From a virus: a stretch of DNA of 64,000 bases. Position numbers and translations under genes: made by a program. Positions 1 to 64,000 of this stretch are shown here, in pieces. The notes below the pieces were generated by a model. The model saw only the letters and a list, made by a program, of their open reading frames with translations, was not told the origin of the DNA and searched no databases. The stretch lies in the IMG/VR virus record IMGVR_UViG_3300046703_000247, positions 1 through 64,000 of that record; one strand, given 5' to 3'. The number at the start of each line of letters is the position of its first letter. Position 1 is the first letter of the stretch.

Positions 1-48
1 ATCGGCAGCATGGCCGACTAGCCGTTCGGGGATTTCACGAAACCCTAC

Positions 49-77
49 GGGCGGGGGGCCGCCTCCCGCCCTTCTTT
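49..77 (+). terminator. Rho-independent terminator after an upstream gene ending at 21
   Basis: GGGCGGG-N9-CCCGCCC stem followed by TTCTTT. Confidence 0.55.
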
Positions 78-87
78 CGAGAGGAAT

Positions 88-411
88 ATGAGACTGATTC
101 TCGCTGTGCTACTGACATTCTCGACTATCGGGCTGGCGCAAGATCCACCGGCGGCCACCCCGGCAACTACCGTAATTACCAAGGCTGCGCTCGAAGAACG
201 CCTGGCTGGTCTTCAGAAGAGTCGCGAGCAGACATTAGCTAACCTCAACGCCTACAACGGAGCCATTGAGGAGTGTCAGTACTGGCTCGATCAACTGAGG
301 GCCGAGGAGAAGGCCAAAGAGGAAGCGAAGAAGAAGGCCCCGCCTAAGCCCGCGAACGCGCCCGAGAAACCGGAGGCCAAGAAGCCTCCCGCCGGACCAG
401 CGGCACCGTAG
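88..411 (+). CDS. hypothetical protein, signal peptide + coiled coil + Lys/Pro tail
   Basis: RBS GAGGA; MRLILAVLLTFSTIGLAQ signal-like N-terminus. Confidence 0.75.
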   Translation: MRLILAVLLTFSTIGLAQDPPAATPATTVITKAALEERLAGLQKSREQTLANLNAYNGAIEECQYWLDQLRAEEKAKEEAKKKAPPKPANAPEKPEAKKPPAGPAAP

Positions 412-412
412 C

Positions 413-715
413 GTGGCCAACCAATTCTGGGCGGGCCACGTTCCGCGTTCTTCTGGTCCGCCCTCTCCCACCACCGAAACCGAGGAGTTAAGAACCATGG
501 AAGCCTTTGCAGAGTTCCCGAAGTGGAAGTACCACCCCGCCAAGGGTGGCAAGATCGTCCAGAATCCCGAAGAGGAAGCCGCGCTCGGCGCGAACTGGTA
601 CGAGTCTCCCGCCGACTTCCCCAAGCCCGACGAGATCCAGCCGGAAGCAGCCAGCGAACCCGCCCCGGCCAAATCAGCCAAGCCCAAGCGGCAGAAGAAA
701 CAAGACGGCGAATAG
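413..715 (+). CDS. conserved small phage protein (start may be ATG 497)
   Basis: FPKWKYHP...EEEAALG..W.ESP motif resembling small genes downstream of P22-like coat genes. Confidence 0.65.
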   Translation: MANQFWAGHVPRSSGPPSPTTETEELRTMEAFAEFPKWKYHPAKGGKIVQNPEEEAALGANWYESPADFPKPDEIQPEAASEPAPAKSAKPKRQKKQDGE

Positions 716-731
716 CGCCGCAACTTCAATC

Positions 732-786
732 AGGGAAGAAAAGGTTTGGGAGAGAAACCGCAGGGTTTCGCTCCCGAGGCTGCGGC
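732..786 (+). repeat. hairpin repeat copy R1
   Basis: AGGGAAGAAAAGGTTTGGGAGAGAAACC-GCAG-GGTTTCGCTCCCGAGGCTGCGGC, intergenic. Confidence 0.9.
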
Positions 787-814
787 CTAAACCAACGCAG
801 CAGAGGAGTGTGTC

Positions 815-1171
815 ATGAGAGTCAACAAGACATTCACTGTTGGGGCCAACGAGATCAACGTCGCCACCGGCCTTACAACCGCCGCCGCGCGCGAGAATAG
901 CATGCCGGCGAAGCGGGTCTTCATCCAGATGCTGATGGGTGGATCCGGCCTGGGTTATGTGATGGACGGAATCCCCTGGGGGACCGTGGCGGACTCGACC
1001 GTCGACGGCCATGTGACGGCCCAACTCGCCGTCGCCACCGCCACCGCGCCGGGCGGCAGCTACACCGATAGGTCCCAAACGCCGGGCGCCGACATCGACC
1101 TGTCGAAGCTGTGGGTCCACGGCGCCAATTCGGGGGACAAGATCAAGGTCTCCTACGATTTGCCGGTCTAG
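815..1171 (+). CDS. hypothetical virion-associated protein
   Basis: RBS GAGGAG, beta-rich composition, in late operon. Confidence 0.7.
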   Translation: MRVNKTFTVGANEINVATGLTTAAARENSMPAKRVFIQMLMGGSGLGYVMDGIPWGTVADSTVDGHVTAQLAVATATAPGGSYTDRSQTPGADIDLSKLWVHGANSGDKIKVSYDLPV

Positions 1172-1185
1172 GAGGGAGGACTGCC

Positions 1186-2478
1186 ATGCTGAGACTCAAA
1201 CGCACCATCCTTTTCACGGCGCTCTCGGCCACTCTGGCCTTGGGCCAGCAAGTCACACAGCCATCCGCCGCGGGCGGTGGCGGTGGAGCCACTAGCGTTA
1301 CCGCGCCCGCCGTCATCGGCAAGGGGCAACTCGTCCAGGGCCAGGACGGTGCGCGGGGAATAGCACCGAACACCTCCGACCTCGGCGTGGTGAAGCTGAC
1401 CAAGGGCGTGCCGAGCGCGGCCGCCTCAACCGATCTGAGCGATTCTTCGGGGCTGGCCCGTGGCGCCGCCTCGCTCACCAATGCCGGCAAGGTGCCGGTT
1501 GTGGGAAGCACCCCCGGCACATTGGCCGAGGGGCCGATGTCCTGTGACGCTGTGACAGGGACTTGTACGATACCGACTACAGTGTTTGGCCCGAAGACGA
1601 TTGGCGCGGGCGCATCGCAGTTGCCAGCGGCGGCATCCTGCTCCGGCTGCATCACCATCGTCACGGACGCCTTGACTGCCGGGAGCGCGACGGGCGGCGG
1701 ATCGGCCATCTCGCTACTGAGGAGCAACGGGTCGGCGTGGGTGGCGCTGGGTGGCGGCGGCGGAGCGGCAGCATCTACTGACCTCACGGACTCAGCCGGT
1801 TTGGTACGCGGTGCCGCCGCCCTCACCACCAACAACAAGCTGGTAGAGGTCTCGACCACCGACGGCACAATACAGGAAGTAAGTAACCAGACCGCCAACT
1901 ACATCTACAGTGGTCCGGTATCTGGTGGGGCAGCGGCGCCGGCCTTCCGTGCTTTAGTCTCGGCCGACATCCCCGCCAATGCCGCCAATACGAGCGGAAA
2001 GGCTACGACGGCAGGGGCGGCGGCCACGGTCGCATTGACCGGCACAAATACTATCGCGGGTGGCACAGCCCTGGTTGTGACTGCGGCAGGCAGCGGCTAC
2101 ACGAGCGCCCCTACATCCTCTACGGCTGGCAACGGCACGGCCACATGCAGTGGTACGGCGGTGATTGCCACTGCGATTTCGGTAGCTGATCCGGGAGGAG
2201 CATCGGCCTATCTATTCAACCCCGCAGCCGCTTTAACGTTCCCCGCTCCTGTAGGGGTTGCGGGAGTACAGCGTTGCTATCGGAATGCAACCGGAGGGAC
2301 TGGCGTTATTACGATCAAAATGGCTGCTTCCAACACAGTGGACGTGGATGGAGCAAACGGCAGTTCTGCTGGCACGCTTGTCTCGGGAGGTGCCGTTGGG
2401 GACGCCGCCTGTATCGTTAGTGACGCGGCAAACCACTGGTATGCGTATGTCCAAAAGGGGACTTGGACAAACAACTAG
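1186..2478 (+). CDS. Gly/Ala/Thr-rich fibre-like protein with signal peptide
   Basis: RBS GGAGGGAGGA before ATG 1186; internal repeat AAASTDLSDS/AAASTDLTDS; PAFRALVSADIP fibre-type motif. Confidence 0.7.
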   Translation: MLRLKRTILFTALSATLALGQQVTQPSAAGGGGGATSVTAPAVIGKGQLVQGQDGARGIAPNTSDLGVVKLTKGVPSAAASTDLSDSSGLARGAASLTNAGKVPVVGSTPGTLAEGPMSCDAVTGTCTIPTTVFGPKTIGAGASQLPAAASCSGCITIVTDALTAGSATGGGSAISLLRSNGSAWVALGGGGGAAASTDLTDSAGLVRGAAALTTNNKLVEVSTTDGTIQEVSNQTANYIYSGPVSGGAAAPAFRALVSADIPANAANTSGKATTAGAAATVALTGTNTIAGGTALVVTAAGSGYTSAPTSSTAGNGTATCSGTAVIATAISVADPGGASAYLFNPAAALTFPAPVGVAGVQRCYRNATGGTGVITIKMAASNTVDVDGANGSSAGTLVSGGAVGDAACIVSDAANHWYAYVQKGTWTNN

Positions 2479-2486
2479 GGGCTAAC

Positions 2487-3212
2487 ATGCGATACCTTCT
2501 CGTCCTGATTCTTGCCGCGTCCGCCTACGGTCAGATGCTTCTGCCTATTGTGGGTGGAACTGTTGCGCCAGCTTCGGCCCCTCCTCCGCCTCCTGCAATC
2601 GTTCACTCAAGCCAAAATAGCACAACATCGGGCGTCACCAGCCTCGCTGCTCCATCAATAAACGCAACAACCGGAAACTTAATTGCTGTATATACTCGCA
2701 TCGGCGCTCCGCTAACGGACCCAAACTATGCTTCTGTGGGCGATTCCACTGGGGCTAACACCTACACTCCGCTCACGTCGCGCAACCTCAGTGGTGACGG
2801 CACGGGCCAATGGTTCTACGCGAAGAACATCACCGGAGCGGCCGATCTGGTTGTGACCCTGTACACCACGCAAGGTCGGGCCTACATAGCTCTTCAGGTC
2901 TTCGAGATTTCAGGAGTCTCGGCTACCACCCCGGCTGATGTTGACGCAGGCGGGACATTCAACGGCTCGACCGCGACTACGCCGACATTCAGCACGGCTG
3001 CCGCTGCCGAGATCATCTTGGCCGGGGCCAGCTTCAACAACATCTCAATCACGGCCACGGCGGGCGGGGCGTACACGATGGCCACACAGGATGCCCTTAA
3101 GGTGTCGGCAGTAGAGTACCTCGTGGTGTCGGAAACTCAAACCAACGTGACAGCGGACATGAGTATCACGAGCGCTGGCGGGTCGATCAATGCGGTGAGT
3201 TTCAAACAGTGA
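2487..3212 (+). CDS. secreted/virion Thr/Ala-rich beta-sandwich protein
   Basis: MRYLLVLILAASAYGQ signal peptide; Pro linker. Confidence 0.7.
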   Translation: MRYLLVLILAASAYGQMLLPIVGGTVAPASAPPPPPAIVHSSQNSTTSGVTSLAAPSINATTGNLIAVYTRIGAPLTDPNYASVGDSTGANTYTPLTSRNLSGDGTGQWFYAKNITGAADLVVTLYTTQGRAYIALQVFEISGVSATTPADVDAGGTFNGSTATTPTFSTAAAAEIILAGASFNNISITATAGGAYTMATQDALKVSAVEYLVVSETQTNVTADMSITSAGGSINAVSFKQ

Positions 3213-3252
3213 GGCAGGCACCCTAAATACCGTCCAACGTTCCTAGAACCCC

Positions 3253-3831
3253 ATGAACCCCACAACACTCTGCACACGCCTCCGCGGCCTCGAAGGCGCA
3301 ATCCCCTGGATGTACCTCGATGTGAAAGGCCTGGTCACCGTGGGAACCGGGCATCTACTCGAAACCCCCGAGGAAGCGGCCACGCTGCCCTTTATCGCGC
3401 GCGCGAGCGGGCTCCCTGCGGCGCCCTCCGTGATCGAGTTCAACTGGCAGTTGGTAAAGCGCGCCAAACCGGCCATGCTCGCGAGCTATTACCGGCGGTT
3501 CACCTCGATTGAGTTGCGCCCGGCGGCCATCGACCAGTTGCTTATAACCGACATCGAAGTCCACTGGCAGGGAGTGCTCACAGTCCGCCCCGAGTGCGCC
3601 GGCTTCCCCGAGCCCGCACAGCAGATCGTCGCCGAGATGGCGTTTGCATTGGGAGTTGGTGGGCTGCTCGCCTACAAGAAGATGCTCGGTGCCATGGCGC
3701 GCGGCGACTGGGACACGGCCGCATTCGAATCCCACCGCTCCGACATGCTCGCCTGGCGCAATGACGAGATGGCCAAGCTGATCCGCAGTATTCCGGCCGG
3801 CCTCGCGCCCGACACTTCACAGCTCGCCTGA
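3253..3831 (+). CDS. lysozyme-family (GH24-like) endolysin
   Basis: LEG...YLDVKGLVTVGTGHL catalytic E-x8-D-x5-T arrangement; GDWDTAAFE near C-terminus. Confidence 0.8.
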   Translation: MNPTTLCTRLRGLEGAIPWMYLDVKGLVTVGTGHLLETPEEAATLPFIARASGLPAAPSVIEFNWQLVKRAKPAMLASYYRRFTSIELRPAAIDQLLITDIEVHWQGVLTVRPECAGFPEPAQQIVAEMAFALGVGGLLAYKKMLGAMARGDWDTAAFESHRSDMLAWRNDEMAKLIRSIPAGLAPDTSQLA

Positions 3832-3869
3832 GGCGAGCGCAACCAAATCGAAAACAGGAAGGATTCATT

Positions 3870-4370
3870 ATGAACTCGCTCAAGAGAATTCTGGGAGGCG
3901 CCGCTCTCGCGCTTCTCGTCGCAGGCCTCGCGTTCGCCCAAGACAACTCGCCCCGCCAGTTTGCCGGCGCCGGCGCCAGTTGGAACCAGTTCTCCTCGCC
4001 GCAGATCAACGGGCTGCTCGTGTACGCGCACCGGCTCACCGGCAACGAATACCCGACCTACTCTTTCAGCGCCATCAACCTGCTGAGCGTCTCCCGAAAT
4101 CCGTTCAAGCTCCTAACGACCACGGAAACCGGCGTCGCTCAGTACCTGACGAAGTTCGGGCCGTTCTCGGTTTATGGCCTGGGCACGGCGGGCATGGCCG
4201 CGGTGGGAACCGCTGAGGGGACCAGCACGGGCTACGTCTTGGGAACGGGCGCGCTGGCGCTCGCGGGCTTCAAGGGAGGCTGGAAGGTCGGGCCGTACCT
4301 GCGCGTCATCAAGAGTTCGCTCGCCGAGCGCCAATGGGCCGTAGGAGTGATGGTCGGCTGGGGGGAATAG
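3870..4370 (+). CDS. exported protein, possible outer-membrane beta-barrel
   Basis: Signal peptide ending AFA-Q; alternating hydrophobic beta strands; C-terminal VMVGWGE. Confidence 0.6.
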   Translation: MNSLKRILGGAALALLVAGLAFAQDNSPRQFAGAGASWNQFSSPQINGLLVYAHRLTGNEYPTYSFSAINLLSVSRNPFKLLTTTETGVAQYLTKFGPFSVYGLGTAGMAAVGTAEGTSTGYVLGTGALALAGFKGGWKVGPYLRVIKSSLAERQWAVGVMVGWGE

Positions 4371-4371
4371 C

Positions 4372-5055
4372 ATGGCAACCGTCCTCGACGTCATTAAGAG
4401 TTCCATGCGCAAGATCGGCGCGCTGGGGCAGGGGGAAACGCCCTCGGTCTCGGAAGCCGCCGATGCCTTGGCAGCGCTCAACCTGCTGCTCGCGAGCTGG
4501 AGCATTGAGCGCATCAACATCTACACCAAGTTGCGCTCGACCCACGCGCTGCAGGCAAACGTCCAGACCTACACGATTGGTGTAGGCGGGGTTTTCAACG
4601 TGGCGCGGCCGGTGATGCTCGACGCGGCCAAGATTCTGCAGTCGAACGGCCTCGAAAGCGAGTTGGCCATTCTGAAGCGCGCCGAGGACTGGAACGCCAT
4701 CCCCGAGAAGAGTGTCGCAGCGGTTCAGCCGCTCTCGCTCTATGACGATTACGCCTACCCGCTCTCGACGCTGCACTTGTGGCCCAAACCCTCTGGGACG
4801 CCCACGCTGGTTCTCGTGAGCTGGCAGCAGTTGACCGGGTTCACTCTCGTAACCGACACCTTCGATCTGCCGCCGGGCTACCAGCTTCCGATTGAGTGCA
4901 GCCTGGCGGTGCTCATCGCGCCCGACTATGGGCGGGAGATTCCGGCAGCAGTAGCTTCAATCGCGGGGAGCTCGAGAAGTACGGTCGCGCAGATGAACGT
5001 GGCGCAGGGGCTGCCGGAGATCCCGAGTGGTCCGCCGCAGCAGCAGGCCGGTTAG
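4372..5055 (+). CDS. head-tail adaptor, P22 gp4-like (paralogue 1)
   Basis: DVIKSSMRKIGALGQGETPS..EAADALAALN.LL.SW; LWPKP; LPPGY...L..LA motifs. Confidence 0.75.
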   Translation: MATVLDVIKSSMRKIGALGQGETPSVSEAADALAALNLLLASWSIERINIYTKLRSTHALQANVQTYTIGVGGVFNVARPVMLDAAKILQSNGLESELAILKRAEDWNAIPEKSVAAVQPLSLYDDYAYPLSTLHLWPKPSGTPTLVLVSWQQLTGFTLVTDTFDLPPGYQLPIECSLAVLIAPDYGREIPAAVASIAGSSRSTVAQMNVAQGLPEIPSGPPQQQAG

Positions 5056-5127
5056 GTTTCGCCTTTTCTATTCCCCATCCTAAGTTGGGGTAATTCCACT
5101 ACTTACGGGCGAAATCAGGTTTTCATG

Positions 5128-5157
5128 ATTGTGCCGCAAATTGGCCGGGGTTGTCAA
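5128..5157 (-). promoter_or_regulatory. sigma70-like promoter, antisense to adaptor gene
   Basis: TTGACA-18-CACAAT on - strand next to repeat R2. Confidence 0.4.
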
Positions 5158-5169
5158 GCACAATTCTCA

Positions 5170-5225
5170 GCCGCAGCCACCAGAGGCGAAACCTGCGGTT
5201 TCTCCCCCGGTACCCCTTCTTCCCT
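5170..5225 (-). repeat. hairpin repeat copy R2
   Basis: rev-comp AGGGAAGAAGGGGTACCGGGGGAGAAACCGCAGGTTTCGCCTCTGGTGGCTGCGGC. Confidence 0.9.
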
Positions 5226-5441
5226 TCAGCACCCGAGCGGACGGCTCAGAATGAACCGTTGCGGCGATTGGCTGATGGCGGCAATCTCTCTTGGCGGTAG
5301 ATCGGGCATGTCAACCCATTTGACCGGGCGCCCGAATAATTCGCGCGGCTCCGCTTCCGAATGGAGCGTAAGCCGAACCACATCTTGCATCGGCCGTTCT
5401 TTACTGACCGGCCTTTTGAGCGATTCCACAATTTGGCTCAT
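5226..5441 (-). CDS. cassette mini-gene between R2 and R3
   Basis: Fills the R2-R3 interval almost exactly; TGGTACAAC extended -10-like box just upstream of ATG. Confidence 0.6.
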   Translation of the reverse strand: MSQIVESLKRPVSKERPMQDVVRLTLHSEAEPRELFGRPVKWVDMPDLPPREIAAISQSPQRFILSRPLGC

Positions 5442-5460
5442 GTCTCCGTTGTACCACCGA

Positions 5461-5516
5461 AGGGAAGAAAAAGGTTCGGAAAAAGAAACCTCGGTTTCGT
5501 TTTCCGAGGCTTCGGC
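5461..5516 (+). repeat. hairpin repeat copy R3
   Basis: AGGGAAGAAAAAGGTTCGGAAAAAGAAACC-TC-GGTTTCGTTTTCCGAGGCTTCGGC. Confidence 0.9.
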
Positions 5517-5547
5517 ATAAACAGCCGCCTAGAAACGAGAACAGCCC

Positions 5548-6348
5548 ATGAGCACCCCCCCAGCTTCAGCCTTCCCGCAAACCGCCGCCTGGAACGCCTC
5601 GATCTTCGGCGGCCCCGGCGTAACCGTGGGGTCGGACATCCTCTATCCGGCCCTGCGCCTACTGCGTCTGATCCGCCCCGGTCAAGGCCCCCAACCCGAA
5701 ATCCTCACCGAAGCGCTAGCGGCACTGAACTCGATGATCGACTCGTGGAACATCGAGCGGTTGATGATCTACGCCGTATTGCGCAGCGTGTTCACCCTGG
5801 TTGCAAGCGACGGAGACTACAGCATCGGCCCTTCGGGAGACTGGCTCGTGGATAGCCGACCGTCGCGCGTGGAGAAGGCCGGCCTGATCGACATCAGCAA
5901 TCCGGCGCAGCCGCTCGAGCTGCCCATCGAGGTCCTCACCCTCGACAAGTGGAAGGCGATCACGCTCAAGAGTCTCGCCTCCACCCTCCCGCTGAGCCTC
6001 TACTACGACCAGAACCTGGACGTGGGCTCGGGCATGGTCTACGTCTGGCCGGTCCCGACCGTGGCCAACCAGGTGGCGCTCTACCTGTGGCGCTCCCTGC
6101 TCATGTTCCAAAGCGTGGAAGAGGCTTTCGATGTGCCGCAGGGCTACCTGCGTGCCTTGAAGTACAACCTGGCGGTGGAACTCGCGCCGTCCTATGAGAA
6201 CGCCGTGCTCAGCCCGCGGGTGGTGCAGACAGCGGCGGAAAGCAAAGCCCGGATCAAGAGCCTGAACGCGCCCTCGCTCGTGATGCGCTGCGACTCGGGG
6301 CTGCTCAACAACTCCGGCGGTGGGTCGGACTGGAGGACGGGGCAGTAG
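5548..6348 (+). CDS. head-tail adaptor, P22 gp4-like (paralogue 2)
   Basis: Aligns by eye with 4372..5055 (ALAALN..I.SW.IER, PLSLY, WP.P, P.GY..L..LAV). Confidence 0.75.
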   Translation: MSTPPASAFPQTAAWNASIFGGPGVTVGSDILYPALRLLRLIRPGQGPQPEILTEALAALNSMIDSWNIERLMIYAVLRSVFTLVASDGDYSIGPSGDWLVDSRPSRVEKAGLIDISNPAQPLELPIEVLTLDKWKAITLKSLASTLPLSLYYDQNLDVGSGMVYVWPVPTVANQVALYLWRSLLMFQSVEEAFDVPQGYLRALKYNLAVELAPSYENAVLSPRVVQTAAESKARIKSLNAPSLVMRCDSGLLNNSGGGSDWRTGQ

Positions 6349-6349
6349 G

Positions 6350-7471
6350 ATGTCGTTCGCCAACGGCTACACATACCGGCGCTCGATCACGGTCGATAAG
6401 GATCTCGTCCCGAACACCGATCAGACGGATTTCCCGGTTCTGGTTTCGGGGACCTATTCCTACCTCGCGCACACGACGCACGGAGGGCTCTGCACCGATC
6501 TGAATGGCTACGACATCGCATTCTATGCCGACGAAGCCGGAACAACGCCGCTCTACTGGGAGATCGAGTCGTACAACCACGAAACCGGCGCGGTGGTGTT
6601 CTGGGTGAAGGTGTCGCTCGCCACGGCGTCTGACACGGTATTCTACGTCTTCTACAGCAACGCCTCCGTCAGCACATTCCAGAGCACCGCGGCGAGCGTT
6701 TGGAGCGCGTCCTTTGTAAGCGTCTTTCACCACAAGGACACCAACGGTACGGACAGTCTCGGTGCCAACAATCTGGCAGGTATCACAGGCACTCCCGATG
6801 CAGCGGCAGGTCAAATCAACGGGGGGATGTACTGTAACAACGAGAGCAAATATAAAGCCGCGCCAGTGTCCGGGATTCCCAGCGGAACAGCCGCCAGAAC
6901 CTACTCTAAGTGGTTTAAGTTGGCCGCCACCGGGCAGGTTGACAAGTATATGGGTGGGTGGGGAGACACAGGGGTGGGAGCCAATGGAACCGCTTGGGTA
7001 TTTACTGTCTGGAACTCTGGAGCCAACTGGTACGTCAGCCTTCACACGACCGGAAGCGGCGGAACTGCTTATTTCACCCAAGACACGGAATGGCACCATC
7101 TTGTCGCCACACTACCGACGGGCGGTGGGAATGCCGACATTAAAATCTACCTAGATGGAGTAGACGGCACTCTTGCGGGAGCGACTGGCACCATCAATAC
7201 CTCTGTTGCTGGCGGAATATCTGCCGGGGATCGCCCTTACGTTGGCGCTGGTGCCAACTTCACAATGGACGAGGAACGCATCTCATCCATTGTCCGCTCC
7301 GCCGACTGGATCGCCACCGAGTACAACAACCAGTCCGACCCGAGCACGTTCTACGCGGTGGGGGACCAGGCGGAAGCGGGTGGCGAACCACCGGCCGGGG
7401 GAATGAACCCAGGCATCCTGCGCGGTCTCAACCGCGGCCTCAACCGCGGTATGGCCGCAAGACTTCAATGA
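6350..7471 (+). CDS. DUF2341 + LamG/ConA-like domain protein
   Basis: YRRSITVD...DFPVLV...LYWEIESY...WVKV; WHHLVAT..IYLDG; MDEERIS..RSADWIATEYNNQ. Confidence 0.8.
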   Translation: MSFANGYTYRRSITVDKDLVPNTDQTDFPVLVSGTYSYLAHTTHGGLCTDLNGYDIAFYADEAGTTPLYWEIESYNHETGAVVFWVKVSLATASDTVFYVFYSNASVSTFQSTAASVWSASFVSVFHHKDTNGTDSLGANNLAGITGTPDAAAGQINGGMYCNNESKYKAAPVSGIPSGTAARTYSKWFKLAATGQVDKYMGGWGDTGVGANGTAWVFTVWNSGANWYVSLHTTGSGGTAYFTQDTEWHHLVATLPTGGGNADIKIYLDGVDGTLAGATGTINTSVAGGISAGDRPYVGAGANFTMDEERISSIVRSADWIATEYNNQSDPSTFYAVGDQAEAGGEPPAGGMNPGILRGLNRGLNRGMAARLQ

Positions 7472-8394
7472 AAATCCTCCACCTGATGTCCAAGGAAGAC
7501 AGCGGCCTGAGCCGCAGCACGCTCGAACTCGCCAAGTACGAGGAGTTGGCGGGGCACACCGCCACCATCCGACAGCCCTCGGGCGGCGGGCTGATCTTCG
7601 GGCACGGCAAAGAGTACGACATCACCTGCGCCCACCACCAACTCGACCCCAACCAGTACCACGACGGCAAGCCCAAGTTCCTGTGGTGCCACGGTGAGCC
7701 GCTGTCCTCGGTTGGCAACGGGATCTCGATGAAAGCGGTGGTCGAGATGGCCCCCATGTGCTCGGCGTTCATCGCCATGCGCAAGGACGAGGTTACGATC
7801 TGGAAGGCGATTAAGAATGAAACCTACCTCGTGGACAAAGGCATCGACCTGGACGCCTACAAGCCGCTTCCGGGAATCACGGAGCGGCTCTCGGGCGAAC
7901 CGGCGGTTCTCTACTACGAGAACTGGCGCGGGCAGCGCAACCCGCTGTACTGGTGCATCGCCATGCAGAAGGTCCATCAGAAGTATCCCAACGCCCGGCT
8001 GCACCTCTACAACTGCACCGACAAGCGCATGTACGAAACCTTCCAGGCGCTCAACACCCACTGCCATTGGTGGCCGTTCCTGCGGACGATCTCGGGCTCC
8101 GTAGAGGACGTGAACCTGCTCCTGAACCGGGTGGACATCGTGGTGAGCGGGCTGTACCCGCTGTACGCCCGCTCGATCGAGGCGTTCGGGGCGGGGAAGG
8201 CGTTCATCTCTCCGGGCTACAAGGAGCACGACTACCCCTGGACGTGCGACTACGACCCCGATTCGATGGCCGACGTCCTACTGAAGTGCTTCGAAAACTA
8301 TGACCAGGTGAACTACCGCAAGTACGCCGAGGAGCACCACGACGTTCGGAAGACCGTTGTGCAGTCGATCAAGATCTACGAGAGGTTCCTGTGA
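7468..8394 (+). CDS. GT-B fold glycosyltransferase (GT4-like)
   Basis: MKILHL N-terminus; GIDL..Y.P; DIVV......IEAFGAGK nucleotide-sugar binding motif. Confidence 0.7.
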   Translation: MKILHLMSKEDSGLSRSTLELAKYEELAGHTATIRQPSGGGLIFGHGKEYDITCAHHQLDPNQYHDGKPKFLWCHGEPLSSVGNGISMKAVVEMAPMCSAFIAMRKDEVTIWKAIKNETYLVDKGIDLDAYKPLPGITERLSGEPAVLYYENWRGQRNPLYWCIAMQKVHQKYPNARLHLYNCTDKRMYETFQALNTHCHWWPFLRTISGSVEDVNLLLNRVDIVVSGLYPLYARSIEAFGAGKAFISPGYKEHDYPWTCDYDPDSMADVLLKCFENYDQVNYRKYAEEHHDVRKTVVQSIKIYERFL

Positions 8395-8957
8395 ACATCT
8401 GTGTGGCTGGGTTTTACTTTCACAAGCCACTAGTGGACCTGCTGATCGGGACCAACGCCTTCTTCGTCTGTCACAAGCCGGTCCCGCTGAATGCCTTCTT
8501 CGGGATGCAGTGTGAGTTCATCCGCAACGTCGGTCTGGAGTTCGGCTGCTACGACTGGTACCTGAAGAACAAGTGGGTGGGCGGCCCGGTTCTCTTCCTG
8601 CACGACGACAACGAGATCACCCAGGAAGCCCTGGACGCTATCGCCACCATTCAGCAGGACCAGGTCTTCCTGTTCGCAAGCGAAGCCGAAGCCGAGGCCA
8701 ACGGCAAAGCCCACGGCCGCGCGATGTTCTGCTCTGAACGGTTTCTCAACCGGCTGAAAACGGACAGCGGTTTCTGGTACGACGAGGGGCCGATCACAAG
8801 CGTGGCGATCCCGGCAACCTCGGCCGAGGAGCCCAACTACCACAACGCCGGCATCCAGACCTTCGTCGCCTACCTGAAGTCTCTACCGAAAGAGTTCTCG
8901 GTGAATCGCGTGGGCATCCTCAAAGGATTGAAAACAGGCTACCGGGGGCGGCTGTGA
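8391..8957 (+). CDS. putative GT-A glycosyltransferase-like protein
   Basis: N.GLEFG and LFLHDD (DxD-like) motifs; coupled to GT gene. Confidence 0.5.
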   Translation: MNICVAGFYFHKPLVDLLIGTNAFFVCHKPVPLNAFFGMQCEFIRNVGLEFGCYDWYLKNKWVGGPVLFLHDDNEITQEALDAIATIQQDQVFLFASEAEAEANGKAHGRAMFCSERFLNRLKTDSGFWYDEGPITSVAIPATSAEEPNYHNAGIQTFVAYLKSLPKEFSVNRVGILKGLKTGYRGRL

Positions 8958-9463
8958 CCAAGATCAACCTCTGCTGCGGGCAGAGCATCCTCCCCGGCTA
9001 CGTGAATGTGGACGCCTGGCCCGGCGCCGGTGTGGACGTGGTACTGGACGCCCGCGACCTCCAATACGACGAGGGGATTGTGGACGAAGTCCTGATGTTC
9101 CACTGCATTGAGCACTTCTCGCTGGATGATGCCTGCGCCCTGCTCCGCAAGGTCTTCCGCTGGCTCAAACCGGGAGGGCATGTGATTGTCGAGGGGCCGG
9201 ATGTGCGGAAGGCCGTCGAGAACTGCAAGACCGGAGACTTCGACGCCATCAAGGGCATCTTCGGTGACATCGCGGAGCTGCGCAAGGGCAAGGAAGGCTA
9301 CCAGCACAAGTGGGGCTGGACCGGGGCGCTGATGCAGCAGGAGTTGGCCTCCGCCGGCTTCAACGTCGGCGAGGTGGAGGCGGGTCTCTCGCACTCTCCG
9401 CACGAATGGCGCGACTACCGAGTGGTCGGATTCAAACCCCAGGCGGTGAAACATGGCCTTTAA
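8954..9463 (+). CDS. class I SAM-dependent methyltransferase
   Basis: KINLCCG...GYVNVD; H.IEHF; RWLKPGG motifs. Confidence 0.85.
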   Translation: MTKINLCCGQSILPGYVNVDAWPGAGVDVVLDARDLQYDEGIVDEVLMFHCIEHFSLDDACALLRKVFRWLKPGGHVIVEGPDVRKAVENCKTGDFDAIKGIFGDIAELRKGKEGYQHKWGWTGALMQQELASAGFNVGEVEAGLSHSPHEWRDYRVVGFKPQAVKHGL

Positions 9464-11270
9464 GAAGAACACCGGCAACCAGATCCTCTTCATCCTGACG
9501 AAGTCGGGTGATGGCAGCCACGCCAAAGGCGCGACGGTTTCTCAGGTCACCGCAGGTGGTGCATCCTACGTGCTGGTGAGCAACGGATCGGCCGCTGTTG
9601 CCAGCAAGGGGACGATTTCGCGGGCCGCCAGCCTGGTCAAGTCCGGTGTGTTCCGGCAGTCTCTGAAGGCGGCGGAATGCAACGGCGACATGGCCCTGTA
9701 TATGTTCACGGCCACGAGTTGCGCGCTTCAGCTCATCCCGGTCACCTTCGAGGCGAACACCCCTGGAGAAACCTACTCCCGGGTGCTTCTGAACGGTTCG
9801 CTGGCCTCGGATGCGCACAGCCAGTGTGTGTTGGCCACCTCGGCGGCGCGCCAGGCCGCCAGCCGCGCGCTGGTCATTCAATCCTTAGCCTCCGATGCCC
9901 AGTCGATGGCACAGCAAACCTACAGCCGTGTGATGCTTACGGCCTCTCTGGCGAGCGATGCTCACTCCCAGGCAGTTCTAGCCACCTCCGCTGCGCGGCA
10001 AGTGAACTCGCGGGCGCTGATTGTTCAGTCCTTGGCTTCCGACACCCACAGCCAGTGCGTTCTCGCGGTCTCTGCCGCCCGGCAGGGCAATTCCCGGGCC
10101 TTGCTCATTCAATCCCTAGCCTCCGACGCCGTATCGGCAGCCAGAGCCGTAGTGGTTACCATCGGGGCCTCCGACATCTCAGCGATCGCCTCAACGGTGG
10201 CCTCGGCCGTTCTCGCCGCTGGAGTGGGCGGGGATAATGCCTCTCGGATCTGGGCCTATTCCGACGCCGCCGCCACGAAATCGGCAGCCGAGCAGGCCAA
10301 CGCCCGCGCCCTGGTAATCCAATCTCTCGCCTCAGACGCCGAATCCCAGGCACAACGGAGCTACTCAGCCGTCCAACTCGCCACAAGCGCGGCCCGGCAA
10401 GGCGTTTCCCGGGCTCTCATAGTCCAGAGTCTGGCCTCCGATGCCCACAGCCAGGCGCTCCGCGTCTATTCCGCAGTAGCAGCGGGGGCGGGCGGGGCAA
10501 CGCCATCCGAAGTCTGGGCTTACCCCAATGCGGCAGCCGTGTTGAGCGCTGCGCAGGAAGCCAACTCCCGGGTGCTGGTGGTGCAGTCGGCGGCTTCGGA
10601 CGCCGTCGCGCTGGGCGTCCTTTCGACCAGTGCGGCTCGCCAGGCGGCTGCGCGGGCTCTCGTGATCCAGAGCCTCGCTTCCGATACCCACTCCCAAGCG
10701 GCGCGGACCTACTCGGCGGTGGCGGCCGGGGCCGGAGGCGCAACTCCTTCGGAGGTATGGGCCTATTCAGACGCCGCAGCGGTGCTGAGCGCCGCGCGCA
10801 AAGGCAGTTCCAGGGTGTTGACTGTCCAGTCGCTTGCCAGCGATGCCCAAAGTGTTGCCGCGGCCGCCTACTCCCGGTGCGTGCTGGCGACCAGCGCAGC
10901 CCGGCAAGGAAGTTCCCGCGCCCTAGTGGTTCAATCGCTGGTCTCGGATACCCACTCCGCAGCGATTCAGGGACTATCGCGGGCGCTGAGCATTCAGTCC
11001 CTCGTGAGCGACGTTCACTCCTTGGTGCAGGACGTTCCTACAGCGGATGAGAACGCCGACAAACTGCTCGGCCGCAACATCGCCGGCGCCTCGGATGGCG
11101 GCAGGACCGTCACCGGCGCCCTGCGCACTGTTCGCAACAAGATCGACACCGTAACGGTTCCAGGCTACGCCATCATCTACAGGGAAGACGACCTCACCGA
11201 AGACCACCGGCGCGCTCTGGCCACGGACGCCTCGGCGTTGCCGATCGTAACCTCCGACCCCACCACATAG
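9453..11270 (+). CDS. Ala/Ser-rich repeat protein (fibre/decoration-like)
   Basis: More than 12 repeats of SRAL(V/I)QSLASDAHS and 3 of (E/R)(V/I)WAY. Confidence 0.8.
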   Translation: MAFKKNTGNQILFILTKSGDGSHAKGATVSQVTAGGASYVLVSNGSAAVASKGTISRAASLVKSGVFRQSLKAAECNGDMALYMFTATSCALQLIPVTFEANTPGETYSRVLLNGSLASDAHSQCVLATSAARQAASRALVIQSLASDAQSMAQQTYSRVMLTASLASDAHSQAVLATSAARQVNSRALIVQSLASDTHSQCVLAVSAARQGNSRALLIQSLASDAVSAARAVVVTIGASDISAIASTVASAVLAAGVGGDNASRIWAYSDAAATKSAAEQANARALVIQSLASDAESQAQRSYSAVQLATSAARQGVSRALIVQSLASDAHSQALRVYSAVAAGAGGATPSEVWAYPNAAAVLSAAQEANSRVLVVQSAASDAVALGVLSTSAARQAAARALVIQSLASDTHSQAARTYSAVAAGAGGATPSEVWAYSDAAAVLSAARKGSSRVLTVQSLASDAQSVAAAAYSRCVLATSAARQGSSRALVVQSLVSDTHSAAIQGLSRALSIQSLVSDVHSLVQDVPTADENADKLLGRNIAGASDGGRTVTGALRTVRNKIDTVTVPGYAIIYREDDLTEDHRRALATDASALPIVTSDPTT

Positions 11271-11303
11271 GACACCTGTTCGCGTTGTGTCGAGGATCAA
11301 GCA

Positions 11304-12104
11304 ATGAGATTTACTGCGGCTTTTCTGGGACTGTGGCTTGTAATCCCGCTCTCCAGCCAGGTGTTCACTGTTGGCCAGCCAAAGAACATCGACTACTCGG
11401 CCAAAACCAGCACGCGCACAATGAAGATTGGCACCGCCGCGCCATCCTCGGGCGACTGCGATGCTGCCGGCGAAGAGGGTCGTCTGTACCTCCAGACCGG
11501 CGACCCCGCCTCGGTGCCGGGCCAGACATGGGTCTGCCGGAAGGCCGGCGCGAGCACCTACGGTTGGCAACCCATCGGGCATCTTCAGGGGACCGCCGCC
11601 CCTGCGACGTGCGTGGTAGGCCAGGTCTTCTTCGACACCGACGCGACCGCGGGTGCCAACTGGTTTGGCTGCACGTCGACCGACATCTGGACGCCGCTCT
11701 CCCATCTCCAGAACACCGATACCGGCACGACCTCTACCTGCTTCCAGGTAGCGAGCGGCGCTACGGGCCCGAAGTTGTGTACGGACGGATCGGGCGGATT
11801 TTCGCTCAAGGATGCGAGTGACAACGTCATTCTGAGTTGCACGACGGCGGGCGCCTGTACCTACTACGGCACCGGTTCTGGCGAAACCGAATTGAAGAAC
11901 CAGACTGGCACGCTCGCCGCCGGCTCCGCCTCGGGATATACGAACACCGGCATCAACTCGAGCGGTGATCCAGTTTGGCGCACCTATGGGGGAAGCGAAA
12001 AAACGGCGGCGGCCGCGTCCGCAGTGACCGCCAGCGGCGGATCGGGCTGCACCATCACGGCAATCGTGGCCGGAATCATCACCGCGGCGACGTGTGCACC
12101 ATGA
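11304..12104 (+). CDS. Cys/Gly/Thr-rich fibre-like protein with signal peptide
   Basis: Signal peptide; PATC.VGQ.FF.TDATAG.N..GCT...W module. Confidence 0.7.
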   Translation: MRFTAAFLGLWLVIPLSSQVFTVGQPKNIDYSAKTSTRTMKIGTAAPSSGDCDAAGEEGRLYLQTGDPASVPGQTWVCRKAGASTYGWQPIGHLQGTAAPATCVVGQVFFDTDATAGANWFGCTSTDIWTPLSHLQNTDTGTTSTCFQVASGATGPKLCTDGSGGFSLKDASDNVILSCTTAGACTYYGTGSGETELKNQTGTLAAGSASGYTNTGINSSGDPVWRTYGGSEKTAAAASAVTASGGSGCTITAIVAGIITAATCAP

Positions 12105-14317
12105 GAAAACTACTGTTGGCTCTGATCCTCCTCGCCCTGCCCCTGTGGGCAGCGGCACCCGTGTGCAATGCCGGGGCGCAGACCACGTACCGGGCGGTCA
12201 CTTCGGCCACCCTGGATGGTACTGGATCTACAGGAGATTCGGCGCTTGCCTACGCCTGGAGCCAGACCAGCGGACCGTCTACGGTGGCTTGGAGTGGACA
12301 GACGACAGCTACCCCGAGCGTCACCAACACTGTGTTCGGGTCCTACGTGTTCAGCCTGACGGTTACGGACGCCATCGCGCAGACCGCCACCTGTAGCGTG
12401 AAGCACGGGTTTGTGCTGACCGACGCCAACGGGATAGTGAATACCGGGAGCACCACGCTCGACACCCTGCTGGGGAAGTTGATCCGGTCTGGACTCAATC
12501 CCTGGCCGTGGGCTGACGATCGCCACACCGCGGCGGCGGACTTCAATATCGTCTATCTGGCGGACGGCTCCTACTACCAGGAATTTTGGGAGGACAGCCA
12601 AGGTCCGGGAACTGTCACTGTGACCGAGGGAAGTGCTGCCGTGACGGGAGTTGGTACGGACTTTACGACGCGCTACTGCGAAGGACCAGGGAGCCCGACG
12701 GTGGTCAAGACGGCTGCTGGTGGTCAGCACGTCCTGCTTTTGCTCTGGTACCCGGATAGCTCACCCGAAGGGTACGGTCTACGCTTTCAGTCGATTGCCA
12801 GTTGCACCGATGACACGCATCTGACCCTTGACGCTGTGTGGTTCGGGAACGGCCACGACTGCGCGGCGGGCGGGTGCTCCTACTCATACGACGACCCCTC
12901 GAACAGCTATGGCGGCGTGTGGAACTGGCCGGAGCGGGCCGGCTCGAACTACTACGATGCAGTGGCGGCCTTTTACGCGCTGTACTACCGCAGCGGCATC
13001 GACGACTACCTGACGGCGGCGCGAGACCTCGCGGACCGCGACTGGAAGTACCGCATGGACAGCGGGTTCATGTGCTACTACGGGCCGGGGGATCGCTGTG
13101 GTGGGAGCCTGCAACCGAGGTCGTATTCCGCGCTGGGGTTTGTCCTGCGGGCCAACGATGGGCGGTCTGATATGTGGCCGGGGCTGGAGAATCTCTGGTC
13201 GTATTCGATGAGTCTTGCCACGGACAGTATTTCCTGGGGCATCTGGGACACGCGCGAAGAGGCGTACATGACGGCGATGATCGCCTACTGTGCGCTCTAC
13301 GACACCGACGCCACGTATCGGGCGAACTGCAAGACCAGCCTCAGCGGATTGATGGAAGACCTTTGGGGCGTGAACCAATCTGCGACTGGAACCTTCGATG
13401 CTTTCTACGGCGCCCATAGTTCCTGGCTGGACTCGTGCCACGTGGATCTGACAAATAGTTCCACCACGGTGACCGCCGACGGCTGCACTTTCGATTCGGC
13501 CCACTTCCCGACACACATCGTTTTCCAGGCCGGCTTGACGGCCCCTGCAAACAACGCTGCAACAGAGAATGTCTATTACACGGCGACCTATTCAAACGAC
13601 ACGACGCTCACCCTTGATGCCCCCTACGCGGGCACCACGGGTGAGCACGGCTGGATGATCGGGTACGGGACTTGCCCCGGCGAGTGTTTCGTCGGCTGGG
13701 GATCGCAGCCGTTCATGGTGGGCATTCTGGGATTCGCTTTCGACATGACTGCAAAGGCTTTGACGGTTTCGGACCCAACCAACGCGGCGTTGGCTCTGCA
13801 CTACAATGCCGATCTCGCCACCTGGCAGAAGGATTACGGCTACCGCCCGGCAGTCAAGGGAATGCAGTACATGGTCGGGACGGTGGACTGTCCGACGCCC
13901 ATCAATGAGTCGTGGACGTGGTGCACGGCAAGCATGACCCCGACACAGGCCCGCACACTCAACGCGGAGTCTCTGCGGTCCGTGATGCTGGCCTATCAGC
14001 AGTCCTCCAACGCGACCCTGAAGACCTTTGCGGACACCCTCTACAACTCGATGTGGGCGGCGCCGGGGACGTGTCCTGTCGGATCAACGGCTTGCGTGGC
14101 AGACGGTGACTACATCTCCGACTGGGACGATGGCGCGTGGTTTCTACAACCTCCACCGGGAGGGAGCCCGTGGAACAACCGATGGCACAAGTATTTCGGC
14201 ATGTCATTCGGAATCGGGGGCAGCGCGTCGTGGCCTGCTGTCCGGCTGGGACCGTATACCGCCCCGACCCGGTTCATTCGCGGCCGACTGACCACCAATG
14301 TAGGAGGCACACCATGA
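12101..14317 (+). CDS. PKD/Ig-domain large secreted or virion protein
   Basis: Signal MRKLLLALILLALPLWA; TLDGTGS...YAWSQTSGP...GSYVFSLTVTD PKD motif; two GTV.VT.GS..VTG-type fibre motifs; alpha-rich C-terminal part. Confidence 0.75.
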   Translation: MRKLLLALILLALPLWAAAPVCNAGAQTTYRAVTSATLDGTGSTGDSALAYAWSQTSGPSTVAWSGQTTATPSVTNTVFGSYVFSLTVTDAIAQTATCSVKHGFVLTDANGIVNTGSTTLDTLLGKLIRSGLNPWPWADDRHTAAADFNIVYLADGSYYQEFWEDSQGPGTVTVTEGSAAVTGVGTDFTTRYCEGPGSPTVVKTAAGGQHVLLLLWYPDSSPEGYGLRFQSIASCTDDTHLTLDAVWFGNGHDCAAGGCSYSYDDPSNSYGGVWNWPERAGSNYYDAVAAFYALYYRSGIDDYLTAARDLADRDWKYRMDSGFMCYYGPGDRCGGSLQPRSYSALGFVLRANDGRSDMWPGLENLWSYSMSLATDSISWGIWDTREEAYMTAMIAYCALYDTDATYRANCKTSLSGLMEDLWGVNQSATGTFDAFYGAHSSWLDSCHVDLTNSSTTVTADGCTFDSAHFPTHIVFQAGLTAPANNAATENVYYTATYSNDTTLTLDAPYAGTTGEHGWMIGYGTCPGECFVGWGSQPFMVGILGFAFDMTAKALTVSDPTNAALALHYNADLATWQKDYGYRPAVKGMQYMVGTVDCPTPINESWTWCTASMTPTQARTLNAESLRSVMLAYQQSSNATLKTFADTLYNSMWAAPGTCPVGSTACVADGDYISDWDDGAWFLQPPPGGSPWNNRWHKYFGMSFGIGGSASWPAVRLGPYTAPTRFIRGRLTTNVGGTP

Positions 14318-14832
14318 TCCTCGAACTGGCGCTTCTGTTCCAGGTTGCGCTGGGAGGTGCAACGGTCACCCTCTCCACGGGGCAGAGTAGTGTGACGGAC
14401 GCGCAGGGATACTACTCGTTTCAGGTTCCAAATTGCTGGACCGGGAGGGTTACACCGAAACTGAGCGGATTTCTCTTCACTCCGGCCTCCAGCTCGCGGA
14501 CCTGCCTGGGGGCGGATTTCGTGGCCGACTTCGTAGGCAATGCCACGGATGTGACGCCGCCGGTGGTGAAGGTGATCAATCCCAAGAACAACGCCTCGCT
14601 TCTGCGCCAACTTGTGCTGATCCAGGCCACAGCGACCGACAATCGGGCTGTGGTGGGAGTGCGCTTTCTGGCGGACGGAGTGGCACTGGGAGGTGAACTT
14701 CAGGTCGGGCCATATAAGACCCTCTGGGACGCCAGAAAGACGACCGCGAAGAGCTGGCACACGATCACGGCCATTGCGCGCGACGGGGCCGGGAACTCCG
14801 CTACGACGAGCGTGCGCGTGCGGATGAGGTAA
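14314..14832 (+). CDS. bacterial Ig-like (Big_7-like) domain protein
   Basis: DVTPPVV...ATATDN..VVGVRF.ADG...W......HTITAIARDGAGN. Confidence 0.75.
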   Translation: MILELALLFQVALGGATVTLSTGQSSVTDAQGYYSFQVPNCWTGRVTPKLSGFLFTPASSSRTCLGADFVADFVGNATDVTPPVVKVINPKNNASLLRQLVLIQATATDNRAVVGVRFLADGVALGGELQVGPYKTLWDARKTTAKSWHTITAIARDGAGNSATTSVRVRMR

Positions 14833-14836
14833 CCCC

Positions 14837-15328
14837 ATGAGCCGACTAGACCAGTCCACCGCTTACGAGCGCATGTTCTACATGAACGATGCCGGCCTGA
14901 CCGTCTCGGTTGCGATCAGTAAGGCCGGAGCGGCGTTCGGAGCGGCGGCCGGGGCCGTGACTGAGGTAGCATACGGCTGGTACAAAGTCTCCCTGACTGC
15001 TGGGGATACCAACACCCTCGGGGATTTGGCATATCAGTGCACAGCGCCGGGCGCCGACCCGTGTGCGTTTGCGGATCAGGTGGGCCCCGCGCCCGTCGAC
15101 GAGGCCGCGATCGCCGACAAACTCCTCGGCCGCAACATCGCCGGTGGATCGGATGGGGGGCGGACTGTGACGAGCGCTCTGCGGAGTATGCGCAACAAGG
15201 TGGACACGGTTTCCGTACCAGGCAAGGCCATCTTCTACCAGGAGGACGACATAGTTGAAGATCACCGGCGTGATCTGACCAGCGACGCCCTGGCATTGCC
15301 TATTGTAACCGCCGACCCAACCACATGA
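14837..15328 (+). CDS. hypothetical virion protein sharing C-terminal module with 9453..11270
   Basis: ADKLLGRNIAG.SDGGRTVT.ALR...LPIVT.DPTT duplicated. Confidence 0.75.
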   Translation: MSRLDQSTAYERMFYMNDAGLTVSVAISKAGAAFGAAAGAVTEVAYGWYKVSLTAGDTNTLGDLAYQCTAPGADPCAFADQVGPAPVDEAAIADKLLGRNIAGGSDGGRTVTSALRSMRNKVDTVSVPGKAIFYQEDDIVEDHRRDLTSDALALPIVTADPTT

Positions 15329-15651
15329 TGCACCCGTTCTGGCATCCGGTTTTCGGTAGACTCCGTCGAACCTCACTGACACCGGCAGTTCCTCCGCCGC
15401 CCCCGGAGTTGCATCTCGGGTTGATGTTTTGGCACCCGATCCTTGGCAGGCTGCGGGCCTGGTTCGGCATCGGAACGCCCAGCGGCCGCCCGGCGGTGTT
15501 TCTTGGCACTATCAACGGGCAGGCAATCTTCCTCGGTGGGATGGATGGGGCCTGTTCACTTGGTTCTATCAATGCGGTGGGGCTCGACCTGGGAACGATG
15601 GAGGCGGGGGCGGTCCGGTTGGGGAAGATTCCGATCAGACGCGGCTCTTAA
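15325..15651 (+). CDS. hypothetical protein
   Basis: ATGA overlap with previous gene; FWHP(V/I)(F/L)GRLR repeated twice. Confidence 0.55.
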   Translation: MMHPFWHPVFGRLRRTSLTPAVPPPPPELHLGLMFWHPILGRLRAWFGIGTPSGRPAVFLGTINGQAIFLGGMDGACSLGSINAVGLDLGTMEAGAVRLGKIPIRRGS

Positions 15652-15997
15652 CTTCTATGCCGTACCTTTGGGAGACGGAACCCTGCGGTTCCTTCCCCCA
15701 AACCCGCTTCTTCCCTGATCCGAAAGGGAAAGGCTGGAGAAGTTCGAGTGTGGAACTCATGGCCCGATTGTGGAACTCCTGCAAACGAACCACGGAGTTG
15801 GGTAAGGCGGGCCGGGGCCAGAGTTCAATGAGACCGTTTGGCTGCATCCAGTACATCTGTGGTGCCAACGCTCCGTACGGGAAATATGGCGGAATGGCGC
15901 CCATCCTTCCCTTAGCTGGTGCGGCCACCTTCGACACCGGCACAGCCGGCGCGGCGGCCATCCCCAGCAGCATGCGGAGCAGCCCGCGGCGGTTCAT
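15635..15997 (-). CDS. twin-arginine mini-protein with adaptor-like fragment
   Basis: MNRRGLL + hydrophobic stretch; PQMYWMQPNGLIELWPRP resembles adaptor P...Y....LWP.P. Confidence 0.7.
   Translation of the reverse strand: MNRRGLLRMLLGMAAAPAVPVSKVAAPAKGRMGAIPPYFPYGALAPQMYWMQPNGLIELWPRPALPNSVVRLQEFHNRAMSSTLELLQPFPFGSGKKRVWGKEPQGSVSQRYGIEVKSRV
15659..15716 (-). repeat. hairpin repeat copy R4
   Basis: rev-comp AGGGAAGAAGCGGGTTTGGGGGAAGGAACC-GCAG-GGTTCCGTCTCCCAAAGG. Confidence 0.9.
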
Positions 15998-16281
15998 GAT
16001 GTTCCTTCGGCACGCTGGCTGAACCGCGCGGGTTTGCGAACCTCCAAGGTATCCCCGATTTTCGGCCCTTTGAAGGCAAACTGGTTCTCATAATCGCGGT
16101 TTACCATTTTGGCGAATGCGAGATGCTTTTTAAGAATGGCCAGCATCTCCCTCGTGATTTCCGACTGAGTCAATAGTCGGTTTCCGGGCCACGGCAGCCG
16201 GGCAGCCAGAGTGTTGCGCAGTGGAAACGTGGCGGAGGCCGCAGCCCCCAAGAGAGCGCCGATGAACCCGCGCCGATTCAT
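15994..16281 (-). CDS. twin-arginine mini-protein fused to P22-type coat protein N-terminus
   Basis: MNRRGFIGALLG; NRLLT..EITREML.IL...L.F...VNRDY...F...G.KIGDTL.VRKP; TAGAAT just upstream of ATG. Confidence 0.8.
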   Translation of the reverse strand: MNRRGFIGALLGAAASATFPLRNTLAARLPWPGNRLLTQSEITREMLAILKKHLAFAKMVNRDYENQFAFKGPKIGDTLEVRKPARFSQRAEGTS

Positions 16282-16293
16282 GTCCCCATTCTA

Positions 16294-16350
16294 AGGGAAG
16301 AAAAGGTCCTAGGAAAAGAAACCGTAGGTTTCGTTTCCTGGAGCCCCGGC
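16294..16350 (+). repeat. hairpin repeat copy R5
   Basis: AGGGAAGAAAAGGTCCTAGGAAAAGAAACC-GTA-GGTTTCGTTTCCTGGAGCCCCGGC. Confidence 0.9.
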
Positions 16351-16370
16351 CAATAAAGGGAATTTGAGCC

Positions 16371-16664
16371 ATGCCCATGAACCCCAACGTATTGGAACTG
16401 GATCCCAACGACGAGCGCGACTGCTATTGGGATGCTGAGAACGACACCATCGCCACCGGCGGCGCCGCCTGGAGTTCCGTCGCCATCTCGCCCGTGGGAA
16501 CCCCCGCCCTGACCATCGGAGTGCCGGTGAACACCACGACGCGCACCATGGCCAACGTCAAGGGCATCGCCCTGGGGTCTCTGCACGAGCTGATCTGTAA
16601 GGTAACGCTCACCTCGGGGCAGAAGATCGAGCGCTCGCGCTACGTGAAAGGCGTGAACCAGTGA
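16371..16664 (+). CDS. conserved small phage structural protein
   Basis: LDPNDERDCYWD...C.VT.TSGQ..ERS motif. Confidence 0.65.
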   Translation: MPMNPNVLELDPNDERDCYWDAENDTIATGGAAWSSVAISPVGTPALTIGVPVNTTTRTMANVKGIALGSLHELICKVTLTSGQKIERSRYVKGVNQ

Positions 16665-17278
16665 GCTACGAGATCCCCTACTCGGATCTGGACCTAATTC
16701 TGAAGACGCTCAAGGAGAGCACCGACCCGGACGTCATCCGCGCGCGCAACCAGATTGAGGCTCAGAGCCTTATCGAGGATCTGAAGAAGTACGACCCGCC
16801 CGCGGAATTCCGCCTGCACATCGCAAAGATCACCCACTATCTGAAGCACTGGTTCAGCCTGGATGACTGGGCCGGCTACATCCAGTTCGAAGCTCTCCAG
16901 GAGACCGGCGACCCGCACACGGAAACCAGGGTGACCATCCGCACGGACCGGGTCTACCTGAACTACACCCTGAGAATTGGAATCCCGATTCTCGAAAACT
17001 GGCGGCGCGGCGAGTGGTTCACCATCGGGCATAGTCTGTGCCACGAGTTCTGCCACATCCTCACCGATCCGATCATTGCTCTGGCTCTCTCGGACGCTGC
17101 TCCCTCGCAGGTTCCCATGATGCAGGAGATCAACGAGCGCCAGGTCCAGCGCTTCGCGGTGATCATCACCGAGGCTCTTCCCGACAACTGGTACACCCCC
17201 GAGAAGTTGACCGACTGGTTCCAACGCCATCCGGAAATCGAACTGCCCAAAGCAGAAGCCACACCCGCCGCAGCCTGA
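16661..17278 (+). CDS. HExxH zinc metallopeptidase-like protein
   Basis: LCHEFCHIL plus downstream E (INERQV). Confidence 0.6.
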   Translation: MSYEIPYSDLDLILKTLKESTDPDVIRARNQIEAQSLIEDLKKYDPPAEFRLHIAKITHYLKHWFSLDDWAGYIQFEALQETGDPHTETRVTIRTDRVYLNYTLRIGIPILENWRRGEWFTIGHSLCHEFCHILTDPIIALALSDAAPSQVPMMQEINERQVQRFAVIITEALPDNWYTPEKLTDWFQRHPEIELPKAEATPAAA

Positions 17279-17284
17279 ACCCCC

Positions 17285-18979
17285 ATGCTCGTCCCCCTCT
17301 TCCAAGGCGGCAGCTACACCTCCGACTCCCCCAACTGGGCGGCGGACCGCACCGTCAACCTCTTCACCGAAGTAGGCGAGTCGGGCGCCACCAAATCCGC
17401 GATGCGGCTGCGGGGCTCGCCCGGGCTGCGCCTCTTCTGTGAGCTGCCGACCGCTCCGGTCCGGGGTATTTGGGTCAACGAATCGCGCCTGTTTGCAGCC
17501 GGCGGCTCACGTAGCTATGAGGTCTTTCCCAACGCTGTCCCCCACGACCAGGGCGAGATCGGCGACGACGCCACGCATACGCCGGTCCAGATGTTTCCGA
17601 ACGGCGGGCAGTTGTTCATCGTTTCGGCTGGACAAGGCTACATCGACACCGGCACCGAGATCATCGCCTGCGAGCTCGCGACCCTGACCGGAACACTATC
17701 GAGCCCCGGAACGATCATCGTTACCCGCCGCGGCCGGGAGGGCGGTCGAACCAACTACCCGCCCACGACAAATGTCGATCCTCTGAACCCCTGGTTCACT
17801 GTCGATTGGACTTCGGGCGATACTTTCGACCCGGCCATGGTGGGCCGGGACATCACCCTGAATGGGGCGACCTTCGAGGTTCTCAGCGTTCGAGGAGACG
17901 GAAAGCAGATGAGGATCCGGGGCAGCGCCGGTGTCCTGGCAAACCTCACCTGGACCTGTGTTCTGCCCGTGTTGGCCAAGACCGGGGCCTTTCTCGACGG
18001 CTATTTCATCGCGGCTCCACCGGATGATAAGCGCTTCAGAATCAGTTCCCTCTATGACGGGCTGACCTGGGATCCGCTGGATTACGGGGTGAAACAGGGC
18101 TATCCCGACAACATCTCCTCGATCCTGGCCGATCACGGCGACCTCTGGCTGCTTGGCACCGAAACCGCCGAGATCTGGCGGAACACGGGGAATGCCGACT
18201 TCCCCTATGAGAAGGATCTGGGGGCCTTCATCCACCAGGGCTGTGCGGCCACCTGGAGCGTGGTACGGCTGAACAACGGCGTGGCCTGGCTGGGAGGGGA
18301 CGCTCGAGGAAGAGTCACCGCCTGGCGCGCCCAGGGCTACATTCCGGTACGGATTTCGACCCACGGCGTGGAGCAAGCTTGGCGCAACTATGCTGAGGTC
18401 TCGGACGCCATCGGCTTCGTCTACCGCCTGGACGGCCACGAATTCTGGCAACTCCAGTTCCCCACCGCGAAAGCCACCTGGGTCTACGATGCGCTCACTG
18501 GCCTGTGGCACGAGCGGGATAGTTGGGACCCGGTCGAAGCCGAATACGGGATGCACCGGGCCCGCTGCTACGGCTATGTGTGGGGCAAACACTTCGTGGG
18601 GGACTACGCCTCGGGCAAGATCTACGAGATGTCGGCGAGCTTCTATGACGACGACGGGACGGCGATTCGAAGATTGCGGCAGGCGCCACATCTCTCCGAC
18701 GAGCAACTCTGGCACTTCTTCTACCGGCTGCAGCTCGACATGGAGACCGGCTCGGTCGTGGCAGATCCGCCCATGACGCTCGAATGGTCCGACGACGGCG
18801 GCCACACCTGGAAGACGCCGCTGACAATTACCGCCGGGGCGCTGAACGACTTCACCAAGCGGGTGATCTGGCGCCGGCTCGGAAAATCCAGAGACCGGGT
18901 CTGGCGGATCACCTCAACAGCAGCCATTCCGCACACCTGGATCAATGCCATTATCGATGTCACTAAAGGAACGGCCTGA
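17285..18979 (+). CDS. tail hub / packaged-DNA stabilization protein, P22 gp10-like
   Basis: VNLF.E...L.GSPGL; FLDGYFI; TWVYD..TG.WHER; LEWSDDGGHTW; WRRLG..RDRVWRI. Confidence 0.85.
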   Translation: MLVPLFQGGSYTSDSPNWAADRTVNLFTEVGESGATKSAMRLRGSPGLRLFCELPTAPVRGIWVNESRLFAAGGSRSYEVFPNAVPHDQGEIGDDATHTPVQMFPNGGQLFIVSAGQGYIDTGTEIIACELATLTGTLSSPGTIIVTRRGREGGRTNYPPTTNVDPLNPWFTVDWTSGDTFDPAMVGRDITLNGATFEVLSVRGDGKQMRIRGSAGVLANLTWTCVLPVLAKTGAFLDGYFIAAPPDDKRFRISSLYDGLTWDPLDYGVKQGYPDNISSILADHGDLWLLGTETAEIWRNTGNADFPYEKDLGAFIHQGCAATWSVVRLNNGVAWLGGDARGRVTAWRAQGYIPVRISTHGVEQAWRNYAEVSDAIGFVYRLDGHEFWQLQFPTAKATWVYDALTGLWHERDSWDPVEAEYGMHRARCYGYVWGKHFVGDYASGKIYEMSASFYDDDGTAIRRLRQAPHLSDEQLWHFFYRLQLDMETGSVVADPPMTLEWSDDGGHTWKTPLTITAGALNDFTKRVIWRRLGKSRDRVWRITSTAAIPHTWINAIIDVTKGTA

Positions 18980-19001
18980 GTTTGCGCGAACGTTCTATTT
19001 T

Positions 19002-19060
19002 CTGAAGCCTGAAGGGAGCGAAACCCTGCGGTTTCTCTCCCTTCCAACCCACTCTTCCCT
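19002..19060 (-). repeat. hairpin repeat copy R6
   Basis: rev-comp AGGGAAGAGTGGGTTGGAAGGGAGAGAAACC-GCAG-GGTTTCGCTCCCTTCAGGCT. Confidence 0.9.
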
Positions 19061-19129
19061 GATGTTAAAGACAATCGAGCATACAGAGGCGCGCTTGCCG
19101 CAGCCGCCGCTCCCCTCCAAGGAGACGAA

Positions 19130-19462
19130 GTGAAAATCAGGTACCGTATCGCGACCGCGGCAGTGGGCGTGGCGCTCCTGGTTGTGTTGTCCGCCCTGCC
19201 GATAGGGGGCGCACGGACCTACAAGGTGCTCGTGAAGTGGCAGGATAACGCGAATCCGTCCGGAACGACGTACCTGTTGTATCGAGCCGTGGGTGCTTGC
19301 AGCGCGACTTCGCAATTCTCGCAAATTGCGGCGACAACTAAAAAGAGCTATACGGATTTGCTCAAGCCCGGAGACTACTGCTTCCGCTGCACGGCGATAG
19401 CGAAGGGGCTTCCCGAATCCGCGCCCTCGAATCTGGTCACCGTCAGAAAGGCGGACTTCTAG
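19130..19462 (+). CDS. secreted fibronectin type III-like protein
   Basis: RBS AAGGAG, GTG start; signal peptide; W......Y.LYR...YTD....Y...A....ES.PSN. Confidence 0.7.
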   Translation: MKIRYRIATAAVGVALLVVLSALPIGGARTYKVLVKWQDNANPSGTTYLLYRAVGACSATSQFSQIAATTKKSYTDLLKPGDYCFRCTAIAKGLPESAPSNLVTVRKADF

Positions 19463-20055
19463 TGAAATCCTTACTGCTATTCTTTGTTGCGATCCCCGCG
19501 TTCGCACAGGTTCACAGCGCCACACTCTCCTGGAATCACGCAGACCCAGCGGCGACGTTCTCGATTTATAAGGCATCTGGACCGTGTTCGAGCAGTCCGG
19601 CGTTCGCAAAAATTGCCAGTGGCATCACCGTCAAAACGTATCAGGATTTGGCCGTGGCGACCGGAGCCTACGCCTACGTCGCCACCGCAACGGTCGCGGG
19701 CGCGGAGAGCGTCTATTCCAATTGCGCGGATGCCCTTGTCCCGGCGTTTGCGCCGACTGGGCTCTCTGCCGGACCTGTTGCCAATGGGGCCGTGCCGCTG
19801 ACGTGGGCGGATCCGCAGGTTGGCGCGACGTGGAGCGTCTATCGTTCCCCCAGCGCCTGCAACCAGACGCCGACGTGGGCCAAGCTCGTTGGCGGCCTGA
19901 CGACGCGAGCATACAGCGATTCTACCGTTCCGATGGGCAGTTCCTGCTATGGGGTCACCGCCACATTGAACGGAGTAGAGTCTCCCATATCCAGCAGCGT
20001 GACCGTAACCCGGTCCGCTGCGGCCCCTACCGGGTTGACGGTGCAGGTACAGTGA
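19462..20055 (+). CDS. secreted protein with two FN3-like domains
   Basis: Signal peptide; two LSW/LTW...YK/YR...Y.D...Y.(A/V)TA...ES repeats. Confidence 0.75.
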   Translation: MKSLLLFFVAIPAFAQVHSATLSWNHADPAATFSIYKASGPCSSSPAFAKIASGITVKTYQDLAVATGAYAYVATATVAGAESVYSNCADALVPAFAPTGLSAGPVANGAVPLTWADPQVGATWSVYRSPSACNQTPTWAKLVGGLTTRAYSDSTVPMGSSCYGVTATLNGVESPISSSVTVTRSAAAPTGLTVQVQ

Positions 20056-20067
20056 TTTCCCACCACC

Positions 20068-20448
20068 ATGTCTAGAGCCATGGAATACGCGGGCTTGGGG
20101 ACGATGCAATTGCGGCCCTTTAAGCCCGGCCAGTTGCTTCACCGTCGCGTTCAGCAGCCGCCGCGCGAACTCCCACTGCTGACCACGCGGCAGGCGCAGG
20201 TTGTCGCGCTGGTGCGGGAGGGTATCCACTCCACAAAGGAGATTGCGTTTCGCATGGGGTGGACGCCTCAAAGCGCGAAAGTGATGCTGGTGCTGCTCTA
20301 TCGGAGACTGCAAGCGAATGGCTACGGCGTGGACAACTTGACCTCGCTAGCCATCTGGGCCTTCGCTCCAGAGGTTCTCCGCAGGGAAGAAAAGGGTTCT
20401 AGGAAAAAGGAACCGTCCGGTTCCGTTTCCCTGGAGCTTCAACCGTAA
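20068..20448 (+). CDS. LuxR-type HTH regulator
   Basis: LTTRQAQVVALVREG..STKEIA.RMG.T..S.K.....LYRRL; C-terminus runs into R7. Confidence 0.7.
   Translation: MSRAMEYAGLGTMQLRPFKPGQLLHRRVQQPPRELPLLTTRQAQVVALVREGIHSTKEIAFRMGWTPQSAKVMLVLLYRRLQANGYGVDNLTSLAIWAFAPEVLRREEKGSRKKEPSGSVSLELQP
20383..20444 (+). repeat. hairpin repeat copy R7
   Basis: AGGGAAGAAAAGGGTTCTAGGAAAAAGGAACC-GTCC-GGTTCCGTTTCCCTGGAGCT. Confidence 0.9.
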
Positions 20449-20472
20449 AGCAATTCTCGACAGTTTAGGCCC

Positions 20473-21924
20473 ATGCCCGCACCTGGCGCAGTCACTTTCA
20501 CTCCCTTCGTGGACATCTACGGGATGCTCTCGCTCAAGGACATCCGGGTCTCCTCGTGGGAGGACGACAGCGGTTCGAACGGAGACGTAGCCCCTTACGT
20601 TCCGCTGAGAACCCCGCTCTTCAAGAGCCGCATCGACCCAACTTCGGGCGCTCCCGCCCAAGATCAACGCAATGTGTTTGGAGCATCGCAGGATGCCCGC
20701 ATAGAGGCCGGCGCAAACCTGACGCGCACCTGGGTACTGTTCTTCGAGAAAATCGCCGAGTTGCTCAAGCGAGTGGTCAGCCGTTCCCGGCGCCTGCATG
20801 CGCTGGTTTGCTACATCGATGAGACCGAGACGGATCAGGTGTGGGCCGAGATTCAAGCGGTGGACGCTTCGACCGACCCCATTGTTGTGGGCAATCTGAT
20901 ACCGCCGCCGCTGCTCCGCTCCTTGCCCCAGACGGACGCCTCTCCCTACCCACGTGACTGGGTGGTAGGCGATTACGTGGTCTGGAACGATCCCGAGAGA
21001 TCCGCGGTGGACCTGACCCGCCGGCGTTATGAGTGCGGTCAGATCACGGCCATCTCCGACACGGGAGACTGGACAATTCGGCGCCACTGGCCCGAATCGA
21101 CTCCCGGGAACCGCGCCACCTTCGGCAGCTACATGGAAGCGCATCCGGCGGTACGCCTCTACCGGATTGAGGTTGCCCACTTCACCTATGAGATTGTCGA
21201 AAACGCCTTCATGGTGGACAGCGATGGGAACCGCTCGGGAGTTCCAAAGCGCTGGGACATTGTACTGCCGCATGCCGCAGTCGTGGCCGTGTACATGGCG
21301 GCCGAAAACAGCACCGGGATGGGCCCGGCCACCGAAGTGAATTGCAGCTACCCGTACACGAGCATCAACCCCGCCTTGCTCCCTCCCGCTCCCGGGCTCC
21401 GGACTCACGTGGGGGCCGCGTACTGGTTTGAAGAGCCGGGAACCATTGCGCTGCGCACCCGGCCGGAAGGCTTGACGTTCAATTTCTACCCGACACTGCC
21501 CATCCGGATTCAAGACTGGGCCACCATCCGGACCATGTACGGGTTTCTGGGGACTCCCTCCGGCGACCTCACCGTCCGAGTGAAGATACTCCGTGCCTCC
21601 GAGCGGCTTCCAGACGTTCAGCTTTACGATCCCAGCCAGCCCTGGCGGGACCTCGAGGACCTGGTCTGGGCCAGCGGGGAGATTTCGAGCGCAGACAAGG
21701 GGCCCGGCTGGACAGCCCCTGGAACCAGCAACCCGCCCCGGGAGCGCCGGATGCCGTACTGCGAAAACGACCTGTTCTATTGGGACCCCGAGGACGTGGG
21801 CGATCCAGACTACGTCAAGAAAGCTTGGCCGGTACCGGTGATGGAAGCCGACGCCTGGCTGACCTTTGACATTGTCTCGATGGCCGGGGCTCCGGCGGAC
21901 ATCAGTGTGGTGGTGCAGACATGA
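20473..21924 (+). CDS. hypothetical tail-associated protein
   Basis: PLRTPL...LTRTWVLFFE motif typical of the gene after gp10-like hubs; long ORF. Confidence 0.65.
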   Translation: MPAPGAVTFTPFVDIYGMLSLKDIRVSSWEDDSGSNGDVAPYVPLRTPLFKSRIDPTSGAPAQDQRNVFGASQDARIEAGANLTRTWVLFFEKIAELLKRVVSRSRRLHALVCYIDETETDQVWAEIQAVDASTDPIVVGNLIPPPLLRSLPQTDASPYPRDWVVGDYVVWNDPERSAVDLTRRRYECGQITAISDTGDWTIRRHWPESTPGNRATFGSYMEAHPAVRLYRIEVAHFTYEIVENAFMVDSDGNRSGVPKRWDIVLPHAAVVAVYMAAENSTGMGPATEVNCSYPYTSINPALLPPAPGLRTHVGAAYWFEEPGTIALRTRPEGLTFNFYPTLPIRIQDWATIRTMYGFLGTPSGDLTVRVKILRASERLPDVQLYDPSQPWRDLEDLVWASGEISSADKGPGWTAPGTSNPPRERRMPYCENDLFYWDPEDVGDPDYVKKAWPVPVMEADAWLTFDIVSMAGAPADISVVVQT

Positions 21925-22343
21925 GCAAGACCGTCTTTAATGTGTCCGCCCTAACCAGACCCGATCCCACGGCCAGCGATGCGGAGAAAGCTACACACTT
22001 TCTCGCGCAACTGCGCGTCCGAACTTTGGAAAGCCTGCAAACCCTCCACGTCGTTGCAATACCCGATGCCGCCTACTGCCTGGATCTATCCCTACAGCGG
22101 CTGGACCTCGATGCGTTAAACCGCGCGTGCATCGACAAGCTGCTGTCCATGCCGCGCGACGAGGTGCTTCCCGCCGCCGCCGATTCCTTCTGGTCGCAGA
22201 CCTACCCGCACGCCCACATCCGATGTCTCAAGCGCTACGTGATTCGGGTGCAGGGCAGGGGGGGGACTTGGGTAGGGGTGATGGTCATGGACGGCGCAGC
22301 GATGGGCTTTGACGGGAAAGGATTTCCCCATGGCCTGGATTAA
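21921..22343 (+). CDS. hypothetical protein
   Basis: ATGA overlap in operon. Confidence 0.55.
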   Translation: MSKTVFNVSALTRPDPTASDAEKATHFLAQLRVRTLESLQTLHVVAIPDAAYCLDLSLQRLDLDALNRACIDKLLSMPRDEVLPAAADSFWSQTYPHAHIRCLKRYVIRVQGRGGTWVGVMVMDGAAMGFDGKGFPHGLD

Positions 22344-23580
22344 CGGACCAGCCCTGCTTTTGCAGGCACCCACTTGGCCGATGCTGCTGGGGTCAACCGA
22401 TTCCGGCCCCTGGCAGAACGTCTCCACGGGAAAATTCTACTGCGCGCTGACCTATTACGATCCCGTTGCGGGTGACCGGTACTTTCGAATCTACCGTGCG
22501 GATGACAGCGCAACCAGCCCGTGGGTGTCGGTTCTCGATCTGCCGAACTACCGCAATGGCGGCACCCCTACGTTCGGATTCGACCCCTCCACCGGAATCA
22601 TCACCGCGTACTACCCGATCACCCCGAGCGGGTATCGGTTGGGAGAATTCGACACCAACACGGAATCTTGGACAACCTTAGCAAGTTCTGGTGGCCCGAC
22701 CGCGTTTTCGTACCTGCAGGTTCAGAGATGCGCAGACGGTTCCACCCTGTTGGCCTATAACGGTGGCTCGCCAGCGCACACGTTGGGCCAACGCTACGCA
22801 TCTGGATGGGGCGCCGTCTTCGACATTGCATCAGTGAGCGCCCCCCCTTTGGGCACGGCCGCGGACGGGAGCATCGTATATGTGCTCTACCGGGAAGCGG
22901 CCAGCACGACGGCCAAAATCGCCAGGGTGCTGGCGGACAACACGATTGATTGGACGGTGACCGTCGCAAACTGGCCCTCCCTCCCTTCTTACCTCAATAA
23001 CCTGTTCTTACAGCTTCACGACGGCCCGCCACAGGAGTTTGTGGTGGGTAGTGCCGACAAGACGTGGACGGGTCCAGTTGCGGCCGACGCGACGTTTACC
23101 GAGGCTCCCGTACTAGGTGTTCCGGCTGGCGGGACCTCTTTAGATTATTCAAGGAGCATCGTCCGCCGCCCCGATGGGGTTGTATGGCAAATCTGGAATG
23201 TTCAAGTTGTCACGTGGGTAGGAGAGGTTGCCACCCTAACCTTCGACGGCATGTACGCCCGGCAGTACCTGGGCGGGAACGCGTGGGGAGCCGATCAAGT
23301 CGGAATTGATTTCGTCGAGCATCCGCCGGACATGCCCCCCGCGTTCACTCCACCTGGCTTTCCGGACGGCCCATATCTGTATCAGTACAGCCACGCCCAA
23401 TGGACGACGCGAGGATCGAACGCCGGCTTCGGGATCATTTGTGACTTTCTCGTCAACGACACCAACCTGACCTGTACTATTTTCTTCAGCGAATTCGACG
23501 CTATCCCCGAAGTTCCGCCGGTTGTGACGGCCCTGCGCTCCCGCACCTGCTACTACAAGCCCTTTTTTCCACCGCGATGA
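22330..23580 (+). CDS. hypothetical beta-rich (propeller-like) protein
   Basis: Long ORF in operon, Trp/Tyr/Thr-rich. Confidence 0.65.
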   Translation: MAWINGPALLLQAPTWPMLLGSTDSGPWQNVSTGKFYCALTYYDPVAGDRYFRIYRADDSATSPWVSVLDLPNYRNGGTPTFGFDPSTGIITAYYPITPSGYRLGEFDTNTESWTTLASSGGPTAFSYLQVQRCADGSTLLAYNGGSPAHTLGQRYASGWGAVFDIASVSAPPLGTAADGSIVYVLYREAASTTAKIARVLADNTIDWTVTVANWPSLPSYLNNLFLQLHDGPPQEFVVGSADKTWTGPVAADATFTEAPVLGVPAGGTSLDYSRSIVRRPDGVVWQIWNVQVVTWVGEVATLTFDGMYARQYLGGNAWGADQVGIDFVEHPPDMPPAFTPPGFPDGPYLYQYSHAQWTTRGSNAGFGIICDFLVNDTNLTCTIFFSEFDAIPEVPPVVTALRSRTCYYKPFFPPR

Positions 23581-23596
23581 TCCGAACGGCGCTGCC

Positions 23597-24064
23597 GTGA
23601 CCCAATTCGAGCGCACCAACGACATGGAACTCGTTAGGAAGATTCTCGCGCATCCCAGGCTGTGGGATCACATGACGGACGACTTCTGTCCGACCCGCGA
23701 AGAGTTCACGCCCGTCAATGACCCGCTGGTCTGGTACGTTCTCGCGACGGATGGCCCTGACGTGCTGGGCTTGTTTCTGTTCAGCCCCCAGAACGGAATT
23801 TGCTGGGACGCACACGTCTGCATACTGCCGCACGCATGGGGAGCCCGAGCGCAACAGGCGGTCCGGGGCGTGATTCAGTGGGTCTTCGACACGACGCCCT
23901 GCCGCCGGATCGTAGCCTCGATCCCCGAGTACAACCGCCTGGTGCTGCGCTTCGCGGAGCGCGCCGGGTTTGAGGTGTTCGGGGTGAATCGGAGAAGTTT
24001 CCAGAAAAACGGCAGGTTGCAGGACCAGATCATGTTAGGAATTTCCAAATCGGAGGTGGTGTGA
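23597..24064 (+). CDS. GNAT acetyltransferase (DUF2824-like)
   Basis: H.CILP.AWG; N...LRFAERAGF..FG; position before ejection proteins. Confidence 0.8.
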   Translation: MTQFERTNDMELVRKILAHPRLWDHMTDDFCPTREEFTPVNDPLVWYVLATDGPDVLGLFLFSPQNGICWDAHVCILPHAWGARAQQAVRGVIQWVFDTTPCRRIVASIPEYNRLVLRFAERAGFEVFGVNRRSFQKNGRLQDQIMLGISKSEVV

Positions 24065-24065
24065 C

Positions 24066-24926
24066 ATGCCGCCAATCGTAATTGCAGGAGCGATTTCAGC
24101 CGGAGCTTCTATCGGTGGGGCTCTCATTAACAAGAGTTCCGCCAATAAGGCGGCCGAGATTCAGGCCGAAGCCGCACGCAAGGCAGACGAGGTCGCCAAC
24201 AAGCAGGCGGGCTACGTGGCCGACACGGGTTACGGCCTGGCCACCAACCTGCGCGACGCGGGCACCGCCAACGAGCAGACGCTGCAGCAGGTATCGGGAA
24301 CCGGCGAGAAAGCGCTGTCCCCGTACCTCGAGGCGGGCACGTATGGGGTGACGGCGCTCAAGGACCTCGGTCAGAACTTGAACAAGCCGGTCACAATGGC
24401 CGATTTACAACTCGACCCCGGCTTCCAGTTTCGGATGGAGGAAGGGCAGAAGGCGCTGGAGCGCTCGGCCTCAGCTCGAGGAGGTCTGCTCGGCGGCGGA
24501 ACCCTGAAATCCCTGGCGCGCTATTCGCAAGGCGTAGCTTCGGACGAATACCAGAAGGCCTTCGACCGGTACCAGACCGACAATGCCGCGCGCTTCTCAA
24601 GGCTGTCCACGCTCACAGGTGTCGGGCAGAACGCCACCGGCAGCCTGCTGGATCTGAGCAAGTGGTACGGGACCAGTTCCACCGGCAACCGCACGGATAC
24701 CGAATCGAGAGCTGCCAGCCTGGCCATGGGCGGAGTGACCGGGGCGGCCGATCTGCGCATGAAGGGGGCTGAGGCCGGCCTACAAGGAGCGAACGCATCG
24801 GCAGCCGGCACCGTGGCATCGGGCAACGCCTGGGCGCAAGGATTGAGCGGGGCGGGCTCGAGCATCTCGAACGCCATCCTGCTCTCTCAGATGCTGAAGC
24901 CGCAGACGCAGCCAATCAATATCTAA
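24066..24926 (+). CDS. DNA ejection protein, P22 gp7-like
   Basis: L.PY..AG..G; DPGFQFR..EG.KALERSASARGGLLGG.TLK.L.RY.QG.AS.EY. Confidence 0.8.
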   Translation: MPPIVIAGAISAGASIGGALINKSSANKAAEIQAEAARKADEVANKQAGYVADTGYGLATNLRDAGTANEQTLQQVSGTGEKALSPYLEAGTYGVTALKDLGQNLNKPVTMADLQLDPGFQFRMEEGQKALERSASARGGLLGGGTLKSLARYSQGVASDEYQKAFDRYQTDNAARFSRLSTLTGVGQNATGSLLDLSKWYGTSSTGNRTDTESRAASLAMGGVTGAADLRMKGAEAGLQGANASAAGTVASGNAWAQGLSGAGSSISNAILLSQMLKPQTQPINI

Positions 24927-24927
24927 T

Positions 24928-24982
24928 TGAAGCCACCAGGGGCGAGACCCGGCGGTCTCTCCCCCGGTACCCCCTCGTCCCT
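24928..24982 (-). repeat. hairpin repeat copy R8
   Basis: rev-comp AGGGACGAGGGGGTACCGGGGGAGAGACC-GCCG-GGTCTCGCCCCTGGTGGCT. Confidence 0.85.
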
Positions 24983-24998
24983 GATCTGCTCCGTCCGA

Positions 24999-25054
24999 AG
25001 GGAGAAAAAGGGTTTGGGAAAAGGAACCATAGGTTCCGTTTCCCGAGGCCCCAC
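24999..25054 (+). repeat. hairpin repeat copy R9
   Basis: AGGGAGAAAAAGGGTTTGGGAAAAGGAACC-ATA-GGTTCCGTTTCCCGAGGCC. Confidence 0.9.
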
Positions 25055-25072
25055 TTGAAAGAGGCAATCTTT

Positions 25073-26377
25073 ATGGAACACAAACGCAGTTTCCCACGGG
25101 CCATTCTTGGCCTGATCGCGGTTATGGTCCTGTCGGTAGTCGCACTGAACTGGCAGACCCTGGCCCAGAGCACCGGGCAGTCGGCCATGTACGCGCAGAT
25201 CTTCAAGACCCAGACGTCGACGGGCCGCAGCCTGATCTTTGTAGATGCCCGGGGAGTCGGCGCGACCAACCACGTCTTCACCTGGACTACGGCTGGAGTT
25301 CCCAGCGGCTGCACCCTGCTCATCGAATCGAGTCTGGATGCCGTCACCTGGACCACGGCGAGCACCCAGACCTGCACCTCGAGCGGGAGTGTGACCCTCG
25401 CAGATGCCAGTTATTCCTTCCTGACCGCGAATCTGAGCGTGCTGACGGGCGGCTCTACGCCGTCGATCGACGTGGCCTATCGCGGGTACCTGCCGGGGCA
25501 GGGCGTCCCCGTGCGCCCGGCGGAAGGCGGGACCGGCAGCACAACCGCCTTCACGGCGGGCTCGGTGCTCTTCAGCGGAGCCTTGGGTGTCTACACCCAG
25601 GACAATGCCAACTTCTTCTGGGACAACTCAAATAAGCGCCTGTGCCTGCTGGCGGCCGCCTGTTCGAACACTCTCGACGTTGGCAACGGCAAGTTCTCGG
25701 TGACTTCGAACGGGCTGCTCACGAGCTACGACGCCACCCTGCGTGCGCGCGTGGCCGGGAGCGTGGCCAGCACGGTAACAGGGGCAGCCTCCCAGACCGC
25801 CGCTCTCAGCGAGTGGAAGAACAGCGCGGGAAGCGTGCTGGCGAGTGTCACGGCAGCCGGGGTGATCACCCCGACCTCGGGTATCGCGGGGACCGGGAAG
25901 TCCCGGTTCTCGACCGTGCCGATTGGCTTCACCGCCTACGGCTCCTTTGGAACCAACACAACTCTGGTTGCCGGAACGATCTATTGGGCCGAGGTCTTCA
26001 TCCCGCGCAACGTCACCCTCACGGGGATCGGCGTCTTGAACGGCGCGACCGTGGGCACCGACAAGTGGATTGTGGGGCTGTACGGATCTGCGGGTGGCGC
26101 CGTGTTGGCCAACAGCGCCCTGGCCGGAGCGACTGCGAGCGGCGCGGACGCCTTCCAGGAGCTGGCTTTCACGGCGACCTATGCGGCGGTCGGACCGGCG
26201 CGGTACTGGATCGCATTTCAATCCAACGGAACCACCGCCAAGATCCGCACGATTGCGGTGAACACGTTTGTGGATGTGCTGACCGATAGCGATACAGGAT
26301 CGTTTGGGATACTGACGGCTTTGACGGCGCCGACCACGTTCACAGCGGATTTGGGACCCATAGCCTACGTGTACTGA
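25073..26377 (+). CDS. fibre-like protein with signal peptide
   Basis: GGTG..T.FTAGSVLF....G...QDNANFFWDN.NKRL fibre motif; lies between R9 and R10. Confidence 0.7.
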   Translation: MEHKRSFPRAILGLIAVMVLSVVALNWQTLAQSTGQSAMYAQIFKTQTSTGRSLIFVDARGVGATNHVFTWTTAGVPSGCTLLIESSLDAVTWTTASTQTCTSSGSVTLADASYSFLTANLSVLTGGSTPSIDVAYRGYLPGQGVPVRPAEGGTGSTTAFTAGSVLFSGALGVYTQDNANFFWDNSNKRLCLLAAACSNTLDVGNGKFSVTSNGLLTSYDATLRARVAGSVASTVTGAASQTAALSEWKNSAGSVLASVTAAGVITPTSGIAGTGKSRFSTVPIGFTAYGSFGTNTTLVAGTIYWAEVFIPRNVTLTGIGVLNGATVGTDKWIVGLYGSAGGAVLANSALAGATASGADAFQELAFTATYAAVGPARYWIAFQSNGTTAKIRTIAVNTFVDVLTDSDTGSFGILTALTAPTTFTADLGPIAYVY

Positions 26378-26387
26378 GCGATTAGAG

Positions 26388-26442
26388 GCCGAAGCCTCGG
26401 GGACGAAACCCGGCGGTTTCTTCCCCAAACCCCTTCATCCCT
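26388..26442 (-). repeat. hairpin repeat copy R10
   Basis: rev-comp AGGGATGAAGGGGTTTGGGGAAGAAACC-GCCG-GGTTTCGTCCCCGAGGCTTCGGC. Confidence 0.9.
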
Positions 26443-26449
26443 GATCGCA

Positions 26450-26758
26450 ATGCCCAAGCTCAAAGGCGTCAGCAACTCCGAGGGCCAGCGTCTGGGCTAC
26501 ATGATGGAGTGCCCCGGCTGCGGCCAGTGGCACGTCATCTACACCGAACAAGCCAACGACCTCAAGGCCCGCTGGACCTTCGACGGAAACATGGAGAAGC
26601 CCACCTTCCACCCTTCCATTCTGTGCCGCTGGACCGAAGGCAAGGAGCAGGTGAAGAAGGTCTGTCACTTCTTTGTGCGCGCGGGCAAGATCGAGTTCTG
26701 CGGCGACTCGACACACGCGCTGGCGGGTAAGACCGTAGATCTACCGGACTGGAGTTAA
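26450..26758 (+). CDS. DUF6527-like Zn-binding protein
   Basis: CPGC...H...W.FDGN.EKPTF.PSIL...CH.FVR.G.I.FC.DSTH.LAG.TV.LP. Confidence 0.75.
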   Translation: MPKLKGVSNSEGQRLGYMMECPGCGQWHVIYTEQANDLKARWTFDGNMEKPTFHPSILCRWTEGKEQVKKVCHFFVRAGKIEFCGDSTHALAGKTVDLPDWS

Positions 26759-26764
26759 CTGCTA

Positions 26765-27088
26765 ATGCCAATCCCAGAAATGCTTTGGTGGCTGATCGTC
26801 GCGCACGCCCTCTGCGACTTCCCGTTGCAGGGCGACTTCCTGGCGCGCGGGAAGAACCACCGCGCTCCGATTGCCGGGGTGCCCTGGATTATCTGTCTCT
26901 TCTCCCACGCGCTGATTCACGGCGGAGCGGTGGCGCTCGTGACCGGCAGCGTCTTACTCGGAGCGGCCGAGACTGCCGCACACGCCTGGATTGACTGGGC
27001 CAAGTGCGACGGCCGCTACGGGTTCGCGGTGGACCAAGGGCTGCATCTGCTGGTCAAGGTCGGGTGGGTGATTTGGCTGACGCGCTAG
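26765..27088 (+). CDS. DUF3307 family membrane protein
   Basis: AHALCDFPLQ...H..IH...H..ID..K...DQ.LH. Confidence 0.8.
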   Translation: MPIPEMLWWLIVAHALCDFPLQGDFLARGKNHRAPIAGVPWIICLFSHALIHGGAVALVTGSVLLGAAETAAHAWIDWAKCDGRYGFAVDQGLHLLVKVGWVIWLTR

Positions 27089-27091
27089 AAC

Positions 27092-27406
27092 TCAGCCGTG
27101 CCGGTGCCGGCGAGCGCGGCGAGGAATCCATGGCGGTTCAGGGCTTCTTTTCATGGACACTTTCTTTCCCAATACAGGCTGGAAGCAGAAGGACGATTCA
27201 ACCACTTCCGTGATTCGGAACTGTGTCGGGTCCTCAAAGAACGTAACAATGTCCCCAACATTGAGAAATGCCAGACCATTGACCTGGCAAGCAGTTCCCG
27301 GCGGAATACATCCGAGAGACGGGATGCCGGCTGCCGGTGCGGGCTGCGGCAGCAGTGGCGCGGCAATCGCGCCCGCCAGCGCTCCGATGAACCCGCGTCG
27401 ATTCAT
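27092..27406 (-). CDS. twin-arginine mini-protein with possible coat-insertion-domain-like fragment
   Basis: Internal ATG 27406 gives MNRRGFIGALAGAIAAP; LNVGDIVTF...QFRIT motif; TGGCAGAAT 6 nt upstream. Confidence 0.7.
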   Translation of the reverse strand: MNRRGFIGALAGAIAAPLLPQPAPAAGIPSLGCIPPGTACQVNGLAFLNVGDIVTFFEDPTQFRITEVVESSFCFQPVLGKKVSMKRSPEPPWIPRRARRHRHG

Positions 27407-27425
27407 AAACCCATTCTGCCACCGA

Positions 27426-27481
27426 AGGGAAAAGAAAGGTTCGGAAAGAGAAACCTCGGTTTCGTTTTCCGAGGCCCCCAG
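27426..27481 (+). repeat. hairpin repeat copy R11
   Basis: AGGGAAAAGAAAGGTTCGGAAAGAGAAACC-TC-GGTTTCGTTTTCCGAGGCC, close to R3. Confidence 0.9.
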
Positions 27482-27496
27482 TAAAGGAACCGTGCC

Positions 27497-41000: not shown

Positions 41001-44000
41001 TGGCGCGGCATCAAGCAGCGCAATGTGCTCCTGGCCCACTGGGTAGGAACCGGCAAAACCTTCGAAGGCATCACCATCGGCATGGAGCTGAAGCGGCTGG
41101 GTCTCATCCAGCGGCCGATGTACGTGGTTCCGAACGCCACCCTGGGCGGTTGGCAGTTGCAGTTCAACCAACTCTACCCGCAGAAGCGCGTCATTGTTTT
41201 CAGCGAGAAGGACCTGGAGAAGGAAAACCGGCGGGCCACTATCGCGCGCATCGCGGGCGGCGAGTGGGACGCGGTTGTCATGCCCGAGTCCAGTTTCCGG
41301 TTCATCCGCACCGGCGACGAGATCTTCAACCAGCATTTTCAGCGTCTCCAGGAAGAATTGGACACCTCCATCCAAGAGGCTGAGGGCGCCGGGATGGACA
41401 CCCGGATGATTAAGCGCATGGAAAAGATGCGCGACAAGCTGCTCACGGCCCTGCAGGATAAGCGCAACGCGGAGCGGCAGGATCAGACCATCATCTGGGA
41501 GCAGTTGGGGATCGATTGGCTGTTCGTGGACGAATCCCACCACTACCGCAAGTTGGGGTTCTCAACCAAACAGCAGAACATCGCCGGCATCGATGTGAAC
41601 GGCAACCAGATGACGTTCGACCTGCTCATGAAGATGCGGCACGTCCAGACGACCGGGCGCGGAGTGGTCTTCGCCACGGGTACACCGATTGTCAACACCA
41701 TTGGGGAAATGTACTCTCTGATGCGCTACCTGATTGAGCCGGAAATGCAGGCGCGCGGCATCGGCCGCTTCGATGAATGGTCGGCCGACTACGCCCGGAC
41801 GGTCCCCGTGTTCGAACCGAAGGTGGAGGGTGGCGGCTACCGGATGAAGGACCGCTTCGCCCGCATCGTCAACATCCCCGAGTTGGCGAACCTGTTCCGC
41901 TCCTTCGCCGATGTGGTCACCAATGACATGGTAGACCTAAAGATCCCGGGTTTGGCGGGAGGGGAACGCAAGAGCATCCTGACGGACTTGAGCGACGAGC
42001 AGACTCAATATCTGGAAGAAGATCTGCGACCCCGCGGGGCCGCTATTCGCCACAACCCCCGGGATGCCATGCCGGACAACATGCTGGCTGTCTATACCGA
42101 CGCCGGCAAGATGGCATTGGACATCCGGACGGTAATGCCGCACGCCAAAGAGGACCCCGGCAGCCGGCTGAACAAAGCCGCCGAAATCATCTTCCGCGAC
42201 TGGCAGGACAGCGCGAAGACGAAGGGCGTACAGGCCATATTCTGCGACTGGGGCAAGCCCAACAGCGCGCGCCCCCTTGCGGATCGCGGGCAGTTCTCGG
42301 TGTACGACGAGCTGATTCGAAAGCTGATTAAAAAAGGCATCCCGCGCGAGCAGATTGCCACTATCTATCAGGCGAAAGGGAAGGACCAGCGGGCCCGGCT
42401 CTTCCAGCAGGTGAACGAGGGGACCATCCGGATCATCCTCGGTTCCACGAAGAAGCTCGGTGAAGGCGTAAACATTCAGGAGCGCCTATATTCCCTTCAT
42501 CACCTGGACCTGCCGCACACGCCCTCGGAACTAGACCAGCGCGAAGGCCGCGCCCTGCGCCAAGGGAACACCAACCCCGACGTGCGGGTGTACTACTACA
42601 TGACCCGGGGCTCACTCGACGAAATGAAGTTCGCCAACGTCCTGCGTAAGGCGAAGTTCATCCTGGCCATGATGCAGGGCAAGGCCACGGTACGCGAGGC
42701 CGACGACGTGGGCGGTATGATCCCCTCTCTTGAGATGTTCCAGGCGGCCACCTCGGGGGATCCGCGCGTGCTGAGGAAGATGGAGGTTGACGCCGAAGTA
42801 GCGCGCCTCGAGGCCATTCACTACGCCTGGCGGAATCAGCAATGGGACGAGCGGCGCCAGTTGGCGGACCTGCCTGGCAGAATCAGTCGCTTTGAAACTA
42901 CCATCTCCAATTCCCGAAGTGACATCGCCCTGCGGGACGCGCACCTGCCGGGGGTGTGGTCGGTCCGCGGGCAGACCTATGAAGGCAAAACTCCGGAAGC
43001 GGCGAAGGCACTTGCCGAGTACTCCAACAGCAGGCGAAGGGAGCATGACGCGGATCTGAAAACGGAGATGGCCAAGGCTATAGCGGAAGGCGGTGAAGAC
43101 GCCAAGAAGGTCCGCGCGCTACAGAATCGAGCCTTTACAGAAGCGGGGAAGCGCTTTCCTCCCGAGATCATCGCTGAATACGCCGGTTTCAAGATCCGGT
43201 TTGATCCCATTGATGGGGCAATGACCATCGTTGGCGAAGGGTCCGCATACGGGATGGAGCGGCAGGACACCGCGACAGGCACGCTCGCGAGCGCAGCCTA
43301 CTTCATTCACCACCATTTTGAAAAGGCCATCACCAGTGCCGAAGAGGACATTGCCCGCGCCAGGCGCGACGAGGAACAGTTGCAGATCTCTGTCGGAAAG
43401 TCCTGGCCCTATCAGAAGCAGTTCGACAACCTGGTTGCCGAGCAGGAGACCCTGACTCACGATTTGGGCGGCGATCACGGAGACCCCGGCGCCGCTCTGC
43501 TCGAGGATGGGGAGGAAATAGAAGACAAGCGGGTGGAAGCCGAGGAGACGGCAGAGTCTGGAGACGAGGCCCAGCCGGAGCAGCCGCACCCAACCACACC
43601 CAATCCACCTACGCCGGGCCGGCGGCCGGGAGCAGCTACGCAATCCCGCCGCTCCAGCCAGGCCGGCGCGGCCAGCCTCGATCTGCTCACCCTGGGAGCG
43701 CCCAAGTTCATCCAAGAGGATGTCGCCCCAGCCCTCGGCAGGGTCGCCCAGAACTTTGTGGCGGTCAAAAACGAGATCTTCACGATTATCGCCCCGGCCG
43801 CTCGCGGGCCCGCCGCCAAACAAACTGCCCTCTCCGTGCGCTACCGGGCGGCCGAGTTGGCCCAGAAGACGGACCGTGCCCTGGCCGCCCTCAAGGAAAC
43901 CCGCCGCTACTTCGACTCGCTGCCCGAGTGGAACCGGTTGGAGTTCATGGACCGCATCGAAAACGGCCAGCAGCAGATCTATCCACAGGAGGACGCGATT

Positions 44001-46415
44001 GCTGAGGTCTTTCGCGAGATGCTCGACGGCCGCCGGCAGGATGTGCAGGATTTGGGAACCGGAAAACTTGAGAACTGGATCGAGAACTACTTCCCACACA
44101 TCTGGGAGGACCCCGAAAAGGCCACCAAGTTCGCCGCCGACTGGCTCGCAAAGCGCCCGTTCGAAGGAAAGAAAGCGTTTCTCAAGAAGCGCAAGATCCC
44201 TACTATTCAAGAGGGCATGAACGCCGGGCTCGTGCCGGTCTCAACCAACCCCGTCGACCTGGTCCTCATGAAGGTCCGGGAGATGGACAAGTACATCATG
44301 GCCCACAAGGCCCTCGGCGATCTGAAGGACATGGGCTTTCTGCCATTCGTTTCCTCTTTCGACAAACTCCCGGAGGGTCACAAGTGGATCGATGACCGGG
44401 TCGCCACGGTCTTCGGGCCACCCACCGTCACAGTGAAAGAGGCCTTCGATCAGCAGTTGAGCGACCGGCTGAACCAGTTGGCCGACGCCCTCGGCATCAA
44501 ACACGAGCGCAAGGTCCAAATCGGCGGTCAGCGAAGCGGGTATGCCGAAAAAGCCAGCGGCAAAGTGGTGACGCGCTTCGCCTCCCCCGAGAGCGTGCTG
44601 ATCCACGAGATCGGCCACCAGTTGGAGTGGAAGTACAACCTGCTCTCCCTGCTGAAAGACCGCGACTTCCCGGAGCGCACCAAGGAACTGCGCGCGCTGG
44701 CGGACCTCCGCTATGAGGGGGACCCCGACGTCGCCGAATCCTTCAAGAAGTACGTGCGCCGGAAGGACGAGAAGATCGCCAACGCGGTGATGGCGGTGCT
44801 GTACGCGCCGGAGAAAGTCAAAGCCGTGGCGCCCAACACCTGGGATTTTCTACGCGATGAGCTGTGGCATATCCCCGCGTTGCGGCCACTGTTTGACATC
44901 AAACCTTCCCTGGTGCTCGGAGCCCGCACAGCGGAAGTGCCGGTTGGTGGGCTGGTGATTATTGGGAGGTACGCGGCGCCTGAGCCTGCCGCGCGCGTGC
45001 TCAACAACTACCTCTCTCCGGGCCTGCGGGACAGGAGCATGCTATTCCGGTCCTACCTGGGGGCGGCCAACGTGCTGAACCAGTTCCAATTGGGTTGGAG
45101 CGCGTTCCACTTGGGGTTCACCAGCATGGATGCGGCGGTTTCGAAGTTCGGCCTGGGGATCTACCAACTGGCCCACGGTCATCCGCTCGAGGCCTTGGGT
45201 TCCATGGCGCTCACTCCCGTGGCTCCCTTCACCAACATCCTGCACGGGGACAAAATCCTGAAGGAATGGGATCATCCGGGAACCCAGAGCGCACAGATTG
45301 CTGAACTGGTCGACGCCATGGTCCAGGCCGGCGGCCGGGCCCACATGGACAAGTTCTATGAGACCCAGATCAGCAAGCGGATGACAAACACCATGCGCGG
45401 TGCCCTTCAGGCGTGGCAGGGCGGCAACTGGGTGGGCGCTGGGGCACGAATCGTGGGAGCTGGGCTGCAACTGCCCTTCGCCCTCACCGAGCAGGCTTCT
45501 CGCCCCATCATGGAATGGCTGGTTCCACGTCAGAAGATGGGCGTCTTCGCGGACATGGCGCGATTTGAACTGGATCGCCTTGGAAATAATGCAACCGAGC
45601 AGGACAAGCGGGCAGCCCTCGCCAAGGCCTGGGATTCGGTTGACAACCGCATGGGCCAACTCGTCTACGACAACCTCTTCTGGAACAAGGTCACCAAGGA
45701 CCTGGCCATGGGTTCGATCCGGTCGGTAGGTTGGAACGTCGGAACAATCCGGGAACTGGTGGGAGGCGCCGGAGATACCGTGGTTGCTCTCGGGGGCGCC
45801 CTCGGCGGGAAGAAGCCCGAGATGACCTGGCGCATGTCCTACCTGATTGCCCTGCCGATCGTCGTCGGGATTCTGGGGGCCATCCTTTATTACCTGTTCA
45901 ACGGCAAGGCACCCGAGAACCTGCGCGACGTATATGCCCCGCGGACCGGTCTCAAGGACAAGTCTGGGATGCCCGAGCGGCTGATGCTGCCGAGCTACAT
46001 GAAGGACGTGATCCACTACACCAAGGAACCCGTCCGGACGGCCACCAATAAAATCCATCCGCTGCTCACGCTGATCGCCGACACGCTCACCAACGAAGAC
46101 TTCGCGCACCGAAAGATTCGTGATCCCAAGGACCCGCTCGAGAAGCAGCTCGTTGAATTGGCGGACCACGTTGCCACGCAATTCGTCCCAATGGCCTGGC
46201 GGGGCTGGGTGGACCCCGGCAAGCGGCGCCCGCAGGCCAACTGGACCGAGGAATATCTGCCGTTCGTCGGCATCACCCCAGCACCGAAGGCCATCAAGGA
46301 AGGCGGAAACCAGCCGGCCACCGCCGCCCCGAACCTCCGCCGCATGTTGAGCGCCCCGGCCTCGGGCTACCGTGGCGGCTCACTCAAGCAACTCGGCCGC
46401 CCCGCCGGCTACTGA
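29055..46415 (+). CDS. giant polyvalent internal virion protein: SLT transglycosylase, 2H phosphoesterase, DarB-like N6-MTase + SNF2 helicase, HExxH module, C-terminal LPD-type region
   Basis: RES...SPKKARGVMQLMP...ALAAYNAG (SLT); HVT/HAT (2H); LEPAVGVGNF, ISNVPF (MTase); HWVGTGKT, VDESH, ATGTP, QREGRALRQGN (SF2); IHEIGH. Confidence 0.9.
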   Translation: MPLTDTPDSFVPDVPTPEEVEAELRAAAKAHGLDEDLALRVANRESRLTQSATSPKKARGVMQLMPETAKTLGVDPEDWQQNIQGGVKLLKSNLDYYKGDTRKALAAYNAGRGPVDKYNGVPPYKETQEYVDNILGKPVAPPPSFEPDPPSFEADQPVTIPGLLKPGNIDLTARPVHKNPDGTTSTVLSMRFGEDGKEILVPKVSEDGTWILSDEEAVDTYHKTGKHLGIFKDVPSANAYAQQLHEDYASGRIKLKTPGAADPPSFEADQPTALQVPAQIPSRAELATMGERLGVLRMTLDTQAEQMARNRAALEAEAQQFTPKTPPEQLAAFDQKVKLHNLDLAEFQNAVAGHAKDIEAYNAGTAAFNENLGRYDQAMKVPPGTQRTGLPGMPLTRMPVQVQPSGVLGLAKESLPWKIANTQAFKALGLPTTADAYDYSVEAAKKLVAKVLGEPSETTARKHPGVAATLTFGARVARLFPEVADFILTPAGTATAIATAVAPPAVVAGVGAAFSTDIALKANDAIEVARTNPTPENIGEAVKLSAMALLPFLRPAAELGRKVERGIEQHNVQAAQLVERERTQGLGKEWGQAILGEEPVRVEIAGKSHTIQALGGNPVAGSVRPRPTYQVVDDATGKAVYSGEAPAVQGYLEQQQAVRVGGLVTSVDQISAQLDTEYSKAVADRAVAQSVRDQIRQLQKFSPEQLKAEQAKGKVILDHEAELNQKGVAGLSETDLVEVQQHLQMVDDLLAGKPISDNFAEQAVKEADAHISEIQKKRAQLGAEGTKLPQAQRPAAPGPAAPAVIAKGTTVAGGKITVTEVKGGKVGFEKTMPGGQKIRGTMPIEAFRSQFLATSQPVQPQPTAQPKPRETEPTVPSPKPTFSLSEAEQAQYDQVAEFARTAGKPLTDKLLWEKLKIPRHEGAKILAVMKQQGALDQQGQPQALSPQPVVQPQPPGAKPAVSPLATPLPLNAAPVGQAYQGELAGDWSPYYRTMAEAQAAGAKNVQLGAAPEVWNGQKWAGAVSNDAKQQAQPQPPGAKPAVSPLATPLPSEPQTPALEALKRQMSDFYRRRVRVNDRTFVGGVYNPNRSEEERQSIDAQLEEIDSEARSVLSKVPQNDLPELMSADNRMRVLEGDNPLTRNDRGGPDWAAQEWLNRIVEVTPERAALSAPTSTPAPAGKQIAAPQPPAVRAPAPAETPASFEPDTLPRSLELEQKHGLSPAEAAVINHALDRLPQVRKDYSSAAEALQKEALRLAAPANVPLDKIANIKLLKRILADYLDPEQFRAAEAQNKEPWQMTREEFTAPVREDLARWNSSFDELRAKRGGTRGQTPAQALFDAKQKHEEGRKPYLERIAETEQLHERNIRRAVADGKPVPAAVLAEYPDLKPAQALDPDQVYRRAQAEMERRHLKQGLEQLIALDPDNPREDDLGVGNDLEDVTGNLQSIGFSRPEIQAVLEGRRQRLQAHREQSARAAEAIKPAMPGGVVYEAVGKAVGASRDKKDSQMFVWRTDSEKQGYEFLNALGNNLQYGHKDLPAAIRAVAEQNPDWTDLSKTALTALGREEVVSEKKPQVASPESQPKEKPTEYDFASTQVNLPPEIAQAMQEFNAQIPDEDLAVEAGAKYGGETAAKGREEQSHVTLLYGIKSENPDAVRKLLENQPPITLKLGKTSVFAGTDNGDVLKIDVESEDLERLNKLLKDNLEFTETHPGYKPHATLAYLKVGKGKEWSGKDVPGVTGKTVTLDRIAFSDKSGEQTSIQLKGEKPQTTPKPQPRETEPTVPSPKPASSLSEIPKPKAYTFANHKFMSAKDKQLTFKAWITFLRNGLQQKDFTKRLYEQLHQHMGFIAHYNINGFYEEYFLHGEDTERFIQHFDLADHRYGPDSTNGFWMNSDTAKDLNRAMVDEAAPYLPGLLEKAAAGQKAEDLAEAQRLQAKHGAPAPAPVVTHKLQGGGIVQELKSPELRFQKNDHVRWTDKDGNAKEGYVSRVEGHLVFIGTESDQKFGMFRPVMASKVELIEDEGDTPTPKRDEGVEGKQPQVASPRAPAKTEAPAKTGDIERQITEAESDLAAARKLYEGTEDGTLDQEEAIREMHQALAEVNRLQAEAAKENPLLTEQAEGRRQTMPPMPKGKESHWQQLMDDSSDLGATAGEEYVVDYGLWVERGKPAGKEPEKPNAERETSIDRGEYPKGWLRQAAAEFQTSFDKEVAKGLKEIEQETARNAAGAAADAARELEIRKAEIQDLAAKLREHASGDRTDLAERKRLVTAALDLKTGKKLNEDTDALWEQAIRPAIEAIRRAAVDKIEGKQITPDTPVWEMRPAQYLEHRREQALQIPKGSFLEREPGEWRTEFLVTLSKEELGVLLRLNGLPINGTKAMMVQRFQDARALRNQFEGKTAEQIEEEMTGAEIDRALEQLGAGKYGNKLTRAGTILGTIQSQRKKGESVLAEFNYQRAIYRAVGKGQPVPEEIQKKYGAFQTIEDVAAAIPEEGTAEPDKKIRIGDRVTWKGFDKVVRVGTVSHIRHHIENGRERNTLEIDGDDHGRYFPDDVDVTKVAAETRDEGGAGEATAGLRPQQAPAETPAEPTEYALSGDTYRFKNIIRAQLQGKWNGKEKVWIIPASQVEAARKLSKKIEVKPFGQVKTAPAQPPMDEQTASAVIQDLVKTISEAQEEVHFAQNDKDTDKGASTQANEAKLATAVKDLRSVVTEAKKYLDFPNAPESDREALRTQLYRAEQNLRGYERPGPSINQTIEAEKYVEKLTGPEQTYAAKYKDYWLGKIAEEPPYVGVHINPLRAEGIRTHLKHVLGKRVEVTGGPEATKPATETRVPKWGNLTELEAELLRGLNRPQPIGDLFDSIGQHWPDSEKIKVLHALDSHGLVKAIHGGGYERTEAGTVAIGKGPAEAYLPKGTAPAPAPKGSFKYEFQVHGEGGKWSDNALRFATEKEAQAAGDEHLTRWTMADAVRVVPSEDAPNYRWDDDQYKSVRLSGKEEGVQGEKPEVSPPEAPAPTVEEALAIIERKGSAHWEDTTIKVVPHPSVTGMVDTDGTSFSVEVTRNGERNIIEAAPLSLEDAQKKAARMLVERAKLPPLGKKQSIMEAEQPNAPGGIQQPVRSTGARPVEEQLPEGSRAPGEAGNAPQVGRVRDQAGGRGTRAGAGKRSELHPGGGSVPTRVGPATDVERSLPPRSRDVANNRHEHDFRIPDRRVISGSPETRAKANLAAIRLLREIQQDNRAATVEEQETLARYVGWGAVPQLFAGNTSEWKALQNDLRKSLSEEEYSLAQNSTKNAHYTGDEVVDAMWATLERMGATPGMNWLEPAVGVGNFFGRQPEALLAGSRRIGIDKDSLSAQIATLLYPDSGIQNQPFEEAELPKDYFDAAISNVPFADVKVHDPEFRNKIYLRSSVHNYFFAKTLGNVKPGGIVAFITSHYTMDAYGQEARAFRKWIASQADFLGAVRLPSNAFMQSSGTHVITDIVFLQKRLPNAAPAGEDWVETVNKTLSGQWGVYPVTTNAYYKRHPEHLLGEEKLKRGQFSDHDYFVEGELTPAALKKALSKIPGQFQQWQTGATAPRRIALREIRAESDKAKLGALFFDDKGDLFRKTSKGSAEPIPVSADAKQKIKGQLELRNAYAELLELERKDAPEAALDSARKRLNRMYDKYVAEHGPLSSRSNTELLKGDPDAPHVVSLERKWDPKTKTAEKSPIFKRRMLQPPKALEHTADAKDALYVSLNQTGRIDFERMEKLTGKGSTQLQSELKGIIYQDPTSREWEMADEYLSGAVRTKLRQAQAVAKLEPEFEENVKALEQVQPDDIPPAQIRVALGATWVPIDIYTEFATHILNSSTDTPVRYVANHWHVDEPYYSSARSKSQWDTGRMNAHQILEGSLNMTRLKVHDWDSDKKRDVINQPETAAAQAKQQELQTYFERWLLSTEAARTDQMVRLYNDAKNDLRLPTFDGSHLTLPEIVRDPQIVTGGDLAPHQKNAVWRGIKQRNVLLAHWVGTGKTFEGITIGMELKRLGLIQRPMYVVPNATLGGWQLQFNQLYPQKRVIVFSEKDLEKENRRATIARIAGGEWDAVVMPESSFRFIRTGDEIFNQHFQRLQEELDTSIQEAEGAGMDTRMIKRMEKMRDKLLTALQDKRNAERQDQTIIWEQLGIDWLFVDESHHYRKLGFSTKQQNIAGIDVNGNQMTFDLLMKMRHVQTTGRGVVFATGTPIVNTIGEMYSLMRYLIEPEMQARGIGRFDEWSADYARTVPVFEPKVEGGGYRMKDRFARIVNIPELANLFRSFADVVTNDMVDLKIPGLAGGERKSILTDLSDEQTQYLEEDLRPRGAAIRHNPRDAMPDNMLAVYTDAGKMALDIRTVMPHAKEDPGSRLNKAAEIIFRDWQDSAKTKGVQAIFCDWGKPNSARPLADRGQFSVYDELIRKLIKKGIPREQIATIYQAKGKDQRARLFQQVNEGTIRIILGSTKKLGEGVNIQERLYSLHHLDLPHTPSELDQREGRALRQGNTNPDVRVYYYMTRGSLDEMKFANVLRKAKFILAMMQGKATVREADDVGGMIPSLEMFQAATSGDPRVLRKMEVDAEVARLEAIHYAWRNQQWDERRQLADLPGRISRFETTISNSRSDIALRDAHLPGVWSVRGQTYEGKTPEAAKALAEYSNSRRREHDADLKTEMAKAIAEGGEDAKKVRALQNRAFTEAGKRFPPEIIAEYAGFKIRFDPIDGAMTIVGEGSAYGMERQDTATGTLASAAYFIHHHFEKAITSAEEDIARARRDEEQLQISVGKSWPYQKQFDNLVAEQETLTHDLGGDHGDPGAALLEDGEEIEDKRVEAEETAESGDEAQPEQPHPTTPNPPTPGRRPGAATQSRRSSQAGAASLDLLTLGAPKFIQEDVAPALGRVAQNFVAVKNEIFTIIAPAARGPAAKQTALSVRYRAAELAQKTDRALAALKETRRYFDSLPEWNRLEFMDRIENGQQQIYPQEDAIAEVFREMLDGRRQDVQDLGTGKLENWIENYFPHIWEDPEKATKFAADWLAKRPFEGKKAFLKKRKIPTIQEGMNAGLVPVSTNPVDLVLMKVREMDKYIMAHKALGDLKDMGFLPFVSSFDKLPEGHKWIDDRVATVFGPPTVTVKEAFDQQLSDRLNQLADALGIKHERKVQIGGQRSGYAEKASGKVVTRFASPESVLIHEIGHQLEWKYNLLSLLKDRDFPERTKELRALADLRYEGDPDVAESFKKYVRRKDEKIANAVMAVLYAPEKVKAVAPNTWDFLRDELWHIPALRPLFDIKPSLVLGARTAEVPVGGLVIIGRYAAPEPAARVLNNYLSPGLRDRSMLFRSYLGAANVLNQFQLGWSAFHLGFTSMDAAVSKFGLGIYQLAHGHPLEALGSMALTPVAPFTNILHGDKILKEWDHPGTQSAQIAELVDAMVQAGGRAHMDKFYETQISKRMTNTMRGALQAWQGGNWVGAGARIVGAGLQLPFALTEQASRPIMEWLVPRQKMGVFADMARFELDRLGNNATEQDKRAALAKAWDSVDNRMGQLVYDNLFWNKVTKDLAMGSIRSVGWNVGTIRELVGGAGDTVVALGGALGGKKPEMTWRMSYLIALPIVVGILGAILYYLFNGKAPENLRDVYAPRTGLKDKSGMPERLMLPSYMKDVIHYTKEPVRTATNKIHPLLTLIADTLTNEDFAHRKIRDPKDPLEKQLVELADHVATQFVPMAWRGWVDPGKRRPQANWTEEYLPFVGITPAPKAIKEGGNQPATAAPNLRRMLSAPASGYRGGSLKQLGRPAGY
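31649..31705 (-). repeat. hairpin repeat R12, in-frame in giant gene
   Basis: Encodes PKPRETEPTVPSPKPTFSL. Confidence 0.85.
31908..31962 (-). repeat. hairpin repeat R13, in-frame
   Basis: Encodes PQPPGAKPAVSPLATPLP; identical to R14 over ~55 bp. Confidence 0.9.
32150..32205 (-). repeat. hairpin repeat R14, in-frame
   Basis: Encodes PQPPGAKPAVSPLATPLP. Confidence 0.9.
33741..33795 (+). repeat. hairpin repeat R15, in-frame
   Basis: AGGGAAGAAGTGGTCTCGGAGAAGAAACCGCAGGTTGCGTCTCCGGAGTCTCAGC; left edge of 2H domain. Confidence 0.85.
34367..34423 (-). repeat. hairpin repeat R16, in-frame
   Basis: Encodes PQPRETEPTVPSPKPASSL; close to R12; right edge of 2H domain. Confidence 0.85.
35136..35191 (+). 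repeat. hairpin repeat R17, in-frame
   Basis: AGGGATGAAGGGGTCGAGGGGAAGCAACCGCAGGTGGCGTCCCCTCGGGCTCCAGC. Confidence 0.85.
36729..36787 (+). repeat. hairpin repeat R18, in-frame
   Basis: AGGGATGAAGGGGGCGCGGGGGAAGCAACC-GCAG-GGTTGCGTCCCCAGCAGGCTCCGGC. Confidence 0.85.
38016..38071 (+). repeat. hairpin repeat R19, in-frame
   Basis: AAGGAAGAGGGGGTGCAGGGGGAGAAACC-GGA-GGTTTCGCCTCCTGAAGCGCCGGC. Confidence 0.8.
38356..38619 (+). CDS. putative overprinted small gene (TnpV-like) in an alternative frame of the giant gene
   Basis: CATAAT and GGAGG upstream; protein-like W....PK....LEK.G.L...A...QAE....EW, while the giant frame here is G/R-rich low complexity. Confidence 0.5.
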   Translation: MPQVEYSSPFVQLVLDQWKNNFPKEAERLEKQGTLLKWAEYATKRAGAVHEQALANGASYTQAEDLSLPEWGQPPTLNDPSLPVPET

Positions 46416-46451
46416 AACATCCTGCAACCCACTGAAACGCTCTGCAACACC

Positions 46452-46868
46452 ATGCTCCCCAGCCGAAAGCTGATCGCCTTCTTATCGCTCTACGAGACCC
46501 TGGACCCCCAGAAGTTGTTGCAGGTCACCGCCGGCCTGAATCACCTGGTCACAGCCCCCTTATCGCGCCACCAGTTCGACGCCTTAGTCTCATTGACGTG
46601 CAGCATCGGGGTCTCGGACCTGCGCACTTCGAACCTGCTTTACCAGATTAATCTGTCGAATTGGGAAGCCGCAGCAAAGGAGTGGAAGCGCTGGCACTGG
46701 TGGCAAGGGGTACCCCACCTAGCCGACGACCGGCGCGCGGCGGAACTGAAGATCTGGGAGCAAGGCTGGCCCGTCAGTAAATCGAAACGAAAGGAACGAC
46801 CATGCCAAAAGACCCGACCTACCACAAGGCCGCAAGCGAAACGCGGTTGCGGATCCGCCACGCAATAA
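46452..46868 (+). CDS. truncated or degenerate GH24 lysozyme (R21/RrrD-like)
   Basis: L..HQFDALVSL...IG....S.LL..IN......AA.E..RW...RR.AE; catalytic D/T loop missing. Confidence 0.65.
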   Translation: MLPSRKLIAFLSLYETLDPQKLLQVTAGLNHLVTAPLSRHQFDALVSLTCSIGVSDLRTSNLLYQINLSNWEAAAKEWKRWHWWQGVPHLADDRRAAELKIWEQGWPVSKSKRKERPCQKTRPTTRPQAKRGCGSATQ

Positions 46869-46986
46869 AGTGCATTTTCAAGGCCGCCCCGCATTCCTGT
46901 TGGGTGGTTGTGGACATCGAGAAAAAGATCAACCAGTTCATCCTGGGGATGGACGAGCGGCAGGACAAGCGGAAGGGTGGATTGTG

Positions 46987-47202
46987 ATGGCACTGATCGA
47001 CGTTTTGGAAGCGAAGGACATCGACCAACTCGGCCAAGTGCTCCTGGGCGCGCTCGACCGCGGCAAGGAAATCGTTCAGGAACTCCGCGACGAATCCGAA
47101 ATCGTAATCGAGATCCCCGGCCCCATCCGAATTCACTTCAAACGTAAGGAGAAATTTCAATGTCCCTTAAAGCCTGGCTCTTTGGACTCCTCTCCGGTGT
47201 GA
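46987..47202 (+). CDS. hypothetical protein
   Basis: MALIDVLEAKDIDQLG..., coupled in operon. Confidence 0.5.
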   Translation: MALIDVLEAKDIDQLGQVLLGALDRGKEIVQELRDESEIVIEIPGPIRIHFKRKEKFQCPLKPGSLDSSPV

Positions 47203-47447
47203 TTGCCTCGGCCGCAAACGCTGGATCGGGGCTGCTCGGAGCGATGGTCCTGGGTCCCGAGTTGCTGCATGATCGAAACTTCTGGAAGGTGATGTGTGCG
47301 ACTGCGCTATTCGCCGGCCTGAAGACCGCCCTGGCGTGGCTGAAACAGAGCCCTCTGCCGGCCGTTTTACTCACTACGGAGACGGTCACCACCGTCAAGA
47401 CCACCAGCACGGACCCGGCGCCAGCCGTGCCAGATCCCAAGCAGTAA
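47160..47447 (+). CDS. holin-like membrane protein
   Basis: RBS AAGGAG; two hydrophobic segments; LKQSPLP motif; near lysozyme gene. Confidence 0.6.
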   Translation: MSLKAWLFGLLSGVIASAANAGSGLLGAMVLGPELLHDRNFWKVMCATALFAGLKTALAWLKQSPLPAVLLTTETVTTVKTTSTDPAPAVPDPKQ

Positions 47448-47506
47448 ACGCCCGACGCCCGCGGACTCCGCGCGGCCCAGACCGAATCTTTTGAAAGGCA
47501 CTTCCT

Positions 47507-47758
47507 ATGTCCATCGCCAATTGCAACTTCACCCCTCAGAGCTGTAAAGAACTCATCAACGTGCGGATCGCACAGGAAGGCTCATTCGAGCGGCTCGATA
47601 GCCTCGAACGCTGGCAGGAAAATCAGAACGGCCACATCAGCCGGATTGACAACAAGCTCGATAAATTCTTCTGGTTCTGGTTGAGTTTACTGGCAACCTC
47701 GGCCGGCACCCTGCTGGTCCTGATCCTCACCCAGACTGGTGTGCTTGGCCATCGTTAG
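47507..47758 (+). CDS. coiled coil + C-terminal TM protein (XhlA/holin-like)
   Basis: RL..LE...QNG.I.RI..KLD followed by a TM helix. Confidence 0.6.
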   Translation: MSIANCNFTPQSCKELINVRIAQEGSFERLDSLERWQENQNGHISRIDNKLDKFFWFWLSLLATSAGTLLVLILTQTGVLGHR

Positions 47759-47766
47759 CCCTCCCA

Positions 47767-48135
47767 ATGGCTCTCCGCCTGGTCCGTCAACCGCCCGGGA
47801 CTTCGCTGTGTGGCCAGTGCTGTGTGGCCATGGCAGCCGAAGTGTGCCTCGACAGGGCCATTGCGGTTGTCAATCATCGCGGGCCCGCTGGAACCACCAC
47901 GCGGGAAGTGATTGCGGCCCTTCGGAAGTTGGGGTTGAAGTGCGCCGATCGCTGCCGGCCGCTCTCCCGAATCAGACCGAGCTACCCGAGGCGGGCCATC
48001 CTCGCACTGCGACAGAACGGGCGAGCGCGCTACCACTGGGTGTATTACGAGGATGGAGTCTTCTACGATCCGGAAGATGAATGGCCGCGCTATGACGGGT
48101 GGCGAATTACAAGTTACCTAGAAGTCTTCGGTTGA
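47767..48135 (+). CDS. C39-like cysteine peptidase
   Basis: VRQ.....CGQCCVAM; HWV; YDP. Confidence 0.7.
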   Translation: MALRLVRQPPGTSLCGQCCVAMAAEVCLDRAIAVVNHRGPAGTTTREVIAALRKLGLKCADRCRPLSRIRPSYPRRAILALRQNGRARYHWVYYEDGVFYDPEDEWPRYDGWRITSYLEVFG

Positions 48136-48157
48136 ATCTGCATCATCCTGCCTTTTT

Positions 48158-48217
48158 GCTGCTACTCCAGGGGAACGAAACCTCACGGTTTCTTTCCCCT
48201 CGCCCCCTTTCATCCCT
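48158..48217 (-). repeat. hairpin repeat copy R20
   Basis: rev-comp AGGGATGAAAGGGGGCGAGGGGAAAGAAACC-GTGA-GGTTTCGTTCCCCTGGAGTAGC. Confidence 0.85.
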
Positions 48218-48234
48218 TCGGCTAGAATCGAAGC

Positions 48235-48660
48235 ATGAACCGCCGAGGGTTCCTCTTCACAGCCTTGGGAGCACCCGCTGTTGTTGTTGGCGCGACCGCG
48301 CCCACCACGCGCTTACAACCTCCCGGCCTGCCTGTAGATCCTCAGTTTGATTTTGTCGACGGGGCACATTACTGTGCTGGGCTGTACTACGGCCGCCGGG
48401 TTGCCTTCGCTTCGCCAAATTATCCCAACCGCCTCTGGTTTTCCCGTGCCGATCCCCCGCGCCGCTTTCACGACCCCTACGGTATTGGCGACTGGGTCGA
48501 CGTCGGCGATTCATGGGACCGGATCGTTTCAGTCTATGTTTGGCACGCGGACCTGATTATTCGCAAGCTCAACAGTGAATGGCAGTTCTGCGGCGACCTA
48601 GACTGGGGCATTTTCTATTTTCTGGGTGATCCCCAACGGAGAGGAGTTCTGAGAGTATGA
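48235..48660 (+). CDS. twin-arginine mini-protein with nozzle/tail-hub beta-propeller-like fragment
   Basis: MNRRGFLF; YYGRRVAFASPNYPNRLWFSR...DRIVSV...HADLII; TAGAAT 6 nt upstream of ATG. Confidence 0.75.
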   Translation: MNRRGFLFTALGAPAVVVGATAPTTRLQPPGLPVDPQFDFVDGAHYCAGLYYGRRVAFASPNYPNRLWFSRADPPRRFHDPYGIGDWVDVGDSWDRIVSVYVWHADLIIRKLNSEWQFCGDLDWGIFYFLGDPQRRGVLRV

Positions 48661-49007
48661 ACCGCCGCGGCTTCCTGGCTATGCTGGCTGGCGCGGTGCT
48701 CGACCCCGAGCGCTTGCTCTGGGTGCCGGGGAAGAAGCTCATCTCTATTCCGGCAGAATCCGCGCCCTGGCCTTGGCGGCACGGACCGTTTCTCGTAACC
48801 GCGCACATGGAAGGTTCCAGCGACGTGGCCGCCATTATGGAACGCCTACTCAATCACCGTTGGACGATGGACCCCGTGTGGCGACAGCACGCGCAAGACA
48901 TGATTGACCGCGACATGCAACGGATTCTTCTGGGCGAGGTGCAGCAGACCATCGGGTTCTTCCGCACTTCCGAGAAACCTACTCCTTCGCTGCAGATGTC
49001 GGCCTGA
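48657..49007 (+). CDS. twin-arginine mini-protein
   Basis: MNRRGFLAMLAGAVLDPERLLWVPG; ATGA-coupled. Confidence 0.75.
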   Translation: MNRRGFLAMLAGAVLDPERLLWVPGKKLISIPAESAPWPWRHGPFLVTAHMEGSSDVAAIMERLLNHRWTMDPVWRQHAQDMIDRDMQRILLGEVQQTIGFFRTSEKPTPSLQMSA

Positions 49008-49338
49008 CAATAATAGGCGGTGTCACCTGCTGCATGACTCGTTCCATCGCCAACTCGTCGTAGGCGCTGAGCCGCTCCTGCAAGTGTTCAAAGGCGTTTT
49101 CACAGCAGCGCAGCACGTCCTCACACCAGCGGATCTTTTCTCTCTCCATCTCAGCCTTGCTCCAGAAATCCAGTTGACGAGGGACCAGAAACATCCGCTC
49201 CTGCGTCAACGCTAGGATTTGCCGCGCCAGTTGGTGCGCCACTGTTGGAGGGGGCGGCAGACGCATGCGCGGCTGAAGGGATGAAGGGGCTTCCGGGGAA
49301 GCAACCGCAGGTGGCGTCCCCGGAGGCTGCGATTTCAC
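48979..49338 (-). CDS. hypothetical coiled-coil protein
   Basis: Coupled to 49335..49517; N-terminus encoded by R21. Confidence 0.55.
   Translation of the reverse strand: MKSQPPGTPPAVASPEAPSSLQPRMRLPPPPTVAHQLARQILALTQERMFLVPRQLDFWSKAEMEREKIRWCEDVLRCCENAFEHLQERLSAYDELAMERVMQQVTPPIIVRPTSAAKE
49277..49331 (+). repeat. hairpin repeat copy R21
   Basis: AGGGATGAAGGGGCTTCCGGGGAAGCAACCGCAGGTGGCGTCCCCGGAGGCTGCG. Confidence 0.85.
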
Positions 49339-49517
49339 TTGGAATCCTTTACCAGACGATCCACCAGCTTGCTGAAGTTCAGATCCCCGTCTACCTGCAC
49401 GGTACGCTCCTCCCCGCGTTCAAAGTGATCCAGGTCCAGCTCCTGGACATAGACGAAGTCCGCAATCTGACCATGCAGCCATTCACAGACGATCTTCCGG
49501 GCAAGCGCCTCTTTCAT
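49335..49517 (-). CDS. hypothetical protein
   Basis: RBS GAGGAG upstream. Confidence 0.55.
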   Translation of the reverse strand: MKEALARKIVCEWLHGQIADFVYVQELDLDHFERGEERTVQVDGDLNFSKLVDRLVKDSK

Positions 49518-49529
49518 CAGAACAACTCC

Positions 49530-49754
49530 TCACTTCTCCCACCTGGCCAGAGCGGCCACCCTGGCAATCTCAGATCGTCGCTTTGCCGACAACTTCTTTG
49601 CCCTGGCTCTGCCGCCGGCCGCGCCGCCTTGCCGCCCAATCTCACTGAGTTGCTCAGGAGATAAGGATGCTGCGCGGGCCTTGCCTCCCTTGGAAGCTCC
49701 GAGCTTTCCCAGAGCAACCGCGTGCGGGTTTTTGTAGACCATCACGTCAAGCAT
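49530..49754 (-). CDS. small basic KGG-repeat-like protein
   Basis: KNPHAVALG.LG.SKGGKARA..LS.E..SEI.R; second repeat ending AALARW. Confidence 0.75.
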   Translation of the reverse strand: MLDVMVYKNPHAVALGKLGASKGGKARAASLSPEQLSEIGRQGGAAGGRARAKKLSAKRRSEIARVAALARWEK

Positions 49755-49848
49755 ACCGGACCCGCCCAAGACAAGCAAGAGGCTTGGCCCTGTTTTTATG
49801 CGTGACATACGCGGCTAGATCAGGCATACTCAAGCCGTGATACGAGGA

Positions 49849-49905
49849 AGGGAAGAAAAGGTTCAAGGAAAAGAAACCGCAGGTTTCGTGTCCTTGGGCT
49901 CCAGC
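49849..49905 (+). repeat. hairpin repeat copy R22
   Basis: AGGGAAGAAAAGGTTCAAGGAAAAGAAACC-GCA-GGTTTCGTGTCCTTGGGCTCCAGC. Confidence 0.9.
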
Positions 49906-49920
49906 GAAAAGGAGTTCGCC

Positions 49921-50220
49921 ATGTGGATCAACGATAAGAAACTCGAAACCGCCCAGGAACTACTGATGCTGGTCGGCCAGGCACTGGACTTGACCCCGGA
50001 AGCGATCGAACGGCTCTCGGAGGTAGACCCCCACTATCTGACGGAAGCCCGCACGGAGTTGCACAACGCCCTCGAGCGGTGGAACGACGACCACACCGTG
50101 CCGGCCTGCCTCGCCTGCGGCAGCCAGCGGGTGGACTTCGCGGGCGACGTCGGGATGTTCCGCTGCCAGGATTGCGGCGCCGAAGAGGACCGCACGGGAA
50201 AGGTGCGGAAGGCCGCCTGA
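49921..50220 (+). CDS. Zn-ribbon protein
   Basis: RBS AAGGAG; CLAC...CQDC. Confidence 0.7.
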   Translation: MWINDKKLETAQELLMLVGQALDLTPEAIERLSEVDPHYLTEARTELHNALERWNDDHTVPACLACGSQRVDFAGDVGMFRCQDCGAEEDRTGKVRKAA

Positions 50221-50222
50221 CT

Positions 50223-50570
50223 GTGCTCCGCCGCTACACCCGCCTGCGTTGCTACACCCGGCTGCGGCCGGTCCGCCTGAAGCCCCGGCGCGGACGGATC
50301 GAAGACCCGGCCTACCTGCGCTGGATCCGGTCGCAGCCCTGCATGATTCAAAACCGCGAGTGCCGCGGCGCGACCGATCCGCACCACGTCGGCCACTGCG
50401 GCCAGGCCCGGTCGAACGACCGGAACGCCGTCCCGCTCTGTAGGCTGCACCACGACGAAGCGCAAGACATTCATAACCGGCCGTTTGAAGAGCGCTACGG
50501 CGTCTCGTTTGCGGCCGCTATCCAGGAGTTGAACGACGAGTACGATGCAACCAGGAGGAAGATCGCATGA
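50223..50570 (+). CDS. DUF968/HNH-like protein
   Basis: YLRWIRSQPC...DPHH...D..AVPLCRLHH. Confidence 0.75.
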   Translation: MLRRYTRLRCYTRLRPVRLKPRRGRIEDPAYLRWIRSQPCMIQNRECRGATDPHHVGHCGQARSNDRNAVPLCRLHHDEAQDIHNRPFEERYGVSFAAAIQELNDEYDATRRKIA

Positions 50571-50791
50571 GGGACCTCGACATCCGCGTGGAGCGCAACT
50601 TCCCGCCGATCCGGGATCGGAGTTGCGACTGGTCCGCCTGGGTCAACGGCCAGGAGGAGACGACCACCTGCACGGCGGCCACTGCACCTGAAGCCCTGTT
50701 TGCCCTCGCCGAACGCATCGAAGAAACCGTTATCATTCCTCCCATATCCTTACTACCCTTCGAGTGTTCCCGTACTGACCAGCACTTATAG
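50567..50791 (+). CDS. hypothetical protein
   Basis: PPI.DRS.DWSA motif; ATGA overlap. Confidence 0.55.
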   Translation: MRDLDIRVERNFPPIRDRSCDWSAWVNGQEETTTCTAATAPEALFALAERIEETVIIPPISLLPFECSRTDQHL

Positions 50792-50844
50792 GCCGTTGTT
50801 TTTTCCGGTCCGACCGTTTAGATTTGCCACAGTGAATCTGACTG

Positions 50845-51375
50845 ATGAACGCAATAGTGGCGGCGGAAGTCGCTGGTGCGGAGCGGCTCATCCGGTTGCC
50901 CCATACCTCTGGACGGCGTAACCAAATCACCTACCTTCAGTTGCTGGAGCGCGTGACCCCGGACACGGTCTGGGGCGGCTGGCGCTTCGAAGGGCGATTA
51001 CTGCGGCATGGCGCCACGGTGCCCGCGGATACCCTCCCAAAGAAAGCACTCCTACTCGAGTGTGTCGGCAACCAGCCCGGCGGATCCGGGCACCGGCGGG
51101 CGCCCACGGTCTACATCTTATGGAGATTGCAGGGCGATGCCTGGCGGGAGGTCGCTCGGGCGGCGAGCGTTGGCCGGGACTGGACGCTCGACCTGGGGCC
51201 GATCGCCCGGCGGGAGCTCGAGCCGGCCCGTCCGGTGCTGGTCGATCCGGAGGGCGCGGCGGGGCGGGTGATGATTGCGCTCGACCGGGAACTCGAGCCG
51301 CTCAACGCCGAGGCGCGGTGTCTGGTGGCGCGGGCGGTGTACGATCGGTTCGCGTCGCGGGTGGTGGCGGGGTAG
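50845..51375 (+). CDS. hypothetical protein
   Basis: 176-aa ORF with protein-like composition. Confidence 0.6.
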   Translation: MNAIVAAEVAGAERLIRLPHTSGRRNQITYLQLLERVTPDTVWGGWRFEGRLLRHGATVPADTLPKKALLLECVGNQPGGSGHRRAPTVYILWRLQGDAWREVARAASVGRDWTLDLGPIARRELEPARPVLVDPEGAAGRVMIALDRELEPLNAEARCLVARAVYDRFASRVVAG

Positions 51376-51382
51376 TCCCGGT

Positions 51383-51802
51383 TCAGCGCGGGCCGACGGG
51401 TGGTGGCTGGGTGACGGGTGCATCTGTCCTAACGGTCATCCCAACCAGGCCGAACTTGTGTTTCTTCTTCTTCGAGTCCAGAACAATGAACCAGTCTTTG
51501 TCGCGGTAAAACTGGATGACACCGTTTACCGGCAGAATCACACTCGGTGAAGTAGCCTCGCTCCATTCGAGACGATGCGTTTCGGTTTCGACGACGACGC
51601 GGTTGGATGTTCGATAGATGGGAACCCCAACCACCGCGGTCCCGATGGGAGCGGCATAGACGCCCGCCTGTGAGGAATTCAGACTCTGGGAGAGCACTTT
51701 CGCTTTCTCCCAATTTTGCTTCTTCTCGGCCAGTGTGGCGGGAACGTATAAAAGAAGAGCGAGCGCGATGCAGGAGGTTGTTCGGAGGGTAGGGCACTTC
51801 AT
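51383..51802 (-). CDS. secreted hypothetical protein
   Basis: Signal peptide ending TLA-EKK. Confidence 0.65.
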   Translation of the reverse strand: MKCPTLRTTSCIALALLLYVPATLAEKKQNWEKAKVLSQSLNSSQAGVYAAPIGTAVVGVPIYRTSNRVVVETETHRLEWSEATSPSVILPVNGVIQFYRDKDWFIVLDSKKKKHKFGLVGMTVRTDAPVTQPPPVGPR

Positions 51803-51814
51803 ATTGGTCCACCT

Positions 51815-52003
51815 CTACGCGGATATTTTCGCCTTGAGTTCGGCGATGATCTCGCGCATTCGTTTTGGCGCGGCCTCATCGTTGTTGGCGGATGGATTCT
51901 CTTCGCCCGTCTCGATGCAACCGAAGTACTCAACGTTTTCCAGTAGGGCTTCAGCTTCCTGGAGGAGCAGCAACTGCTTTTCTTGGTGCATTATGTTGGC
52001 CAA
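51815..52003 (-). CDS. hypothetical protein
   Basis: RBS GAGAGG, short ORF. Confidence 0.4.
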   Translation of the reverse strand: MANIMHQEKQLLLLQEAEALLENVEYFGCIETGEENPSANNDEAAPKRMREIIAELKAKISA

Positions 52004-52334
52004 CCTCTCTGGACGAACGGTTCTTCTTTCCCCACCTCTTCAACGCCTCCATGGAATTTGCGGCCACTACAATCACCAGGACTGCAGCCGCCAATATCCA
52101 CAGCCACCAGAACGCGAGGGCGACCAGCCAATTGAGAGCTACAAAAGCGAGAATTAAACACGTGGCGCCAAACACCCCGAAGACAACCTCTTGCTGGTAG
52201 GCTTTACCGCGCTGCCGGATCATCCCTTCTACAACTAGGCCCGCCCCAATCAGAAACATACCAGCGATGATGCTGAGTACGAGGATCACGGTTGGCTCGT
52301 TTCTCCCGTCTTCCGTTTCCTGGTCGTTCCCCAC
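51951..52334 (-). CDS. membrane protein (3 TM)
   Basis: Three hydrophobic segments. Confidence 0.6.
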   Translation of the reverse strand: MGNDQETEDGRNEPTVILVLSIIAGMFLIGAGLVVEGMIRQRGKAYQQEVVFGVFGATCLILAFVALNWLVALAFWWLWILAAAVLVIVVAANSMEALKRWGKKNRSSREVGQHNAPRKAVAAPPGS

Positions 52335-52510
52335 CTCTTCAACGCCCCAGCCTTTCCGGCCTTGCTCGCGATCGCGCTGCGCCGCTCCGGTGTGAGCTTC
52401 TCGTTCCGTGCTTGGTTGGCACCTTGAGCAATTTCACTTCGGCGAGCGGGAGACAGCTTTCGCGCTCGTTCCCGCGCCATCTCCGCTGCCGCCGTCGAAA
52501 CAGACATCAA
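52286..52510 (-). CDS. small basic protein, paralogue of 49530..49754
   Basis: RA.KLSPARRSEIA...KLTPERRSAIA.KA....RW. Confidence 0.7.
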   Translation of the reverse strand: MMSVSTAAAEMARERARKLSPARRSEIAQGANQARNEKLTPERRSAIASKAGKAGALKRWGTTRKRKTGETSQP

Positions 52511-52514
52511 GAAG

Positions 52515-52586
52515 AGTATAGTCTCACATCCGCAAGAAAGTAAAGTGAATTCTCCTATTGACTCGCCTACGCAAGAGAGCTATACT
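52515..52586. promoter_or_regulatory. back-to-back sigma70 promoters
   Basis: +: TTGACT(52558)-17-TATACT(52581); -: TTTACT-18-TATACT(52515-52520); CGCAAGARAG present in both promoters. Confidence 0.7.
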
Positions 52587-52624
52587 AGGGCTGCAATCGA
52601 TCTTCCGAAAGGAGAAAACACACT

Positions 52625-53332
52625 GTGGCAACAACGGAAGGAGCAAGCACCCAAGCGGGGGGATACCTTCGCTTCCAAACCAACATCCCCGAAGAGGTGG
52701 CCCTGCGCTACGCCGAGGGGAAACAGGTCAAATCGCAGAACAAGGCCCCCGACGGGACACCCTGGCCCGACCAGTTGATGTTCTCGTTGGTAGACGGCCG
52801 CGTGATGTACGTTCCCCTGCACGTGGGGGAGATCATCCGCGAATTGGGCATCGGCCCCGGAGAGCGGATCAGCATCGGGAAGTTCGAAGTCAAACAGGGG
52901 AACCGGCGCGGAACCCAAATCCAAATAAAGCGGGTGGACCCGCCCGCTGAGAAGCCGGCGGCGCCGGCTGCCCCCCAGGCGGCGAAGCTAGAAGGGGCAG
53001 CGGCACGGCCAGGAACTCCAGTGCGAACCGGAACTCCAACCCAGTCTACCGCGAACGGTAATGGGAACGGAACGGCTCCGGTGAACGGCAAACCGCCGGT
53101 GAACGGCAACGGAAACGCAGCCGCAATCCCCACTAAGGTGCAGTTCGGCGACGCCATGCAGGAGTTCCTGGTGCTGGCCGGCCGCGCCACCAAGGGAGCG
53201 GAAGTCACGCTCGGCGCCGAGGGCGGCAGCGTCCGGTTCGACAGCCGGGACATCGCCGCAACCGCAACCACCATGTTCATCGAGGCGGCCCGCAACGGCT
53301 GGCTGACCTGGAGACCGGGGGGTGTGCGATGA
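52625..53332 (+). CDS. hypothetical early protein
   Basis: RBS AAGGAG, GTG start downstream of a near-consensus promoter. Confidence 0.7.
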   Translation: MATTEGASTQAGGYLRFQTNIPEEVALRYAEGKQVKSQNKAPDGTPWPDQLMFSLVDGRVMYVPLHVGEIIRELGIGPGERISIGKFEVKQGNRRGTQIQIKRVDPPAEKPAAPAAPQAAKLEGAAARPGTPVRTGTPTQSTANGNGNGTAPVNGKPPVNGNGNAAAIPTKVQFGDAMQEFLVLAGRATKGAEVTLGAEGGSVRFDSRDIAATATTMFIEAARNGWLTWRPGGVR

Positions 53333-54315
53333 CGCCCACCAACGGCCACTCGACACAATTCAGCTTTATCGACCGGATCGCCCTGCTGTTCGGCGGCTCG
53401 TTCGAGGAGCGCATGGCCCGGCTCGAAAAGACCGTGGCCGAAGGGACGGATAGGGTCCAGGGGAAGGAAACCGTAGGTGTCCTTCCCTTGGAGTCTCAGC
53501 CCCAAATACTGCCAGTCCTAGCAGTATCCCCGCAGCCCGACCTCGGTCTGAACATGGAAGTAGCCGAGATCCTGAGTCCCTCGCAGGTGAACAACTACCT
53601 GAACTGCTCAGCCTCGTGGTACTTCAAGTATTTCCGCAACCTACCCGACAAGACCGACGCCAAGCGCGCGCTAGGTAAAGCAGTCCACTCAGCCCTGGAG
53701 GGCAACTTCCGCCAGAAGATCGAGACGAAGAAGGATCTGGGCAGGGAAGAGTTGCTCGAGGCTTTCGCCTTGGCTTGGAAGAAGGAAGCCGAACTGGCGC
53801 AGTTCTCGGAAGGCGACGACCAGGCCGAACTGGAGCGGACCGGCACGGTGCTGGTTCAGAAGTACCTCATCGAAGCGGCGCCGGAGATCACGCCGATCGC
53901 CGTCGAGCACCCGGTCTCGGGAGTAATCGCCGGCGTGAAGGTCCGAGGGTACGTCGACCTGATGGACTCGAACGGCAGAATCGTAGACCTGAAGACCTCC
54001 TCGAAGAAGCCGAGCGAGATCACCCCTGGCTACAAGCGCCAGTGCACCACCTACACGCGCATCATGCCCGGCGCCTCGGGCAAGGTGACGGTCCAGACCC
54101 TGGTCCGCACCAAGACCCCGCAACTGGCCGAGCAGCACCTGACGGTCGGCCCGGAAGACGTCCGCCACATCGAAGTGATGTTCCCTCTCGTGCAAGAGGC
54201 CATGAGATCCGGCTTGTACACACCCAACCGCGAGAATATGTTCTGCTCCAAGAAGTCGTGTGCCTTCTGGAAATCCTGTCAGGACGAGTACGGTGGAGAG
54301 GTGCCGGAGTCATGA
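53329..54315 (+). CDS. PD-(D/E)XK nuclease (RecB/Cas4-like phage exonuclease)
   Basis: LSPSQ...Y..C; G.AVH; VE; GYVDL...IVDLKT; Q...Y; C...C....C. Confidence 0.85.
   Translation: MTPTNGHSTQFSFIDRIALLFGGSFEERMARLEKTVAEGTDRVQGKETVGVLPLESQPQILPVLAVSPQPDLGLNMEVAEILSPSQVNNYLNCSASWYFKYFRNLPDKTDAKRALGKAVHSALEGNFRQKIETKKDLGREELLEAFALAWKKEAELAQFSEGDDQAELERTGTVLVQKYLIEAAPEITPIAVEHPVSGVIAGVKVRGYVDLMDSNGRIVDLKTSSKKPSEITPGYKRQCTTYTRIMPGASGKVTVQTLVRTKTPQLAEQHLTVGPEDVRHIEVMFPLVQEAMRSGLYTPNRENMFCSKKSCAFWKSCQDEYGGEVPES
53442..53500 (+). repeat. hairpin repeat R23, in-frame in nuclease N-terminal extension
   Basis: AGGGACGGATAGGGTCCAGGGGAAGGAAACCGTAGGTGTCCTTCCCTTGGAGTCTCAGC. Confidence 0.75.
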
Positions 54316-54614
54316 GCGACGAATTCAGACCGCCCGCGCGCGGGCTCACAGATCAGGAGTTCATCCGGCGCGATGAGGAAGCCGACCGCCGCGCTCATCC
54401 TCCACTGGCACCCGGACTCGACACCCACCCGGCGCCCGGCTGCATCCAGGAGATGGTGGTGAAGCTGGCCGCCATCAAGACCGCCGCATTGAACGGCGAC
54501 TCGAAGGAGACCATCATCCGCCTGACGGCCGAGGCCGAGGTCTCCATACTGAGGATCTGGCGGGAGATCAACCTACTGTCCGCACTGGCGGCGCGGCCGA
54601 GGAGGTCGGCATGA
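54312..54614 (+). CDS. hypothetical protein
   Basis: ATGA overlap after nuclease. Confidence 0.55.
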   Translation: MSDEFRPPARGLTDQEFIRRDEEADRRAHPPLAPGLDTHPAPGCIQEMVVKLAAIKTAALNGDSKETIIRLTAEAEVSILRIWREINLLSALAARPRRSA

Positions 54615-54744
54615 AGACCGGACGCGAGCAATTCTGGCTCTACATGGTGCTGATTCTGGCCCTGGCTGCCAGCGCCTACATCCTGGGCAGCGAGATCACG
54701 GCCGCCTGGCACTCGACCGCGCAGCACATCGAGGAGGCGATCAA

Positions 54745-54972
54745 GTGACCCGCCTCGATAAGCCCGTGACGCGCGAAGCCAAGCAGTTTCACCGCGGCCG
54801 GCCCTTGGTGGTGAAATTGGATCCGGCCGGATACGTCGAGATCCACCCGAAAGGGAAGCGGACAGAGGTCTACCGTCTGACCTTCGACCAGATTATGCAG
54901 AGGGCCGCCTGGTTTGACGGCGCGCCACAGCGGGCGGATCGTGCCCGGGAAAGGAGGCAGGCCACCAGGTAA
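54745..54972 (+). CDS. hypothetical protein
   Basis: RBS GAGGAGG; T.L.KPVTRE...RPLVV.L.P....I..KG.R motif. Confidence 0.6.
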   Translation: MTRLDKPVTREAKQFHRGRPLVVKLDPAGYVEIHPKGKRTEVYRLTFDQIMQRAAWFDGAPQRADRARERRQATR

Positions 54973-54996
54973 GACTCCAGAGTCCGAAAACAACAG

Positions 54997-55030
54997 ACGC
55001 CGCGGTTTCCACAGGGCCGCGGCGTTTTTC
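54997..55030 (+). terminator. Rho-independent terminator
   Basis: ACGCCGCGG...CCGCGGCGT followed by TTTTC. Confidence 0.7.
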
Positions 55031-55148
55031 TATTGAGGGAAGCGGCAGGATGCACTGAATTTCGCGCACGGCCTGCGTAGGAAAGGTTCTCGCGACCAGG
55101 GTAATGGTTCTATACCCCCGAAATCGTTGTAGGGGCTCTGGCGCGACC

Positions 55149-55204
55149 AGGGAAGAGGGGTTCCAGGGGAGAAACCGTAGGGTTTCGCCCCTTGGGGCTC
55201 CGAC
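55149..55204 (+). repeat. hairpin repeat copy R24
   Basis: AGGGAAGAGGGGTTCCAGGGGAGAAACC-GTAG-GGTTTCGCCCCTTGGGGCTCCGAC, 40 bp upstream of recombinase. Confidence 0.9.
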
Positions 55205-55244
55205 CTCCCTGGCAGATTCTCCCGCGAACTGGCGACTATAAGGT

Positions 55245-55907
55245 ATGCGAGCTGCGATCTACGCCCGAGTGAGCACCCTCGATCAGAACTGCCAGATGCA
55301 ACTGAAGGAACTCCGTGAGTACTGCGAGCGCCGAGCGTGGACCATCTCAGGCGAGTACGTCGACACCGGCTGGTCTGGCGCCAAGGCCTCGAGGCCGGAA
55401 CTGGACCGGATCATGCACGACGCCGGCCAGCATCGGTTCGACGCCATCCTGGTCTGGAAGCTGGACCGCTTCGGCCGCTCGGTGTTGAACCTCTCCGAGC
55501 AGCTCGCCCGGCTGAGCTCCTGGGGGATCCGCTTCCTGGCAACCACGCAGGCCCTAGACACAGATGCCTCGAACCCGACGAGCCGCCTGATGCTGCACAT
55601 CCTGGCCTCGGTGGCGGAGTTCGAGCGTGAGATGATCCGGGAGCGCGTAAGCGCCGGCCTGAAGAACTACCGCGAGGCGTTCAAGCAGAAGCGGATTGGC
55701 CGCGATCGCCACAGCCACAGCGGCATGAACTTGGCAGTCGGCAGGCCGAAGAAGATATTCGATCGTGAGCGAGTGCTGGAGATGCGAGACGGAGGATTCT
55801 CGGTCCGCGCGATCGCGCACAAGTTCAAGATTGGCGTTGCAACCGTACAACGGCTGGTTTCGGCGCATAAAAAGGCTAAAAAGGGGCGTTCCAAAACCCC
55901 ACGTTGA
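55245..55907 (+). CDS. small serine recombinase (resolvase/invertase family)
   Basis: YARVST.DQ; LDRFGRS; AEFERE.IRER..AGL; GRP; C-terminal HTH. Confidence 0.92.
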   Translation: MRAAIYARVSTLDQNCQMQLKELREYCERRAWTISGEYVDTGWSGAKASRPELDRIMHDAGQHRFDAILVWKLDRFGRSVLNLSEQLARLSSWGIRFLATTQALDTDASNPTSRLMLHILASVAEFEREMIRERVSAGLKNYREAFKQKRIGRDRHSHSGMNLAVGRPKKIFDRERVLEMRDGGFSVRAIAHKFKIGVATVQRLVSAHKKAKKGRSKTPR

Positions 55908-56353
55908 CCCCCCACCGCCTGCAAGCGATTCTAAAGGACCTCCGCGCGCAGGTATCGGCGTTCCAAAACCTTCAGTTTTCCGAACACCCAGGTTGCGCGG
56001 AAGGGCCGTGGATATTGGAGTTGGATGATGTAATCGAGGAATCGAGGATTCGAACTTCGCGCAAAAGTTGCGAAAGAGTGCGCGGAAAAGGCTCAAATTT
56101 GGCGCCCTCCGTCCGACAAAGTTGTACACCGGATCGGGGGTCCAGAGTTTCGTTGACGCTTCAGTGGGTATTGCTTTTACGATTCTTCTGCCGCTCGAAT
56201 CGCGGCCTCAACCTCGGCGTTGAACTTCGCTACTTGTTCGAGGTCGTAACGCCAATCAGTCTTGTTGCCATCCTCGTCAAAGTCCAGCGGTGCAAGCCTT
56301 GCTGCTATTTCACCCTTTTCTTCGGGAGACAATTTCTTCATATAGCAACGGGA

Positions 56354-64000: not shown

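Follow-up and report, generated by a model that had tools for sequence, protein, structure and literature searches.

This locus raises the question of why short inverted repeats stand in pairs around accessory genes of a phage, and whether the repeats mark the points at which such genes are exchanged. The phage is an uncultured, P22-like soil phage with a contig of 83,233 bp (G000). The analysed stretch, hereafter the window, was the part of this contig given as positions 1 to 64,000 of IMG/VR record IMGVR_UViG_3300046703_000247 (64,000 nt). The initial annotation had read the pairs as programmed gene-capture or exchange hotspots, integron-like or moron-like, and overall this interpretation was partly supported. 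The explanation we prefer, to which we give an even chance of being right, is that the repeats are recombinogenic, possibly mobile boundary cassettes resembling PeSLs (promoter-early stem-loops) and acting as crossover points for gene and domain exchange.

The repeats form a single family. The element is approximately 65 nt long and consists of the purine tract AAGGGAAGAARRGG, a 14-bp covarying hairpin, and the tail GGAGGCTGCGGC; the purine end (AGGGA) is referred to as P and the GGC end as G. A nine-copy profile gave 29 matches in the window, and setting aside four opposite-strand palindrome self-hits left 25 distinct copies, 24 of them with E values of 1e-7 to 1e-20. The remaining copy, R8 (24927), had an E value of 1.4 with this profile and 2e-14 with a 25-copy profile. 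The latter detected 31 copies in the whole contig (one self-hit set aside).

The stem covaries as a folded hairpin would. Compensatory changes were found at 10 of the 14 stem pairs, and 93.8% of the stem cells were paired, compared to 79.3% in shuffles (0/500 shuffles reached the observed value). The three pairs nearest the loop (ACC/GGT) and the G-C pair beneath were invariant in 30/30 copies, an A.G mismatch was conserved in 29/30, the lower stem covaried, and the loop between the conserved half-sites varied from 2 to 4 nt. G.T outnumbered A.C in the stems (20 vs 3; 9:2 in (+) and 11:1 in (-) copies), and the sense-strand fold was the more stable one in 28/30 copies, including 13/13 (-) copies. 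Whichever orientation a copy has, it is on its own strand that the hairpin is conserved. This is not expected of a hairpin under in-place selection on the rightward late transcript; copy-and-paste spread fits it better.

The same element occupied a subterminal position in a multicopy IS-like repeat that lacks terminal inverted repeats, in Acidobacteriota genomes (G002, G004, G005, and G006). Host-like genomes carried 1-4 copies, or 11 when the element is part of the IS (150 candidates scored per genome), and at 2/3 chromosomal non-IS host sites the element lay between convergent genes. The element family circulates among Acidobacteriota-associated mobile DNA, namely in two unrelated phage lineages and the IS-like repeat.

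These observations could be explained by a non-autonomous mobile element comparable to REP/REPIN, MITE, or Rickettsia palindromic elements, with cassette exchange as a by-product. An enzyme acting in trans, from the host or an IS, would recognise the one-strand hairpin, copy or move the element, and place it at gene edges and, where the frame stays open, inside the giant gene described below. Own-strand structure in both orientations is expected if selection acts during copying, and the invariant loop-proximal pairs and conserved mismatch in combination with a covarying lower stem, as well as the subterminal place in the IS-like repeat, point the same way. So do the uneven copy numbers (31 in G000, 2 in G007, and none in the L004-L006 loci), the scarcity of stops (4.67 of 6 frames open, compared to 3.26 in shuffles), and the lack of element peptides in all 119 giant-protein homologues, where three short matches look like compositional similarity. 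We nevertheless consider this explanation unlikely. No filled and empty site for a single element was seen among the genomes compared; inspection by eye revealed neither target-site duplications nor, within one element, terminal inverted repeats; the copy numbers in host-like genomes are low; and no HUH or RAYT-type gene was detected in the subset of ORFs scanned. Two back-to-back doublets join unlike subtypes and are therefore not young palindromic MITEs, and the subtype difference between (+) and (-) copies hints at roles in place.

The copies outside the giant gene were located as follows:

R1, 732-795, + strand: lone (+) copy between two + genes, G-end 20 nt before ATG 815
R2, 5165-5227, - strand: 110 nt past the stop of gene 4372-5055
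R3, 5452-5528, + strand: G-end 20 nt before ATG 5548
R4, 15656-15716, - strand: 5 nt past stop 15651
R5, 16284-16359, + strand: G-end 12 nt before ATG 16371, P-end 3 nt from an antisense RR gene start
R6, 18993-19060, - strand: 14 nt past the stop of the Hc3 gene (17285-18979)
R7, 20376-20447, + strand: 26 nt before ATG 20473
R8, 24927-24981, - strand: abuts stop 24926
R9, 24989-25065, + strand: 7 nt from R8, ATG at about 25079
R10, 26382-26441, - strand: 5 nt past stop 26377
R11, 27416-27492, + strand: 5 nt before ATG 27497, antisense RR gene starting beside the P-end
R20, 48153-48225, - strand: 18 nt past stop 48135, RR gene beginning 10 nt beyond the P-end
R21, 49270-49330, + strand: element copy
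R22, 49846-49915, + strand: 3 nt before ATG 49918
R23, 53434-53511, + strand: within the first 60 codons of a PD-(D/E)XK nuclease ORF as called
R24, 55150-55205, + strand: 40 nt before a serine recombinase gene (55245-55907)
R25, 60072-60140, - strand: G-end 52 nt upstream of leftward gene 59412-60020, overlapping the 3' end of a methylase ORF

The orientations of R1-R11 alternate perfectly, for which simple arithmetic gives a chance of about 0.001, and the P ends point inward in every named (-)...(+) pair. The G-end was at most 170 nt from a called gene start or stop in 22/22 copies outside long ORFs, on both strands and mostly within 26 nt. The (-) copies followed stops by 0-18 nt in five of the six named cases (the exception being R2, 110 nt), and the (+) copies preceded starts by 3-26 nt. 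The placement rule is that the G-end always faces the start or stop of the flanking gene and the P-end faces accessory DNA. As judged by eye, (+) copies are A-rich and (-) copies G-rich. Because of these positions and subtypes, the hairpin may have a local regulatory role, as an insulator or terminator after genes and as a leader hairpin before genes.

The copies could also be purely regulatory signals of phage-run transcription, with no causal part in exchange and with gene edges merely tolerating insertions. They would act as terminators or insulators one way and as loading or antitermination hairpins the other way, with the phage's sigma factors and NusG paralogue as readers. In G000, genes for one NusG-family protein (E 2e-17) and two sigma-70-family proteins lie upstream of a late gene run that extends rightward for roughly 60 kb; this arrangement, together with the spacing from stops and starts, the subtypes, and the convergent-gene sites in hosts, agrees with the proposal. 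It is improbable, however: G001 bears the element yet has no NusG-family gene, four terminator-direction copies lie inside the 17-kb giant gene, and the strand test opposes a late-transcript-selected fold for (-) copies. Between 14000 and 33900, there were no sigma-70-type promoter matches (0 vs 2.6 expected) and terminator-like sites were not enriched (20 vs 17.1 expected); both results weigh against the regulatory part of the preferred explanation.

The initial annotation held that (-)...(+) pairs with inward AGGGA ends enclose accessory genes. This was borne out, and the places of the copies matched its R numbering. The main intervals were:

R2/R3 interval, 5228-5451, no strand: 224 nt between two paralogous Ad3-like genes
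R4/R5 cargo, 15635-16281, - strand: two antisense RR genes (MNRRG...)
R6/R7 cargo, 19130-20448, + strand: two paralogous small genes and a weak HTH protein, the C-terminus of which is translated from R7
Block R8 to R11, 24927-27496, no strand: gene 25055-26377, DUF6527, DUF3307, and an antisense RR gene
R20/R21 cargo, 48235-49007, + strand: two RR genes (48235-48660 and 48657-49007)

The antisense mini-gene claimed for R2/R3 corresponds to one weak 71-aa antisense ORF (5226-5441). Both antisense RR genes of R4/R5 were found, starting MNRRGL and MNRRGF; the second (15994-16281) has a Tat-like N-terminus fused to part of a coat-protein N-arm, which shows 50% identity to residues 2-55 of the phage's own coat. 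The RR genes named for R20/R21 were also present, as was the R10/R11 cargo of DUF6527 (E 2e-14), DUF3307 (E 4e-9), and an antisense RR gene (27403->27092). Three descriptions held in part. The first two genes of R6/R7 are paralogous small genes for which Pfam did not confirm the proposed FN3 domain (no match at E<=1), and the third, called LuxR, has a weak sigma-70 region 4 HTH (E 1.4e-4, below the cut-off). R8/R9 is a tight pair, spaced by 7 nt according to the profile ends, as against the 16 bp given. Conserved genes were placed in the (+)...(-) intervals, which does not apply to 25055-26377, as this gene is not conserved in the nearest relatives compared. Genes 19130 and 19462 are 46-49% identical to one gene of the unrelated phage G001, and are thus cargo common to element-bearing phages.

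The closest relatives by Hc3 were P0003-P0007 (63-70% identity); all own-family comparisons used more distant phages. Homologues of genes 24066 and 27497 sit 32 nt apart in L005 with no element between them, and the same position in G000 holds 2,570 nt, from R8 to R11. This block is missing from L004, L005, and L006, in which the flanking genes are adjacent and the loci compared had no element copies. Relatives at 57% and 47% Hc3 identity had zero repeats in the loci compared. The distant relative G007 (Hc3 40%, giant-protein core 39%) has two copies and shares with G000 a unit of element plus 2H domain (48% aa). Outside this family, in the unrelated phages that carry the element, cargo is swapped or added at it. 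The (-) copy is common to G001 and L210, but the cargo genes after it are unrelated; at a place where G001 has a single copy, L208 carries two additional cassettes, each with a direct copy in front of it. Element identity between otherwise unrelated phages was 86-90% at the nucleotide level.

The giant gene contained the eight remaining copies of the window, all in frame and in both orientations:

Polyvalent protein gene, 29055-46415, + strand: 5,786 aa, with SLT, 2H/Acb1-like, SAP, Eco57I-type methylase, and SNF2 helicase
R12, 31646-31713, - strand: in frame, aa 864-886, left edge of inserted block 1
R13, 31904-31963, - strand: in frame, 55-nt core letter-for-letter as in R14 (repeat listing)
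R14, 32148-32207, - strand: in frame, 243 nt (81 codons) after R13
R15, 33730-33806, + strand: in frame, aa 1559-1584, right edge of block 1
2H phosphoesterase domain, 33807-34363, + strand: faced by the G-ends of R15 and R16, conserved in relatives (37-48%)
R16, 34364-34429, - strand: in frame, aa 1770-1792, left edge of inserted block 2
R17, 35127-35202, + strand: in-frame copy
R18, 36729-36794, + strand: in-frame copy
R19, 38008-38083, + strand: in frame, aa 2985-3010, right edge of block 2

Codon-position GC was coherent along the whole ORF, and an HExxH motif was noted by eye. The protein is colinear with P0123, P0124, P0125, P0126, and P0128 except at aa 864-1584 (R12 to R15) and 1770-3010 (R16 to R19), and the conserved methylase-helicase core starts at about aa 3065. 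The two element-bounded blocks comprise 1,962 aa; subtracting them leaves 3,824, compared to 3,622-3,891 in four relatives (the P0124 homologue has 3,461 aa). They account for the approximately 1,960 extra residues. Nucleotide similarity between G000 and G007 begins at the P-end of R15 and ends where R16 begins. The 55-nt cores of R13 and R14, listed as identical, flank an 81-codon in-frame insert, an internal duplication.

The coincidence of breakpoints with elements is shown by five record comparisons and this duplication, in two unrelated phage families and with the giant gene included. The same set supports the exchange-hotspot reading, and comparing variability breakpoints with the repeats is the check that the initial annotation had itself proposed. 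Both the 86-90% element identity across unrelated phages and homology that starts at an element exceed what insertion tolerance predicts under the purely regulatory proposal.

As another possibility, the copies could be crossover sites of the phage's small, Hin/Gin-like serine recombinase, which would invert, excise, or capture the bracketed cassettes in a programmed way; of the proposals considered, this one comes closest to the integron-like idea of the initial annotation. A resolvase/invertase-type gene (Resolvase E 7e-40, plus HTH_7) follows R24 by 40 nt, the recombinase genes of G001 and L208 start 4-7 nt past an element, and the extra cassettes of L208 lie directly upstream of its recombinase gene. 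The invariant core GAAACC-N2-4-GGTTTC may resemble hix/gix half-sites. Hin/Gin-like sites need a fixed 2-bp core, however, and here the spacer length ranges between 2 and 4 nt. Covariation in both arms maintains pairing, something not required of protein half-sites. Moreover, the G000 enzyme is only 33-36% identical to those of G001 and L208, and a homologue also occurs in L006, whose 21-kb locus has no elements. The R14-R15 segment has no continuous antisense frame, so its inversion would break the giant gene, and metagenome contigs, in which rare forms are invisible, showed no inverted or deleted form. Such a role is highly improbable. Programmed or integron-like capture was not supported, given the two orientations, the lack of a sigma-70 promoter match, the lack of any tyrosine recombinase in the subset of ORFs scanned, the findings on the serine recombinases, the variable loop with its covarying stem, and the repeat-free loci of the relatives at 57% and 47% Hc3 identity. 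The intergenic cargo suits the moron-like label: relatives lack it, and among its small genes are some that may carry start signals of their own.

According to the preferred explanation of boundary cassettes, copies at the edges of gene blocks and, in frame, at domain edges of an injected polyvalent protein would provide short stretches common to otherwise unlike genomes. Homologous or homeologous recombination between copies would turn these stretches into crossover points through which genes and domains may be gained, lost, or swapped. Homologous recombination alone leaves the origin of the first inverted brackets unexplained, and breakpoints might fall at gene and domain edges merely since insertions are tolerated there.

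Among known systems, the PeSLs of T4-type phages are the closest. They are described as bringing about indels and replacements through recombination (Arbiol et al. 2010, PMC2839356; Comeau et al. 2014, PMC4122927), and they sometimes lie between the two portions of genes that occur split in other phages (PMC2839356). Both are short repeated stem-loop cassettes at gene edges, dense near accessory genes, at which insertions, deletions, and replacements between related phages end. PeSLs carry a sigma-70 consensus promoter and are located upstream of ORFans; the present element has no sigma-70 match. It also differs in occurring in both orientations under the rule that the G-end faces the gene, in its strand-specific fold, in eight copies translated in frame in both orientations, and in being common to an IS-like repeat and an unrelated phage lineage.

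REP/REPIN elements (for REP super-families, see PMC3733652) and Rickettsia palindromic elements (RPEs) are likewise small imperfect palindromes at gene ends, sometimes in inverted doublets. Unlike them, the phage element has a low copy number in the host-like genomes searched, no RAYT gene was seen, its purine tract and tail are conserved and non-palindromic, and the host group is another one. RPEs are reported, by Ogata et al. in 2000, to be tolerated in frame inside proteins, which is a further similarity. Mobility of single elements, by contrast, is no more than a possibility for the phage element.

Like integron attC sites, the copies fold on one strand, have poorly conserved stem sequences, and bound promoter-poor cassettes, and direct arrays occur (L208 c1-c2-c3; R12-R14). 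Unlike attC, they occur in both orientations and inside an ORF and have no R/L box pattern; no IntI-type tyrosine recombinase was detected in the subset of ORFs scanned. The cargo resembles the morons reportedly described in lambdoid phages by Juhala et al. in 2000, as accessory genes between late genes, absent from relatives and some probably with their own start signals. It differs in being bracketed by a common structured repeat that also bounds protein-domain inserts. With its methylase-helicase dyad, SLT, 2H phosphoesterase, and HExxH, the 5,786-aa protein resembles the polyvalent proteins known from phages and conjugative elements (Iyer et al. 2017, PMC5512222). Unlike those described there, it has module joints formed by a nucleotide-level repeat that is also found between genes. 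The new feature here is the occurrence of in-frame copies in both orientations.

Twenty-five distinct copies of the ~65-nt hairpin repeat (the element; R1-R25 along the window) were located with a profile built from nine copies, four opposite-strand palindrome self-hits being discounted. The whole phage contig (G000) contains 31 copies, 17 (+) and 14 (-), inverted brackets included. The consensus reads nnnAGGGAAGAARRGG-(3-6 nt)-GGGGAAGAAACC-(2-4 nt loop)-GGTTTCGTCCCC-GGAGGCTnCGGC, from the purine side (P-end) to the GGC side (G-end). The 14-bp stem is a real structure, as judged by covariation: 93.8% of its cells were paired compared with 79.3% in shuffles, both-sided changes were found in 10 of the 14 pairs, the observed covariation was reached by none of 500 shuffles, and pairing collapsed once the partners were slid. 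The three loop-proximal ACC/GGT pairs and the G-C pair beneath them were invariant across 30 copies, 29 of which carried a mid-stem A.G mismatch. No Rfam family matched the window at E ≤ 1. Stop codons were scarcer in the copies than in shuffles (4.67 vs 3.26 open frames of six), which accounts in part for the in-frame tolerance of eight copies in both orientations. By eye, (+) copies before late genes belonged to an A-rich subtype and (-) copies to a G-rich one, which hints at some role in place. Two back-to-back (-)(+) doublets, with 0-7 nt between the copies, were seen at L087:15489-15645 (the part of G000 beyond the window; contig 79489-79645) and at 24927-25065 in the window, and the last ~27 codons of the portal gene as called are read from the (-) copy of a doublet. 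Since the arms were unlike in both doublets, an origin of the brackets as palindromic-doublet MITEs was rejected.

G000 is a single-contig virus record of 83,233 bp (GC 62%; classed linear; 86% complete by CheckV), of which the window covers 64 kb. It was assigned to the P22-like podoviruses by its portal (PF16510, E 5e-155), coat (PF11651, E 2e-41), Hc3/stabilisation (phrog_578, E 4e-104) and ejection (phrog_598) proteins. Genes for two sigma-70-family proteins (L087:7256-7906 and L087:12808-13368) and one NusG-family protein (L087:8393-8938, contig 72393-72938; NGN domain E 2e-17, weak KOW) closely precede a run of late genes, ~60 kb long and directed rightward, and this gene content suggests phage-run late transcription with processive antitermination. 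In the tail-fibre region, the 3' ends of two genes form a 231-nt direct repeat (77%; 11051-11281 and 15109-15339) that looks like alternative fibre tips, and the 605-aa gene 9453-11270, which contains repeats of 78-98 nt spaced 84, 147 and more apart (9800-11000), is predicted to encode a repeat-built fibre-like protein. A PD-(D/E)XK (Cas4-like) nuclease (53329-54315) follows a proline-rich 235-aa protein (52625-53332); the two may form a phage recombination module relevant to short-repeat exchange. Eight copies of the element (R12-R19) lie in frame inside one gene:

29055-46415, (+) strand: 5,786-aa ORF downstream of the ejection genes

The codon-position GC pattern of this ORF is uniform over its full length. 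Its product matched SLT, an Eco57I-type methylase, SNF2-rel_dom and Helicase_C above the Pfam cut-offs and SAP, ResIII and Acb1 (a weak 2H/Acb1-like match) below them, and an HExxH motif was seen by eye in the translation. With its own entry excluded, 221 homologues were found at E ≤ 1e-10. It is a polyvalent protein as the term is used by Iyer et al. 2017 (PMC5512222), combining many unrelated enzyme domains and a methylase-helicase dyad in one polypeptide.

The initial annotation had placed (-)...(+) pairs with P-ends inward around accessory genes (R2/R3, R4/R5, R6/R7, R8/R9, R10/R11 and R20/R21-22). Profile placement bore out these positions, and orientation alternated from R1 to R11 with no exceptions. 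In all 22 copies outside long ORFs, the G-end lay within 170 nt (mostly ≤26 nt) of either the start of a gene that runs away from the element or the stop of one that runs towards it, leftward genes obeying the same placement, and the P-end faced cargo or the P-end of another copy. The first RR gene of each set (small genes opening with MNRRGF/L, a Tat-like start) began 3 to 13 nt past a P-end; matches to Pfam TAT_signal were weak (E 0.04-0.2) and below cut-off. Two antisense RR genes were found in R4/R5, one antisense in R10/R11, where the annotated DUF6527 and DUF3307 were confirmed, and two sense in R20/R21. In R6/R7, the two genes called FN3 were without any Pfam match, and the one called LuxR retained only a weak region-4 helix-turn-helix. 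The two small R6/R7 genes were 46-49% identical to a gene of G001, an unrelated element-bearing phage, and are cargo common to both.

Several observations concern individual cargo and neighbouring genes. In RR gene 15994-16281 (-), the Tat-like start is followed by a copy of the coat N-terminus (~55 residues), with 50% identity to coat residues 2-55 of G000 itself (E 5e-16) and 55% to the coat start of L005, a locus of a G000 relative; the product may be a coat N-arm that is exported or acts as a decoy, or the fusion may be a recombination scar. No coat likeness was found for the first RR gene (15635-15997). Gene 48235-48660 was tried as a fragment of an Hc3-like hub and rejected (BLASTP E 1.7). 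By eye, TAGAAT or CAGAAT stands exactly 6 nt before the ATG of three P-end-adjacent RR genes (16282-16295, 27404-27418 and 48220-48237) and looks like the -10 box of a leaderless transcript. R2/R3 is flanked by paralogous genes 4372-5055 and 5548-6348 (both phrog_12985, with weak Ad3-adaptor likeness), and L005 has three phrog_12985/Ad3-like paralogues in a row.

Breakpoints coincided with the repeats, which the initial annotation had read as gene-capture or exchange hotspots, in five cross-record comparisons and one internal duplication. Cultured phages gave no nucleotide match to G000 (best Hc3 protein identity 41%), a scan of IMG/VR with the Hc3 protein found no relatives, and a metagenome scan found them at ≤57% identity. 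The loci compared were L004 and L005 (both Hc3 57%) and L006 (47%), the closest relatives (P0003-P0007, Hc3 identity 63-70%) and the contig of the giant-protein relative P0122 (70% in the core) lying outside the comparison. Profile search of these three loci found zero element copies, and no other dispersed repeat family was found. In L005, 32 nt separate the end of the gene 24066-24926 homologue from the homologue of gene 27497-29053; in G000 the two genes are 2,570 nt apart, and this interval opens at base 1 of R8 and closes four bases beyond R11. The R8..R11 block is missing from all three loci.

The giant protein is colinear with five relatives (P0123, P0124, P0125, P0126 and P0128), and its blocks of similarity begin and end near elements. 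Weak matches stop at aa 863-894, with R12 at aa 864-886; the 2H domain match spans aa 1577-1809, with R15 ending at 1584 and R16 starting at 1770; and the conserved core begins at aa 3065-3108, with R19 ending at 3010. As with the cargo between genes, blocks R12..R15 and R16..R19 are (-)...(+) brackets with G-ends outward; the conserved 2H domain has the G-end of R15 on one side and that of R16 on the other, both turned towards it. Together the two blocks make up 1,962 aa; the remainder is 3,824 aa, compared with 3,622-3,891 aa in four of the five relatives and 3,461 aa in P0124. A search for element-coded peptides in 119 giant-protein homologues (E ≤ 0.01) gave three short matches, all apparently proline-rich compositional similarity. 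Inside block R12..R15, R13 and R14 have 55-nt cores identical as listed and lie 243 nt apart, around an 81-codon in-frame insert.

Breakpoints at elements were also seen in more distant phages. G007, a complete 87.7-kb phage (Hc3 40%, portal 34%, giant-protein core 39% identity), has two element copies only, one of them in its giant gene immediately before a 2H domain 48% identical to that of G000. Nucleotide similarity between the two starts at the element P-end and stops where G000 has R16, and by eye appears higher in the element than in the 2H domain. G001, a complete 55-kb phage, has few genes in common with G000, no Hc3 homologue and six to seven copies. L210, a relative at 72-87% nucleotide identity, shares with G001 a (-) copy located behind a membrane-protein gene common to both; past the P-end of that copy come a cargo gene unlike that of G001 and then a (+) copy of another subtype. 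A further relative, L208, has three direct copies at the site of one in G001, and its two extra cassettes (a 51-aa membrane protein, then 135-aa and 111-aa ORFs) lie just upstream of a serine recombinase gene. Gene 50219-50570 of G000 has 76% nucleotide identity to L210 and 70% protein identity to G001, phages otherwise unrelated to it, and by this likeness looks like a recent exchange; its G001 counterpart is not beside an element.

One peat-metagenome run, the probable source, contains the stretch and was available as contigs only. On comparison with G000, R8 was joined to R11 twice in its contigs, and R17 was once joined back to R5. These joints were rejected as structural variants: with the flanks at main-contig depth (about 9.4), there is no room in them for a second form at depth 8.6. 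Copies cross-map, as is seen at two loose contig ends (32146 and 32187) where the R2 locus is read on R14, and the joints are best explained by such cross-mapping. Contigs cannot reveal rare forms, and the run thus speaks neither for nor against inversion or excision.

Promoter-early stem-loops (PeSLs) of T4-type phages are described (PMC2839356, PMC4122927) as short conserved stem-loop cassettes at gene edges, where related and unrelated genomes cross over and cargo is gained, lost or replaced. Set beside the family, structure, placement and breakpoints observed, the best-supported reading by analogy is that the elements act as boundary cassettes working like PeSLs. We infer a recombination route in which genomes would cross over at element copies, with gain, loss or replacement of cargo; the element may also have regulatory activity.

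Selection of the hairpin in the rightward late transcript predicts that (-) copies, in the element sense, should tolerate A.C and not G.T. The opposite was observed, with G.T to A.C ratios of 9:2 in (+) copies, 11:1 in (-) copies and 20:3 overall (binomial p 0.0005). The element-sense RNA fold was more stable in 28 of 30 copies, including 13/13 (-) copies, with mean energies of -20.7 and, for the opposite strand, -17.8 kcal/mol. The fold is thus a property of the strand of the element itself. Spread by copying from sources where that strand is selected would fit this result, for which a purely local mRNA role does not account; no standard model explains strand-specific conservation in both orientations. 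A sigma-70 consensus search, which may not represent the host's promoter type, found no promoter-like sites in 14000-33900. The element was also read by eye as an ECF-type or a sigma-70-type promoter, and both readings were dropped because the -35/-10 spacing was inconsistent. The case for an exclusively regulatory element, working with the NusG paralogue and the two sigma factors of the phage, is weakened because G001 bears the element and has no NusG gene.

One genome per prokaryote species was scanned for exact 17-mer matches; among the matches listed, at least ten loci matched at near full length (E about 1e-12 or better). All of these loci listed with a title were Acidobacteriota, Terriglobia or Bryobacterales, one of ten being listed without its title. 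Acidobacteriota are thus the probable hosts, judging from an element sequence common to phages and these genomes. A multicopy repeat ending ...TTTGGCTAG carries the element in a subterminal position in four of the genomes, with the G-end towards that terminus. A multicopy IS-like repeat ending ...AAATATTTTTGGCTAG was seen in several Acidobacteriota genomes (L230:3178-4797 (-), L218, L219, L221, L226 and G006 contig ends). The gene of the IS-like repeat was read in a single genome, G002, where it encodes 539 aa and starts about 85 nt from the element's P-end; its product had no NCBIfam match (E ≤ 0.01), no PDB sequence match and only a weak helix-turn-helix in Pfam (E about 0.01 or weaker). A terminal inverted repeat of the IS-like repeat was looked for and none was found. 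Other host copies lay between convergent genes (two) or beside an apparent tRNA gene (one, by eye).

The strand test and the IS-like context speak for the main rival to PeSL-like cassettes, a REP/RPE-like mobile element; no filled or empty site of a single element was seen. REP and REPIN sequences, mobilised by RAYT, are also expected at high copy number in the host, whereas the covariance model (150 candidates scored per genome) found at least 1-4 copies in four of these genomes and at least 11 in a fifth, where the element rides the IS-like repeat. Hin/Gin-type inversion sites consist of two half-sites around a fixed 2-bp core and are used by a cognate serine invertase. G000 does have a serine recombinase gene, but the element is unlikely to be its site: the spacer is 2-4 nt and the arms covary, the serine recombinases of the two element-bearing phage families are only 33-36% identical, and one is also present in a relative whose examined locus holds no elements. 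We consider it rather improbable that the element is the recognition site of an unrecognised Acidobacteriota mobile-DNA cassette-exchange system, in which a dedicated enzyme would use the strand-specific fold to insert, excise and swap genes as well as in-frame domains of an injected polyvalent effector. The candidate enzymes would be the 539-aa multicopy protein or the phages' small serine recombinases. Its operation would be integron-like, except that it would act in both orientations and within an ORF.

Should the elements be PeSL-like boundary cassettes, such a mechanism would reach from T4-type phages to unrelated uncultured soil podoviruses, and a single nucleotide-level joint would have two uses, whole-gene shuffling between late genes and enzyme-domain shuffling in a giant injected protein. 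The copies would pinpoint where to look for new phage-delivered proteins, anti-defence modules such as the 2H/Acb1-like domain among them, and would serve as a sequence tag connecting phages, an IS-like element and probable Acidobacteriota hosts. The element would also be a simple object for bench work on how such joints function.

Among known systems, MITEs differ in that the two ends of one element are here unlike, no duplication was seen by eye beside G-ends, and the doublets join unlike subtypes. With integrons the element shares a one-strand fold and structure conserved above sequence; the integron-like part of the initial annotation was not supported, in that attC sites and cassettes keep one orientation, whereas 17 (+) and 14 (-) copies with inverted brackets occur here. 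No tyrosine recombinase was found among the ORFs scanned with Pfam or PHROGs, many small ORFs of this 86% complete contig falling outside the scan. The moron-like part stood: accessory genes lie between late genes and are missing in relatives, as with R8..R11. The element is not a PeSL by membership, since PeSLs carry a sigma-70 consensus promoter and the G000 element has no sigma-70 match, occurs in both orientations and is in some copies in frame. What it has in common with PeSLs is a stable stem-loop in a repeated gene-edge cassette, at which insertions, deletions and replacements end.

What the first reader, a model, noticed from the sequence alone, without database searches (positions are those of the whole stretch)
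15635..49007. Candidate new system: repeat-bracketed twin-arginine mini-genes carrying fragments of virion proteins
Seen: five ORFs start MNRRG(F/L) plus a hydrophobic stretch (15635-15997-, 15994-16281-, 27092-27406-, 48235-48660+, 48657-49007+). All lie between inverted pairs of the hairpin repeat. The one nearest the repeat in each cassette has a -10-like box about 6-7 nt before ATG and no clear RBS. Their bodies resemble pieces of different structural proteins: coat N-terminus, gp4-type adaptor, nozzle/hub propeller, and more weakly a coat insertion domain. Known: RRxFL is the Tat motif, and Tat can co-export bound partners. Inference: a modular 'Tat tag + virion fragment' library. It could poison assembly of superinfecting phages, drag their subunits to the membrane, or act as decoys for host sensors of structural proteins.
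Basis: partly seen in the sequence, partly recalled or inferred. Interest (0 to 1): 0.92.

Follow-up and report, generated by a model that had tools for sequence, protein, structure and literature searches.

The report
Export-tagged virion-fragment mini-genes in phage
An uncultured peat-soil phage carries five small genes that each begin with an export-type (twin-arginine) signal; at least two, probably three, continue with a copied piece of a virus-particle protein, a widespread gene design that I found in no paper and whose purpose is still unknown.

Summary
All five ORFs start ATG-MNRRG(F/L). All lie between inward-facing copies of the phage's hairpin repeat. The three repeat-proximal ones have (T/C)AGAAT exactly 6 nt before the ATG and no Shine-Dalgarno sequence.

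Cargo by ORF:
- m2 is a copy of the coat N-arm.
- m4 is two blades of a podophage nozzle/hub-type propeller whose full-length parent is absent from this genome record.
- m3 is probably a shortened coat piece.
- m5 carries a conserved helical hairpin of unknown origin.
- m1 is an orphan. No window ORF is shown to carry an adaptor piece.

m5 belongs to a family of at least 1505 small proteins, none in Pfam, PHROGs or GenBank phages. Its near-invariant leader is MNRRGF, a hydrophobic stretch, then LDPE..LWVPGKKLISIP. It is held by protein-level selection and followed by variable cargo. Of 115 cargos, 28 are coat pieces and 3 are adaptor pieces.

The hairpin repeat is peculiar to this phage and does not define the family.

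This scan found the same family before, in at least eight other genomes.

Export, binding and function are untested. My best guess is membrane or Tat-targeted interference with virion assembly, at about 0.3.

The parts
15635..15997 (-). m1: 120-aa ORF, MNRRGLL leader. Second gene of cassette A. Its ATG overlaps the m2 stop (ATGA) and an AAGGA lies upstream. Orphan cargo. Its 3' end runs through the left hairpin copy.
   Evidence: GC3 0.71; no homologue of 66-210 aa among 5.8 billion proteins; adaptor only E 0.22 / 0.02
15994..16281 (-). m2: 95-aa ORF. Short Tat-like leader with a degenerate box, then the coat N-arm (coat positions 3-58). It stops 7 residues after the VRKPARF strand.
27092..27406 (-). 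m3: 104-aa ORF. Short Tat-like leader plus 'VGDIVTF...FRITEV' cargo, shared with family members that carry the full leader. Probably a shortened coat beta-segment.
48235..48660 (+). m4: 141-aa ORF. Short Tat-like leader plus about 95 aa of all-beta cargo, homologous to an internal stretch of podophage nozzle/hub-like virion proteins.
48657..49007 (+). m5: 116-aa ORF. It has the full family leader MNRRGFLAMLAGAVLDPERLLWVPGKKLISIP plus a conserved helical-hairpin cargo ('LNHRW..DP..R'). Its ATG overlaps the m4 stop and GGAGAGGAG lies upstream.
16288..16293 (-). TAGAAT, a -10-like box 6 nt before the m2 ATG
27413..27418 (-). CAGAAT, a -10-like box 6 nt before the m3 ATG
48223..48228 (+). TAGAAT, a -10-like box 6 nt before the m4 ATG
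15660..15717 (+). Left hairpin-repeat copy of cassette A (hairpin, then pyrimidine tract). It lies inside the 3' end of m1.
16293..16353 (-). Right hairpin-repeat copy of cassette A, directly upstream of m2
26388..26450 (+). Left hairpin-repeat copy of cassette B, directly upstream of the DUF6527 gene
27425..27485 (-). Right hairpin-repeat copy of cassette B, directly upstream of m3
48160..48222 (+). Left hairpin-repeat copy of cassette C, directly upstream of m4
49277..49330 (-). Right hairpin-repeat copy of cassette C, upstream of a 95-aa minus-strand ORF that converges on m5
26450..27088 (+). Cassette-B companions: a DUF6527 gene (26450-26758) and a DUF3307 membrane-protein gene (26765-27088), convergent with m3
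48979..49266 (-). Cassette-C companion: a 95-aa ORF with no family match. It overlaps the m5 3' end by about 28 nt.

Best explanation
The five ORFs are real accessory genes of a P22-like podophage that probably infects Acidobacteriota.

They form three small transcription units set into, or right after, the late region, each inside one of the phage's hairpin-bounded cassettes. The first gene of each unit (m2, m3, m4) is probably read from a leaderless mRNA that starts at the A of the ATG, 6-7 nt after a -10-like box. The second genes (m1, m5) are coupled to the first by an ATGA overlap and an upstream Shine-Dalgarno-like stretch.

Each product is a pre-protein with a twin-arginine-type signal peptide. 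The cargo behind the signal is an old, still-constrained copy of a piece of a virion protein. Internal deletions kept the order of the pieces.

Proposed mechanism: the leader brings the protein to the Tat receptor or inner membrane. The cargo keeps the binding surface of the piece it copies:
- the coat N-arm, for scaffold or neighbouring coat;
- the adaptor ends, for portal or ring neighbours;
- the nozzle blades, for neighbouring blades.

The protein would then capture unassembled virion subunits and either hold them at the membrane or carry them out as Tat 'hitchhikers'. This would interfere with particle assembly, most plausibly that of related co-infecting or superinfecting phages.

SHOWN: the genes exist, the leader is conserved at protein level, the cargo origins of m2 and m4, the family's modular design, and the start-site architecture.

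INFERRED: transcription starts, export, binding, target and benefit.
For: GENES AND STARTS
- establish the ORFs and the shared start architecture.
- Four of nine distinct relatives also carry a TAnnnT box 6-7 nt before the start, read by eye: L004 TATACT-6-ATG, L009 TATACT-6-GTG, L010 TACAAT-6-ATG, L011 TAGGAT-7-ATG.

PROTEIN-LEVEL SELECTION ON THE LEADER
- 18 invariant residues in 10 loci that are otherwise 33-48% identical.
- 2-7 different codons per invariant position outside the single-codon Trp, including TCN/AGT for Ser.

TAT-LIKE FEATURES
- RR in 116 of 116 box-bearing family members.
- F two residues after RR in 112 of 120. The uncharged stretch has a median of 15 residues, too short for a membrane helix.
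- AxA lies just before (T/V/A)L-DPE in the commonest leader forms.
- One relative passes TIGR01409, 17.1 bits against a cut-off of 16.7.

CARGO ORIGIN
- m2.
- m4.
- Coat pieces in 28 of 115 cargos at E<0.01, against 0 in 10 shuffled sets and 0 in the reversed set.
- Adaptor pieces in 3 of 115 cargos, E 1e-13 to 6e-7.
- Composites are colinear with the parent: P0010, P0081, P0002, P0105, P0087.
- N-arm cargos keep the residues conserved in real coats. In most of the 14 aligned sequences the protein ends within about 15 residues after the VRxPxRF strand.

CARGO KEPT OVER LONG TIMES
- m4 and P0122 are 40% identical across leader and blade.
- Eight m5-type cargos share conserved positions.

PRECEDENTS FROM PAPERS (listing and start of abstract only)
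- Tat co-export of signal-less partners: PMC4273604, PMC10924467.
- A small satellite protein that competes with the scaffold on the coat: PMC5644958.
Against: - No evidence of transcription, translation, export or binding.
- Curated Tat HMM cut-offs are not met by any of the five window ORFs. m5's uncharged stretch is only 11 residues.
- Export would remove the fragments from the cytoplasm, where assembly takes place. Lone fragments may fail Tat quality control (general knowledge).
- m1 and m5 have no detectable virion parent.
- Three of four N-arm fragments score best against their own phage's coat. They could therefore poison their own phage unless they are made at another time.
- No integrase was found in the 86%-complete record, so lysogeny is not shown.
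- The model does not explain the invariant LDPE..LWVPGKKLISIP box, nor why exactly one full-leader gene occurs in each of the five genomes read in full.
Confidence: 0.3

Rival explanations
1. The proteins are exported and act in the periplasm or envelope. Possible roles are blocking the ejection or tail machinery of incoming phages (classical superinfection exclusion) or binding a host envelope protein through the invariant LWVPGKKLISIP box. The virion pieces would be re-used only as small, stable binding modules.
For: - The signal-peptide features and AxA site place the mature N-terminus at the invariant box.
- m4's parent is a nozzle/hub-type protein, a part that does meet the envelope.
- The cassettes also carry a membrane protein, DUF3307.
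- The genes have their own -10-like boxes and sit like morons, on either strand and at varying places in relatives.
Against: - Most recognisable cargo is coat, which never meets the envelope.
- The cargo keeps the coat's own conserved residues rather than drifting to a new function.
Confidence: 0.25
2. The proteins are decoys or sponges for host immune sensors that recognise conserved shapes of coat and tail proteins. The leader would tether or expel the bound sensor.
For: - The cargos are the most conserved signature segments of virion proteins.
- The same leader carries many different pieces.
- Sensing of capsid proteins by defence systems is established. This is recalled, not read here.
Against: - A copy of a trigger would be expected to fire the sensor rather than blunt it.
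- An earlier check in this scan lowered this reading.
Confidence: 0.12
3. The proteins serve the phage's own morphogenesis or timing. Examples are membrane-tethered nucleation, buffering of free scaffold or coat, or coupling of assembly state to lysis.
For: - Three of four N-arm fragments are closest to their own coat.
- There is exactly one full-leader gene in each of the five genomes read in full.
- m4 and m5 follow the lysis region; the endolysin is at 46452-46868.
Against: - The cargo of the single full-leader gene differs between related phages. It is coat N-arm, coat middle, coat C-terminus, m3-type or m5-type. That is odd for a fixed housekeeping role.
- The family is absent from all 50,697 GenBank phage records, including the P22-like ones.
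- m4's parent is absent from this genome record.
Confidence: 0.1
4. The cargos are non-functional debris. A portable 5' module (hairpin, -10 box, ATG and signal-coding stretch) recombines into or next to virion genes and leaves junk fusions that are decaying.
For: - The 5' regions of m2, m3 and m4 align from the hairpin into the leader codons, mean column identity 74% (D14).
- m1 is an orphan whose 3' end is repeat sequence.
- GC3 of m2, m3 and m4 is low, 0.61-0.66.
- The 48-50 kb bin has the lowest GC of the 32 bins, 0.582.
Against: - The leader is held by protein-level selection across at least 1505 proteins.
- Cargos are conserved between distant phages.
- N-arm cargos tend to end shortly after the same strand.
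- Relatives lack the hairpin module yet have the genes.
Confidence: 0.08

Closest known systems
Twin-arginine (Tat) signal peptides (Pfam PF10518, NCBIfam TIGR01409) and Tat 'hitchhiker' co-export (PMC4273604, PMC10924467; listing and start of abstract seen)
   Same: N-terminal (N/S)RRxF(L/F), a moderately hydrophobic uncharged stretch of about 15 residues, and a small-x-small site before the mature part. One partner carrying the signal could take a bound partner along.
   Different: - The curated HMM cut-offs are not met by the window's ORFs.
- There is no Lys after FL.
- The cargo is a 50-110-aa protein fragment, not a cofactor enzyme.
- An invariant 17-residue box follows the signal and has no counterpart in known Tat substrates.
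- Export is untested.
The unnamed 'Tat-type leader plus capsid piece' family noted earlier in this scan (e1-5899520, e1-3266402, e1-3295203 and others)
   Same: m5 is a full member: leader HMM E 9e-24 over all 36 positions. m2 aligns with its N-arm subfamily.
   Different: - m1-m4 carry only the signal part of the leader.
- m4's cargo is a tail-nozzle piece, not a capsid piece.
- In this phage the genes sit on a hairpin-promoter module.
P22-type major coat protein (phrog_283) and its N-arm. The N-arm as the scaffold-binding site in P22 is recalled, not read here.
   Same: m2 residues 37-92 align with coat positions 3-58, conserved residues included.
   Different: Only about 14% of the coat fold is present, with no P, A or I domain, so m2 cannot form a shell. 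It also carries a signal peptide.
Podophage nozzle/hub beta-propeller proteins (phrog_3287 family; solved tails of Pa223, cyanophage A4, PhiM1, P22 gp10 and T7 gp12 appear among the Foldseek rows)
   Same: m4 residues 31-127 match an internal stretch of these proteins by sequence, E to 1.2e-8. The model is all-beta and is ranked next to these chains: 13 of the 29 rows ranked 1-30.
   Different: - Only about two blades are present.
- No Foldseek match reaches E 0.001.
- No full-length parent is in this genome record.
- The phage's own gp10-like hub relates only at hhalign probability 6.5%.
Satellite capsid-redirecting proteins such as SaPI1 CpmB (PMC5644958; listing and start of abstract seen)
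   Same: A small accessory protein that works by competing at a coat-scaffold contact. This is a functional analogy for the proposed mechanism.
   Different: - No sequence relation was tested or is expected.
- CpmB is not a copy of a coat piece and has no signal peptide.
- It belongs to a satellite, not to the phage itself.
PeSL mobile promoter/stem-loop cassettes of T4-type phages (PMC2839356, PMC4122927; listing and start of abstract seen)
   Same: A repeated stem-loop regulatory element flanks small variable accessory genes set between conserved genes.
   Different: - The sequence and the phage type are different.
- Here copies face inward in pairs, and eight are translated inside a giant gene.
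- Shuffling between related genomes was not shown.

Membership tests
Tat signal peptide (PF10518 / TIGR01409) | Consecutive arginines near the N-terminus in an (S/T/N)RRxF(L) context | tested here: met
   All five ORFs start MNRRG(F/L). RR is present in 116 of 116 box-bearing family members. F lies two residues after RR in 112 of 120 listed members.
Tat signal peptide (PF10518 / TIGR01409) | Uncharged, moderately hydrophobic h-region of about 12-20 residues | tested here: met
   Family median is 15 residues with a mean Kyte-Doolittle value of 1.82. m2 has 17, m4 has 21, m3 is longer, m5 has only 11, and m1 is interrupted by one Arg.
Tat signal peptide (PF10518 / TIGR01409) | Score at or above the curated HMM cut-off | tested here: not met
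   PF10518 gives 14, 14.4, 16.7 and 12 bits and none for m5, against a cut-off of 22.7. TIGR01409 gives 11.1 bits for m3 only, against 16.7. One relative, P0012, passes at 17.1.
Tat signal peptide (PF10518 / TIGR01409) | Tat-dependent export of the protein | not testable with these tools
   This needs reporter fusions in tat-plus and tat-minus cells and an RR-to-KK control.
Unnamed full-leader family (consensus MNRRGFLGALAGAAAAAALDPERLLWVPGKKLISIP plus variable cargo) | Complete 36-position leader including the LDPE..LWVPGKKLISIP box | tested here: met
   Met for m5 only: E 9.1e-24 over positions 1-36, with invariant residues shared with 9 other loci. m1-m4 match only positions 1-16 to 1-19, E 1e-8 to 3e-5 in a 5-sequence search. 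For those four the feature is not met.
Unnamed full-leader family | Small size (about 50-160 aa) with variable cargo after the box | tested here: met
   1505 hits at E<=0.001 among 8000 scored candidates of 36-254 aa. The 120 listed are 50-160 aa. None turned up among the 8000 scored candidates of 255-2000 aa, which is weak evidence.
P22-type major coat protein (phrog_283) | Full HK97-type fold of about 385-420 residues | tested here: not met
   m2 covers profile positions 2-56 of 385, or 3-58 of 414 in the local HMM. The phage's true coat gene is at genome 80935-82134.
Podophage nozzle/hub virion protein (phrog_3287-type) | Full-length multi-blade propeller protein of 700 aa or more | tested here: not met
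   m4 matches only an internal stretch of about 80-100 residues in 28 longer proteins. The model has 8 strands.
PeSL-type mobile regulatory cassette | Repeated promoter plus stem-loop motif flanking variable genes, with exchange between related genomes | tested here: inconclusive
   Flanking repeats are present. Only a -10-like box is found and no full sigma-70 match. Relatives lack the element, so exchange could not be examined.

The most novel reading that the evidence does not exclude
Phages of soil Acidobacteriota keep a natural set of 'inhibitory fragments'. These are interface pieces of coat, adaptor and nozzle proteins fused to a Tat-type leader. A fragment folds only when it captures its full-length partner. 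The partner is then held at the Tat translocon or expelled through it. This would be a capture-and-expel weapon against rival phages' virion assembly, and the invariant LWVPGKKLISIP box would be the handle for a conserved host or phage partner.
Probability: 0.2. Interest if true: 0.95.

Novelty: categorically new. Interest (0 to 1): 0.78.

Why it matters
If the reading holds, phages have evolved on their own the principle behind dominant-negative protein fragments and joined it to a protein-export signal. That would be a new class of inter-phage or phage-host weapon.

It would also assign a first function to at least 1505 unannotated small proteins from uncultured soil and peat phages. And it would supply short natural peptides that mark the critical assembly interfaces of P22-like capsids and tails.

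Even if that function is wrong, several findings stand as concrete, testable open questions:
- a near-invariant 36-residue leader;
- one full-leader gene in each of the five genomes read in full;
- cargo that changes from phage to phage but keeps being cut from virion proteins.

The window also adds three things to what this scan had already noted on other genomes. Tail (nozzle) and adaptor pieces occur as cargo beside capsid pieces. The start architecture looks leaderless. In this phage a portable 5' module may swap cargos.

Tried and rejected
LED NOWHERE
- tblastn of m4, m5, m1 and m3 against 50,697 GenBank phage records found no match at E<=0.1 (m4) or E<=1 (the other three).
- PHROGs and Pfam gave nothing for m1, m3 and m5 beyond the sub-threshold TAT_signal matches.
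- The m5 model (pLDDT 68) against BFVD gave 0 matches at E<=0.001. The best E was 1.6, and three portal rows had probability <=0.15. I treat these as noise.
- The ESM Atlas look-up for m5 gave scores <=0.87 and structure TM <0.5, leads only.
- The profile of A1 against PDB sequences gave only a chance hit, E 1.4.
- Rfam found no family in the window.
- The A1 profile against proteins of 255-2000 aa found nothing, which is weak evidence that no full-length protein carries the leader.
- m1 has no homologue of 66-210 aa.
- hhalign of the m5-type cargo and of m1 against 14 conserved gene families of these phages gave nothing above 5% probability.

REJECTED
- The hairpin repeat as a defining part of the gene family.
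- An adaptor origin for any window ORF.
- m2 and m1 as two halves of one broken coat gene. m1 has its own MNRRG start and no coat match.
- The fourth TAGAAT-N6-ATG site, at 19924-, as a sixth gene. Its frame has GC2 0.76 above GC3 0.63.

NO VERDICT POSSIBLE
- Sequencing runs: one DNA run from a peat metagenome, possibly the source sample, and no RNA holder listed.

PAPERS
Six searches found no description of this gene design. I saw only listings and the starts of abstracts. I read no paper in full and opened no supplements.

Full report
WHERE THE WINDOW LIES. The window is bases 1-64000 of an 83,233-nt IMG/VR virus record with no end repeats; CheckV puts it at 86% complete. It is a P22-like podophage.
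- PHROGs finds two gp4-type adaptor paralogues (4372-5055, 5548-6348), a gp10-type hub (17285-18979, E 4e-104) and an ejection protein (24066-24926).
- It also has an exonuclease and DNA methyltransferases, a lysozyme at 46452-46868 and a 5786-codon ORF at 29055-46415.
- Terminase, portal, scaffold and coat lie beyond the window. The coat is at genome 80935-82134, phrog_283 E 3e-81.
- No tyrosine integrase was found.
- The only bacterial-genome hits to the family leader are MAG contigs labelled Bryobacteraceae and Pyrinomonadaceae (Acidobacteriota). They are 99.96-100% identical to viral loci I already held, so they may be phage contigs binned with those MAGs.
- The one sequencing run that holds the DNA is a peat metagenome.

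THE OBSERVATION. All five ORFs exist as given and begin ATG-MNRRG(F/L).
- In all six frames of the whole record, NRRG[FLIVM] occurs seven times. Five follow an ATG, and these are the five ORFs.
- The codons differ among the five starts (AAC/AAT, CGC/CGG/CGA, GGG/GGC) while the residues stay the same. The conservation is therefore in the peptide.
- m2/m1 and m4/m5 overlap by ATGA. m1 and m5 have AAGGA and GGAGAGGAG upstream.
- Third-position GC in the ORF frame is 0.71, 0.66, 0.61, 0.61 and 0.75 for m1-m5. The long genes of the window lie between 0.69 and 0.90.
- The 48-50 kb bin has the lowest GC of the 32 bins, 0.582.

REPEAT AND START ARCHITECTURE. The hairpin repeat consists of a stem like GGAAAcGAAACC, a loop, GGTTTCtTTTCC, and then a pyrimidine tract like CCTTTTCTTCCCTT. 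It has some 30 copies in the record.
- The three cassettes are bounded by a '+' copy on the left and a '-' copy on the right, so both face inward: 15660-15717/16293-16353, 26388-26450/27425-27485 and 48160-48222/49277-49330.
- Each inward-facing copy is followed by a gene start. Cassette B also holds DUF6527 and DUF3307 genes. Cassette C holds a 95-aa ORF convergent with m5.
- About ten such inward pairs exist, by my reading. Only three hold MNRRG genes, and two (24944/25038 and 79516/79612) are empty. The repeat is thus this phage's general cassette boundary.
- In m2, m3 and m4 the pyrimidine tract is followed by TAGAAT, CAGAAT and TAGAAT, then 6 nt, then ATG. The three 5' regions align from the hairpin into the leader codons at 74% mean column identity.
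- [TC]AGAAT-N6-ATG occurs four times on both strands of the genome. Three are these sites. The fourth (19924-) heads a frame with non-coding composition.
- The three sites are copies of one module, so they are not three independent events.
- The simple sigma-70 scan, run on the m2 and m4 regions, finds no -35/-10 pair there. The leaderless-transcript reading therefore rests on the -10-like box, its fixed distance and the missing Shine-Dalgarno sequence.
- Relatives support it. Among nine distinct loci with the family leader, four have TAnnnT 6-7 nt before the start: L004 TATACT, L009 TATACT before GTG, L010 TACAAT, L011 TAGGAT. I read these by eye. L006 is a weak case, and L008 and L012 have Shine-Dalgarno-like stretches instead.
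- None of 12 related records or loci carries the hairpin-plus-pyrimidine element, against 19 such pairs in this genome. One relative has a different 78-nt repeat in front of its gene.

THE LEADER FAMILY. The first 32 residues of m5 recur in ten IMG/VR contigs. A degenerate DNA pattern for WVPGKKLISIP found the same ten.
- The ten proteins are 33-48% identical to m5 overall, yet R3, R4, D16, P17, E18 and L21-P32 are invariant.
- Outside the single-codon Trp, those invariant residues are written with 2-7 different codons per position, including TCN and AGT for Ser. This is purifying selection on a translated peptide.
- A profile search of 5.8 billion proteins gave 1505 hits at E<=0.001 among the 8000 candidates scored. 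The listed ones are 50-160 aa, and none has a Pfam domain or an informative name. No longer protein with the leader was found, which is weak evidence.
- Of the 120 listed, 116 have the box and all 116 have RR. The four without a regex match have one changed box residue each.
- The residue before RR is N in 98 of 120. F lies two residues after RR in 112. The uncharged run after RR has a median of 15 residues. A-x-A followed by (T/V/A)L-DPE is the commonest form.
- This is what a cleavable Tat-type signal looks like. The curated models, however, are not passed by the window's ORFs.
- A 36-position leader HMM matches m5 in full (E 9e-24) but m1-m4 only over positions 1-16 to 1-19. In the five phage records I read in full it finds exactly one full-leader gene each.

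CARGO OF THE WINDOW'S GENES.
- m2. Residues 31-87 are 49% identical to the phage's own coat N-terminus (E 2.5e-15). They match coat HMM positions 3-58 (E 1.5e-17). The query matches 44 GenBank phage records at 38-54% identity in the 20 listed rows, which are annotated as coat, major capsid or major head proteins. hhalign against the coat family gives 98.6%.
- m4. Residues about 31-127 match an internal stretch of 28 proteins of 254-2153 aa, E 1.2e-8 to 1e-3. They also match one 132-aa protein (P0122) that likewise starts with an RR leader and is 40% identical. Five of seven proteins scanned belong to phrog_3287 'virion structural protein'; P0123 hits only phrog_511 and P0122 nothing. The AlphaFold model (16-row alignment; pLDDT 74, pTM 0.67; 78-94 over residues 40-135) has eight strands. 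Foldseek against the PDB gives nothing at E<=0.001. Even so, 13 of the 29 rows ranked 1-30 are podophage tail or nozzle chains, with Pa223 at 2.5e-3, P22 tail complex at rank 10 and T7 at rank 27. Twenty-six of 28 parent proteins hit only m4 among all ORFs of this phage and its relatives. The parent family relates to the gp10-like hub family only at 6.5% probability, E 0.0056, over 206 columns.
- m3. Its 'VGDIVTF...FRITEV' cargo recurs behind the full leader in other phages. The nine-member set aligns with the coat region around 'GDxITIAGV...FxVTA' at 49% probability, E 1.7e-4. This is suggestive only.
- m5. Seven other family members share its cargo. The model shows a helical hairpin at residues 55-91 with pLDDT 79-93. 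No parent was found.
- m1. It has no homologue at all. The adaptor family is its best but non-significant match.

CARGO ACROSS THE FAMILY. I built a coat HMM from four of these phages and searched 115 cargos with it.
- It hits 28 at E<0.01 and 19 at E<0.001. It hits none in ten shuffled sets or in the reversed set.
- The hits fall on discrete coat regions: 13 on the N-arm, 5 around positions 73-125, 9 around 243-304, 1 at 339-361 and 3 at 371-413.
- Three proteins carry two non-adjacent pieces in coat order.
- Three cargos are adaptor pieces (E 1e-13 to 6e-7). Two of them are composites of the adaptor's N-terminal and C-terminal parts, again in order.
- In most of the 14 aligned N-arm cargos the protein ends within about 15 residues after the VRxPxRF strand, and the residues conserved in real coats are kept.
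- Relatives also hold coat-piece ORFs without the leader.
- Three of four N-arm fragments score best against the coat of their own phage, two of them by small margins.

WHAT IT MOST LIKELY IS. The data show a real, selected, very widespread gene design: an export-type leader joined to trimmed copies of virion-protein pieces. In this phage it sits on a portable hairpin/-10/ATG/leader module.
- Everything about function is inference.
- The retained pieces are those that touch other subunits in assembled particles. For the P22 N-arm and the scaffold this is recalled knowledge, not read here.
- I therefore favour binding of unassembled virion subunits at the membrane or Tat site, at about 0.3.
- The rivals are an envelope-side role, an immune decoy, a role in the phage's own assembly or timing, and debris.
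- The invariant box and the one-full-leader-gene-per-genome rule are explained by none of them.

COMPARISON AND NOVELTY. Nothing in Pfam, PHROGs, NCBIfam, Rfam, the PDB sequences or 50,697 GenBank phage records describes the family. Six full-text searches found no paper on it.
- The nearest things in print are Tat hitchhiker export, the satellite protein CpmB that competes with scaffold on the coat, and PeSL cassettes. For all of these I saw only listings and the starts of abstracts.
- This scan has met the family before in at least eight other genomes. One of those notes records a later check that lowered the export-decoy reading to 34/100.
- New here are the nozzle-blade cargo with a conserved small homologue, adaptor pieces as cargo, the leaderless-type starts shared with relatives, the single full-leader gene per genome, and the 5' module shared by three genes of one phage.

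Noticed in passing
window 29055-46415 (+): A single 5786-codon ORF. At least eight hairpin-repeat copies lie inside it, between about 31649 and 38074, in both orientations, without breaking the frame.
   Followed up: no
window 5170-5519: A fourth inward-facing repeat pair sits between the two adaptor paralogues. It holds an 89-codon ORF starting MNRCGDW at 5251 (+), possibly a decayed MNRRG leader. It also holds a 71-codon ORF at 5441 (-) with TACAAC-6 nt-ATG in register with the m3 start.
   Followed up: partly
G001 (L029) 6092-9683; window 4372-6348; G002, G003, G004: These phages carry 2-4 paralogous gp4-type adaptor genes. G001 has four in tandem.
   Followed up: no
G003 27732-28280 (+), G003 17802-18371 (+), G002 9942-10250 (+): Relatives hold further small ORFs made of coat pieces but without the twin-arginine leader. 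One has the N-arm split by an insert of about 115 aa. One carries coat positions 351-405.
   Followed up: partly
window 11051-11281 and 15109-15339; 9839-11000: A 231-nt direct repeat at 77% identity spans the ends of two tail-region genes. There is also a 7-copy 46-nt repeat inside the 605-aa ORF at 9453-11270.
   Followed up: no
L010 1079-1156 and 5910-5987: A different 78-nt repeat (88% identity) ends just before the full-leader gene of phage G003. This hints that each phage puts these genes behind its own repeated regulatory element.
   Followed up: no
window 16371-16664 (+): The 97-aa ORF next to cassette A has a sub-threshold match to Pfam PF23148, the podophage GP4 fiber-tail adaptor gp77 (E 3.9e-4, 21.3 bits against a cut-off of 27).
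   Followed up: no

Follow-up and report, generated by a model that had tools for sequence, protein, structure and literature searches.

The window, i.e., the whole stretch of 64,000 nucleotides analyzed here, is part of a record of 83233 bases from an uncultured peat phage. On its minus strand, antisense to the late operon whose structural genes neighbor it on the plus strand, lies an open reading frame (hereafter T1) that begins with an ATG and is preceded by only three open codons. This antisense orientation had already been recognized in an initial annotation of the locus. T1 and its immediate surroundings comprise the following features:

15635..15997, minus strand: T2, 120 aa, another gene with an RR leader; start codon overlapping the stop of T1 (ATGA)
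15667..15716, plus strand: second hairpin element at the opposite cassette end, an inverted copy of the one beside T1, inside the 3′ end of T2
15994..16281, minus strand: T1 coding sequence, 95 aa, TGA stop included in the span; leader, linker, coat N-arm copy and 8-aa tail
16012..16182, minus strand: coat-derived part, T1 residues 34-90, corresponding to coat residues 2-58 (N-arm, F-loop and beginning of the E-loop), from homology searches
16183..16218, minus strand: linker, T1 residues 22-33 (RNTLAARLPWPG), variable among family members in the alignment
16219..16281, minus strand: twin-arginine-type leader, T1 residues 1-21, MNRRGF and a 17-residue uncharged Gly/Ala-rich stretch with A-S-A at 15-17
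16288..16293, minus strand: -10-like box TAGAAT, 6 nt 5′ of the T1 ATG; Shine-Dalgarno spacing absent
16294..16345, minus strand: hairpin repeat element at the T1-side cassette boundary, GAAACC-N3-GGTTTC core with outer stem, followed by CTTTTCTTCCCTT

The reading frame of T1 has a coding GC pattern (GC1/2/3 = 0.57/0.48/0.66), with a GC3 lower than that of the core genes (0.71-0.83). T1 and T2 form a two-gene operon. Altogether, five RR-leader genes were found within the window, their C-terminal parts being unrelated to one another. For T2, neither a coat match nor any other match was obtained by tblastn within the genome, the coat profile, BLASTP or the cultured phages. The previously proposed resemblance of T2 to an adaptor protein amounts to an E-value of 0.076 across 19 residues, with no match in cultured phages, and that of T4, another of the RR-leader genes, to the hub protein to a BLASTP E-value of 1.7; neither proposal found support. 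An i-spanin/o-spanin pair consisting of T1 and T2 was likewise considered and dismissed, since T2 is devoid of any cysteine (no lipobox) and the helix of T1 is coat-derived.

The arrangement of box and ATG seen at T1 recurs before T3 (27406) and T4 (48235), and a consensus scan found no full sigma-70 promoter near T1. From this geometry the start of T1 is probably leaderless. The two hairpin arms (15678-15716 and 16294-16332) are 72% complementary, and the reading frame of T2 runs into the repeat; by its layout T1 is thus part of an accessory cassette bracketed by hairpins. A decayed leader-like stretch was also observed at ~27141.

Residues 34-87 of T1 align with residues 2-55 of the phage's own coat protein without a gap (BLASTP; 27 of 54 positions identical, E 5e-16), and the homology of this part to residues 2-55 of a P22-type coat protein is confirmed at the level of alignment. 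This is the coat N-terminal fragment of about 55 aa that the initial annotation had described, and the protein alignment to the own coat that it had proposed thus came out in its favor. Its statement that the own coat gene is missing from the window holds as well: the gene is located at 80926..82140 of the record and its product is a clear PF11651 member (137.9 bits, E 8.6e-42), the scaffold gene of the same record being found at 79706..80863. Within the phage genome, tblastn of T1 matched the own coat (E 1.2e-14). The initial annotation had also named the lack of any coat-family hit as an outcome that would speak against it; coat-family profiles do match T1, namely phrog_283 ‘major head protein’ at T1 residues 33-90 (profile positions 2-56 of 385, E 5.4e-6) and a custom profile of the coat (E 8.5e-27 over columns 3-59 of 400). 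The search against PF11651 that it had suggested, however, yielded no match to T1 at E ≤ 1, and across the whole phage genome at E ≤ 10 only the full coat was matched (80941-82125) and T1 was not. The coat homology of T1 rests on phrog_283, BLASTP and the custom profile, with no support from PF11651. Taken at the level of these alignments, the resemblance of T1 to the coat is far beyond chance.

According to the domain map of P22 gp5 in PMC9965877 (N-arm 2-30, F-loop 34-50, E-loop 51-78), the copy in T1 comprises the N-arm, the F-loop and the first E-loop residues, so that its earlier designation as the N-arm/E-loop region was roughly right. The tail ends as anticipated (within ~8 aa), the stop following 8 residues (SQRAEGTS) after ...RKPARF. 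The protein sequence quoted in the initial annotation is correct in its letters, but 16 residues (TFPLRNTLAARLPWPG) between MNRRGFIGALLGAAASA and NRLLTQ... had been left out. With ~57 of the ~404 residues of a P22-type coat, T1 lacks the P-, A- and I-domains and therefore cannot form a shell subunit; judged by its alignment, it is a homologous fragment and not a coat protein.

T1 is not the only protein of this make-up. For the following analyses, the family was defined as proteins of less than 200 aa consisting of an N-terminal RRxF leader and a short piece of the major capsid protein, with the end of the protein soon after it; T1 has this architecture, with 95 aa and 8 residues beyond the piece. 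An exhaustive search gave 476 matches, and 49 of the best 150 are short proteins extended at their N-terminus. The RRxF motif is present in 44 of these 49, and the coat-profile end point falls at 55-64 in 39, whereas the 57 short matches without an extension among the same best 150 end anywhere from 57 to 305, as would be expected for partial genes at contig ends. Two high-ranking matches, P0002 (5446 aa, 15 stretches) and P0003 (605 aa, 9 stretches, a low-complexity repeat protein), were discarded as spurious, neither of them having a coat-profile match. Fusions with the same architecture and end point number in the dozens and are less than 50% identical among themselves. At the position of the linker, other subfamilies carry DPERLLWVPGxKLISIP or VRTFPFRVFSFPSE; searches with the subfamily alignments A3 and A4 located the post-leader motif DPERLLWVPGxKLISIP in 48 loci and VRTFPFRVFSFP in 51 loci. 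Related leaders in ~100 viral contigs carry other pieces of the coat, such as the I-domain or the C-terminus. A full-length coat of the same type is encoded elsewhere in the genome of T1, and the same applies to all five other records tested.

Close relatives of T1 itself are scarce. A word search at near length returned T1 alone and one at longer length nothing; viral contigs gave two matches at the level of the leader only, metagenome contigs gave none, and a related phage was not found in IMG/VR via the neighboring hub gene or the own coat. The mini-proteins are absent from the cultured-phage collection searched, where none of the 37 matching records spans at least 80% of T1. No published description of leader-tagged capsid fragments was found. 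The family is large, widespread in uncultured phages of soil, peat and water, and previously undescribed, and T1 is very probably a genuine gene belonging to it.

Given the scarcity of close relatives, it might be asked whether T1 is just a non-functional remnant of a coat gene, caught by recombination beside the repeat and open by chance in a GC-rich genome. The missing close homologue in the word search, viral contigs and metagenome contigs would fit this explanation, as would the recombinogenic appearance of the adjoining hairpin repeats, the run of the T2 frame into the repeat and the decayed stretch at ~27141. It is nevertheless extremely improbable, because the same architecture and end point recur in dozens of proteins that are less than 50% identical to one another, because no indels separate T1 from the own coat, and because of the coding GC pattern, the ATGA overlap with T2 and the conserved geometry of promoter and start. 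On the N-arm profile T1 scores 90.3 bits (median of 22 held-out coats, 87.9). Among the 47 N-arm fusions scored, none has a more coat-like copy, and this coat-like score of 90 bits is reached despite a divergence of at least 40% from every sampled coat (all are at most 60% identical to T1). Column by column, the information content of 48 fusions correlates with that of 42 coats (r 0.76), and N3, L6, T7, I11, T12, E14, L16, L19, L23, R31, Y33, F37, G41, I44, G45, T47, R51 and P53 are kept in fusions and coats alike. The neutral decay that the initial annotation had raised as a counter-scenario is thus contradicted by the shared end point, the 90.3 bits and the r of 0.76. A low dN/dS (0.068) was calculated for L052 vs. 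L054, one pair with a related leader and coat piece that represents another fragment type than T1. Judged by these patterns of constraint, T1 is an intact, selected accessory gene and not a coat pseudogene.

The origin of the copies was addressed by an N-arm phylogeny, which with 61 columns and 90 rows has too little power to separate the scenarios: a clade of T1 with its own coat is not rejected (p-AU 0.61), nor is a single clade of all 48 fusions (p-AU 0.67). The own coat ranks 1, 2, 2, 2, 6, 7, 9, 12, 12 and 14 among 19-22 coats for the fusion pieces compared. Another scenario, in which the leader belongs to a mobile cassette that jumps into genes and whose frame continues into the adjoining DNA, was rejected, since the pieces are short and internally bounded, lie a long way from the intact coat gene and, even in diverged members, stop at the same point.

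The second component of T1, its leader, starts with M-N-R-R-G-F-I-G (residues 1-8), in agreement with an N-terminal RR motif of the (S/T)RRxFLK type, and in all 20 family members aligned R3, R4 and F6 are unchanged. The uncharged stretch of T1 comprises 17 aa with a mean hydropathy of 1.54; in the fusion family its median length is 16 residues (range 11-23), which is, as far as sequence can tell, Tat-like and short for a membrane helix. Like Tat signal peptides as represented by PF10518 and TIGR01409, the leaders of the family have an N-terminal RRxF(L/I), which precedes a moderately hydrophobic, Gly/Ala-rich segment of 11-23 residues; the passengers of Tat signals, however, are cofactor enzymes, while that of T1 is a 60-residue capsid fragment. 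With respect to the curated models, T1 stays below the cut-off of PF10518 (14.4 bits vs. 22.7) and is not matched by TIGR01409, although the family member P0007 passes the latter (18.8 bits vs. a cut-off of 16.7). The term ‘Tat-tagged’ used in the initial annotation is therefore justified as to the RRxF motif and the 17-residue uncharged stretch, but not as to these two models. A Tat signal would be expected to have an h-region of about 12-20 residues and an AxA cleavage site. A-S-A at residues 15-17 lies within the uncharged stretch, and cleavage there would leave a signal of 17 residues, unusually short for Tat. In 12 of 39 N-arm fusions the RR motif is located at position 28 or later, in some relatives behind an N-terminal extension of 30-40 residues and in some behind a CPxC...H..C knuckle, an arrangement that appears to fit poorly to a plain cleavable signal. 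In sum, the leader of T1 is of the Tat type at the level of the motif, and export is a prediction. A TatA or TatC gene was not found in the phage genome, so any Tat export would have to rely on the host.

These leader features allow for different interpretations. T1 could be an envelope protein, exported or anchored on the periplasmic side, in which the N-arm is a mere helical module with no capsid partner; it might, e.g., serve superinfection exclusion by acting on the ejection proteins of incoming phages, or have another task in the envelope. Such a function would be in line with the Tat-type character of the leader (R3, R4 and F6 invariant in 20/20; best database look-alike of the leader part of the family profile being the RR transit peptide of PsbU, E 0.01), with the five RR-leader genes of the window and their unrelated C-terminal parts, and with the setting of T1 in an accessory cassette with a putative promoter of its own, antisense to late genes, as typical of morons. 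The predicted Atlas model of T1 (mean pLDDT 0.54) consists mostly of one long helix behind a hydrophobic start; an Atlas search with T1 gave no usable feature match and only helical look-alikes of low confidence. We nevertheless consider a pure envelope function rather unlikely. The coat-like conservation, column by column, and the one truncation point make a requirement for just any helix hard to uphold, and other members carry coat pieces that are not helical, e.g., the I-domain.

Alternatively, the leader might have nothing to do with export and instead be a conserved handle by which another phage protein takes hold of T1. T1 would then act in the cytoplasm, where the N-arm copy would load a peptide into procapsids via the scaffold or T1 would regulate the assembly of the own coat or chaperone it. 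The scores below the Tat cut-offs are consistent with this, as are the DPERLLW subfamily, in which the uncharged stretch is just 11-12 residues long (11 in T5), the conserved post-leader motifs (48 and 51 loci), which have no counterpart in Tat signals, and the own full coat in 5/5 records tested. The absence of phage TatA and TatC is neutral in this respect. Since Tat recognition needs just what is seen here, an invariant RRxF and behind it an uncharged stretch rich in Gly/Ala, and since the database entry most similar to the leader is a genuine RR transit peptide, a cytoplasmic function of this kind is improbable.

Tentatively, we favor as a possible function that T1 imitates the N-arm of the coat, is directed to the membrane or exported, and competes for the scaffold or a neighboring coat subunit. 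T1 would be transcribed independently together with T2, probably as a leaderless mRNA, from the antisense cassette in the late operon. The leader would bring it to the Tat machinery of the host or to the cytoplasmic membrane, where it may be exported or remain as an uncleaved signal anchor; uncleaved Tat signal anchors are known from proteins of the Rieske type. The coat-derived part would retain the surface used by the real N-arm, because of which T1 would compete for its partners, presumably the C-terminal helix-turn-helix of the scaffolding protein and/or a neighboring coat subunit. As an outcome, procapsid building blocks of rival related phages might be sequestered or disturbed, or the own assembly might be timed. 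For P22, PMC9965877 describes binding of scaffold residues R293/K296 to D14, E15 and E18 of the N-arm helix. The acidic column 14 holds E in T1, in 83% of the 48 fusions and in 81% of the coats, and its correspondence to D14/E15/E18 of P22 is positional only, as profile alignments to solved coats begin at column 19-22.

Several observations are difficult to reconcile with this N-arm mimicry. The partners of the N-arm are cytoplasmic, yet a working Tat leader would put the copy outside the cytoplasm, so that the mechanism needs hitchhiking, jamming or membrane retention. Moreover, the leader reaches the curated cut-off of neither Tat model, with A-S-A only 17 residues in, and related leaders carry I-domain or C-terminal pieces that are unable to bind the scaffold in the manner of P22. 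In a more specific version, which is very unlikely, T1-like proteins would co-assemble with the coat or scaffold of a rival phage, drag it to Tat or the membrane and thereby block head formation, by hitchhiker export or by jamming at the Tat translocon or membrane. Its divergence would protect the coat-scaffold pair of the resident phage, and the hairpin-bracketed cassettes would amount to a swappable arsenal of coat pieces.

That different phages place different coat regions behind the same kind of leader would also fit sensors aimed at different epitopes. T1 might thus be a decoy for a host defense that senses the coat, with the leader carrying sensor and decoy together to the membrane or removing them from the cytoplasm. 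Host abortive systems can be triggered by short segments of capsid proteins, as is known for Lit (by the Gol peptide) and CapRel. If T1 mimicked such a trigger, however, it should activate the sensor rather than silence it, no sensor is known for the host, and the coat-like constraint spans the whole N-arm and F-loop instead of a single epitope, making a role as decoy unlikely.

Pieces of capsid genes that are kept as a separate gene or act as a separate ligand have precedents with established mechanisms, i.e., mouse Fv1, which derives from retroviral gag, and the Gol peptide of T4 gp23 with Lit. T1 resembles them in this respect, but they involve other viruses and hosts and have no leader. 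CpmB of SaPI1 (PMC5644958) is comparable as a small accessory protein competing at the scaffold-coat site, as proposed here for T1, but it is scaffold-like and not coat-derived, bears no export-type leader and is encoded by a satellite. Compared to the P22-type coat N-arm and F-loop (PF11651; P22 gp5 2-50; Sf6 gp5, PDB 5L35), residues 34-90 of T1 are homologous and in register from coat residue 2, whereas its hydrophobic RR leader is absent from all coats.

If the mini-proteins act via the surfaces they copy, they would constitute a new class of phage-encoded assembly mimics. This would raise the questions whether viruses exploit the Tat pathway of their hosts to relocate or sequester peptides that bind capsid proteins and whether short capsid pieces serve as weapons, decoys or regulators. 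Even with a modest function, they would indicate that fragments of essential virion genes can persist for long as separate, selected genes. T1 is a good test case, as it is the most coat-like copy and has both partner candidates, scaffold and coat, in the same record. The structures of the contact between N-arm and scaffold solved in the P22 system would be useful here, and the coat profile matches the solved structures of Sf6 gp5 (E 1.4e-31) and of the P22 coat (E 9.5e-11).

The antisense open reading frame T1 is a real gene in an accessory cassette. Behind a Tat-type leader it carries a copy of the N-arm and F-loop of the coat that is old and under constraint. Its location, strand, start and stop are as initially annotated, and the sequence quoted then is exact, except that 16 residues between ...AAASA and NRLLT had been left out. 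The layout of the gene and its structural neighbors is as follows:

15994..16281, minus strand: T1, ATG start, 95 codons, TGA stop
T1 residues 1-21: leader, MNRRGF plus an uncharged Gly/Ala-rich stretch of 17 residues
12 residues between leader and coat copy: linker
T1 residues 34-90: coat copy, NRLLTQSEITREML...KIGDTLEVRKPARF...
eight residues from ...ARF to the stop: tail, agreeing with the stop noted within about 8 aa of the coat match
16371..16664, plus strand: gp77-like adaptor, flanking structural gene
17285..18979, plus strand: 564-aa protein matching phrog_578 (E 4e-104), flanking structural gene

Since the flanking structural genes lie on the plus strand, T1 is indeed antisense to the late operon. 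Only three open codons precede its ATG. The record probably stems from a peat metagenome. The T1 frame shows a coding GC pattern (GC1/2/3 = 0.57/0.48/0.66); its GC3 falls below the values of the core genes (0.71-0.83), and so does that of T3 and T4, two further small genes of the window with an MNRRG(F/L) start.

The phage's own coat gene is, as had been noted, absent from the window. The complete IMG/VR record (83233 bases, classed linear, estimated to be 86% complete) contains it at 80926..82140, in the order terminase, portal, scaffold, coat:

record 79706..80863: scaffold gene (phrog_8865, E 1.9e-13)

This resident coat is a bona fide P22-type protein (PF11651, 137.9 bits, E 8.6e-42). Its residues 2-55 align to T1 34-87 without gaps (27/54 identical, E 5e-16), therefore the copy starts exactly behind the coat's start codon. 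Positions 2-56 of phrog_283 ("major head protein") match T1 33-90 (E 5.4e-6), and a custom coat profile built from 21 full-length coats covers T1 with columns 3-59 (E 8.5e-27). All three agree with the initial assignment to the first ~55 aa of a P22-type coat, while PF11651 itself, proposed there as a check, gives T1 no score. According to the domain map published for P22 gp5 (N-arm 2-30, F-loop 34-50, E-loop 51-78; PMC9965877), the copy spans N-arm and F-loop and reaches into the start of the E-loop, which roughly fits the earlier description as "N-arm/E-loop region". T1 matched 37 records of a cultured-phage collection, none of which covered at least 80% of T1; among the 30 matches listed of these 37, the underlying feature was a coat, major capsid or major head protein, or hypothetical.

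The question of self or foreign origin was addressed by comparison with other coats. By identity to T1, the resident coat comes 19th among 26 (27/57 vs. 34/57 for the best) in a panel that consists of T1's own best matches and is biased towards T1. Among 21 coats from the leader searches it is 7th (27/57; best 28/54; median 35%). In a tree of the 61-column region, the five rows nearest to T1 are all fusions, i.e., short proteins with an N-terminal RR-type extension and a coat N-arm piece, and the resident coat is placed elsewhere. AU tests rejected neither a clade of T1 and its own coat (p 0.61) nor a single clade of all 48 fusions (p 0.67); the quick free tree scored 15 log-likelihood units worse than the tree constrained to the latter. 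Taken together, ranks, tree and AU tests indicate that T1 was not copied recently from the resident coat and are compatible with its descent from an old fusion lineage.

Fusions and coats are constrained in similar ways. Per-column information in 48 fusions and 42 coats correlates with r = 0.76 over 58 columns, and in eighteen columns both keep the same residue. On the N-arm profile T1 scores 90.3 bits, more than any other of the 47 fusions scored (median 54.6) and a value inside the spread of 22 genuine coats held out from the profile (median 87.9 bits), although sampled coats reach at most 60% identity to it (best 34/57) and a word-based search revealed no closer long protein. Such a coat-like score despite divergence from all sampled coats indicates that T1 is not under neutral decay. 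This answers the concern that the fragment might be a neutrally decaying pseudogene, and a dead remnant appears very improbable. No homologue close enough for a dN/dS of T1 itself was found. For the sole pair of leader-plus-coat-piece genes that are close enough, L052 and L054 from the IMG/VR leader searches, which carry an I-domain piece, dN is 0.028 and dS 0.40 (ratio 0.068).

T1 does not stand alone but belongs to a family. Searched exhaustively without a profile, 1.84 billion representative proteins yielded 476 matches at E<=1e-3, of which the best 150 were sorted into classes with the custom coat profile. Among these were 41 full-length coats, 57 short proteins with a coat-like start and 49 short proteins extended at the N-terminus; the remaining three were two spurious repeat proteins and a protein with a partial match. 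The ends of the 57 are spread over profile positions 57-305, as expected of genes cut at contig ends. By contrast, 39/49 extended proteins end at position 55-64, like T1, and 44/49 contain an RRxF-type motif within the extension. All 20 N-arm fusions of one alignment share R3, R4 and F6, and the profile of this alignment retrieved 42 proteins (E<=1e-5) from a collection of 5.8 billion clusters, none of them named (all unnamed or "hypothetical protein") and none with a Pfam domain. The family as such is absent from Pfam, NCBIfam and PHROGs. Some members deviate in architecture: six N-arm fusions (P0005, P0023, P0024, P0044, P0080, P0106) have 30-40 residues ahead of the RR motif with a zinc-knuckle-like CPxC...H..C; judged by eye, P0084 (246 aa) and P0150 (314 aa) continue from leader and N-arm into a coat C-terminal-like stretch, and in P0027 (108 aa) a spine-helix-like stretch precedes the N-arm.

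Other coat pieces occur behind the same kind of leader. With two leader subfamilies as queries, IMG/VR yielded 48 and 51 loci. A first set comprised 46 leader proteins (T1-T5 plus 41 loci, after removal of 6 duplicates and of 2 hits to plain coats), nine of which matched the coat profile at E<1e-3, in different regions:

N-arm piece: T1, L008, L007, L035, L025
columns 236-308: L054, L052, L024
columns 345-390: L040

The I-domains solved for CUS-3 and Sf6 correspond to columns 240-322. Of 60 non-identical leader ORFs selected by a stricter leader pattern, 14 matched the coat profile (E<=0.01). L086 (10001, 81 aa) and L091 (2943, 96 aa) join an RR leader to residues 9-44 and 121-144 of the 386-aa protein L077:15911-17068, a major head protein of another family (phrog_9953, E 1.8e-10), so the design is not tied to P22-type coats. 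All five records tested encode their own full-length coat. One of them, G001, a complete 72.9-kb phage with an RR-leader N-arm gene, also contains leaderless "mini-coat" paralogues:

loci L064 and L063: G001 55485-55637 and 35398-35499
frames: one of 240 aa, joining coat columns 1-24 to 338-388, and one of 195 aa with coat columns 81-115

The designation of T1 as "Tat-tagged" holds in part: the RR motif and the uncharged stretch are present, but the Tat signal models do not pass it (PF10518, 14.4 bits vs. a cut-off of 22.7; TIGR01409, no match). One relative passes TIGR01409, and among all solved-structure sequences the family profile matches best to the RR transit peptide that PsbU carries (E 0.01). 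The uncharged stretch following the RR motif is 11-23 residues long in 39 N-arm fusions (median 16), with a mean hydropathy of ~1.8, compared with 17 residues and a mean of 1.54 in T1; such values would suit a Tat h-region, and a membrane helix would usually be longer. Large subfamilies carry a conserved motif (DPERLLWVPGxKLISIP or VRTFPFRVFSFP) directly after the hydrophobic stretch. The RR motif lies at position >=28 in 12/39 fusions, in some behind the CPxC...H..C knuckle, which counts against a simple cleavable signal. With its Tat-type motif, T1 is at most a putative Tat substrate. The phage contains no TatA/TatC genes. Contigs assigned to a Bryobacteraceae MAG and to an Armatimonadota MAG carry this leader type too, no more than a hint at the host.

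Because residues conserved in real coats are conserved in the copy as well, it would most likely still make the contacts of a real N-arm. In P22, R293/K296 of the scaffold's C-terminal helix-turn-helix are reported to lie against N-arm residues D14, E15 and E18 (PMC9965877), and the T1 copy may contact this element and neighboring coat subunits likewise. A glutamate in profile column 14 is found in T1 and 83% of fusions; solved coat chains align from column 19-22 only, so any correspondence of column 14 to the P22 residues is putative. The leader could carry this N-arm mimic, and perhaps a partner bound to it, to the Tat machinery or membrane. T1 is homologous to part of a P22-type coat, yet not itself a coat; our preferred, though tentative, reading is that it may act as a mimic-and-sequester protein. 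The main weakness of this reading is topology, as the known N-arm partners are cytoplasmic. Among the alternatives, an envelope role with a recycled helix is unlikely, and a decoy for capsid-sensing host defence and a non-export handle that acts in the cytoplasm are each a little less likely still. The nearest functional analogue of T1 found in print is the satellite protein CpmB, described as competing with the helper's scaffold (PMC5644958). Full-text searches of open-access papers and bioRxiv turned up no description of leader-tagged capsid fragments.

The window contains five MNRRG(F/L) genes, T1 and the following four:

15635..15997, minus strand: T2, ATGA overlap with T1
27092..27406, minus strand: T3
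48235..48660, plus strand: T4
48657..49007, plus strand: T5, overlapping T4 by ATGA

Within the record, T1 alone has a match to another gene; T2-T5 match none beyond the leader. BLASTP did not support T4 as a hub-like or T2 as an adaptor-like fragment. The T5 module (MNRRGFL...LDPERLLWVPGKKLISIP) heads very different C-terminal parts, coat pieces included, in 48 IMG/VR loci. T1-T2 are flanked by two inverted copies of a hairpin repeat (~15667-15716 and 16294-16345; arms 72% complementary), of which the record holds ~16 by exact core:

cores in the window: 754, 5188, 5485, 16318, 19020, 26405, 27450, 31925, 32168, 38039, 48177, 49873, 55171
cores beyond the window: 76273, 76607, 79596

The T1-side hairpin is followed by CTTTTCTTCCCTT, TAGAAT, six bases and the ATG, with no Shine-Dalgarno sequence at usable distance. 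The TAGAAT-six bases-ATG geometry recurs at T3 and T4, and -10-like hexamers lie 6-8 nt before the start of several unrelated RR-leader genes on other viral contigs; no complete sigma-70 site emerged from a consensus promoter scan. Given this shared geometry and the missing Shine-Dalgarno sequence, such genes are probably independently transcribed accessory genes with leaderless mRNA.

The hairpin element consists of a palindromic GAAACC-N3-5-GGTTTC core within a longer stem, with CCCTTCTTCCCT on one side. Its copies are mostly intergenic; three lie in frame within the 5786-aa ORF 29055..46415, two of them (31925 and 32168) 243 bp apart. At ~27094..27141 (minus strand), overlapping the 3′ end of T3 in a different frame, a degenerate leader-like LNRHGFLAALAG runs into a stop 18 codons in, possibly a decayed second gene of a former pair. 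Small ORFs at a fixed distance behind hairpins were also seen at ~5262 (plus strand, element 5188) and ~5440 (minus strand, element 5498), one of which has a signal-like N-terminus, MNRCGDWLMAAISLGG.
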